Shown here in pieces: positions 1-55,954 of a stretch of DNA of 55,954 nucleotides. Below the pieces are notes generated by a model. That model worked only from the letters and a program-made list of their open reading frames with translations, had not been told where the DNA came from and made no database searches. A program made the position numbers and the translations under genes. The stretch's first letter is position 1. Every line of letters starts with the position of its first letter. This DNA is from Octopus bimaculoides (Eukaryota), in assembly GCF_001194135.2 (NCBI RefSeq), contig NC_068982.1:129938071-129994024 (forward strand). Direction: 5' to 3'.

Positions 1-720
1 AGGACTCTTATTCTTGTTCTGTTGGACCTTGTAGACTTGCTTGGTTTTGGAACCGTATACAGTTTCTTTTGCAACCTTTGCTGCATCTTCAGTCTCGATG
101 GCAACTTGGACAGCACGGGCAAAATCTAGTTCTGTGTCTTTTATCTTAAAAGCGCCTTCAAAACCGCTTCATTATTGACCGAACATATGAATCTCTGTCT
201 CAGAGCTTCATCCTGTGGGTTGGTGATCGACGGAAAATCACAGGTAGCCGCATCCTGATGTATACGTGCTGCCAGCTCTTGGAGAGTTTCGCCTGGCTTC
301 CGCTGCATATCACTCCAAAACTTGAAACGCTCTCTCACAATGAAAAGTTTTGGGTCGAACTGTTCTTTCATGAAGTCAACGATTTCGTCCATTGTCAAGT
401 TGTTGATATCTTNNNNNNNNNNNNNNNNNNNNNNNNNNNNNNNNNNNNNNNNNNNNNNNNNNNNNNNNNNNNNNNNNNNNNNNNNNNNNNNNNNNNNNNN
501 NNNNNNNNNNNNNNNNNNNNNNNNNNNNNNNNNNNNNNNNNNNNNNNNNNNNNNNNNNNNNNNNNNNNNNNNNNNNNNNNNNNNNNNNNNNNNNNNNNNN
601 NNNNNNNNNNNNNNNNNNNNNNNNNNNNNNNNNNNNNNTTCCCTAAACAATTTAATAGGTTCTACTGTCTGTTTTTCAGCCATTGTTATTACGATGAATA
701 ATTTTACGGTAAAGTAAGCA
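1..720 (-). mobile_element. Ty3/Gypsy LTR retrotransposon gag region (interrupted by an N gap, one frameshift, runs off the window start)
   Basis: The minus-strand translation MAEKQTVEPIKLFRE..gap..EQFDPKLFIVRERFKFWSDMQRKPGETLQELAARIHQDAATCDF..DEALRQRFICSVNNEAVLKAL resembles retrotransposon gag. After a 1-nt loss near 148-151 the frame continues as IKDTELDFARAVQVAIETEDAAKVAKETVYG. It lies directly downstream of a PBS and LTR. Confidence 0.85.
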
Positions 721-723
721 TGT

Positions 724-742
724 AATCCTACCGGCGACGCCA
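724..742 (-). promoter_or_regulatory. Primer-binding site of the Gypsy element, tRNA-Ser-like
   Basis: The minus strand reads TGGCGTCGCCGGTAGGATT, 8 nt inside the LTR end. It starts with TGG (complement of tRNA CCA) and resembles the complement of metazoan tRNA-Ser 3' ends as recalled, not searched. Confidence 0.7.
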
Positions 743-750
743 ATAAACTC

Positions 751-1013
751 TGTTGTATTTCTCTCGGGAGACTCGCAGAGAAAAGACAACGAGTTGTACA
801 ATTTAATTATTACATTTATTATTCAATTACATACAAAGAACGCACTCACCGAAAGTTCGATGTTAATAAACAAGAGTCATGTCCGCCATATATATCAATG
901 ACATTTTACTACCACAGTCATTCAAAACAACAACAATGAAACAATGAACTCAGACGAACCACATTGAAACACGAGACGTCAGACGAATAACTAATCTAAC
1001 AGTCCCTATAACA
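751..1013 (-). mobile_element. 5' LTR of the Gypsy element (~263 bp)
   Basis: Bounded by TGTT...AACA inverted termini (TGTTGTATTT at 751, CCCTATAACA ending 1013). On the minus strand it has a TATA-like run (~888-894) and AATAAA (815-820), and it is adjacent to the PBS. Confidence 0.7.
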
Positions 1014-1635
1014 CAACCTGTCAGCAGCAAACGGCATAAACACTTATTAACATGTGTGTGGTCTTGATTATGAGTTGGAGCTGCGTCTCCTTCGCCAGGT
1101 TAGTGTTATACTTGACTGTATGTATACATGTTCAGTTGAGTTGCTGCAGTATGCTTTTCCCAACAACAATTACAATTAAAATGAGAATAACGTTGTTGCT
1201 GGTATGCAACCCTGCTTAACTCCTATTGTAATATGAAATTGGACTGAGCTGGAAATTTGAGTTCTCAAACCGATGTGCAAGGACTCTATCAATTAAGTAA
1301 AGTTTCCATATTTTGTATCTATGCAAGTGTCAGTATTAACTTGTGTTTAAAGTACGAACGCAATTATTTGTGCTCACATGTAGATTAATTTATTTAACCT
1401 TATTCGTGTTTGTTTCACCGTTCGTGTTCTAGTTGTTTAATCTTAGATCAATCTAGATCAAAATTATTCCAGCCATGACCATTTCATCTTTGTAGGAGTA
1501 TCTAGAGATGCAATATCTAATGTACCGTTGTTTAATTAAGAGAGTTGTGATTGACATATTTCACTGCTGTTTCCTGCAGGTTGTTACGATCAAGACAGTG
1601 GCTTCCTTATCGCCTCATTATTATTATTGTATATT

Positions 1636-1638
<3 letters not shown>

Positions 1639-1722
<84 letters not shown>
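1639..1722. repeat. (CA)n microsatellite, followed by degenerate CA/TA repeats up to the gap at ~1963
   Basis: Read directly. It explains the spurious poly-HT/VC ORFs at 1551-1858. Confidence 0.95.
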
Positions 1723-1724
<2 letters not shown>

Positions 1725-2526
1725 GCATACACATGCGTACACATACTCACACACAAGCGCAGGCATACAAACACACACAAGTATATATGCACATTCATAT
1801 ACATAATAATATATATATAAAATACATATAAAATATACTTATATAATACTATAAACATTTATATAATATATGAAATATATGTATAATACATGTATAAATA
1901 CGTACACCCATACACACACATGTATATGTATGTATACATACATTCATATATATATATATATANNNNNNNNNNNNNNNNNNNNNNNNNNNNNNNNNNNNNN
2001 NNNNNNNNNNNNNNNNNNNNNNNNNNNNNNNNNNNNNNNNNNNNNNNNNNNNNNNNNNNNNNNNNNNNNNNNNNNNNNNNNNNNNNNNNNNNNNNNNNNN
2101 NNNNNNNNNNNNNNNNNNNNNNNNNNNNNNNNNNNNNNNNNNNNNNNNNNNNNNNNNNNNNNNNNNNNNNNNNNNNNNNNNNNNNNNNNNNNNNNNNNNN
2201 NNNNNNNNNNNNNNNNNNNNNNNNNNNNNNNNNNNNNNNNNNNNNNNNNNNNNNNNNNNNNNNNNNNNNNNNNNNNNNNNNNNNNNNNNNNNNNNNNNNN
2301 NNNNNNNNNNNNNNNNNNNNNNNNNNNNNNNNNNNNNNNNNNNNNNNNNNNNNNNNNNNNNNNNNNNNNNNNNNNNNNNNNNNNNNNNNNNNNNNNNNNN
2401 NNNNNNNNNNNNNNNNNNNNNNNNNNNNNNNNNNNNNNNNNNNNNNNNNNNNNNNNNNNNNNNNNNNNNNNNNNNNNNNNNNNNNNNNNNNNNNNNNNNN
2501 NNNNNNNNNNNNNNNNNNNNNNNNNN

Positions 2527-2558
<32 letters not shown>

Positions 2559-2725
2559 TGTGTATGTGCGTGCGTGTATGTACATATATACATATTTAGA
2601 TATATGCGACCGTATGCAGAAGTTCATACATGCAGATACAGATATCAGTTTGAGTGTGGTTTCAAACAGGTGCGTGTGTGTACGTTATGGATAGACTGTA
2701 CAGAATTATACGCTTGAATGTATGA

Positions 2726-2756
<31 letters not shown>

Positions 2757-2983
2757 CTCTCGCGCGCGCGTGTTGTATGTGTAATGTTCGTTTGAGCAAC
2801 GACTGTATATTTACAGCTTTGTACAAGTACACACGGACATGTTTGATCTAGGGGGCTGCATTCCTGAGTTTTCTCATGTTGATTTATTATGGATTGGTTT
2901 TGTTTAACATCCTTCAAGAAAGGAAGAGTCCGCCGTTTATTTATACAAACAAACATCCATATATGTGGGTATGAATGTAAGAG

Positions 2984-2990
2984 TATAAAG
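2984..2990 (+). promoter_or_regulatory. Candidate TATA box of gene A
   Basis: TATAAAG 167 nt upstream of the ATG at 3151. A second candidate, TATAAG, is at 3026-3031. There is no transcript evidence. Confidence 0.35.
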
Positions 2991-3150
2991 CTCTGTGTGT
3001 GCGCGCGCGTGCCTGCGTACGTGTGTATAAGCTGCATCACAAATACAAGTGCTTTTTCATCGAGCCGCCCAGACGTCTTTTTGAAATCCGAGAAGGTACT
3101 TTTGCCGAGCAAGCGCCTTCTTTAAACGAAGTTTACCATTAAAGGATAAA

Positions 3151-3220
3151 ATGATGGCTGTGAATACAGTAGTCTTTACATTCGGACTTCTCATGCTCAG
3201 CTTCCAAGTGGTAGTAGCAA
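3151..3220 (+). CDS. Gene A (Ly6/uPAR three-finger, quiver/sleepless-like, GPI-anchored), coding exon 1: signal peptide
   Basis: ATG at 3151 encodes MMAVNTVVFTFGLLMLSFQVVVA, a hydrophobic signal peptide ending V-V-A. It is followed by the phase-1 donor A|GTAAGT at 3221 and joins exon 2 in frame (AAG, Lys). Confidence 0.85.
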
Positions 3221-3498
3221 GTAAGTGTAAATGTAGAGTGCATTAATTATTCCTCAATACTGATTTCGACAATTCCTCTTATTTGTTGAATCATATATGT
3301 ATGTATATAGATCNNNNNNNNNNNNNNNNNNNNNNNNNNNNNNNNNNNNNNNNNNNNNNNNNNNNNNNNNNNNNNNNNNNNNNNNNNNNNNNNNNNNNNN
3401 NNNNNNNNNNNNNNNNNNNNNNNNNNNNNNTAATGTTACCTTAGTGTTTGAGAGCTACTATAATATTTTGCACTCGTATATAAGGATATCACCGTATG

Positions 3499-3529
<31 letters not shown>

Positions 3530-3854
3530 GCATGTCTTTTCTTCTCTTTCATTTTAGAGTAAATTTTGATCGGCCACCGACTGCTAAGTCGGAGGCCGAT
3601 CAAGCAAGATTGTCAAGAAAAGTATCTTTTTTAACCATCATCTATTAAATCTCAAGAAGGTCTTGCAGATTTTCATTGCCCCAGATATCGTGATCATTCG
3701 TAGTGTATGAATTAAGGATTTACGTTCTCTCTCCGAGATACCAAGTTCAACTAAACTTTATTCTCTAGACGGGTTCGTATGTATCCTCTTGCTTCAATAA
3801 TAATATGTATGTTTGCATGTCTGCATATTTATATGTATGTTTATAATATATATC

Positions 3855-4090
3855 ATATCAGGCCACGACTAACTCAATAGCACCACCTGGAAAAGTCTTT
3901 TAGTTAATTAGTTCAGGATACCATAGACCACTCAAGCAGAGAGTTGTTGTTGGTTGAGATGTATCCAGGTGTAGGTGGTTTATCCGGTATTTCCTGGAGG
4001 AATTTGTCCAGGTACCGTTTGAAAGTTGTGGGATCTTTTTCTACTTTAATTTCTTTCGGGATAACAACATTGAAAAGTGCAGGACCATTT
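3855..4090 (-). mobile_element. 5'-truncated CR1/L2-type LINE 3' end (ORF2 C-terminus plus 3' UTR)
   Basis: Minus-strand translation GPALFNVVIPKEIKVEKDPTTFKRYLDKFLQEIPDKPPTPGYISTNNNSLLEW* matches the typical post-RT tail (GPxLFNxLP..FKxxLDxFL..IPDxP..GY). It is embedded in TA/TATG repeats. Confidence 0.7.
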
Positions 4091-4399
4091 ATATATATAT
4101 ATATATATAATATAAATTGATATAATATAATATATATATGTATGTTTATAATATGCATATATCATATCATATCATATCATATGTATGTATGTATGTGTGT
4201 ATGTATGTATGTATGTGTGTATTATAATGGAATAGTTAGTATAAAGCATTGTGTGGAGTATATTTTATAAAATTCGTGAGTAAGGCCGGAACAATGCGAA
4301 ATAAATCCAGGGCAAATCACAAGAAAACAGGCATATGAATTAATGGTGACTTACCTTGCATTCAGTATTCCAGAGTTATGAACCCTCTTCAGGAATTAG

Positions 4400-4590
4400 C
4401 CGCTAGCACACTAGGAATACTGCTTAGCGGCATTTCGTCCATCTTTATATTCTGAATTCAAATTCCGCTTAAGTTGACTTTGTCTTTCATCTTTTCGGAG
4501 TCGATAAAATAAGTACTAGTTGAACCCTGGGGTTGATGTTATTGACTTACTCCCTTCCCCGAACTTGCTCATCTTGTACCAAAATTTCAA
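4400..4590 (+). mobile_element. SINE, family 2 (core GTTCTGAGTTCAAATTCCGCC..GACTTTGCCTTTCATCCTTTCGGGGTCGATAAA)
   Basis: Shares the family core with more than 10 other copies in the window. Ends are approximate. Confidence 0.6.
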
Positions 4591-7186
4591 ACCGATATTT
4601 TGAAATCGTTTTAAATAAGGAAGGTCTTGCATGATAGACGTATTTCCTATTATATATTACACAGACCTGAATGGTACTTATTAAATGATTTCAAGATATC
4701 ATTATTTGGTTTTCAAGAACGACGTATTGGCATTTAGGAAATCAACTGAATGATATACACATTGAGTGGCTGAATATTCCACTCACATATATAATCTTAA
4801 TGTGATTCTCATGTATAATCACTTTTGGCACAAGATGGAGTATATCTTCCGATTACCGCTGCAGTCAAACCGATGAATTTCTATGCAAATTCCCTCAAAA
4901 TTTCGAGTCAAACTCCGGCAATGGCTAAAGGCATTTGTCTCCAATACCGTGTACTTAAATGGAACCCACGAACTCAGGGTTGCATTTCGGACTTCTTAAC
5001 CATTAAGCAATATTAAAAGAAAGAAGCAATTTATACAAGCACTGAAAGTGAGATCATCAGTTGCATGATATTTTGTCGTTAGAGGATTATGTATTGTGAT
5101 GTTCATGCCTTTTCTATTATATTAGTGGAATATATGTATGAAGTACTATCGCTCTCTTAATCTCTCTCTCTCTCTCCACTCCACCTTATTATAAGCATAC
5201 ATGCACACATATAATCTAGAACTAAATTTGGTGTCGAATAACAAAATTGTTGTTCGGATGCTTGCGCGCGTATGTTTGAGGCATTGTGTTTAAAACGCAA
5301 TGCCTCAAACTGGCTGAATCTTGTTTAGGATTATTAATATTAATTATTCATGTAACCGTATTTCGTCCATCTTTACCTTCTGAGCACAAATACCCAGAAG
5401 TCGATTTTTGCGTTTCATTCTTTCGGGGTGGAGCAATTAAGTACCAGTTGATAAGATACAGGTATTTTTTTCTTTAGAACAAATTCTTTGTTGACCAGTG
5501 TTCTTCTTATCGTAGTTTACAAATCCAAGCATGAAAACGTTACTCAACTTTGGAGTTTTGGAGACAGACACCTTATTTTCACCCCACCCCCACACAAACA
5601 CCCCCCACACAAACACCCCCCACACAAACACACACACACACACATACACACTAAAATACGCATAAAGTAAATACATGCAGATAAATATATTAATATAACA
5701 CATTTTTAAAAATACTAAAAAAAAAAATACAATCAATGAAGAATCAAAAGAAACATTAAGATGATACGTGTTTATTGTATTAGGTACTTTTGTTTATTCA
5801 GAAACCTACAATGAAATTAGGTATTTCTGTTTATTTAGAAACCTAAAATGAACAGGTCAGACGCTAAATATAAATTTTACAGGGTACAACCCTAAAGTTG
5901 ACACCGCTCCGCTAAACGCAGAAAATTTCTGTCTCGCTATTGGCTAAAAGTACCCAGTTTTTTTCGATTTTTAAACCTCTGTAACTTTTTTCTCCATTTT
6001 TTTCTTCACATCATACTTTCAAAGCAATGAGACTGGAAGGCTACATTATTATAGCCGATTTTCAGATTTTTTACTTCCTTTCAAAAAAATGCATATTTTG
6101 CGAATGAAAAAAAATTAGATCCCGAACCGCTAATTAACGGGGACGTAAACATACCAGCATCAGTTGTCAAGCAATGGTGGTGGGGACAAACACAGACACA
6201 CAGACACAGACACACACAACAGACACACATGCAGACACACACACACACACTCTCTCTCCCGCACACACAAAATTCAATTGTTTGCTCTTTCGCGATTAAA
6301 AACATTAATCTTGATTAAAAAATAACTGGAGAATGGAAGCTACGTTACTGAAGTGTTTCTAAAAGTCTTTATTGGTGTAATTGAAATACTTATTATTAGT
6401 AATGAAACTGTTATCTCCAGTTGGCCACCTGCTATTANNNNNNNNNNNNNNNNNNNNNNNNNNNNNNNNNNNNNNNNNNNNNNNNNNNNNNNNNNNNNNN
6501 NNNNNNNNNNNNNNNNNNNNNNNNNNNNNNNNNNNNNNNNNNNNNNNNNNNNNNNNNNNNNNNNNNNNNNNNNNNNNNNNNNNNNNNNNNNNNNNNNNNN
6601 NNNNNNNNNNNNNNNNNNNNNNNNNNNNNNNNNNNNNNNNNNNNNNNNNNNNNNNNNNNNNATATATACACACATACACACACATGCGCGCGTACACACA
6701 AAGACACACAGACACACACACACACACTCTCTCTCCCGCACACACAAAATTCAATTGTTTGCTCTTTCGCGATTAAAAACATTAATCTTGATTAAAAAAT
6801 AACTGGAGAATGGAAGCTACGTTACTGAAGTGTTTCTAAAAGTCTTTATTGGTGTAATTGAAATACTTATTATTAGTAATGAAACTGTTATCTCCAGTTG
6901 GCCACCTGCTATTAAGTGATTACTTCAATATCCCGAACCAGCGAAGAAAATGAACCTCGATGAAGCGTCTTGACTAGTTACTTGACTAGGTAGCAATAAG
7001 TGCTAAATTTCTCTCATATCACAATATATTCTCTGCAAAGAGGGAAGAATATATTTAAGGAAAAGGTGACATGGGCGAAGGTGGAATGTCTTTGAATACA
7101 AGTTTGCATGAACAGGACTGATTTGGTCTAGCAACACAGCATCAACAATTAATACCACTAATTAGAGTTCTGGTGTTTGTTTCTAG

Positions 7187-7360
7187 AGGATAGTGAAAAC
7201 TTTACCAAACAATGCTTCTCTTGCCAAAGTATGCTGGGAAACGGGCAGAAGAATGAAAACTGTCCTGGTGATGGAAAGCTGAAAACGTTGGCGACGATCT
7301 ACAGAGAAAATTGTACAGAAGGAGTATGTCTTACCAGAACTATAGTACAACAGAAAGGCG
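7187..7360 (+). CDS. Gene A coding exon 2: LU domain Cys1-Cys5
   Basis: Acceptor tttgtttctag|, donor |gtaagt, 174 nt, phase 1-1. Translation: (K)DSENFTKQCFSCQSMLGNGQKNENCPGDGKLKTLATIYRENCTEGVCLTRTIVQQKG. Confidence 0.92.
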
Positions 7361-7397
7361 GTAAGTATTGCTTTCAATATTAATTATGGTTCTAGAG

Positions 7398-7914
7398 CAG
7401 GGTTGGGGAAACTTTTAAGTGCGGCAGGCAAAAATTTCCAAAGATAAAGGTCTGTGGGCTAATTTTATATTTGTGTAAATCTTGTATATATTTATGTATA
7501 ATTCGATATACATTAATAAAGATAAGTTTAACACGTTAAATTAACGCGTAACATCTTCATTAACACCGCCACTGAATTTATGACGTTTGTATTAATTATG
7601 AGGTATTCTATATTTTCCAGCTTGAGTGTAGTTGGGTCTCAAGGGGGTGGTATAAACCTATCAATATGTGTTTTATAGTGCAAACAGAATTTCCATTCAA
7701 ATAGCAATTACCGGACGATTTTCTGTTTGAGTTTAACCGTTTTAAGCCGAAGTGGAAACGCGACCTATGTCGCAAGAGGCGTACGAATATTGTATAAATT
7801 TTATAATTGAAAAATTGACTATATTCTGTACATACGAATATTCCAGCCTGTGGGTGCAATAAAATGGGCTTGTGGGCGCAATTGCGCCCGCGGGCGGGGG
7901 TTTCCCCACCCCTG
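7398..7914. mobile_element. Non-autonomous hAT (Charlie-like) DNA transposon / MITE
   Basis: Terminal inverted repeats CAGGGTTGGGGAAAC (7398-7412) and GTTTCCCCACCCCTG (7900-7914) match at 14/15. The left flank TTCTAGAG fits the NTCTAGAN Charlie target. The right target-site copy is not recognisable. Confidence 0.6.
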
Positions 7915-8172
7915 GATGGAGCTTGATTGTTTCCTGTACAGATATCTAAATGTATCTGTACATAGCTCCTGTCTATGTAACGTAAAACAGATGAAAAATA
8001 CATTGTCTGCTGTAATTTTCCCGGGGCGGCATTACTCATTATGTGGAAGATTTGAAGAGTCTATGACTATCTCTGGAACATAAATGATGTATGTTCCCAG
8101 CGTAAACGAAATCGGATGAAAAATATTGATTTTTAAGCGAGATCAAAAGCCTGCGCGCGCGCACACACACAC

Positions 8173-8212
<40 letters not shown>

Positions 8213-8217
8213 CAAAC

Positions 8218-8365
8218 AACGGCATTTCGTCCGACTCGTACTTAGTTCAAATTCCATCAAGGTCGAATTTGCTTTCGGGGCGCTAAAATAAGTACCAATT
8301 GAGCACTGGGAACGATGTAATCGATTAGCACCTTTCCCTTAAAATTTTTGGTTATAGTAGAAACG
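8218..8365 (+). mobile_element. SINE family 2, partial copy
   Basis: CGGCATTTCGTC..GTTCAAATTCC..AAGGTCGAATTTGC..AAGTACCAATTGAGCACTGGG matches the family core. Confidence 0.55.
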
Positions 8366-9191
8366 ACTGTGACCTGGTTTATGAAGCATAGACTTCACCG
8401 TACATTCTGATGTTTGAATGAGAGACTCACTAAACAAAGGTATAAAAATAAACACTTGTAGATTTTGGAGTCTAGAATTGCGTAGAGAATAAATTACACA
8501 AAGACACCATCCGCATAATAAGTGTTGCTTTTAACACATTAAACATAGGAAGCCGTAACAAGCTACCTGGAAATAAGTATACAGTGAAGAAGAAAAAACA
8601 AGACAAGTAATGGATTCGTATGATTTTAATTTTATCGGTACTTACACAAGACATTTTCGAACATGTTTTGGTCTAATCGTTGAAATCCTCAGTGAATCAC
8701 AAACATTACCGCACGTACGAATGTAGAAATAAGAGAATCAATAAGTAGATCTACAAGAATATTCTGCTGCGCTAAATCGTAAAAGCATGTTATTTCATAT
8801 TGTACTGCTGCTCTGAGTTGATCCAAAATTTTGTTTAGCCAAAGTTTAGCCAATATTTTGATCCACTGAAAAGAATTGCATTCATGTTTTTGGTTAACGC
8901 TGTTTTTCTAATTTTTATCTTATTCGAAGGAGATGCTAACAACTATTTAAATTCTTACCTCCGGCATTGAATCCAAGCCACCGCATCATACTTGTTCCCT
9001 CTGTACTATTAGTGAACATTGTGAATTAGATCTTCCTCTAAGCCACAAATTGCATGAGTTACACAACTATAATGAATTTATTATCTACAAATGTGTGTAT
9101 AAAAGATACATACAATCTATATTTTTCCCACGGCTTGCTTAAAAGTTCTGATACTGTTTCTGAACATTGTTCATATTTTCAATCTTCACAG

Positions 9192-9320
9192 TGGTGGCCC
9201 GAGGATGTTCAAAGCACATATATAAGTTTCCAAAACTGCTTCCAGAAGAGGGCTGTTATAAATATTACATGGACGTGATTTGTTTTTGTAGAAAGCATCT
9301 TTGCAATAGGATGGCTCTAG
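9192..9320 (+). CDS. Gene A coding exon 3: LU domain Cys6-Cys10
   Basis: Acceptor atcttcacag|, donor |gtaagt, 129 nt, phase 1-1. Translation: (V)VARGCSKHIYKFPKLLPEEGCYKYYMDVICFCRKHLCNRMAL, containing the RGC and CxCxxxxCN hallmarks of LU/QVR domains. Confidence 0.93.
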
Positions 9321-9418
9321 GTAAGTAACCACAGTATATTTCTTCATTTACCATAACAAAATATGAACGTTGAATGGGTTTAGCTTGATTTTCAGGATCA
9401 TTAATCTCAATCTATGTA

Positions 9419-9554
9419 TAGTGGCGTAGTTAGTGTATGTGCTGCCCGGGGCAGCCCTTCAGTTTGCTGATCCTCACGCCGTTCCCACTGAAAGCTTGTA
9501 GAGCAGATCTAAAAGCACCGCTCCCGTAAAAGCGTCGCTCAGGCTACGCTACTG
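9419..9554. mobile_element. Short hAT-like MITE (136 bp)
   Basis: Termini TAGTGGCGTAG...CTACGCTACTG are inverted repeats. They are flanked by an 8-bp direct repeat, TCTATGTA (9411-9418) and CCTATGTA (9555-9562), matching at 7/8. Confidence 0.6.
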
Positions 9555-12500
9555 CCTATGTACTTTTAATTCTTATATTTCAAGCAGTATGTATTTTGCT
9601 CATCTTTAGGTATCAAATTTATACTACGTACAGTTGTATGCACTGAAAAAGGAAGCACTCAACCCAAATTCTTACTGTAAACTAAGACAGCTTAATTTGC
9701 CTTTACTGTACTGACGTCTTTCGACAGTGCAGTTTCTCACCAGTTTTCTCGAATTCTGCTATATATAAAGAGACAACAAAGATAATGTTAACAGTCTGGA
9801 ACATATTCAAATAAATTGTCATAGAAGTGTGGACATTAAATGGGTTATTTTTGCACTGTCGCTTCGCCAATGTTTACATTGTATTCTCGTGTCACATATC
9901 CAATTTGACCAAAATTCCTTCTTTAAGATATTTTCTGATAATGACGAAATCATTATGGAGACAAGTTAATGGCTTTCAAACAATGTTAGTAACGAATTCC
10001 AAGAATGTGTCCGAGCAGACGCTCACAGGTCTTCTGTAAATTCTCCTCAGACTCTTGCTTCTTAAGCTTTTCTTAAGTTTGTTGGTTGAGTTGATGCAGT
10101 ATGACCAAGTATCAAAAAAGTTCGCATCTCAATCACAAGGTTCTGGGTTCGATCTTAATGACTGACTTCTTGGGCAAGCGTCTTTTACTATAGCCTGGAG
10201 TCGATCCAGGCCCGGAATTTGTAGTGAAATTGGGATGAGGGAAACTCTGCAGATGCCTGTCGGGTAGATTGTGCTAGTAATTCAAACGTTCAGCTTTGTC
10301 ACACACTGTGTTGGACTGACTCAGTTCAAGAATCATTTCAAGGGCACACACGCCTGTACAATACCCCACTGACACATTCAATGAGCGGTAGTTCATTTGA
10401 TCGAACAACTAAATATTCATCACCCAAACCGACGGAAAACAATTGAAGTCAGCTGAGATATTTTGCTTAGATTTTTTTGTAATTTTTCCTATAGTTATAT
10501 TTGATGTAAATCTTTGCAAGCATACAAGCGAAATTTAAAGAATTGGGTTACCAAATAAAAATGATCCTTGATATATTATCAATTAATATAAGATGACCGA
10601 AGATGTACGTTTGATCACTCGACTGCTTAGATCAAATCGCCACACATATAGGGTTTCTTCTAACGATGCTCAAAAACCCCTTACATTTTATAAGAAAAAG
10701 AGCAGGATAGTTGTGAGAGGACTTTCTCAAAGGTGTTAGTGATATAAGTAAAGTTGAGTGTTTTCCATCGGGAATAGGAATGGTAACCGTGTTGTAGACT
10801 CGCATCTTTGGGAACTCCGTTCGTACTCTATAGCATTCACTACCTTGTGACACATTTCCCTTATTCGATACCACCCAGTAGCGATTAAATAACATTTTCT
10901 AAGTTTACACACACAAGCATGCAAAGAACAACTAAAGAAACACAGACAAGAAGCAAATGTATAGATACAGCCTTCTTCTTCCTACCATAAACAACAATCA
11001 AGAACTACAAAAAAAAAAAAAAAGGACAAAGAAAAAAGGGAAAAGATTTACGTAAAACTGAAGGTATCCTGATCTTGCTTGAGAATGCTATCATTCTTTC
11101 GAAGGAAATTCACCAAACATGAACTTCATACATAAAATTCCAATTTTACCAAAGTAAACTAAACCACACATTCTTCCTTTATGCCTATCAAAACAGACAG
11201 GTTGTTTAACAAAATAGTACACAATTTTCTTAGTTCTAGTTTAAACTTCTAACGGCAGTTTGACTGGTGAAAATGTCATATAAACCTCAGTGATTTGTGG
11301 ATTCATCGTTGGAGATTTTATGAAAGGTACATGAGCCCGATCAAGCTCTTTCCCTTTCAGTCTATTTTGTTGCAGCACAAATCGAAAGTACGAGTTATGT
11401 CTTAAGCGGTAAACGAAACGTGATGCAGATTTGGCTCTCCCAGTAATTACCATAATTTCATAGAACTCGCACTTGAACTGATCAAAAGGACATAGTCAAT
11501 ATTTCAAGCCGAGAAAATTACAATTTAAGTATTTTATTTGTTTGTTTGTTTTTCAGTTTAACATAAGTAAAACAACTATATTAGTTATATTCCGTATGTT
11601 TTAATTCAATTCTGTTATCGATTTGGATTTTCAATTCAGTTTTACCATTTTCAGTTCAATTCAATCCCGATTTCACAAAAAGTTTTAATTCTTGTTTTAC
11701 ACACAAGGCGATGAAACCTTTGTTTTAAATTCAAACTAAAATTACAGCTAAAATATATCAATAAAATATAAATAAAAATAATAAATGAAAACGAAGTTAG
11801 ATCAAGTTTTATTTAATTTAACTAAAAATTTTGTTTTCTATTCGAATTTCACCCTAACTTTTGAAAACATACAGTTTAATCAGCTTCTAGATTTCAATTA
11901 AAATCTCAGAAACGAAACTGAAAACTGCAACACGAAAAGGTTTGAATCTCTATTCCTCGATTAAAACCATGTTGCTGTCAGCTAATAATGTTTCATGGTT
12001 GACACCTCAGTATTCCACTTATCTTTCATTTTCGATATCGTAAGACATTTGTTTCAATACACATATACATGAAGTTGTTCTCCACTGGCGAAATACAACA
12101 GCAATTAACATATTCATATTCGAATCCGTCAGAACATATTAAGATTGAATAAGTGTCATCGTCCTGATTCTCGTTGTTCAGCGTGCACTTGTTAATTTTA
12201 TGTCAGTTGGCAGATATCAGCATGCATCAGCAACTAATTTGTTTGCTGAAGTTATAAACAAGTGTCCAAAACTCTTCTTAGATTCAGTAGTCAGGGGTAG
12301 CTTTGCTTGAGGAGACACATTAAGGTCAAAAGACTGGATGTCCCAAAGTCCCCTTACCCTAATGAATCTCGTGTTATAAGCACGAATTCGTTTGAGAGAA
12401 GCTGTTCCCCGATGCCGAAATAGATCAGCGATTAGCATATTCATGTTCGAATCTCCCGGAACGTATTAAGAAAATGCATGTCATCGCTGATACATACATA

Positions 12501-12691
12501 CATACATACATACATACATACACGTACGCGTATATACATACACGTGCGCGTATATACATGCACACATATTTATACACATATGCACACACATACAATAACG
12601 AAGTCTACAATGGCATTCCAATGAACATAGTGGTCAATGGGATTTATTTTCATTTCTACTGTTTTGATTTTTATCCTTCTTTTCTTCTCAG

Positions 12692-12843
12692 GAAAGCCAA
12701 AAAACAAGGAGTTAGACTATTTGGAATTAGAAAAGTTGAAAAACGCATCTGCAGTACATAAACTACCAGTCACTTTATTTACGTTTATATGGCTATATTT
12801 GCTGATCGGGATCATATTGGATTACCACCTAAGACAACAATAG
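12692..12843 (+). CDS. Gene A coding exon 4: short stalk and GPI-signal-like hydrophobic tail
   Basis: Strong acceptor ccttcttttcttctcag|, phase 1. Translation: (G)KPKNKELDYLELEKLKNASAVHKLPVTLFTFIWLYLLIGIILDYHLRQQ*. Small residues N-A-S-A precede the hydrophobic stretch. Spliced CDS is 70+174+129+152 = 525 nt, 174 aa. Confidence 0.88.
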
Positions 12844-12866
12844 TTTGGTAAAGAAGGAGGAGGATA

Positions 12867-13015
12867 AATAAAATATATGAAGAAAGAGAGATACCCAACA
12901 TCTACCAAAGTAATAATCTTGAAGAAATCTATTCTATAATGGATTCCTATTCCTTGGTATGTTTTGCTTTCAGAAATAAGACTTCGCCACCGTTATTCAT
13001 TGCTAAAGAAATAAA
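12867..13015 (+). terminator. Candidate polyadenylation signals of gene A
   Basis: AATAAA at 12867-12872 and 13010-13015, downstream of the stop. Such hexamers are common in AT-rich DNA. Confidence 0.3.
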
Positions 13016-13174
13016 TGATGTCAAAATTGGTGGAAGTTTTATCTTATCTTTTATCTAGTTCTATATTTAAGAGATGAGGAATTATTTACATTATTTACAT
13101 TTGACAGATATTTGTCCTCATTTTGTTTGTTGTTAACACAACGTTTCGGCAGATATACACGCGCGCAAGCGCGA

Positions 13175-13340
13175 CTGGTTTTCACATACTTTCCATGAAG
13201 GAAATGCACTAAGAAGGCATTTGTCGGCCTTTGGCTATAATGGAAGATACTTGCTGAAGGTGCTGCGTTGTGGGACTGAACGCCAAACCACGTGGTTGCA
13301 AAGTGAGCTTCTTAACTGTACAGTCATGCTCATACTGCCA
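13175..13340 (-). mobile_element. SINE family 1, 5' portion
   Basis: Reverse complement of the tRNA-like head shared with 14218-14695 and 30040-30433. Confidence 0.6.
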
Positions 13341-13544
13341 AATTCCTAGAATTTGAGAACTGGGCAAAATAATTACCATACTAACTAAACCAGTATTTTT
13401 TAAACTTACCTTGAAAGATCATAAGAAAACCTCATCAACCTACCCTTGTTTCGTTACAACTTTCCATATGACTTCAATTATCACTGTATTCATAAACTTT
13501 ATCCCGACGAATACATGGTGTCTTCAACAATATCTTCTTTTACA

Positions 13545-13885
13545 AACACTAGGGTAAAGACCCCCTTCGGTCATGAATGACCATAAGATTGCACCAAGAA
13601 AGTTCCCCTCCAAAGTTGATTATGGCAAAGTTGGTTATGGAAGATCAGAAATCACCCATGCATATCAGCCGCCCCTCTCCACGCTAGCGATATTATCCAA
13701 GGGAAAGGCAAAAGCTGATACAACTTGCCACCAGTGACATCGCAACTCATTTCTACATCTGAGTGATCTGGAGCAGCGTGAAAAAAAGTGACTTGCTCAA
13801 GAACACAATATAGAGTTCGGTCGGGGAATCGAACTCACTACCTCAAACCTGTAAACCCAACGCTGTTACCGCTGATCCATGTACC
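13545..13885 (-). mobile_element. tRNA-derived SINE related to family 3
   Basis: The minus strand carries a B-box-like GAGTTCGATTCCC and the body TTCTTGAGCAAG..CACGCTGCTCCAG..CACTCAG shared with 17500-17815 and 35175-35436. Confidence 0.55.
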
Positions 13886-14217
13886 TAAGCAAAACATTCG
13901 GTTTAGCCACGCATTGTCTGCCGCTCTATGTTTAAATACCCTGTAAACAGTAAGATATTCTTAAAACGTCTCCTACCACGAATAAAGCACATTCATAAGA
14001 TCGCTATACCTTCCACTTAGTCCAGACAAACAAAAGGAGCATACTTTGATAGCATCATCATCAATAGTCTCATTAGCATCTTCTTCCTAGAGATTGAGCT
14101 GAGGTGCTCGCTCCATTTATAAGTACAAAGAAACAGAAACTATAGCTTTAAATTGAGACTACTCTTTTCATCAGCGGCCTCAGTCAGACCAATAACTTTG
14201 TAAGAAAATATCTAACT

Positions 14218-14379
14218 TGCACAGGTATGGCTGTGTGATAAGAAGCTTGCTTCCCAACCACATGGTTCTGGGTTCAGTCCCACTGCGTTGCGCCTTGGGC
14301 AAGTGTCTTCTACTGTAACCTCGGGCCGACCAAAGCTTTGTGAGTGGATTTGGCAGACGGAAACGGAAAGGAGCCTGTC

Positions 14380-14417
<38 letters not shown>

Positions 14418-14695
14418 NNNNNNNNNNNNNNNNNNNNNNNNNNNNNNNNNNNNNNNNNNNNNNNNNNNNNNNNNNNNNNNNNNNNNNNNNNNNNNNNNNN
14501 NNNNNCCCCCCCCCATCACCGTTTGACAACCGGTGTGTTTAAGTCCCCGTAACGTAGCGGTTCGGCAAAAGTGACCGATAGGATAAGTACTAGGCTTACA
14601 AAAAATAAGTCTTGGGGTCGATTTCTTCGACTGAAACCCTTTAAGGTGCTACTCCAGAATGGCCGCAGTCAACTGACTGAAACAAATAAAAGAAT
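14218..14695 (+). mobile_element. SINE family 1, full length, with an internal (TA)n and N gap
   Basis: Head TGGCTGTGTG..GGTTCAGTCCC (Pol III A/B-box-like), body GGGCAAGTGTCTTCTACT..GGGCCGACCAAAGC, tail ATGGCCGCAGTCAACTGACTGAAACAAATAAAAG. Colinear with 30040-30433. Confidence 0.8.
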
Positions 14696-15696
14696 GGAAA
14701 TTAACGCAATATGTCTGGATTGTCACACTGGATTGTCACACTTACATAAACCACTGCATGTTGGAGTGTATAACAGACGTATCATCTTGATATGTAGATC
14801 GTACTTAGTTGTTTGACCGATTCCCTACTTAAACATAGCTTTGATCAGGGATGGTCGGTGATCAACAACAGTTCATAGAACATTAGAAAATAAAAGTACT
14901 GCTTTAACACATCAACTGGTTAGTAAAGCATTGCTCCAGTTCATAGATCACTGAGAAGCTACCGAAGACAGAGGGTATGAGACATCCTATTTCAAGTAAT
15001 GGGTTATATCTAATTCTTTTGTGGTGTGTTTGCATATAAGTTTACAAATTGGTCAGAGGTAAAATGAAGTGTTTGGGGCTTCCGAAGGACATTTGTGTGT
15101 GATTCAAGGGTACTGAGATAACTCCATTCTACAACTTGGCATACACACACACACACACATTCATTCACATATACACACACACTCATTCACATATACACAC
15201 ACACTCCCTGTGTGTGTGTGTGTGCATATGTGTGTGTGTGTGTGTGTGTGCGGGCGCGTGTGTGTGTTAGAAATTCTTAGTATTTACCATAATAACTTTG
15301 AGAGGGTCTGATGAAAGGATAATTTATTTCATTAACCGATTACTTAATTGATTATTGTTTGGATTTACAGGGTTTTTAAGTACTAACCAATGTGTAAGGT
15401 GATGAAATGATCTGTCTAGCTATCGAAACGATCGAAACCTTAATTAAAATTATATAACATTATTGTTTTCATACTTTCGTTTACTTACTTTTATATTCTG
15501 TGATAAATGCACCAACTGACTGGTTGGTGAATTTCCTCAGATTTACAGTTGGAAACCAAAATTAAAAATAAAAAGCAGTGTCCTCTCCTTTCCTCAGGAA
15601 GATTTATATCATTTATATCTGTTAATAAATAAATAAAGAGATAAAAAAAAACATCTTCTTACTCATTTCTGTATAGTTATTAAGATATATTGCCAG

Positions 15697-15922
15697 GGCG
15701 GTGAGCTGGCAGAATCGTTAGCACGCCGCGCGAAATACTTAGCGGTATTCCGTCTGCCGCAACGTTCTGAGTTCAAATTCCGCCGAGGTCGACTTCGACT
15801 TCGACTTTGCCTTTCATTCTTCTGGGGTTGATGAAATAAGTACCAGTTATGCACTGGGGTCGACATAATCGACTCGTCCCCTTTCCCACCAAAATTTTCG
15901 AGGTCTTGTGTCTAGAGTAGAA
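15697..15922 (+). mobile_element. SINE family 2, near full length
   Basis: GGCGGTGAGCTGGCAGAATCGTTAGCACGCC..GTTCTGAGTTCAAATTCCGCCGAGGTCGAC..CTAGAGTAGAAA. Confidence 0.8.
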
Positions 15923-16667
15923 ATAATTATTAAGGTATATGACTGAAACAACGAAGAGTATATTCCACATAATAGCCGATATAATGTTGATTTCACAAGT
16001 CATGCTCACATCGTATATACAGAGGGGGAGAGAATAGAAGAGACCTACAACGAGAAAGTTAACATAAGGGGAAGATATATGATGAAATCTTTTGTAGTCA
16101 TGACCATCCTGTCTTTTTGTATAAATAGGATTACATTATATTATGTTTCCTTCCTTTTTTTTTTAGATACGCAAAGATGTGACTTGAAGTTTTGACAGAT
16201 ATTTCTAGCATAGAGCCGGAAATCGGCGTCCACGATCGAAATTACGTTTGCATTCAAAATTGCAACACAGATGTTCTACCACAGTTTCCTATAAAACTGT
16301 AATTCGCTCCTGATAAAAAAAAAAAAATAAATAAATAAGTAAATAAAAAACAAATTTCCCCTATCTTGGTTGTCGAAGGCTTCCTAGTTGGTGTCATGAC
16401 AGAGTGCTGATCTGAAGTGAATGTCTTGCAGTTCTTTTTCTTATTTCCTTGTACGTTTAAACTTCGCTAAGGTTATCTCTGTCTTTCACCTCATCGGCAG
16501 AGTCTGTACAATATGCTCTAGGAATGTAATGTAAGTCGAATATCAAATACTAAATGCCACAAATGTAGTGTTGTGTTACTTGAAAGAAATCATTATTAGC
16601 TCTAACCACTTCAAAGGCAACTAAGTATTTGAGTTCATTTATGCTACTCTTTTTTATAGTCCTGAAT

Positions 16668-16850
16668 GGTAGATTGGCGGAATCAGCAAAGCGTTGTATA
16701 AAATACTTTGTTATGTTTGCTTTGGCTCTTAACGTTCTGAGTTCAAATCCCACCGAGGTTCACCTTGTCTTTCGTCCCTTTCGGGGTCGATAACAAAGTA
16801 TCAGGGCCAACGGTATCGAATTATCCTCGACCTTGTGTCTAAATCAGAAA
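16668..16850 (+). mobile_element. SINE family 2, diverged copy
   Basis: Same core (ACGTTCTGAGTTCAAATCCCACCGAGG..TTTCGGGGTCGATAA). Confidence 0.6.
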
Positions 16851-16899
16851 CAATATTTGCATCAGCGTTTGGGGAAAAATTATGTTTTTTTTTTTTTTC

Positions 16900-17103
16900 A
16901 CTCCAGGAACAAGGCTCGAAATTTTGAGGAGAGGGCCAGTCGATTAGATCGACTCCAGTACGCAAATAGCACTTAATTTATCGACCCCGAAAGGGATGAA
17001 AGGCAAAGTTGACATCGGAGAAATTTGAACTCGGAACGTAAAGACATACGAAATACCACTAAGCAGTTCGACCGGCGTGCTAACATCTCTGCCAGCTCGC
17101 CGT
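16900..17103 (-). mobile_element. SINE family 2, inverted copy
   Basis: Reverse complement of the family core, ending CTGCCAGCTCGCCG on the plus strand. Confidence 0.75.
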
Positions 17104-17499
17104 TTTGAAATTATGGTGATTTTATTAAATAAATGTGGAAAAAAATACTAGTTTTCAGTGACCTGCAGTTTCAATCCAGTTTAGATCCCAGTTGTAAGGA
17201 TGTCACATATTATAACATCGCTAATGTGTAGATAATGCATGAATATTATGGCATCCAACTTCTATAGTCTTAAGAAACAGATGTCCTGTGTTAATTTTAA
17301 AAGTCTGTAAAAGTAACCGAGCATAAATGAAACAGAGTGATATCTAATTAACAGTGTAGTCGATTAGGTAAATCAATTGGAAGAGGCGGGGAGGAGGATG
17401 AGATTGGATGATGCATTTGATTTTCTCAAAATGTATTAGTGATGTAAGGGAAAGGAAATGGTTGCAGACTGGAATCAAATACAAGAACTTATCTCTAAC

Positions 17500-17815
17500 T
17501 GGTACTCTGTCAGTTTCGACGACGAGTGTCTCAGCTGAACCGAACAACGGAATAGCCTGCTCGCGAAATTAACGTGTAACTGAGCACTTCACAGACACGC
17601 CTACGTTTAACGTAGTTTTCAGGGAGATTCAGCGTGACACAGAATGTGACAAGGCTGGCCCATTCGAATACAGGTACTACTCATTTTCGCCAGCTGAGTG
17701 GACTGGAGCAACGAGAAATAAGTGTCTTGTGCAAGAATACAACACACCGCCTAGAATCAAACTCATGGCTTTACAATCGTGTGCCGAATATCCGAATACG
17801 TCAGGCGCCTTCACT
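17500..17815 (-). mobile_element. SINE family 3-related, diverged
   Basis: Shares the tail AACGGAATAGCCTGCTCG..GGGAGATTCAGCGTGACACAG with 26593-26938 and 28834-29224. Confidence 0.65.
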
Positions 17816-18081
17816 AAGAACTAGTTTCAACTCTCAAGGTGAAGCTAAATATTTTTGAAGGTATTGTCAAAGGAGAAAGAGTAGCTCCGTGATACTTTTC
17901 AGGGCCTCTAAGATTGGTAGGAGGGAAGGAAGTTATTCTCAGACCGAAGTCCTTGCTCGAATTCTTGTAATAAAGTGAACTCCTCTGAAGGTAAAGAAGG
18001 ATCAATTAGTGTTCTTAAACTGGGCTATGATTTATAGCAGTTTACGTTTATTTCACTCCTAGTTTTGATGGACGCAACAAT

Positions 18082-18234
18082 CAGTAGCCTTACTAGCGAG
18101 GGCGATGTGGGATAGTCCACCCCGGGTGACACTTTTATGTGGGATGCACTTTTGATGCTGTATAAACCTGTATTGGAGGCGGGGTGGTAAATTCAAGGGC
18201 TGCCTCAGCTGGCACACACTCTAGCTACACTATT
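18082..18234. mobile_element. Degenerate MITE resembling the 9419-9554 type
   Basis: Ends CAGTAGCCTTACTAG...CTAGCTACACTATT are imperfect inverted repeats. No target-site duplication is recognisable. Confidence 0.35.
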
Positions 18235-18293
18235 AGCAAGGCTACACCACTTACGTTATTACCACAGTCGAGAAAGGCATGAAGAGACACAAT

Positions 18294-18317
18294 TTTATTC
18301 TACTCAAAATATTTATT
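18294..18317 (-). terminator. Candidate polyadenylation signals of gene B
   Basis: Two minus-strand AATAAA (plus-strand TTTATT at 18294-18299 and 18312-18317), about 570-590 nt past the stop. Confidence 0.3.
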
Positions 18318-18706
18318 GCTTAAATCAGAAATCAGTTTGTCTTAGAATTGGTTGAGCTCCAGAAGGCAACAGATAAGATCTTGATGTGCCGAGACTGAGA
18401 AGCCAGTTTCGATTCTTGATTGAAGCAATTACACTTCATTTCCACTGTTAATGTATAAGGCATTTTAGTCTAGTCGCAAGAAACCAATATTTTGTCAGTT
18501 TTCGGTGCTGAGTTAAAATACTCTTACTGGGCTAAATATTCGTTATGACTTCAACTTCAACCTCAGCAACTGGAATAATGTTACTGGTAATCAGTTTAGT
18601 TCCATTAGTAATGTGTGAAACTGGTTAAGTGGTATACATGAGTGAGCGTAAAATTTTCAAATTAGTCCAGCTTTGCAGCCGAGCAGGTTCTACCACACAC
18701 ACACGC

Positions 18707-18752
<46 letters not shown>

Positions 18753-18887
18753 TCTAAAAGCGAGCGAAAAGTACACTAGAAACAACTTACCCCATTCTCA
18801 CTACACGAAAGGAAAAAAAAATGAATTAGAAAAAGCCCCTTTTTACAATTAACAACTGCTTGGGTTAAAGATTAGACTGATTTTAAA

Positions 18888-19318
18888 TTAGTAGTTTTTA
18901 AATAACTGAAGTCTCACACAGAGAGATACCATCAATGTGACATAAACTAATAATAGCGAAGGTAAACATTGACGAGACATCGATTCTGTGCAAGATTCCG
19001 AACCGTTTATGCCTCTAGTCGTTCTTTCAGATTCCCAAGCGATCTTATTCACTACAAAAGTACTGGAGCTACTGTTTGATATGGGAATGTTCAAATATGC
19101 TTCTGGACCACCTGAAAGGTTTTTGTGATCTTTTAGTTGTGATGGTACTCGTTTCAAAAACCATTGGGGTTTTACTGGATGTGTAGTTCGGGTTATGTAA
19201 TTGTTTCTCTCTGTTGGTTCATTGGCTTTGTTATTTGGAAACGGCAGCACTTTACTTTCTTCCGTTCTTTTCGGAATTATTTCTTCCTCCTCCTCAGTAG
19301 GAGGATTTCTTAGCTCAT
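18888..19318 (-). CDS. Gene B (Ly6/uPAR three-finger, quiver-like) coding exon 4: long stalk and hydrophobic C-terminal tail
   Basis: Acceptor tattctttttttcag|, phase 1, 431 nt, open to the stop. Translation: (D)ELRNPPTEEEEEIIPKR...INGSESCTESMSRQCLPSLLLVYVTLMVSLCVRLQLFKNY*. Spliced CDS is 79+153+129+431 = 792 nt, 263 aa. Confidence 0.88.
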
Positions 19319-22210
19319 CTGAAAAAAAGAATAGAAATTCAGAATAATTATGTAAAATGTTGACAATCTCCAGAACAAATTTACAAATGATGCAGAACAA
19401 CAGAGAATGTGTTAAAGCAAACTGTTTCGGAAAATTTATATAATCTTATTAGAATTTATTTCCATTTCATTAGCCCGGTCGGTACGTGGTTTCAGTTCGC
19501 TTTTAAAATCTTTTCACTCCAATGACATGCTTAGGAAAGTTGTGAATGTCATAACAGCTCAGTTCTTCTTGAAAACAAAGGACCTTGTTCCTTATCAAAA
19601 CGGCTCCAATGTTAAACTAAAAGTAAGTTAAGAATGCGATCCAGTTTCGATTCTCGTTCTAATCATTTAGCTTCATTAATGTACGAATGCCATGAATAAT
19701 TCTTCCCATATTCCCCGACAAGTTTTTGGTTTTGGCTTTATAAAAGAACTCCACATTGTTTGTAACTAAACATTGTAAATTCTATCACATATTATAAAGT
19801 ATTATATCAATCACCTGAAGGACAGTCAGATGGCTAAATCAGGATTAAATTACTTTCTTCAAAGAAATATCCTAACCTAAACATAAAATCTCATCTCCCT
19901 TCATAACACACAAACATATTTCACGAATTATATTAAATGACTATTTATATTTTCACTTCATGTTTTACGTTAAATCTTACAGTGATTTGTTTCGTTGTTC
20001 ATTCGCTGATAGAATAAATAAATCCTTGCCTGGCATGTATAAAAGTCATTCCAGTCAACTATATTTCTTCCCTACAAATCAGCAACCTTGAGCCAAGACT
20101 AGATTAACTGGTGTTCTTAGCATTGTCCAACAATGATGCAATATCGACCCTAACATTTGTCCACCTGACAAGACGTTAAGTCATAATAAGTGCTTAGTGG
20201 TAAATAATAGATTTAAAAATTCACCTTACGGCGATGCACCACAACTTTATTATTAAATAAAACCAATTTTTCTTGTTTTAATTTTATTAATTAAACTAAA
20301 TAACACTAAATAATAAAAGCAAATTATTTACTTATTACTAGGTCAACAGCTAAAATGCCAATTTTCAACACATTTTATTCAATAGAGAAAATAAACAATT
20401 TAATATGGAAAGATCGGCATTAGAAAAGAAAACTATGCGAGGCTCCCCACACCCTCGCTTTCCTTGATGTCTTGAGCACGTGCTTTCACCCGGTTTTATG
20501 TGGGTATAATAACCATTTAAATATAATATTTCAAAACATTTTAACAAACATTTTTCAGTAATACATATACGTACACAAGCATACCCGTGTCTTCAAGAAT
20601 ACTGACAATCTTATTAATGATACAAAATAGTATATCAACACAATGGGAGAAACCATTGATAAATGTCAGCAATTTAGTAAATATATGTGCATACACAGAA
20701 CTAATGCACTTGAAGAATCAGATACGGTTGTAACGCCTTTTTTTTTTTTTTTACATAAATTTTGAGAGCGATCGGGTTCATTTTTAGTATTCTCGTTTGT
20801 GAGAGCAGTCGAGTTTATTTCAGATAATCTCATTTTAAGAATCATCTCTGGCTAATCGTTGAAAGGACGTTGGTGTTGCTTTGGCGGAGGTTTGCGCTTT
20901 CTGCGTGCTCTTGTTTTATTATTGTTATTGGTATTGTTGATGTTGATGTTCTCACCATCATCATTATTGTTTTAGTCTCACCAATTATTCCATAAATTTA
21001 TTTTAATGCTTTTAAATTTTAGTTTGCTTTAATGCCAAAGTTNNNNNNNNNNNNNNNNNNNNNNNNNNNNNNNNNNNNNNNNNNNNNNNNNNNNNNNNNN
21101 NNNNNNNNNNNNNNNNNNNNNNNNNNNNNNNNNNNNNNNNNNNNNNNNNNNNNNNNNNNNNNNNNNNNNNNNNNNNNNNNNNNNNNNNNNNNNNNNNNNN
21201 NNNNNNNNNNNNNNNNNNNNNNNNNNNNNNNNNNNNNNNTATATATATATATATATTCGAAGTAGCTGTGGGGAAAAAATTGCGAAACATTGTCCTTGAT
21301 CAGAGGTGTTCTTAAAAAACAACATATTAGATAAAACAGTTCGAAGTAGATTATTCCCGAAAATACGAGATGGTTATAGATGGAAGTCTTCGATCATATG
21401 TCTGCTTGGTCAAGGTCGACCTTGGGCTAAATAAAAACAACAATATTGTAATATTCTGACGGGCCAATGAGGGAATTTCTATGCGATCACTCGACTTGTT
21501 ATAAATTGCTAAATATCCCTCTAATGATACCCTTAGGTGAAAAAGAACATGCTTGACAATAGAGTCAATGATATTGAAAATGACAGGATGGTCACAGATG
21601 GAATGACTCCGATTATAAGTTTGCTTAATCAGAGCTGATCAGAGGCTAAGCAACGTCATATGAAACTCACCAGGTCATGTGGTATTTCCTGTAAATTGAT
21701 GCGTTTCGTGCCGCTACGCAGAAAAAACCCCCTTTATTCAGCATTGACGGTAAGCTAATGAATTGCTTACTAATTACATAATGGATGAGCAGACTCAGTA
21801 GAGTGACGAACAAAACAACGTCATGTTTAATTACTTAACTTTACGTTTTAAGTTGAAATTATACTGGAGTCATTTTTGTCTTTTATCCTTCAGTGGTCCA
21901 TAAAAATTAGCACCAACAGAATACTGGAATCAACACAATCGACAAAACCATGCCCGATTATTTTAGACGTCTCGAAATCAATTTTACATTAATTGATTTG
22001 CTCAGACCATTATACTATATATCCCAGTAGTACCTTTGTACTATTGACTGATTTGACTAACTGTATGTGTAAGTGTTTTAACACAATTGCTCGTGGCCGA
22101 ATATAAACCATCGATGTTTCAATCAGTAGGCTTTCTATTCGATCAGCAGACACTGTCACATGATTTATATACTCTGTCAGACTCTATGCGATATTTAAAA
22201 AAAAACTTAC

Positions 22211-22339
22211 CCATCGAAGCTCTGTTGCAGAGGTTTGTATCACAGAAGCACCATTGTTCGTTTGAATAGCTGCGACAACTTTTGAGTGGTAAATGAGGTG
22301 GTAGGTCAGGATGTAAGTCGGTGCAGCCACGAAATATAA
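22211..22339 (-). CDS. Gene B coding exon 3: LU domain Cys6-Cys10
   Basis: Acceptor tctcattgcag|, donor |gtaagt, 129 nt, phase 1-1. Translation: (V)IFRGCTDLHPDLPPHLPLKSCRSYSNEQWCFCDTNLCNRASM. Confidence 0.93.
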
Positions 22340-22608
22340 CTGCAATGAGATATGCAGAGAAGATTTATTTAAAAATCATTATATAGTGGCTGTTGTTTTG
22401 TTTTCTCTTAATGTTGCTGATTAACGGCGAATTTTTTTTAAACACAGGTACAAGGCATCAGACTAGAAGTGGTATAGCTGAATGGTACTTTATTTTATCG
22501 CTTCCCACTCCCACAAAAGATTTGGGATCAAAAGTAACTTTGGGCGAGATTTGAACTCAAAATGTCAAAATTTCGTATTTTAACCTTTTGTCAATCCACT
22601 GCTTATTG

Positions 22609-22611
<3 letters not shown>

Positions 22612-22682
<71 letters not shown>
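22612..22682. repeat. (CA)n microsatellite between SINE fragments
   Basis: Read directly. Confidence 0.95.
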
Positions 22683-22684
<2 letters not shown>

Positions 22685-23177
22685 CATGTGAACTGGCACA
22701 ATCGGTAGCACGTCTGACAAAATGTAAAGTGACATTTTTCGCCTTTTTACGTTCTGAGTTCAATCCCTTCCTCCTGCTGGTCTTCACCCCTACAACTAAA
22801 AGACTGGCGTCCCGTACAGGGGAATGTTGTGATCTCGGTCACATGCGCTATTCTGTATAATGGTAGAAACGGTCGTATCGAAATAAATATTATCACTTTA
22901 TCTAATCATGTTCCATGTTTAAATCGCGTTGACTTCAATTTTACTTTCCATTCTTCTGGAGTGGATAAGATAAAAACTAGTCAACTGTCTCTTTAAATGT
23001 TGATACGTTATATTGGTTTTGTGTCATTGTAAGTTCTCAAAGTAAATATTTATACTGATATCTTCTATTACATTATTATTTTATTTCTAAATATTTACAT
23101 TCAAACTTTACATATGCTATATTGGTTTTGTGCCAATATAAAGTATGAATGTTTTCAGTTATACTAAACGGAATAAG

Positions 23178-23400
23178 AGCTGAGGATTGGCAGAATCGTT
23201 AGTGTTGGACAAAATGACTTGTATTTCTTCTGGCTCTTTACGTTCAAACTCAAAATCCTGCCGAGCTCAGCTTTGCTTTTGATCGTTTTTTTTTCATCAT
23301 GTAAGAGTTGATACAATAAAGAACCTTTGGAGTTCCGGGGCCAATTCAGTCGATTAACCCCTCTCCACTCCAAATTTTAGGCCTTGTGCTTAAGTTAGAA
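23178..23400 (+). mobile_element. SINE family 2, diverged
   Basis: TGGCAGAATCGTTAG..CTCTTTACGTTCAAACTCAAAATCCTGCCGAG..AATTTTAGGCCTTGTGC. Confidence 0.6.
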
Positions 23401-24149
23401 ACGTCAGAGCATTGGATTAAATGATACATTGTCTTTATTTCTGTACAATTTAGTTCTGAGTTCGAGGTCTAGTTTGCTTTGAAATCCATCGGGATTGATT
23501 AGAATGAACACCAATGATTACTTTTCTTCATCAGCAATAATTATCTTATATACTAGGATAATTTCTCAATATTTAGTTTCTTTACACACAACCATTAAAT
23601 GGTGAGCCATTACGTATTCATAGCGACTCAGATTCACAGAGAGGGGGGATGGATGTTTGTGATGTAGACAAGTCAGTGTGAAGGTACCAGAAACTCAGGG
23701 TATCATGAGCTCAGGGGCAACACGTCTTGTGTTTAGGATTTTCGAAATAAAAGAGAACAAAATTTGAAAAATTCCTACATTTACGTTGGCACAGTATGAT
23801 CGAATGGTTCACTTCGAACCACAAGCTCTCGAATTTGATTCCACCACATAGCATCTTCTTTAGCCTCAAGCCAAAGTGAGAAAAACTGGGTAGACTGAAA
23901 CTGTGTCACGTTGAATCCATTACGGTTCATGTGTCAAAAGAATCCCCAGCCACTTACATGTTATTCAGGAGCAGGTAATTCAGTTGATCGAACAACAGAA
24001 TCTTCGTCGTCGAACGGCAGAGGTCACCCTGTATTTACTCTTTGTGAAGATCTATCTATCTATCTATCTATATGTCTGTCTGTCTAAAAGGAAGAATTGA
24101 AGGGTGTCGATACTCAGCTTGTTCGAAGTACTAGCAACTATTTTCGCCA

Positions 24150-24272
24150 GGAATTCGCTCATCCGGGACTATAGTAGAAAACACTTGCTCAAGATGGAGT
24201 ACGCAGTAGCACTGAACCTAAAACCGCGTGGTTGCGAAGTGAAATTTTAACCACACAGTTATGTCTGCGCCT
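24150..24272 (-). mobile_element. SINE family 1, 5' fragment
   Basis: Reverse complement of the family 1 head (ACTATAGTAGAAAACACTTGCTCAAG..TTAACCACACAG). Confidence 0.6.
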
Positions 24273-24418
24273 ATGTCATATTTATTCTCGAAGTTTCTTT
24301 TGTGACAAACATCGAAATTCGGACTCAATATATTTTAATTATATTACAAATGTTTTGTGATTTTCATCTGTTTTGTAAAATAAACTTAAGAATTCTGTCT
24401 AGGATGCTTGTTACTTAC

Positions 24419-24571
24419 CGTTCGGATTTTGCTTTGTTACCCGAACGAAACAACTGCCATAGCAAGCTTCAGAATTGGTGAGATACGGAGCCGTAATACT
24501 TTGTGGCGGACAATAACTTTTTGATGTCTGCTGTTCGCCGCTGTAGCACACATAACATCTTTTACCCAGTC
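24419..24571 (-). CDS. Gene B coding exon 2: LU domain Cys1-Cys5
   Basis: Acceptor ctatatattccag|, donor |gtaagt, 153 nt, phase 1-1. Translation: (G)LGKRCYVCYSGEQQTSKSYCPPQSITAPYLTNSEACYGSCFVRVTKQNPN. Confidence 0.92.
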
Positions 24572-24889
24572 CTGGAATATATAGATAGTGATATAATTAA
24601 GTAAAGGTTAATATATTTAATGCCGTGAACTTAACTAGAAAGAAAAACAAATGTGGCGAAAAACAAGAATAGAACAGAACAATACATATCTACAGTATTA
24701 GTCAACAAGTATATATTAGAATTATTTCGGTAAGTATATCTTATCTTTCGCTTGTTTCAGTCATTGATCTGCAGCCATGCAGCCACTGGCTTGAAGGATT
24801 TAGTCAAAAAAATCGATTTCAGTACTTATTGTTTCAAAAGTCTGGTACTTACTTTTTGAGTACACAAACAAACTAACAACAGTTGTCAA

Positions 24890-25100
24890 GCGTTGTATGG
24901 TGGTGGTGTGATAAACATACGTACACACATATACAACGAGCTTCCTCACAGTTTCCACTTACCAAATTCATTCACAAAGCGTTTGTCGGCGCGGGTCTGT
25001 AATAGAAGACACTTGCTTAAGATGCCACGCTATGGGACTGAACCCGAAATAACGTGGTTGCAAATCGAACTTCTTAACCACATAGTCATGCCTGTATCGG
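24890..25100 (-). mobile_element. SINE family 1, partial
   Basis: Reverse complement of the family 1 head and body. It explains the ORF at 24893-25216. Confidence 0.65.
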
Positions 25101-26262
25101 TATCGGAGAATCTGAAGTCACCCATTAATACTATAACCTCATTAGCGAAGCATGTCAGCATATTTACTGAAATAGTGATGAGAATCACTAAGGAACTAGT
25201 TGGCATGCAAAAATAGATTTTATTTCAGAGAATAATAAACATACATACCCCCACACAAATACATGCACATCTAAGAGCGTTATGGCTTGCTCCAAGCATT
25301 TTTCCTTCGCTCTTTTTAATAGTTTCAGTCATAAGTCACACTAGGACATCATCTTTCACAAGCCTACTTGATCATGATTGACATGGAGTTTATCAGTATC
25401 TTTAACTACATCTGTCACTATAAAAAGAACTAAACTTGAAATACACTACTACTTGATTACGACATCTTTTGGTTCTTTGGAGGAAACGCCACCTCATCAA
25501 TGTACATTGTTTCTTGTTGTTTTCTTTTGATATATTAATCTCTAAATGTGTGTTATAAAATGATTCATTTAGTTCAGTGTAGAACTGATGCCACTCGCAA
25601 GGCTAGCACTTCTGAGTTGACTTTATTATTTCTAAAATGTTTATCGTTACAGAAAAATAAATGAACGACTATGTTTTACCGCCATTACTTTACTTAGAAA
25701 AGGTCAAAATAAATCTTTATCTAGACGCTTCTTTCTTCTTGGGTGGTTTAAATTTACCATGGGCAACTAATATTGGTATTTATGCACGAATTTGAAGAAA
25801 AAAAAAAGCGAAAACATATTAAGAAAGCGTGTGTTAGTTAAACAAAGTATTTCGTTTGAGTGTAACATGTCCTTGGAAGCTTGTTTTATCGAGCAAATCG
25901 TTTATTCCTGCAATGTCTTCAAGTTTAGTGAAGAAAATAAAGAAAAAGATGAGTAATGGTAAAGGTTAGCCGCGGTCATTCTCACTAGAAAGCACACACA
26001 GCATTGTTTGACATCTACTGAAGTACTGGGGAATTCGAACAGTTAAACAAACCCATGTAAATAAATGTCCTGGGTGTGGAGTTGATTATATTTGTAGGCT
26101 GACGATCTGAGGTTGATAGATAGATAAACAGATAGATACATAGCTATAAGAAGGGTGATAGAGATAAATAAAGATGAGAAAGTGTTGGTAGTGAGATAGG
26201 TAAATAAATTAACAAAGTTAGAGCGTATGTGAGTATAGGTGTATGTGCGTGTGCATGTGTGA

Positions 26263-26305
<43 letters not shown>

Positions 26306-26592
26306 TGTGTGTGTTTCTGTGTGTGAATTTCTGTGTGTATGTATATCGCAGGAATAAAAATGAGGGCTATGGTTGTGGTGTTGTGAAAATGAAGTTTGAA
26401 CAGTCTCCCTTCCTCGCCAATGTATTTTTTCCTTGAGGGGTGGGGGTCTCTTTGCAATTTAACTTATAGAAGCATGATGAAACGACATTTAAGAAAAGTG
26501 TAACTAACTGGATTCTTCCGTTTCATTGGCTGCCTTACTCATTACACCTCAGAGAAGAGAGACACACCTATAACTGATTAAAATGTTTATTT

Positions 26593-26938
26593 GTTGGCAT
26601 TCCGTCGCGGGTTCTAGTTGATCCGATCAACGGAACAGCCTGCTCGTGGCTGAGCACTCCACCGACACGTGTACCCTTAACGTAGTTCTCGAGAATATTC
26701 AGCGTGACACAGTGTGTCAAGGCTGACCCTTTGAATTACAGGCACAACAGAAACAGGAAGTAAGAGAAAGTTGTGGTGGAAGAGTACAACAGGGTTCGCC
26801 ACCATCCCCTGCCGGAGCCTCGTGGAGCTTTAGGTGTTTTCGCTGAATAAACACTCACAACGCCCGGTCTGGGAATCGAAACCGCGATCCTATGACCGCG
26901 AGTCCGCTGCCTTAACCACTGGGCCATTGCGCCTCCAC
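26593..26938 (-). mobile_element. SINE family 3, full length, with 13-bp target-site duplication
   Basis: Minus-strand head GTGGAGGCGCAATGGCCCAGTGGTT..GGTTTCGATTCCC (A/B boxes). AAAATGTTTATTT flanks it at 26580-26592 and 26939-26951. Confidence 0.88.
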
Positions 26939-27631
26939 AAAATGTTTATTTAGGCAGATAATAAATAACCTTGTAATTCTTTCTCTGCTGCTTTCATTTT
27001 CTCTCACCCTTCACTATCCTCCCTTAACTTGCGTGCTTATTTATTTCAATAATAGGGTACTGTGTTCCATAAACGGGCCAATGAGATGTTCTCTCTATGT
27101 ACTTCAGATCTTTTCTAAGTATTTTCAAATTGAATATATTTGTGGTCCATCGCGCAGTTGATGACATTTGGTGTTTCGTGTCTGATTTACTTTCATAAGC
27201 ATTGCCGGTAATAGAAATGGAGAAATAGAGATATTTTCATATGTGTACGACATGGGTAAATGTAAATAAATTAATAAAATGTGAGCTATGATCCCTGTAT
27301 CATAGTGTAAACTTTTACCCTGTCAGCTGTGAGTTCAAGCGGATCTATTTTAAAACGGGGGCCACATTTTTCATTAATGTTTTACGTAGTGTTTTTGGTA
27401 CGGAAAGACTTTCAAACTTCGTATACTTATCTATTTTGTGTTATAGAACAGAAAAATATTTTTGTATTCGAATTTATTTCATGTAAAAAATTGTCTTATT
27501 TCGATAATTTCAACCAATCACTGACAAGTATTCAGTTGTTTATATTTACTCCTTTGGCTGATTAAGCGATGTAAAGCGTATTTAATCTCCATACCTTCGT
27601 TTTATTTGCTTTTTTCATTTTAAATTTGCTT

Positions 27632-27697
27632 TAACCCTAACCCTAACCTTAACCCTAACCCTAACCCTAGGGTTAGGGTTAGGGTTAGGGTTAGGGT
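27632..27697. repeat. Interstitial telomere-type repeat arranged as a palindrome, (CCCTAA)n then (TTAGGG)n
   Basis: About six TAACCC units switch at CCCT|AGGG (27668/27669) to about five TTAGGG units, which run into an N gap. Confidence 0.9.
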
Positions 27698-28264
27698 NNN
27701 NNNNNNNNNNNNNNNNNNNNNNNNNNNNNNNNNNNNNNNNNNNNNNNNNNNNNNNNNNNNNNNNNNNNNNNNNNNNNNNNNNNNNNNNNNNNNNNNNNNN
27801 NNNNNNNNNNNNNNNNNNNNNNNNNNNNNNNNNNNNNNNNNNNNNNNNNNNNNNNNNNNNNNNNNNNNNNNNNNNNNNNNNNNNNNNNNNNNNNNNNNNN
27901 NNNNNNNNNNNNNNNNNNNNNNNNNNNNNNNNNNNNNNNNNNNNNNNNNNNNNNNNNNNNNNNNNNNNNNNNNNNNNNNNNNNNNNNNNNNNNNNNNNNN
28001 NNNNNNNNNNNNNNNNNNNNNNNNNNNNNNNNNNNNNNNNNNNNNNNNNNNNNNNNNNNNNNNNNNNNNNNNNNNNNNNNNNNNNNNNNNNNNNNNNNNN
28101 NNNNNNNNNNNNNNNNNNNNNNNNNNNNNNNNNNNNNNNNNNNNNNNNNNNNNNNNNNNNNNNNNNNNNNNNNNNNNNNNNNNNNNNNNNNNNNNNNNNN
28201 NNNNNNNNNNNNNNNNNNNNNNNNNNNNNNNNNNNNNNNNNNNNNNNNNNNNNNNNNNNNNNNN

Positions 28265-28304
<40 letters not shown>

Positions 28305-28452
28305 CACGAGGGTCTACCAGGTCCACTCGCAAGGCTTTGGTTGGCTCGAGGCTATAGTAGAAGACACTTCCCGAAGGTGCCACGCAGTGGACTGAACCCA
28401 GAATCAAGTGGTTGGAATGCAAGTTTCTTGTCACACAACCACGCCTGCGCCT
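28305..28452 (-). mobile_element. SINE family 1, 5' half (remainder probably in the adjacent (TA)n and gap)
   Basis: Reverse complement of GGCGCAGGCGTGGTTGTGTG..GGTTCAGTCCACTGCGTGGCACCTTCGG. Confidence 0.7.
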
Positions 28453-28833
28453 TTAAAAATATTAAGAAAAGTTTTAATTTCCTGTTAAAAGTTCATAAAA
28501 CCAACATTAATAATTTTCTCTATTGAAAGGCGTAACAAATCGGTTTGTGACGCTTCTGTCTGAATGACAGAAACATTCTTGTGAATCATTTAACTTAATA
28601 TATTGCAATAGAGAAATATATGGTTAATTAACCAGTATACTAATGATTTGATTAAGCATTCATTATACAGTTTCAGTGGATGAAAGAATAACAAAATGCA
28701 AAACAAAAAGTAAAGCAAAAATCTCGAGAGACTTTCGAAATTTGTATTCGTATTTATTACTATTTTATTGCATTTTTGTTAATAAGCATATTTCCATCAG
28801 GAAACATCCTACATTGGTTGAGAACTTGTATAT

Positions 28834-29224
28834 TGTTGTTTTTGTTGGCACTCCGTCGCTTACGACGTCGAAGGTTCCAGTTGATCCGATCAACGGAACA
28901 GCCTGCTCGTGAAATTAACGTGCAAGTGGCTGAGCACTCCACAGACACGTGTACCCTTAACGTAATTCTCGGGGAGATTCAGCGTGACACAGTGTGACAA
29001 GGCTGACCTTTTGAATTACAGGCACAGCAGAAACAGGAAGTAAGAGTGAGAGAAAGTTGTGGTGAAAGAGTACAGCTGGGTTCGCCACCATCCCCTGCCG
29101 GAGCCTCGTGGAACTTTAGGTGTTTTCGCTCAATAAACACTCACAACGCCCGGTCTGGGAATCGAAACCACGATCCTATGACCGCGAGTCCGCTGCCCTA
29201 ACCATTGGGCCATTGCGCCTCCAC
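28834..29224 (-). mobile_element. SINE family 3, full length, with 10-bp target-site duplication
   Basis: Nearly identical to 26593-26938 but without that copy's internal deletions. ACTTGTATAT flanks it at 28824-28833 and 29225-29234. Confidence 0.88.
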
Positions 29225-29249
29225 ACTTGTATATAACTAATCCATAAAA

Positions 29250-29297
<48 letters not shown>

Positions 29298-29852
29298 GCA
29301 CACAGAGGCACACAGACACACAGACACACATATATATATATACACATACGAGATATATTACTATTCTTGGTATTCTAAATATCAAATCTTTAACTTTTTA
29401 CTAGTTTCATTTCATTATAAATTAAGTGACGAGAAACAGTGAGTAATAAAAATGAAAGAAATGTACACGAAATCATGTTTTACTTTTCTTTTTTTAACAG
29501 AATATTCATTGAAAGTGTCTGAAGCAAAATTAAATTTGAAACATGCAGTATTCAGATGCATTTGCTATTTAACATGTCATCTTGTTACAAATCTGTTTTG
29601 AAAATGTCTCCAATCCTATTTCTATTAATGCTCCAATCATTCACACTTGTATGATTCGTATCTATTATACTCAATCATTAGTTTTTTCAGATATGGGGTG
29701 GCTTTATTATATCTCCTAATTAAGGCTAGAGTACCTGATTGTGTACTCTCTCATGTAACATTTTAAATATTCAACCTTCTCTTCAGCAAGTTTTAGAGAC
29801 AATCATTAAGGAACCATTCCTTTCTAAAATCTATTACCAAATCATGATAGAG

Positions 29853-29884
<32 letters not shown>

Positions 29885-30039
29885 NNNNNNNNNNNNNNNN
29901 NNNNNNNNNNNNNNNNNNNNNNNNNNNNNNNNNNNNNNNNNNNNNNNNNNNNNNNNNNNNNNNNNNNNNNNNNNNNNNNNNNNNNNNNNNNNNNNNNNNN
30001 NNNNNNNNNNNNNNNNNNNNNNNNNNNNNNNNATATATA

Positions 30040-30433
30040 GGCGCAGCAGTGGCTGTGTGGTAAGTATCTTGCTTACCAACCACATGGTTCCGGGTTCATT
30101 CCCACTGCGTGGCACCTTGGGGCAAGTGTCTTCTACTATAGCCTCGGGCCGACTAAAGCCTTGTGAGTAGATTTGGTAGACGGAAACTGAAAGAAGCCCG
30201 TCGTATATATGTATATATATGTATGTGTATGTATATCTTTGTGTATCTGTGTCCTCCCAACATCGCCTGACAACCGATGGTGATGTGTTTACGTCCCCGT
30301 AACTTAGCGATTCAGCAAAAGACACCGATAAAATAAGTACTAGGCTTACAAAGAATAAGTCTTGGGGTCGATTTGCTCGACTAAAGGTGGTGCTCCTGCA
30401 TGGCCGCAGTCAAATGACTGAATCAAGTAAAAG
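30040..30433 (+). mobile_element. SINE family 1, full length
   Basis: GGCGCAGCAGTGGCTGTGTGGTAAG head with A/B-box-like motifs, internal TA/TG microsatellite, and tail GGCCGCAGTCAAATGACTGAATCAAGTAAAAG. Confidence 0.85.
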
Positions 30434-31212
30434 CGCAAAATATATATGTATGTATGTATGCATGTATGTATGTATATAAAGATCGTAACCCGAAGTGTAT
30501 ATCTTTGCATAACAGATAAATTTTAAAGAAACATCTAGGTGAAAATAAGAAATTACAAATACCATATATTTAAGGAATCTCTAACATACGATATAAAATA
30601 TTTGGTTGATTTATTTCAATATGTAAATGCTTTCTGGTCATATCGTGAGACATATACTGGGATCTCAGAGATTAACAAAATCTGCGTGATTATCTTATGG
30701 GTTTCAAGAAAAATACAAGAGAGCAATCAGATGAGATGTAATTCGGATAAGGATAACAATTTGAATGAAATTTTATTTAGAGTGAAATATCTGTGAAACA
30801 CGTCAATTGTACAGACATTATGTGAAGATCTAGGGATTATCACACGCTTCTATAGCAAGAATTTTAATTAAATTCACCATGAAAATGAAGAAAAAACACG
30901 TTGATTCTAGTTTTTTAAAATTTCTTCCTCTATAGCAGCTGGGTTTTATAAGACAAAAAATTGAAGAAATAAACCCAATTCATAAATTCTAATTACAGAT
31001 AGTATAATTAATTCCACTAATTTGACAAACTGATCAGAACCTTTGGCGTCTTTATTCTAACTCCTGTAGCATTGAATTGTAAATCTGTCGTCTGCTGACA
31101 AAAATAGAAGCAACGAAAATAAACGGGCTGGAGAAAAAGGTGTTCTCTTAAGTAATTTCAGGCATTTCTAGTTTCATTTACTACAAGGCAAAGGGACACG
31201 AATTTACCAGAC

Positions 31213-31327
31213 GATGACAACAACAACAACAACAACTACATCATCATCATCATCATCATCATCGTCATCATCATCATCATCATCAACAACAACAACAACA
31301 ACGATGATTACGATGATGACGACGATG
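31213..31327. repeat. Compound trinucleotide repeat (AAC)n(ATC)n(AAC)n(GAT/GAC)n
   Basis: Read directly. It lies in gene B intron 1 about 180 nt from the signal-exon donor and explains the poly-T/S ORF. Confidence 0.9.
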
Positions 31328-31506
31328 AGTATAAAAAAATTACTATTTCTGAAAGCAGCTACTTTTTTCCTAAATCATCAAAGAAAACAAAACAAAAGGA
31401 AGTATAAGCAACGAAAGTTTGAAGTGAAATTTTAAGTAAAAGGAAAAATTACTTTGAAAAATGCATTCCCTAAAATTTTCTCAATTAAGAAATATAAAAG
31501 ACTTAC

Positions 31507-31585
31507 CTGAAGGTAAAACAAAACTGAATGTAAGCATCAATATAGAAACTGAGAGTGGACGTTGATGATAATCCGTTAAGTCCAT
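31507..31585 (-). CDS. Gene B coding exon 1: start codon and signal peptide
   Basis: ATG at 31585 encodes MDLTDYHQRPLSVSILMLTFSFVLPS, followed by the phase-1 donor CAG|GTAAGT. It joins exon 2 in frame (GGA), so the signal region continues ..LPSGLG before KRC. Confidence 0.82.
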
Positions 31586-31658
31586 GTTACTATATTTATT
31601 TTTCTGACGTAAACGCGGCCTAGACCGGATATTCAGATTACTTGTCTGTTAGGTGATA
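31586..31658 (-). other. 5' UTR portion of the gene B start-codon exon (implies an upstream non-coding exon)
   Basis: Strong acceptor cttaatttccctttttatag| at 31659-31660. All three frames contain stops before the ATG. Confidence 0.55.
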
Positions 31659-32269
31659 CTATAAAAAGGGAAATTAAGTCTATTTGTCCCTACCAGTTAT
31701 TACTAGATATTACTAGATAGATCACTGGATATATGTATACATACAAATTGGTTTTTGACGATTTGACATTTAATAGTGACCACACTAATGATGTGGGGAG
31801 TATTCAAAATGTTTTAAGGATTTCGTTACTGATGTCTTTGTTATATCTCCTTGTGTCTATATTGCAGATTTAACAGCGCCACATGTAAGATTTGCCGATG
31901 TCATAACACCAGAGTGGCTGCGAAACAATGCAGTTCGCTTAAGATGATTAATTCTTCCGCTTTTGTTACTGAATAGTTGTGTGAAAGAAGAGTCTTTTAA
32001 AGTAAAACAGTGAAATGTTTGAGGTTCTGTGGTCAGTGCACCTATGTGGGTATGTGCGTTTATGTGTGTTTTTGTATACATTTGTGTCTGTCTATGTATG
32101 CATATATTTTTATACATGTGTTTGCATGTATAGCAATGTCAGGATATTTGTCTAAATGTGTTTACACCACGAAAAAGAAACAGAGGAAGTATGAACAAAG
32201 AAAAAGTTGCACGCGAGTAATAGCAGATAGAGAGTAACTAAGAGAAGAAAAGAAGACATAATAGGGGAG

Positions 32270-32286
32270 AAAGAGAGAGAGAGAGT

Positions 32287-32346
<60 letters not shown>

Positions 32347-32416
32347 AAGAGAGTGAGAGAGAGAGAGTGAGAGAGAGAGAGAGAGAGGGAAAGAGAGTGA
32401 GAAAAAGAGAGAGAGA
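32270..32416. repeat. (GA)n-rich microsatellite
   Basis: Read directly. Confidence 0.95.
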
Positions 32417-34537
32417 TTAATGTTGAAAGGCAGCAGGGGTCATGGCAGTTAGAGAAAGGCAGAACTATAGAAAGAACGAGAATTGTTGACTTTGGAGAGA
32501 GGAAAAGAAAGCTGTGTTGAAAGAAAGTTTTCCAGAAAGGTGCGATCAGTGTTTTGTTTACTAAGTAAGTATTCTGAGCAAACTAGCCTTTCGTTTTGAC
32601 ACTTTAGAAGTAGGGGCGGCGGTATTCAATATAATTTAACTTTGAGGCAATAAACATTTCGACTAAAGGAAGAAGGTGATACCGGAAAAAAGTGTTATTG
32701 TGCAACAACGAGAAGGAGACAGCGTTAGCAGAAGAAGCAGCAACAAAATAATAGAACGTAGGCAAAAAACAATTAAAACATGATCGAAACAGAAATAGTA
32801 ACAACAACAGCAACAATGAAGGATGAAGTAACAGAGCATCTAAAGCAAGAGTATCTATAACAAAACATGCAACGGCTAATGCAACTGATAATGTATGGTA
32901 AAGGTGTTAGTTGTTAGGATCCATCGCCAGGTTTTGTAAGTGGTTGAACGTTGTCCTTCGCAAATGTTTCGTAACAGAGTCTTTTTTAATCAGAAGAGGA
33001 ATGACGGCACCCGTAGCCCTTTTTAGGAACTTCCGAGACTGGCAGGACGTACCGGAAAAATTTCTTATGCCGCTGAATGCTTGAGGTAGGATAGAGTTCG
33101 CTAATGACAACCCGGGTAATACCACTACCCGCAGTGTTGGTTTAAGTCTACAATGTCTATAAGTCTTTTACCAATAGTAGAGAACCGGCCACCATTGAAT
33201 AATATTTGACTGATTAAAAATTTGTGAGTTCAGAATTTGATTTTTTTTTAAATATGAAGCATAGTTATAAGTGAAAACGAATGAGACAGTAACGTTCATG
33301 CCTTTCTCAAGACAGCGAGCTGCGAGCGAAGTGACTTGGTTTTGATCTTGAATCAAAACAGTCTCGCGCACACGACTTAGTGTTAGAGGTACATAAACTT
33401 AAATATAGTTTCTATTCGTCTCCGAACTCATGAAAGTGAAGATGATCAACTTGTTAGTGTACTGGACAAATAGACAATGATTCAGTGGTTTGTATCCTGT
33501 CACCAGTAATACATTACGTCTATTGCCAACATATTCAGCAGTCAAACAGTGAACTCACTTAGCCCTCGGTATCTACCGCAGTTTTGTGTGGACATGGTAG
33601 CTAAGTTGATAGCTTACAGTATTGTGTTCAGATCCTACCATGGGCCGGAAAAGGCAATGAGAACGCACTCTAGAAAAGTGGGTCTCAGATTGAGAGATCA
33701 CAATACATCTTCAATATTGGTGAAATTTTTTGCTTCATCAATCTCTTTATAACTGAGGAAACAAAATAGATTTTGCATTCATATAATTTTTCTCTTTTAG
33801 CCATGGCAACGGGGGAGTTTAAAAAGTCTAAAACCATTGTAATTTTATTATACATGACAATTTGTTCGTCCTCTTCTCAATTTTCTTAGCCTCGATCCTT
33901 AAGCGGGGATTGCTTCTTCCCTATGAGAAACACTGCTCTGGAATATTGAATCTGGACTGATGAACTAACCACTACTGCATCCTCATCATTGCTCTAACAA
34001 ACTAGGGGTGTCCTGCATTTATTTTAAATGAATTTCTTGGACGCCTTCAGAAATGAAAGAAATAATGATTTTCGAAAAGAACCAAGTCGACAACAACAAC
34101 AATAACAACAAAAACAACAGAAAAACTTCAACAGAAATAACATTCTAAATATCATTATTAATTATAACACGATATTGATAATAGTATTGATATCAATATT
34201 CATGTATGTATAACAAGAGAATAAATAAACTTATTGATATTCTTGGCATTGAATTCTTATATGGCCGAAGGTTCCAACTAACTAATGATTTGTTTATTGC
34301 ATAAACATAATAATTTTTAAAGTTGGGGCGACGTCATAACTATTATGCATTCCGTCGAGCAACTGGGCGATAAATAGTGTGTTCAATACAAATATTGTTT
34401 TCTTAACTAATCCACGTTTATGGCAAAAAGCGTGAATGATACTAAGAGACGAGAGCTTGTTGAGAGAAAAAGTAAACATGGAAGAAAGCAAATGTCTGAG
34501 GAGGTAAGCTACTAGTGTGTATGGAGGGGTGGCATAT

Positions 34538-34578
<41 letters not shown>

Positions 34579-34639
34579 CCTTGAAAGCAATTTATAAATA
34601 TTTTAATGCATCGCTACGCGCATTTCCACAAATCACATG

Positions 34640-35174
<535 letters not shown>

Positions 35175-35436
35175 GTGGAGGCACGTGGCTTAGTGGTTAG
35201 GGTGTCAGCATCATGATCTTAAGATTGTGGTTTCGATTCCTGGACCGGGCGACGCGTTGTATTCTTGAGCAAAACACTTCATTTCACGTTGCTCCAGTCC
35301 ACTCAGCTGGCAAAAATGAGTAACACTGCGATGGACTGGCGTCCCGTCCAGCTGGGGAACGCATACGCCATTGAAACCGAGAAACCGGGGCCATGAGCCT
35401 GGCTAGGCTTTAAAAGGGCGCTTTTATTATTTTTAT
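35175..35436 (+). mobile_element. tRNA-derived SINE with a V-domain-like core, inserted into the NUMT
   Basis: Head GTGGAGGCACGTGGCTTAGTGGTT..GGTTTCGATTCC, core GCGATGGACTGGCGTCCCGTCCAG, (TTTA)-type tail. Flanked by TACATTAAGATCATT (35160-35174) and TACATTATGATCATT (35437-35451). Confidence 0.85.
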
Positions 35437-35577
35437 TACATTATGATCATTAGGATTTATTTTTCTATTTAATACAGGAGAATTAACTGGAATTGCATTA
35501 TCCAACTAATCTTTAACATTATACTTCATGATACTACGTAGTTGTGCATTATCACTACGTTTTATCAATCGAAGCCG
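35437..35577 (+). pseudogene. cox1: NUMT: cox1 fragment, 3' part after the SINE
   Basis: Reads LWSLGFIFLF..G.LTGI.LSN..IMLHDT..YVV.H(Y)HYVLS (35547-35567), the continuation of cox1 through the heme-ligand HFHYVLS region. Confidence 0.88.
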
Positions 35578-35906
35578 CGGAGAAATGAATGCATGAACAT
35601 GATCCACCTGATGCCCATGGATACTACGGACAGCACTGTTACCATTACAGGAATACTGACTGTGGTCTTAAGAAATATGTGATTTGTGGAAACGCGCGCA
35701 GCGATGCATTAGAATATTTATTGATCCCATCTTAGGATTATTATTACTATTACTATATTTATCCTACGTTATATGGGCACAGCTCGGTGCGACCCCAAAA
35801 AACTGGTATCGCCAGTTAGCGTCATTAGGTTACAGACGGCAAAATAGAATAGGAGCTTTTATATGCATATTCAAAACATTTCTCATAAACGAACTTAAAG
35901 GATATC

Positions 35907-35934
<28 letters not shown>

Positions 35935-35937
<3 letters not shown>

Positions 35938-36160
35938 CTTCTTCATATTGCTTTCAAATTTTGGTACAGGGCCAGCAATTTTGGGGAAAGCCTAGTCGAT
36001 TACGTCGACTCCAGTGCTCAACTGGTACTTATCTTATCGACCCCAAAAGGAAAAACGGTAAAGTCGACCTCGGCAGAATTTGAACTCAGAATGTAAAGTC
36101 AGACGAAATGCCGCCAAGCATTTTGCTCAGCGTGTTAACGATTCTGCCTGCTCGCTGCCT
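35935..36160 (-). mobile_element. SINE family 2, inverted copy
   Basis: Reverse complement of the family core (AAAGTCGACCTCGGCAGAATTTGAACTCAGAA). Confidence 0.75.
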
Positions 36161-38129
36161 TATATAATATCCTTCAAATGGACATCAGTTTATGACACTC
36201 TTTTAATACTAGTCAATCTACATAGAAGGAACCTTGATGACAATGTTAAATGAATATAGTATTGAGATTGAGATACCCAAGAATACAAGAATAAGCTTGT
36301 ATTCTTATTCTGTCAAAATAAAGAGATATATATCTCTATTCGTGAAGACATGACAAAGTTCTCAGAGACCTTGCAATCACAAATGCTGAGCAGTTAATCA
36401 GAAACCAATGCTTATTAAATTACTAGATTTTTGTAGAAGCGATTGAGATCAAAAAGACAATCAATAAGAATGATAAAATAGTATACTAAGTTAGTGAAGG
36501 GAACAGGTCTTAGCAGCTGACCTTGACAGTCAACTTTTGAGTATCACAATTATCGAATTTTTCGTTGAGGGAACGGGAGATGTGTAGAAGTTTATGTCAG
36601 GAGCTGAGCCAAATATAAGAAATGTAGACAGAAGTATGGCAGCCAAGGAACTTCATTAAACAAGTCGGATACAGAGTTTTCTTGTACAGTTTCTAAGGCG
36701 TTAATGGGGTAGTCAAGTGGGGAAAAAATAATCGGTGATCATAGACGTCATTATATAAAACTAAATAAACATTCTGTTGTATTGTGAATTAAGAAAGATA
36801 GTTGTAGTTATAGACACATCAGCAACACACCATGGTTAATCAACATTGTTGATGTTATATTGAAGAATATACCGAAATTGTAGTTGAAAACTTGGGGACG
36901 GTTAGGCACAAATGAGAACAATGTTTGTGTTACAGTTTTGAGAACGGGGAGTTTGACTAGGTGAGCACATTTTATGACAACACATTCCATTGTTGTATAG
37001 CCTGAAACTGCAGAGCAATTTAAAGCTATAAGTTGCGAGCAAGTAAAATGTCAACACATTTTTGAGAAGTAGACGGTAAATACAATTTGAGAAATAAATA
37101 GGTAGACGGCAAACTGATGATAATTAGAACTACTTATAGTTTTTAATTCACTTTCGAGTAACTCTTATTCCTTCCAAATTTGGATTATGTATTGAATACT
37201 ATTTAACTAACCTAATAGTTGCTGCTGCTGAAGCAAAACAACTAAATAGATAAAGCAATGTATTTTCAATTTATAGATCGTACATAAAAGAAAACATGAA
37301 TGAAATACTCGTGGTGATAGAGGAGGTAGTGGAAGCCTTTGTATTGTGAACTTAACGTAGGATAGACAGGGCATTGACCATAATACTACTTATGATTAGA
37401 ACCAACGTTTATTCTTGATGCAAGATCAACAAGACAAATGGGTACAATGGTATGAGGCATTTGAATTCAACCCTTTTAGTACTATATTTCTATTAAAATA
37501 TATTACCTTTGTCTCTATTCATTCTGAAAATAAAAAAATTAGTAAAATAACTTCACCACCTTAGATGTGTACGATCATGTAAGTGAACAAGATAGAGGTT
37601 CTGTTGACATACAAGCAGGATTTAAAGTGGGAACTTGTTAGGTGTATATCTTCGATTGTGGTGTGAGATCTGGTATGCAATGCTGGCTAGGTAATAATGA
37701 TTCAGTTTCATGTTATTGTGCTCGGGGTGTTTGTGGTTGTTTTTGGTTGGCGAATGATTTCTTTATAGATACAGTTAGGTTGGTGGCATAACGATGTTAC
37801 ATATACGTTGTGGAGTGGGTTGATTCAAATCATTTTTATCTTCTTAGTCATAATATGTGTGGAAACTGTTCCTTGTACATTAGTTTTCTACGAAAGTCAT
37901 TTCTTTATAGTGTCTCGTTATGATAAGAGCGGTTTGGTTGGGCACGTCTCTCTCAAAGGATAGATGAGAAATACTGTGATATGTGCCAGTTACGAAGTTT
38001 ATAATTGTAGTCGCTAAGTGTTTGGAGTTCTTGCGGAAGCATTTAGAACTGATGTTTGCCTGTAATCAAATCCAGCATCCAAAATGTTGACTATTCTTGA
38101 ATAGGTGTAAGTTGAGATACTTCATTACT

Positions 38130-38520
38130 TAAAATTTTCAAAATTTTCAGAAGATCTATTCCGTCTCCTGACAAGATAAAATTACCCTCACAGAAATCCT
38201 CTGTCGAACCAACACGAACAGCATCGAATCCACGCTGTATAGACACCAAAGGAAATGGATCTGTACGTAGTGCACAAATCTGATTCACATCACACCTATA
38301 AGATCCCCTACGGCCTACAACACCACGGTCGTTGCTTGGTTGGAATTTCAAAGATCAGCTGAAGACCATTTTGGCGAGTAACATCAAACCTTCAAAAGTG
38401 GAAGGCATCGATACTAACTGCTCTCGTTGGGTTTCTGACTGTTGGAAGCGGATAGAAGTTATGGGGGAGAAACACACTCAAGCACTACCAAGAAAATCCA
38501 GTAACGAGCGATTTTCGCAG
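38130..38520 (+). mobile_element. Decayed RTE-clade LINE fragment (post-RT region of ORF2)
   Basis: The frame from 38172 reads QDKITLTEILCRTNTNSIESTLYRHQRKWI, and after a frameshift FKDQLKTILASNIKPSKVEGIDTNCSRW. This resembles the RTE pattern WQDKITNxEVL..SIE..QLRWxGH..RFKDxLK..W. Stops and frameshifts are present. Confidence 0.6.
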
Positions 38521-39016
38521 ATTTTCACCCAATCTCTCCATTTACATATTTCAGTTGCACGAAGATGCATATTGAGTGTTCAGATATACATTCACCAAAG
38601 ACCAGCAACGGTCATCCAACAGTTGGGAAAGTGAGAACTTGTTTTTGTTTAGCCATCTCTTTAGGAGAACGAACACTTTAATGTAACACCTGCGATCAAG
38701 TTTGCATGCAATGATGATTACTTCTTTCTTTAAGGCAAATGTATGCATCGATTAGAGAATGGCATTGACCCTGTGTAAAGCGTTTCCCCACTCTAAAAAC
38801 TTCCAGGCACTTATTTAATATTTCTTTTATGTGTTGCATACTATGGCTGGTAAAACTTTCAGTGAAAAATTCCACGATGTAAATTTGTAACTTGGATATA
38901 GAAGATGGAGGTTTCGAAGCAGTTGTCGATAGTTACTCTTTTTCTTTTTAATTTTTAAGGAGATATTCAGATCAGCTAGACAGCTGACCTCTTTGACGGT
39001 ATATACTTTTTCTTGT

Positions 39017-39187
39017 ATGTATGTATGTATGTATGTATGTATGTATGTATGTATGTATGTATGTATGCATGTTTGTGTGTATGTGTGTATGTATGCAAGG
39101 ATTCAGGCATGTATGTATGTATGCATGTATGTATGTATGTATGTATGTATGTATGTATGTATGTATGTATGTATGTATGTATGTATG
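39017..39187. repeat. (TATG)n tetranucleotide microsatellite
   Basis: Read directly. It explains the MYVC ORFs. Confidence 0.95.
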
Positions 39188-40529
39188 TTCAGTATAAACA
39201 CAATGGTCAAGGTTTGAATGCGTTTGTATGTATCTGTAATGACAAGAGTCTTCCCCTTTTTAAGATGTTACAGTGCGGCTTGACGTAAATTTCAATGGTA
39301 GCCAATCGAGTGGCTATGTAGGAATTCCTCTTTTGGCTCACACATATTTATAAATTTCTGTTAACCAAAAATATATGGTTTGAAAAATAGCTAAGATTTA
39401 TGAATATAATATACTTTCTTGATTAATTCTAAGTGCACACTAAGAATATCATTAAATAAAACGACTAACATATATAATTCTTTCTAATTTTGGTTCAAGC
39501 GAAGGGGCACGCCGATTACATCGATCTCGATCCTTAACTGGTATTTTCTTTTATCGAACCAACATTTTATCCGACGCATCAACAATACTGTTAATTAAAT
39601 TTATACTTAAGGAGTCTACCTTGCAAGGGAAATAATTCTGTAAACATGTTAGGAGTTACTTACCCTGTATTGCCTTCTTTAAAACACTGCAGCTAAATTT
39701 TCCTATTAAATTAAGATAAGCACGGTCAGCTGGTATTATTTATTTATTTATTTATTCATTCATTCATTTATTTATTCGAGCTGTCAGAGTTCGAGCAGCC
39801 AGAGTGAAGCTGGTAAGCTATGACAGAATGAGAATGGCATATAACACCCCTTACATATGTATAAGAAACACAAAAAAGAAAGAAAATTTAAGAAAAAAAT
39901 GCGGAAGTAAAAATGAGTACAGATGAAGAACGGTTAAATGTTTTTATTGTTAAACTGTTTTTGTAATCTTCACAGGGTGGAAGATCTTAGCTATGTTTAA
40001 GAAAGGAAATAATCACAATCATATCTTTTATGATTTCTTTCAAGCAAATAATATATCCTTAGTAAAATAGGTCAGCTTAATACATTACAGACATCTTCCC
40101 ATATATTCAGTAGAGATTTCTATCATTAATCTAAAGGCCATACATTTTGGAGAAGAAGATCGAGTAAATTCGACCCAATATTTGATTTGGTATTTATTTT
40201 ATAGACTTCGGGTGGAGCTTTACATCAGGAGAGTTCAAACACACAAAATGTTGTGCTTGAAACCTTGATTGAACTGTATTTGATCATTTTAGTCAGACCG
40301 TTTGAATTATTTCGTACATATTAGAAGTGTAGTTTATGAAACATGTTAAAATGATAACGTTTGAAAGTCAACTTCACAAACCGAGTTGCTTAACAATTTT
40401 TGAATGTCTAATGTCTAGCAAAATATTTTACTTTGTGATCGGAAATTTAATTTTTGCGTCAAAATATCAATTACAAGAATATTTCCTTTTTTGACAAAAT
40501 TAAAAGTATTATTGTGATAACTTAGTAAA

Positions 40530-40998
40530 ATCAACGGAACAGCCTGCTCGTGAAATTAACGTGCAAGTGGCTGAGCGCTCCGCAGACACAGGGAGATTCA
40601 GCGTGACAGAGTGTCACAAGGCTGGCTCTTTGAAATACAGGTACAACAGAAACAGGAAGCAAGAGTGAGAGAAAGAGTACAGGAGGGGTCGATAAATAAA
40701 GTACCAGTTACGCACTGTGGTAGATGCAATCGACTTAATCCCTTTGTCTGTCCTTGTTTGTCTCCTCTATGCTTAGCCCCTTGTGGGCAATAAAGAAGTA
40801 AGAAACGTTAGCACGTCGGGCGAAAATGATTAGCAGTATTTCGTCTGTCTTTACGTTCTGAGTTCAAATTCCGCCGAGGTCGACTTTGCCTTTCATCCTT
40901 TCGGAGTCGATAAATTAAGTACCAGTTGCGTACTGGGGTAGATATAATCGACTGGCCCCCTCCCACAAAATTTCGGGCCTTGTACCTAGAGTAGAAAA
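40530..40998. mobile_element. Composite of a family 3 SINE tail fragment and family 2 SINE pieces
   Basis: 40530-40680 matches the family 3 tail with deletions. 40685-40795 is a family 2 3' part. 40800-40998 is a further family 2 copy on the + strand. Confidence 0.65.
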
Positions 40999-41146
40999 GG
41001 TTATATGTAAAATATGGACTGATGGACGTCTGCGTTTACAAAGAAGTACTCAATACAAAATGTAGAGTGTATGTATTTTATTAGCTGAAGATTCTTGAAT
41101 CTTAAACACGAGTTTTACACAAGCATGCACGCACGCATACACACGC

Positions 41147-41195
<49 letters not shown>

Positions 41196-41490
41196 GATAC
41201 ACACATGCACGCACGCACCAGCGCATACATACACACGAATATACACACACACCACACACACACACACACACACATTCTTATATTTATTTTTATCTATGCC
41301 GAGATATAAAGACATATAAGTGCTCAGTTCAATCTTGTGTTAGATTTGTGTAGATTGATTCATATGTTATTATATTCCACAGATTTGTACAGTTTACCAA
41401 AAAGCTGAGTGGACGAAATCGTGGTTCGGAAATGTAAAGTTCGGTTTACCTTACGCATGAATAAACGCAAGGCTCTCTCTCCCTCTCCCC

Positions 41491-41526
<36 letters not shown>

Positions 41527-41607
41527 TAAGCACACACACACACAAACACATACACGCATACACTCACACACAAATGCATACATACTTTCATACATGAAGC
41601 ATACATA

Positions 41608-41666
<59 letters not shown>

Positions 41667-42213
41667 CAGAATGTGTGAATGTGTGTATAAATGCGTGGTG
41701 TGTTATTGCTAGAAACTCTTAAAAAGTCAAATTTCAACATTTGATATGATTAAACACCGAGATTATGTATTTATTTACTTGTCCAGTCGGCTTAGTTTCA
41801 TAGTATAGACTTCTTCATATTTCTGTTTTGATCAAATCATTGTTTATCTGCATGGATTGTGTGTCATTCTGGCAAACGAAACTCTGCACCTTGTGCGACC
41901 CCTGACTCTTGTCGGTCTTGTTTTCTGCACTGCTCAGCTCGTGCCACCTTTTTGACCTCCGACAATTATGACGTAAAGCAAATTTCTCAATGATCCAGCA
42001 GTTTCGTTATATATATATATACACGTACTTCAAAGAAGTCGAGGGACCCCGCTAAGCACAGAGCATAATATCTAAAGCCCATGCAGTAGAATAATGTCTT
42101 CAAGTAAGTCAGTATGAGAAGTACATGAAAATCTATGCTATAGTAATACAATAGTATTACAAAAGCCTTAGAGAACCTTTAGTAAATGAAAAGTGGTACA
42201 TCAAGGTAAGATG

Positions 42214-42894
42214 AAAGACGCTAAACTGGCTTAGCAGGAGCGATATATATGCATACATCAGGCAAAATGCTTAGCAGCATTCCTTCGTCTTTACGTTCTG
42301 AGTTCAAATTGCCTTTCATCCTTTCGGGGTTGATAAAGTAGGTACCAGTTGAGTACTAGCGTCGATGTCCTCAACTAGTTCCCTCCCCCAAATAGTAGAA
42401 ACGATAATTACATTGCTTGTAAGACGGTGAGCTAGCAGAATCGTAAGAGCGTTGGACAAAATATTCAGAAGGTATTTCTTTTGGGTCTTTGCGTACTGAT
42501 CTCAAATCCCGCCGGGGTCAACTTTGCCTTTCGTCCTTTCGGGGTCGATAAAATAACGCACCAGTCAAGTACTGGGCTCGATGTAATTAACTTGTCCCCT
42601 CTACACAAAAATGTTGGCATCGTGCTAAAGTCTGAAATAGCTATCATTATATTATTTAGTAAGATGACGAGCTGGTAGAATCGTTAACGTGCCAGACAAA
42701 ATGCTTAGCGGAATTTCTTTCGGCTCTTACGTTCTGTGTTCAAATGCTGCCGGGGTAAATTTTGCATTTCTTCTTTTCGGAGTTGATAAAATAAAGTACC
42801 AGTCAAGTATTAGAGTCGAGGTAATAAACTAATTCTCTTCCCTTAAAATTGCTGGCCTTGTGGCAAAATTTAAAACGATTATTACATTGCTTGT
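42214..42894 (+). mobile_element. Three head-to-tail family 2 SINE copies
   Basis: Copies at about 42214-42400, 42421-42640 and 42661-42872. A 22-bp direct repeat flanks copies 2 and 3 together. Confidence 0.75.
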
Positions 42895-42967
42895 TAGTGT
42901 TCACTTATGAGAAGGTAATTAGGAGCTCTCACTGGGTAAAAATCATGCTTTTCTCAACATGTATTAA

Positions 42968-43170
42968 TGGTGCGCGCAGCCAAGAGGTGAGGGTGTAGAG
43001 TATTGGGCTCACAATCGTAAAGGCGTGCGTTCGGTTTCGGGACCGGTCGGTGTGTTTTGTCCTTGAGAAGGGCACTTCGTTTTACGCTGTTCCAACCTAT
43101 TCAGTTGGTATTTGTACCAGAAATTGCTGAGATCTAACCTTGAGGAGTACCGGCATCCCATTCAGGAAAA
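42968..43170 (+). mobile_element. Diverged tRNA-derived SINE related to the 35175 copy
   Basis: GGTGCGCGCAGCCAAGAGG..GTTCGGTTTCGGGACCGG..GTCCTTGAGAAGGGCACTT..GAGTACCGGCATCCCATTCAGG. Confidence 0.5.
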
Positions 43171-46100
43171 ACTTATGTATTCTGAGATGTTTATATGCCT
43201 CAGAAACCAGGTGAAGTCCCAGATTACCGAGCTTGTAGGATCTAAACAGAAAGAAAAATATTGATGCTAGTCAAATGAAAGGGTTTTAATTGAATTGAAA
43301 TAGAATCTTTAATTTGGTTAAATTAGAGGTTACGGTTTGGTCTGTGATACTATACACTTTCATATTCAACGTCTTCAGGCATAAAACCACAAATTAAATG
43401 GTTGTTGCATTTGCTGTAGCAGTTGTGTCTGTTGTTTAGCCAGATCATCTCTGGCGGAGCAAACCTATGATCAAAGAAGTGAAGCTAGAATTAGATTTAC
43501 AAATTCGAACTCACTTACAATTCGAACTCATTTACAAATTCGAATTCTAAATTACGGCCGTGATTAGTATTTGAAACTATATGTTTCTCAGTAAAGGCAT
43601 ACTGATTTAAGGCTGGACCTGCATATAACCATATCATCTTCCCCTCAAGTTCTTACCTAGTAAACGATATTGTACCACACCCAATACTTGTTTGTAGTTG
43701 ATGATACTTGAAGAAAGAATTAGTTTATACGCAGAAGTGTTGAATAGTTGTTCTACTTGTTTTTATTTGAACCTCAGGCTATTTGATAGTCTTGTATTCG
43801 GCAAGTAACACTCATGAAATGTACTCAGTAGACTTATAAACGCGTAGACATGCATGTTTAGATGAAATGAAGCTGTAATGAAACTTGAAAAAGATAGACC
43901 AAAGACTATCTAACTCGGAGATTTCGAAGCCAATGCTTGAAATCGTAATTTAAAGAGTATCTCACCTCAGTGATTCATTGAATTCACTAAATCATAATTA
44001 ATGAAATAATTATAAAACATAATTTTAAAAAATCTCCAAGATCTATCTATACCGTATAACGCTACAAAACCAAAATATTTTTACAACATTGGTGGAACAT
44101 CATAATTCGAAATGATTTGTTTTGTATTGTACAATTCCAAAATTTGATATGATAAATCACTGAGATTATTCATTCATATATTTACATAATCAATTACCAC
44201 TGAATATTTGTTCAAATAATTAAACGCTTCTTTTGCAACACCACTCTTACTCAAAACTCGCTATGTATAAAGGTAAAAAAAGTTTTGGTACACAATCTAT
44301 TCTATCAATTTCGTTCGTGTTCTCTAATTTCCAAATATGGAATTTTCATTAACTTTTCTCGTCTTAGATTGTATATCGACTGTCACCGATTTTTATACCT
44401 TCTTACCAAGTTCTATGAGTTAAAATAGAACTCAATAGGTCTGAACCTCTATCAAAATAGGGATAGTTTTACTTCTCCAGTTATCAATTTGTATTGGTCA
44501 ATGACCATTACTGTTACCACCGATTTCTTTTCAGCCAGATTGCCATTTGTCTTTAAGTTTCTTTATCTTTTTATTGTCGCAAGAAGTTGGGCTGGAAGTA
44601 TCTCCTGGATCTTCTTATTCATTCTCAGAGGTCGGAGACCTTTCTAAATATCAGTTCTACACCTCAGTGATGCTCTGGTAGCAACACAAAATTTTTATGC
44701 TTTCGTATCATCTATACCTTAGAGAACTGCTGTTGTTGCTTCTATTGCTGTTTTTGACTCAATAAACTTACGACCAAACGCGTTCCAGCCGTAACCATCC
44801 TGCAATTTGGTATATCAGGGACTAAATTATCGATTGTGCAATTCCATTTTTGAAGACGTTGTTATTTGAGGCACATTTAGGTGGTATTTCTAGCTGGCTG
44901 AGCGTTTGCATGAAAGCGCCCACGTCGGCTCGCCTAACATTAAGTTATCTTTGTGAATTAATATTTCCGTAACGACTAGACGCAAGTTTCGTACCATTCA
45001 TTACCTAGTCACTCTGGTATAATGTACGAATTGTTATTATCAATTTTAAATCAATAAGTTTGTAAATTTTCTGTTTTCGCATGTCACCCTTATTGAGTAT
45101 AGAAACACACATCGTTTATGCAACTGTTTACTAATTATTCATCAGATACTGATGCTTGATGTATTTTTGTATCTGATGCTTAATTATTTAAATCTACTCT
45201 ATGTGTAGTCTCTTTGTTTACGTAAATATTGTAATCTGTAATGATATAAATGAAATAGTTCAAATAAACATTTTAAGGACTACAAAGAAAGCGAAGAAAA
45301 TTTACTGATGTACTCGAGATAAAATAAACATTCAAATTTAGATTTTTGGAATAAAATCTTTTTACAAATATATATCAAAAAGGCAAAGAAGTAATTTGAT
45401 GTTCCGTTTGTTGACGATTCATACAATTAACAAAAGTAAAGATATCAGAAAGGAAGCTACATTGATTTTAATTCGAGATAAATTATGAATGATTAATTGT
45501 CTACACCTTGGTAATCAACTTAATCTAAATATTTGGTTCGTGCTTTCGTTTCTCTCGCTATTATCATTGTATAAAATTGTGGTTCCTGTGGTTGTCTGGT
45601 CCTTTGTCAGCACTGACTCAGTAGTTCTATAACTAAAAAGGGTTCAGTTATGAATATCCTATCTTTTATTCAGATTATGTGCACCCGTACAAACATTTCT
45701 CTTAAAAGATGTAACGTGCTTCGTCGCTTGATAGCCTGAAAAGCATTCTCTCACAACATTCTATTGAGGACAGTGGTCATTTAATCGTATCAGTGTTGCT
45801 ACTAGTTACCAGAGCGGTTGTCGTCAGAATTACACCATTTCAAAGTGATCCTTAAAACTGACACCTTTCTCACAATAAGCATCACTTGTCCGTTCCACAT
45901 ATTAAGCCGAAAGTCTAACGGCACTTGCCTTTCATATTAAACGTAGCAACCAGCTCACGAAACGTTTCTCCGAAGAATAACAGTTAGGATATATAAGCTC
46001 CTCGGTTTAAAGATATGTCAATTAATATTCTTTTTACAATCTTTGACTATCGTATCGTTAAATATTCCATAATCATGCTACAATTTCTGTTGTATCAGCG

Positions 46101-46182
46101 TAACAGTTCTACTTGTTTATGACTATTGTATTATGTGTAACTGTAAAGAAGCCTAAACCGATGAATGTCTATTATATTTTTA

Positions 46183-46223
<41 letters not shown>

Positions 46224-46841
46224 AAAAATGCACAAACACACGTACTAAGAATAGCTATCGTTCATACATTTTCTCAATGCGTGCACATTCACACCAACAC
46301 ACATTATACGCACACAAACACAAACACAGTTATTAACATGGATTAACTACAGAAACAGTAAGGAAAAAAAAACAAAACAAAAGAAAGAAGGAAACACAAA
46401 GAAAGATATACAACGAAATGAAAAAGAAAAGAAAAGTGAAGGAAGTAATTCCCAGTTAGATTAGGGTAGGGACAGAAGAGAGGAAAAAAAAACTGAAGTA
46501 ACGAAAGAAAAGTAGAAAATGTTATCAGAGAAATAAAGGAACAAAAGTGAGACTTAAATGCCAAGACTAGCAGAAGATGACGTTTTTTAGCGTTTGACTG
46601 GACATCGTTGATGCTCGGAAATAAGTTGCAGACTGATTGGCCCACGGTGTCAGATAATGACACTATTAAATATTAGTCTGTTAGACTTAACCTGGTTGTT
46701 CTACATATTTTTTTGTGTACTATACAGTTTTCTCAATTATTCGTCCCTTTTACTGTCTTTGATTTCATCTCTCTGCCCACCTCATCTTCTCCATTCTCTG
46801 TCTGTCTGCCTATGTAAGTGTGTATGTATGTATGTATGTAC

Positions 46842-46927
<86 letters not shown>
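46842..46927. repeat. (TCTA)n(TCTG)n compound microsatellite abutting the LINE fragment
   Basis: Read directly. Confidence 0.95.
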
Positions 46928-46928
<1 letters not shown>

Positions 46929-48262
46929 CCCCGATGCAGTTGGAAGATGCCAGAAGTACTCTTTCAAAAAACTTTATAGTGATCTCTTCGAGGAAATACC
47001 GAAGGAGGAGACACAAAAACTTTCCAACAGTAAGTGACTCTCTGTTCCTATCATTAGTATTATGATCAGGATTGGTTGTGTGAATGCGCATGGCTTGGGG
47101 TCCCCTCGGAAAAAAGGGTATCTCTTAAACGACATAAAGTCACATGAATTAGAAATCATAGCCATAAGTGAGACCAGACTCCATAATCCACGGGCCCTAA
47201 AGTCCATGTTTGGCGGACAGTTTAACATTTATTTTTCTCCCTGTCTGCCGAGAATAGGCGGTAGTGGCACGGCGGCACTCTTTCGGAAGACTCTGGATCT
47301 CGAAGTAAAGATAATATTCGTAGATCCGGATGGTAGGCTGATTGTCCTGGATGTCGACGGCAACAATGGCTACGTTTGTCGACTCGTATCAGTCTACGCA
47401 CCGCCTTTAACAGATCGGCCGGATTTCTTTCGACGTCTAGAAGTATTCCTAGGAACGTCTCGTCCTTTACTTTTAGTGGGGGAATTGGAATGCTGCTTTG
47501 GACACGCATCTAGACTACATGGGCAAAGATAGGAATAGACGGGGATGCAAATGCCTCAGAGACCTGTTCAGACGCTTTCAACTCTCTGACAGGTACCAAA
47601 TAGACCACCCAAATGCGCCAACGCGGACATGGAGCAACCTCATCGGGTCATCGAGATCGTATCTAGATAAGTTACTGTGTATGACAGTAGATAGAGATAG
47701 CGTAGAGTGTCCACAATTCCCCATAGTCAGCTATACGGATCACAAACTTGTGACGTGTACGCTAGACTTAGACAAGACACATAGGCAGGGTCCCGGTTAC
47801 TGGAAACTAAACGCGTCTTTCTTGTCGAGACAGGTTTTCAGAGACCAGATTAGCACGCTAGTAAAGAGCGCTTTGACGGGAGCCATCATCAACAACAAAT
47901 GGTGGTTTTCCCTCAAGAGAGCAATAGAAGCAGAAGCGGTTAGGTATAGCAAAGCACTAGCCATAGATAGAAACAGAGTAGAGGGTGAGTTAGTTAAGAA
48001 GCTAGAAGAGGCAATTAGAAGTGGCATCGCATCCGACGTTTTGGCGGCGAGGTTGGCCCTAGACCAACACTTCAACGCCAAACATGAAGGGTGTGTTGTC
48101 AGGGCTAGGATGCGTGCTCTAAGGAACGAAGGTGTTGGAGCCGCGCGAGACGCTCGGATGGCGGAGGAGCAACACGGCAACAAAGCCACCATTCGGTCTC
48201 TGGTAGATGAACAGGGGCGCGAATTACTAGATCCAAGTAAAATGTGTGAGGCCTTTCAACAG
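46929..48262 (+). mobile_element. L1/Tx1-clade non-LTR retrotransposon fragment: end of ORF1 and the ORF2 apurinic-endonuclease half, no RT domain
   Basis: ORF2 starts at 47062. Motifs: IGCVNAHGL, ISETRL, DPDGRLIVLDV, VSVYAP, G(D)WNA (1-nt frameshift near 47483), SYLDKLL, TDHKLV, GPGYWKLN. The sequence ends at DPSKMCEAFQQ. An upstream frame stops at 47037, consistent with the end of ORF1. Confidence 0.9.
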
Positions 48263-48334
48263 TGCACATGGCATCTGAAACTGGTGGGAAGGAGGAACCG
48301 GTCCGAGTACTTACAGTAGAGTGGACTCCGTTAA

Positions 48335-48640
48335 AGGTACCATATATACCAGGTGGTGGTATTAAACCGAGCAACAGGTTTGTTATACCACTTAAATAGG
48401 CCATGGTGGAATTTGAACTTAGAATGTAAAGATACCGAGAGCTCAACAGCAAACTGCAAAGCATCCGGTCCGGTGTTCTTACAATTCTACCATCTCACCG
48501 CCTTAGGTTATTACTTTCTTCTCCCCGAAAGAATAAAAAGCAAAGTTGAACTCAGACAGATTTAAGATCAGACCACCGCCACAAATTCAGCGGAGAAGCA
48601 TTTCATCCCGATGCTTTAACGACTCTGCCAATTTGTCACC
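48335..48640 (-). mobile_element. Diverged family 2 SINE pieces
   Basis: GGAATTTGAACTTAGAATGTAAAG and GCAAAGTTGAACTCAG..GACTCTGCCAATTTGTCACC match the reverse complement of the family core. Confidence 0.5.
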
Positions 48641-49799
48641 GATTTCCATTCGTGAAGAATGTTGGGACCAGTACAACAGCAAAGCATTGGACTCTATCAT
48701 TGAGCTATACATACCCCTAAATTAATGTTATTAATTTCCGTTTAACTGTTGCAGGTCAATACTCACAGGAAAGAAATGAGCGGAGAGGAAATTCCAGAGG
48801 CTTGATGTTCTAAGGATGAAAGATTGGACATAGTGGTAACGTTTTATTCGTTAAATAATTGGACTTGATACATTGGCTGCTCAGGATGGGCTTTGAAAAC
48901 CGTGCTCTTGGATCGTTAAAACAAATTCCAGTGATCTTACTGCCTTGCGAAAAGAATTATTTCCGTCTTGGAGTCAGTAAAAAATTGAATAAAGAGAACC
49001 AAAAAATTGAAAGCCTTAGCTTTTTCTTTTGCACTGTCTACAAATTTCACATTAAATGTACCAGACTAGCATCCTAACTATAATACTAATGTTCTTACTT
49101 CAACAGCTGATTGCCTTGCATCATGCTGGAGAGAAAGCTGTCTGATTGCTATAGGCATCTATGCCAGCGATATTGATCATTGTCAAAAAGTTTAAGAATC
49201 AGGGATCCTAAGTTCACATTTTCTGGACTTCGAAAAAAATTGGTTTAAAATGTCAATTTTGTTACTTAAAAAACTTTTATCAAACTTGGAAATAATCATC
49301 ATTTGGAGAAGGTAAATTAATTACTGGTTGTACTTATGTTATTTACAATTGCTTTATCAGTCTTCTTACAAACGTTATGAGTATCACAACTCATTCTATG
49401 TTTATTTTTTTTCTGAGGTTTTGTGCCTTTGAAAGCAATCCATATTCCCAAGATATTTCCCCGCCAAAAAATAGACTGATGGAAGTATGTTTAATTTATA
49501 TGTTTAATTTATATGTTAAAAACGCTAATTCTCTTGGAAACGAAGGAACCCATCCAATTGATTTCAAGTTTACGTTTCTCTATAATTCTCAGATTTAATA
49601 GTTAATAAATTAGTATAAAGTTGCATTGCGACTAGAACGGCGTGACACAAAGTAGGATCAAACAAAAGGAAACAACAAAGCCGAATCAAGATTCCGGTCC
49701 AGATACGCATTATTAAAAAAAAGCTGATACAATCAAACCATTTAGGGTTTTCATTGCATCGCAAAACAGATAGACAAATGAATTATGAAAGAAAATAAT

Positions 49800-50005
49800 G
49801 CTTTCAAATTTTGGCACAGAAACAGCAGCTTTTTAGGGGAGGAAGAAGTCAATTCTATAGATTCCAGTACTTGACTGGGATTTATATTATCGATCTCGAA
49901 AAGATGAAAGGCAAAGTGGAATTTGAACTTAGAATACAGAGACGGACGAAATACTGCAAAGCAATTTGTTCGGCGTGCTAACGGTTCTGCTAGCTGGCCA
50001 CCTTT
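49800..50005 (-). mobile_element. SINE family 2, inverted copy
   Basis: GATGAAAGGCAAAG..ATTTGAACTTAGAA..GACGGACGAAATAC..CTGCTAGCTGGCCACC. Confidence 0.7.
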
Positions 50006-52624
50006 TTACGAGTGAAAATAATGATTTAAATATTAAAAAAAGGATTTGCGGTTCATATAATTCTTATTATTGAATAATATGAATATTAATGATGTAACAT
50101 AAACAAACTTCACCACAACAAGGTTGGAACACTTTTGATAATGTGTTTGCTCGTGAATTGACCTGGGGTTAAACAACAACAGCAACAACAGTAACATCAA
50201 CAGTTACATTAGTTTTCACTTATCGCATGAAGGAGATAACATCAGACTTCCCTTGAATACAAAAAAAAAAAAAGAAAGGTGTTTATCGTTCTTATTGTCA
50301 CTAAACATTGATGTTAATGGTGTTTATGAACCGTTGACAGTAATTTAGTTTATATTTTCCTTTATGCTGTCTATCCCACTGAAATAGGCACCAAAATATT
50401 GCGTAAATATTTACGCCAAACTTAGGTCTATATTTTTTTCCATTTCAATTTTATATTGTGCTGAAATCTCTCCACAAATCTTCCTATGTTGTCATGTTAC
50501 TTGTAAAAGTAGCATCTATCAACAACTGAATTAACTACACCACCTTCTGGTTCCTATAGAAATGTCAATGAGAAAAAAAAAAAAAGGCCAAACCAACACT
50601 GTGTATGTATAAGGCTATGTGATTAGTAAGAATCTCAATAGCTATAGTATGCAGAAACTTGAAGAAAACAATTTTACAACTGAAAATTTCGACAGCTGTC
50701 CAATCACAATATAAGAAAAAAAACCCCAGTTAGGGTGGCAATCAAGAGGGTATAATAAATTTGGCCAAAAAACACGGTTTCTACGGGAAAAACATTATTC
50801 TAGCATCAATATTAAGAAGCACTAATAAGAAAAATTATATTTATAAATGTATTTAATTAACCTGACCACTGTTTAAACAAAAACAGCGTCTGATCACTAA
50901 GGTAACATGATGTTACAAAGAAAGGAAAGTATTAGTCAAAACTTTTGAATGAACAAGACATTCACATGGCTTCGTTATTTTAAGATAAAGAAAAACTTGA
51001 TGAAATAGAACCATGAAAATTTAAAAAGTAATTTTACTAATATACTATTAACAAAACAAAGTAGTATGAAGCATTTCATTACAACAATCAGCTCAATAAA
51101 ACCTTTGTTTTTTTACCCTTAACATTTAGATAACCTAAATATCATATAGATCTTAAGAGACCGACAAAATTTAACATAAGTACCTGAAATTTGAATGATT
51201 TCTTGATTCAATGACGCAGGCCTACTATCTATTACAAGGGAAGGAGAATCTTTCTGAGAGGGGATAAAAATCATGAAATAAGCTGCAGACTGAAATAAGA
51301 ACGTGGGGTCGAATGAACGACTAGATCCTTGAAGGTGTTGTTCTTGCAAGAATGCTGAAACCAGTATAAAAACATACTTTTGTTTCATTTTATTAATTTA
51401 AATTCTTCGCCGAGTTTCTCACAAATAGTTACTATCTTAAATGTTGTATTTCTCAACTTATACATTATTTATAGCATAAAGAGACTGATAAAATAGTCGA
51501 GATCCGGCAGCATTAAATTTCTAAATGTCTAGCTTTATTTAATTTTATATATTTATATTTTTACTCTAATGCTGCAAACAATGTGATTGCACAATAGATA
51601 AAACTCTGCATTTTCGTAAACACCCAGATTCGTTATATATAGTTTTATCTTTTTTATTCACTTCGTGGTACCAATATAATTTGAATCCAAGCTAACTGGT
51701 AACATCATTGATAATATCTACACTTAAGCTTCTATTCGAAGGTGATGTAATCGTCTATGGCAGTATTAACGTAAACCGTTTTTGATAAAATTTCTCAGGA
51801 GGAATTGAGAACCCAGATTTATTGCCCAATACATTCATCTCGTGTATAGTAACTGAGTTGTTACTAACAGTGACGAGTTAGTCCTACTGCATAGTACCTA
51901 AACACACTGAGTACAGAAAAAGGGTTATTTTTGCAAATTTGATCTTTTTTTGTGCCAAACAATATAAATTCGGCCGCGTAGCTGTCTAAAGCTTAGTAAT
52001 CTAAAATATTTAGACAACACATTAAATTTGCGAATAAGGACACTCTTTTTCTTTTAAAGAATAACAGTTATCACTGTAAAGGAAAAGTTGTTAGTTTATG
52101 TCATGTAAAATTCAAGGCTAAATGATTCCAAGTTCTAAGTGTCTTATACGATTTATGTCTTTGGTAATTTTGAGCTTCTATGGAGGATGGATCTCACATA
52201 AATTATTGGTTGCAGTTGTAATTCTCTTCAAAAAGGAAAGAATCATATATCCTCTCGAATTTCGCTTTTAGTAGATTCAAACCTCGTTAAAAATCTGATA
52301 TAATCAAATGAAAAAAAAAAAATATTTAAAAATTCCTATGAATTTACTTTGTTTCTTAGATTTTGTACTAAAATTTATTTCGACTGTTTTAATTGTATAT
52401 CATTGTAATGTTACCAAGGAACAACTAGCAACCGTCAATACTGAACATCGAAACGTCATGAAAATTATCTGTGATAGTTTTGGATTAAGAACATTAACAG
52501 CAAAAAAGTTGTAAGATTTTGAAAATCGAGGAAAATAATAGATATTATTCAATTGTTATCTAAAAATCAGCGTCCGTTTGCTATAGAAACAGAACACCAT
52601 AAAGAAATATAGACAATCAAATCA

Positions 52625-52695
<71 letters not shown>

Positions 52696-53701
52696 ATGTA
52701 TGTATGTGAGTATATTGGTTCAAAATCGGTGCATTGAATAAAAATCCACTCGTGGTTATTGAATAATGTCACTTTATGCCAAAAGGTAAACTTGTCTATT
52801 CGATAAATAAGTCGATAACATAAGTACCAGATTGTAAAGTAACACATATACGTGATTTCCAGAATTAAATACAAAAGCTGCTCTATTAATTGTGATAAAA
52901 ACTTGTTGTTACTAAAAATAAATGAATAAATAAATTTTAAAATTCTATAATCAATGTATTTCCACCGTGAAATTTCTTCGTTCTATTTCACTGGAAGTTT
53001 TCAAACTCTCAAATAGAAATAGGGGTTTCGTATGGCAACACACAGTTCAATTTTGTAGGGGTGCGATAAAGTGAACTATGCATTGAACGGAATATTGTTT
53101 AGATCAACGAAAGCACTATTTTGTGACACAATGTTTCTGTAGCGTTTAGTGTATTCTTGTTTGTCATTTTATTTTTGTTATTGAATGATTGAAGGCAATA
53201 AAAAGACTAAAATATTAACTCGATGAGTCGGAAAGAAGCTTTCAAATAGTATGTAGTTACATTCTTCCACGTTTTAAGTTTAAGTCGCTGATTTTTATTA
53301 CTCCAAAGTCACTAAAAATAAGCAACAACGATGATTCGATTTGTTGTATCTCTCCCAAGAAAACTTTACCTCAGTATTTGACTGGTACTTAATTTAACAA
53401 ACACATGGCACAATTAAAAATCATTATGTATTTCGTACAATGATTCACATACCGATTTTTTGTATCTATCAACCACTGAAATGATAACAAAAAAATGATA
53501 AATGACTTCGAACGTAACTAAAACGTGAAAACGTGTTTACAACTCATAATAATCAACTACGTCATAATAATATATAACACGATGGCTGTTGTGTGTGTGT
53601 GTGTGTGTGTGGACATGTCTATTCAGAAACAGAAAAGCGGTATGAGGAAGGGAAAGATGGAGTGAAAGTGGAAGATAAGAATATAATTAGAACGTGAGTG
53701 G

Positions 53702-53860
<159 letters not shown>

Positions 53861-54250
53861 ATAGAGCTGGGGGCAGCAGGGAGAGGAAAATGAAAACACA
53901 TATGCTACTGAGAGAGACGAGATGAGGTACAACTGATAATTGAAATACATTGATATAGATACACAATATCAAGCAATCAACTGGGAAACGTAAACTATAC
54001 ATCGCATGTAGAAAAACAAAACGATGTTATCTTTTTGTCTAATATATTTTATGTCATTGTCGATTGTCGTAATTTTATACTTGAAACAGATCCAAGATGA
54101 CCTCACAAAAAGAAAAAAATCTTAAAAAAAGACCAAATAGAGTATTGTTATTTTTAACAGTGGCTCAGCAGCTATCCCATGAATGTAATTTGTTAAAAAA
54201 TATTAGGCATATCGATTATGAACTAACCTTATATATGTGTGTAAGTGCGA

Positions 54251-54281
<31 letters not shown>

Positions 54282-54890
54282 NNNNNNNNNNNNNNNNNNN
54301 NNNNNNNNNNNNNNNNNNNNNNNNNNNNNNNNNNNNNNNNNNNNNNNNNNNNNNNNNNNNNNNNNNNNNNNNNNNNNNNNNNNNNNNNNNNNNNNNNNNN
54401 NNNNNNNNNNNNNNNNNNNNNNNNNNNNNNNNNNNNNNNNNNNNNNNNNNNNNNNNNNNNNNNNNNNNNNNNNNNNNNNNNNNNNNNNNNNNNNNNNNNN
54501 NNNNNNNNNNNNNNNNNNNNNNNNNNNNNNNNNNNNNNNNNNNNNNNNNNNNNNNNNNNNNNNNNNNNNNNNNNNNNNNNNNNNNNNNNNNNNNNNNNNN
54601 NNNNNNNNNNNNNNNNNNNNNNNNNNNNNNNNNNNNNNNNNNNNNNNNNNNNNNNNNNNNNNNNNNNNNNNNNNNNNNNNNNNNNNNNNNNNNNNNNNNN
54701 NNNNNNNNNNNNNNNNNNNNNNNNNNNNNNNNNNNNNNNNNNNNNNNNNNNNNNNNNNNNNNNNNNNNNNNNNNNNNNNNNNNNNNNNNNNNNNNNNNNN
54801 NNNNNNNNNNNNNNNNNNNNNNNNNNNNNNNNNNNNNNNNNNNNNNNNNNNNNNNNNNNNNNNNNNNNNNNNNNNNNNNNNNNNNNNNNN

Positions 54891-55706
54891 ATGTATCTAA
54901 CTTCTGAACTTGTTGGGGAGATCCAGGCCATGATTAACAACGACCCTTCCAAGTCAATTAGGTCTATCGTCAGGGACATATAATGTCTGAGTTTCTTATG
55001 AGGCAGGTAGTGCATGGAGACATTCGGTACTCCTCATACAAGATGAGAAAGGGCCAGTTTTTATTCCAAGCCATCAAGGACAAGAGAATGGACCGCGCTG
55101 CGAAGCTTTTGAACAAACTCAAGCATCTCCTCCAACCGAACATGCTTTCAGCTTGGATCAAATGGTGAAAACACAAAACAACAGTTGGGTTGCCGCGTCC
55201 CCAAAACATATACCGATAGTGATAAAAATCAAGCATTCGGTCAACATCATGGTGTTTGGAGTGATCACTAGTGATGGCGACGTTATGCCTCCATTCATCT
55301 CCCCACACGGCCTGAGACTCAATACGGAGGCCTATATCAAGTGCTTGGAAGAGGTAGTGCTGCCTTGAGTGAAGAGGGTGGCTGCTGGAAGACCCTATGT
55401 CTAGCAACAGGACTCTGCACCATGCCACACAAGCAAGGGAACCCAGTCAAGGCTGTCAGACAATTTCTGCGACCACATTACCCCTAACATCAACCTCCTT
55501 GATTATTATGTGTTGGGCGCAGTTGAGCGAGAGAACAACAAAACTCCTTGTAACACCAAAGATGAACTGAAAGTAAGGATTATAGCAGCATTCATCAACT
55601 TAAAACAAGGAGACCGTCCAGAAGCTTTGCAGGAGATTCTGAAGTTGTCTGGAAGCCGTGGTTGAAGTCAATGGCAATTTTATTGAATAAATTTACTCTT
55701 TAGTAT
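54891..55706 (+). mobile_element. Decayed Tc1/mariner-superfamily (maT/DD37D-like) transposase
   Basis: Fragments in shifting frames read LLNKLKH..DQMVKTQNNSWVA..KHSVNIMVFGVITSDGDVMPPF..YIKCLEEVVLP*..AAGRPYV*QQDSAPCHTS..LLDYYVLGAVERENNKTPCNTKDELK. Stops, frameshifts and deletions are present, and N gaps flank it. Confidence 0.85.
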
Positions 55707-55954
55707 NNNNNNNNNNTTTTGTTTATTTTTATGTGTCTTGACTATACGTGTACTGATGAGTAAAGGTTGCATAATACTGCAATTATTACGAAATCATGAT
55801 CTACCGTTTAGTCTGCTTTTAGAGGATTATCTTTGAGGGTCGCATTCCCACGCGTTCGGTAAAAATGTGTTTATATGATAGTTTGACTTTAGAGTCCCTC
55901 TTAGCGTGAGGCATTTATGTATAGTAATGCCCTTATATATATATATATATATAT

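Follow-up and report, generated by a model that had tools for sequence, protein, structure and literature searches.

The two convergent genes of the window most probably (roughly 75%) encode membrane-tethered, cell-surface Ly6/uPAR three-finger proteins of the QVR subfamily with an accessory role. They are neighbours: gene A is the distal part of LOC106875930 and gene B is LOC106875938. The window, i.e. the whole stretch of 55,954 nt that was analysed, belongs to Octopus bimaculoides chromosome CM046602.1 (0 mismatches across 22,843 nt). The spliced product of gene B is identical to XP_014779742.1 (263 aa). Gene A makes up the distal half of its RefSeq gene, and its exons 2–4 correspond to residues 135–285 of XP_014779735.2. 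The initial annotation had called the pair an undescribed system. This does not hold, as both loci are already RefSeq genes and UniRef labels A 'Protein quiver'. They are annotated, uncharacterised members of a family that spans molluscs and annelids, and the locus is not a novel type of system. A literature search by gene identifiers found no paper mentioning LOC106875930 or LOC106875938. The 'quiver' match in a squid atlas paper was software so named, not a protein.

Gene A was modelled on the forward strand with four coding exons. Exon 1, a putative alternative first coding exon (3151–3220, 70 nt), starts with the ATG at 3151, encodes the signal peptide MMAVNTVVFTFGLLMLSFQVVVA and ends in a phase-1 GTAAGT donor. 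Exon 2 (7187–7360, 174 nt; exon 5 of LOC106875930, L001 40322–40495) holds the N-terminal half of the three-finger domain with Cys 1–5, and exon 3 (9192–9320, 129 nt) the C-terminal half with Cys 6–10 and the motif CFCxxxxCN. The last coding exon, exon 4 (12692–12843, 152 nt including the stop codon), encodes an ELDYL linker, the candidate anchor-attachment residues NAS and a 17-residue hydrophobic tail; its product matches the C-terminus of XP_014779735.2 at 100% identity. As modelled from 3151, the gene A product has 174 aa.

Gene B lies on the reverse strand. Exon 1 (31585–31507, 79 nt) provides the start codon (ATG at 31585) and the signal peptide. The N- and C-terminal halves of the three-finger domain are on exon 2 (24571–24419, 153 nt) and exon 3 (22339–22211, 129 nt). 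Exon 4 (19318–18888, 431 nt including the stop codon) encodes 143 aa: an acidic, Ser/Thr-rich stalk in which the motif QWFLKRVP...GGPEAYLN is conserved, and a hydrophobic tail. Other exon 4 candidates near 18858 and 18796 were rejected as microsatellite or chance reading frames. The signal peptides of both proteins were called by eye from hydrophobic N-termini.

The shared architecture described in the initial annotation was confirmed from the sequence: four coding exons each, phase-1 introns only, a 129-nt exon 3, the same domain split and the same ten-Cys spacing (C5–C6 15, C6–C7 15, C7–C8 8, C-F-C, C9–C10 4). All six introns are phase 1, with GTAAGT donors and pyrimidine-rich ...AG acceptors. 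The domain-splitting intron is at an equivalent place in both genes (...QQKG/VVARGC in A, ...QNPN/VIFRGC in B). The convergent stop codons, described as ~6 kb apart, are separated by a spacer of 6,044 nt (12844–18887), which is collinear with O. sinensis.

The region contains six N runs: two in gene A intron 1 (3314–3430 and 6438–6661), one in the intergenic spacer (14418–14505), one in gene B intron 3 (21043–21239) and two in gene B intron 1 (27698–28264 and 29885–30032). All are intronic or intergenic, the coding exons and reading frames are free of gaps, and the O. sinensis assembly is collinear across the gap flanks. In the gap-free orthologous loci, the gene B exons are 79/153/129/431 nt long in O. 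sinensis and 121/153/129/452 nt in Argonauta. As these loci show the same exons, no exon is concealed by a gap. The gap at 6438–6661 is flanked by a direct duplicate of ~250 bp (94% identity). The whole intronic structure (6186–6914) ends 270 bp upstream of gene A exon 2, and the duplicate is probably two contig ends left uncollapsed.

The genes are not the simple pair that had been proposed. A further paralogous three-finger domain, A0, is located ~13–23 kb upstream of the window in the same gene, LOC106875930, and A comes second in this gene, for which the models give at least two domains. The annotation models show two domains in O. bimaculoides, O. sinensis and O. vulgaris and three in Argonauta. 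Normally, the gene A domain would be the second of two in one protein, after A0 and a linker exon of 51 nt (17 aa).

Exon 3151–3220 is absent from all public gene models. The block around it differs at ~6 of ~260 aligned positions between O. bimaculoides and O. sinensis (~98% identity), compared with an identity of ~86–93% in the surrounding non-coding DNA, and 22 of the 23 signal-peptide residues are identical in O. sinensis. It is a well-formed signal-peptide exon, and with its conservation in O. sinensis it probably serves as an alternative first exon. Used internally, it could give a single-domain isoform of gene A. Every exon boundary of gene A is phase 1, so one- and two-domain splice forms would both be in frame.

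The same features (signal peptide, phase-1 donor, ~98% identity of exon and flanks against a background of ~90%) would also fit an independent single-domain gene A starting at 3151, with the public two-domain models being read-through fusions of tandem genes. We consider this doubtful. A0 lacks its own exon for an anchor or tail, and its linker exon reaches a stop codon if unspliced. The domains are joined in four annotations from four species, and a contig of 1,264 nt assembled from a sequencing run carries an uninterrupted two-domain reading frame of 303 aa. Moreover, gastropods have multi-domain relatives, and neither exon 3151 nor its conserved block was found when sought in Argonauta.

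The assignment to three-finger Ly6/uPAR genes of the quiver type was supported by the Pfam QVR profile (PF17064), to which both A and B aligned end to end (positions 2–86 of 86). The two-domain protein XP_014779735.2 scored 32.0 bits and passed the curated threshold (27.3 bits). The single domains were just under it (A: 23.3–25.6 bits, B: 20.9–25.4 bits). The profile matched 36 of 42 related domains at E ≤0.01. In the alignment of the 42 domains (including A0, A and B), the ten Cys and the Asn of the CN motif were invariant.

An AlphaFold model of the gene B domain, built on 42 sequences, was all-beta with a pLDDT of 88.1 and a pTM of 0.79; full-length B, modelled from two sequences, reached a pLDDT of 38.7 only. 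In the structure search with the B model, the best five matches were the three-finger receptor ectodomains of ActRIIB, ActRII, ALK3 and ALK5, and the UniProt name on an older gene B model is 'Activin types I and II receptor domain-containing protein'. Both would agree with B acting as a decoy tethered to the membrane, with an ectodomain akin to those of activin/BMP receptors that binds ligands of the TGF-beta family. We regard such a decoy as highly improbable. The structure matches were weak (E 0.05–0.8, TM 0.40–0.48), and since Ly6 domains and TGF-beta receptor ectodomains have one general fold, these matches cannot tell them apart. Neither A nor B had an Activin_recp match in Pfam even at E 10, while QVR was matched end to end. 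Both proteins end in a short hydrophobic tail and have no kinase domain.

For a QVR-type protein, the parts are arranged as follows. In both genes the signal peptide is on its own exon, and the three-finger domain, with ten cysteines, is split over two. The separate last exon gives the stalk and the hydrophobic C-terminal signal. The hydrophobic stretches comprise 17 residues in A (after NAS) and 17 in B (after GSES). Most likely, a GPI anchor replaces this signal. In the octopus proteins, 7–8 hydrophilic residues extend beyond the hydrophobic stretch, and A and B may instead have a short transmembrane anchor; in the Argonauta and Patella relatives, the protein ends with the stretch itself. 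A secreted three-finger toxin was rejected, as both proteins carry the C-terminal hydrophobic segment. By analogy with characterised relatives, the loops of the tethered domain would bind a membrane protein at its ectodomain, either within one membrane or along the secretory pathway, and would thereby tune the trafficking or activity of this partner. QVR/SSS of Drosophila is GPI-anchored, and its loop 2 binds Shaker and nicotinic receptors (PMC4735452). Ly6 genes occur in clusters, with multi-domain members and with the signal peptide and anchor on separate exons (PMC4839075).

The gene order A0-A/B is kept in O. sinensis and Argonauta hians. The earlier suggestion of an old local inverted duplication was therefore correct in one part: the convergent arrangement is old. 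The other part failed, as neither gene is a direct copy of the other. In the phylogeny, which had been proposed as a check, A and B grouped together in 0 of 100 bootstraps, and a direct inverted duplication was rejected. A joins the gastropod domains, to which it is 43–46% identical, compared with ~31% to B (A against B three-finger domains: 31%, E 2e-12). B is an isolated lineage, and it is strongly constrained. Family members were found in gastropods, a chiton and an annelid, which contradicts the idea of a cephalopod-specific history.

The two genes differ in constraint. The dN/dS values, computed from O. bimaculoides and O. sinensis, were 0.05 for the B domain and 0.14 for B exon 4, compared with 0.70 for the A domain, 0.94 for the A tail and 0.37 for A0. 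The ratio of non-synonymous to synonymous changes differed between A and B (Fisher p = 0.0013), with A and A0 evolving faster than B. Pseudogenes or chance reading frames were ruled out by the conservation and dN/dS. The strong purifying selection on B suggests that its partner is fixed and conserved.

Such constraint would be expected of a subunit with a fixed partner, and the initial annotation saw A and B as neuronal or sensory 'prototoxin' auxiliary subunits that modulate cephalopod nicotinic-type receptors (including the chemotactile ones) or Shaker-type K+ channels, with loops diverged toward different targets. This reading, drawn by analogy, is possible, but the odds are against it. The best-characterised QVR member acts in this way via loop 2 (PMC4735452), and mammalian Lynx proteins modulate nicotinic receptors (PMC6502960). 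The closest non-cephalopod relative is found in the limpet Patella caerulea, and 2.6–8.6 kb upstream of it lie two Cys-loop receptor genes without introns. However, this adjacency may be chance, because molluscs have very many such receptor genes, and no Cys-loop receptor gene was found in ~110 kb of octopod sequence around the locus. Unrelated roles are also known for QVR-family members (PMC3058042, PMC5627947). No paper connecting Ly6 proteins with cephalopods or their receptors was found in a literature search that paired the names of these proteins with terms for cephalopods and their chemotactile sense.

The strong selection on B (dN/dS ~0.1) would suit a housekeeping structural role as well. 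A and B could be epithelial or glial Ly6 proteins for the assembly of septate junctions and the paracellular barrier, like Boudin, Coiled and Crooked of Drosophila. The Drosophila Ly6 proteins of septate junctions are QVR-type, and the family is widespread among animals that have such junctions. Several Drosophila Ly6 proteins hold this role (PMC3058042, PMC5627947). Yet an exhaustive homologue search returned no insect protein among its 39 matches. We rate a junctional role as unlikely.

Gene B consists of a single domain and a conserved stalk of ~115 aa. No homologues of the stalk were detected outside octopods, and the exon 4 stalk had no Pfam family match. One might speculate, with very little confidence, that B is an octopod innovation in which an ancient QVR-type domain and a new and highly conserved stalk (with the motif given above) are fused into a dedicated co-receptor, perhaps for the expanded nicotinic-derived chemotactile receptors, and that alternative promoters of A0-A switch between one- and two-domain forms.

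In flies and mammals, Ly6/quiver proteins regulate excitability, cholinergic signalling and epithelial barriers. For the octopus locus, the analysis yields corrected gene models, shows that the micro-synteny of the three domains is conserved and finds A and B to be under clearly different constraint. The pair are reasonable, if unexceptional, candidates for studies of expression and of co-expression with channels.

Compared with known systems, the octopus genes share with Drosophila QUIVER/SLEEPLESS (Pfam QVR) the 10-Cys three-finger domain, the terminal CN motif, the signal peptide and a C-terminal hydrophobic, putative anchor signal, and they cover the QVR profile from end to end. They differ in that the single domains score slightly below the Pfam threshold, A belongs to a two-domain gene, B has the extra conserved stalk of no known family, and no insect protein is among their nearest relatives. 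With the vertebrate Ly6/uPAR genes (Lynx1, SLURP, CD59 and the multi-domain LYPD3, CD177 and PLAUR), they have in common clustered paralogues, a signal peptide on its own exon, a domain over two exons and multi-domain members; the vertebrate proteins are GPI-anchored (PMC4839075). Unlike in vertebrates, the octopus genes have a fourth exon for the putative anchor signal. Moreover, the octopus proteins had no match at E ≤1 when a profile was run against the sequences in the Protein Data Bank, and Lynx1 and CD59 were not among the structure matches of the B model. The ectodomains of TGF-beta-family receptors (Activin_recp) have the three-finger fold and gave the best, though weak, structure matches to B, but there is no sequence-profile match and no transmembrane kinase in the octopus proteins.

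A further likeness is to uncharacterised QVR-like proteins of lophotrochozoans (Patella KAK6195931.1, Lottia XP_009065597.1 'Protein quiver', Haliotis, Biomphalaria, Liolophura and Owenia). B is set apart from these: its identity to each is ≤38%, and none of them has its stalk. They have the same Cys framework as the octopus genes, with the motifs RGC...LPxPLPxxGCY...WCxCxxxxCN, and in the Patella relative the intron positions are also the same. Each has one to three domains and, as in A, an ELD(A/Y)HL linker before the tail. Their identity to A is 43–46%.

A six-frame scan for cysteine-rich segments yielded four real exons, and reading of the flanks completed both gene models. Gene A lies on the + strand with exons at 3151-3220, 7187-7360, 9192-9320 and 12692-12843, and its spliced product is 174 aa long. 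Gene B lies on the - strand with exons at 31585-31507, 24571-24419, 22339-22211 and 19318-18888 and a product of 263 aa. All introns of both genes are phase 1, with GTAAGT donors and pyrimidine-rich AG acceptors; exon 3 measures 129 nt in both, and 6,044 nt separate the two stops. The A and B domains are 31% identical (E 2e-12). When the exons were re-read from the sequence, the layout, phase-1 introns and 129-nt exon 3 of the initial annotation were confirmed at their coordinates, and its cysteine spacings matched exactly. At about 35% GC the window is AT-rich, and (CA)n/(TG)n microsatellites crowd it, e.g. at 1593-1858, 8136-8246, 18628-18797, 22560-22838 and 41053-41718. Their translation gives long spurious CVCVCV frames, which imitate cysteine-rich peptides in a naive scan.

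The pair had been proposed as a candidate undescribed system, but RefSeq already lists the two genes, their proteins being uncharacterised. Spliced B is identical, residue for residue, to XP_014779742.1 (uncharacterized protein LOC106875938), and A exons 2-4 encode residues 135-285 of XP_014779735.2 (LOC106875930), labelled 'Protein quiver' in UniRef. The automatic UniProt labels for the A and B proteins are 'Protein quiver' or 'Activin receptor domain'. Ly6 genes, with their clustering and multi-domain members, form a well-known family (PMC4839075). A literature search found no paper on LOC106875930, LOC106875938 or cephalopod Ly6 proteins. Points of modest interest are the stalk of B, found in octopods alone, the differing constraint on the two genes and a probable alternative promoter within gene A.

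Of the four-exon gene A, exons 2-4 stood; a stand-alone single-domain gene is improbable, as public models join A to a further three-finger domain, A0. The LOC106875930 model has seven coding exons, phase 1 at every boundary and two three-finger domains. Together, A0 and a 51-nt linker exon occupy a stretch about 8-23 kb ahead of the window start, with the domain exons ~13-14 kb ahead of it. A0 and A are likewise joined in the two-domain models of O. sinensis and O. vulgaris and in the three-domain Argonauta model. A0 lacks its own tail exon, and the unspliced linker exon reads into a stop. On a 1,264-nt contig that was assembled from the reads of sequencing run SRR27666085, the two domains share one unbroken 303-aa reading frame, and its lack of introns suggests an mRNA origin. 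Relatives in gastropods carry between one and three domains. Taken together, the joined models, the missing A0 tail exon, the intronless contig and the multi-domain gastropods make it most likely that the two-domain protein is real. In Argonauta hians, duplication of the A0-type domain brings the A counterpart (protein P0011; 14980-22195 of that locus, - strand) to three domains, and the entire locus is ~10 times more compact than in Octopus.

The exon at 3151 is absent from every public gene model. It has a well-formed signal peptide and a phase-1 donor. Over the exon, ~125 nt of upstream flank and 65 nt of downstream flank, O. bimaculoides and O. sinensis disagree at ~6 of ~260 aligned positions (identity about 98%, against a background of about 86-93%). 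No counterpart was detectable in Argonauta. It is probably an alternative first exon, driven by an internal promoter, and would then give a single-domain isoform.

Six N runs fall within the A-B region, all intronic or between genes, and no reading frame crosses a gap. The sequence to either side of every gap is collinear with that of O. sinensis, whose assembly is nearly gap-free. The gaps conceal no exon, as B keeps the same four exons in the gap-free orthologous loci (79/153/129/431 nt in O. sinensis and 121/153/129/452 nt in Argonauta). A direct duplicate of ~250 bp (6186-6437 and 6668-6914, 94% identity) brackets the intronic gap at 6438-6661. Both copies map to one O. sinensis site (40093-40304 of that locus), and they are probably uncollapsed contig ends rather than a true repeat. 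In the O. bimaculoides locus extended upstream, a 3.1-kb assembly gap (29986-33135) stops exactly at the window start; beyond it, outside the window, LOC106875930 has its first domain and its linker exon (10001-25560). Elsewhere, window 47062-48319 (+) resembles a non-LTR retrotransposon fragment: a 156-aa frame matches Pfam Exo_endo_phos (28.1 bits) and is followed by a 273-aa frame without a family match. An interspersed repeat has three copies on the - strand (26720-26854, 28982-29140 and 40601-40807), two of them within B intron 1. Their shared frame, ...HEAPAGDGGEP.CTL.PQLSLT..SCFCCACNSKGQP, has no Pfam match, and the repeat has many copies in O. sinensis.

Both domains align to positions 2-86 of the 86-position Pfam QVR profile (quiver family u-PAR/Ly-6-like domain). 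Against the curated cut-off of 27.3 bits, the two-domain protein scored 32.0 bits; alone, A (23.3-25.6 bits) and B (20.9-25.4 bits) fell slightly under it. Among 42 related domains collected, 36 matched QVR at E ≤ 0.01 and none matched Activin_recp or UPAR_LY6, and all 42 retained ten cysteines and, in the terminal CN motif, the Asn. From this alignment, AlphaFold gave a confident, all-beta model of the B domain (pLDDT 88.1, pTM 0.79). Its sole non-random matches to solved structures were weak (E 0.05-0.8, TM 0.40-0.48), namely the three-finger ectodomains of ActRIIB, ActRII, ALK3 and ALK5; a profile search against the sequences of solved structures gave no match. A role as a decoy for TGF-beta ligands is very improbable. 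We filed A and B under the Ly6/uPAR three-finger superfamily, QVR type, with the fold and GPI anchor not fully proven.

Orthologues of B were found in O. sinensis (XP_036356687.1), O. vulgaris (CAI9718112.1, 98% identity) and Argonauta hians (GAB1597337.1, 65% identity overall and 90% in the domain). A0-A likewise has a convergent B after it in O. sinensis and Argonauta, with stops 6.9 kb and 2.8 kb apart respectively, so the arrangement is older than the Octopus-Argonauta split. An exhaustive B profile search of 1.84 billion representative proteins gave 39 matches at E ≤ 0.001, all in the three-finger domain; outside the octopod cluster, none covered the exon-4 region. Named matches came from gastropods (Patella, Lottia, Haliotis, Biomphalaria, Arion, Gigantopelta and Candidula), the chiton Liolophura, the annelid Owenia and further Argonauta paralogues. 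In a domain-level neighbour-joining tree (100 bootstrap replicates), the A, A0 and B clades each had 100% support. An old inverted duplication had been proposed: its age held, but direct duplication of A and B within cephalopods is unsupported, since no replicate grouped A with B. Nor did any unite all octopod domains. A clusters with gastropod C-terminal domains (43-46% identity), and the A lineage is not cephalopod-specific. Intron positions are shared with Patella. B forms an isolated long branch (≤38% identity to anything non-octopod) with an unstable position, often near annelid proteins.

Between O. bimaculoides and O. sinensis, dN/dS was 0.05 for the B domain, 0.14 for B exon 4, 0.37 for the A0 domain, 0.70 for the A domain and 0.94 for the A tail. 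Non-synonymous to synonymous counts differed significantly between A and B (Fisher p = 0.0013), with counts too small to separate relaxed from positive selection on A. Within B exon 4 (18888-19318, -), a stalk block at residues about 160-200, ITRTTH..QWFLKRVP..LK.HKN.SGGPEAYLN.P, does not vary between Octopus and Argonauta; it contains a dibasic KR. It matches no Pfam family, and no homologue outside octopods was found among the 1.84 billion proteins.

Domain architecture, conservation and family resemblance are direct observations. In the most likely mechanism, the hydrophobic C-termini of A and B would serve GPI anchoring. By likeness to Drosophila QVR/SSS, each tethered domain would then contact the ectodomain of a partner membrane protein, and binding would tune the partner's trafficking or activity. 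QVR/SSS acts on Shaker and nicotinic receptors via loop 2 (PMC4735452). Among the other Ly6 proteins of the fly are builders of septate junctions (PMC3058042, PMC5627947); Bero modulates neuronal excitability (PMC10264074). Given these diverse roles, family membership does not fix the partner. A septate-junction role for A and B seems improbable, and slightly more so than the channel or receptor modulation put forward initially, which is itself an unlikely, tentative reading. In favour of modulation, two intronless Cys-loop receptor genes (Neur_chan_LBD and Neur_chan_memb; 1402-2568 and 6248-7399 of JAZGQO010000001.1) lie directly upstream of the closest non-cephalopod relative, a three-domain QVR-like gene of Patella caerulea (10001-17482). 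No Cys-loop receptor gene lies within the octopod loci examined, and the adjacency in Patella may be chance. A convergent single-domain three-finger gene of 117 aa (18187-19429) follows 0.7 kb downstream of the Patella QVR-like gene, and this pair resembles the tail-to-tail layout of the octopus genes.
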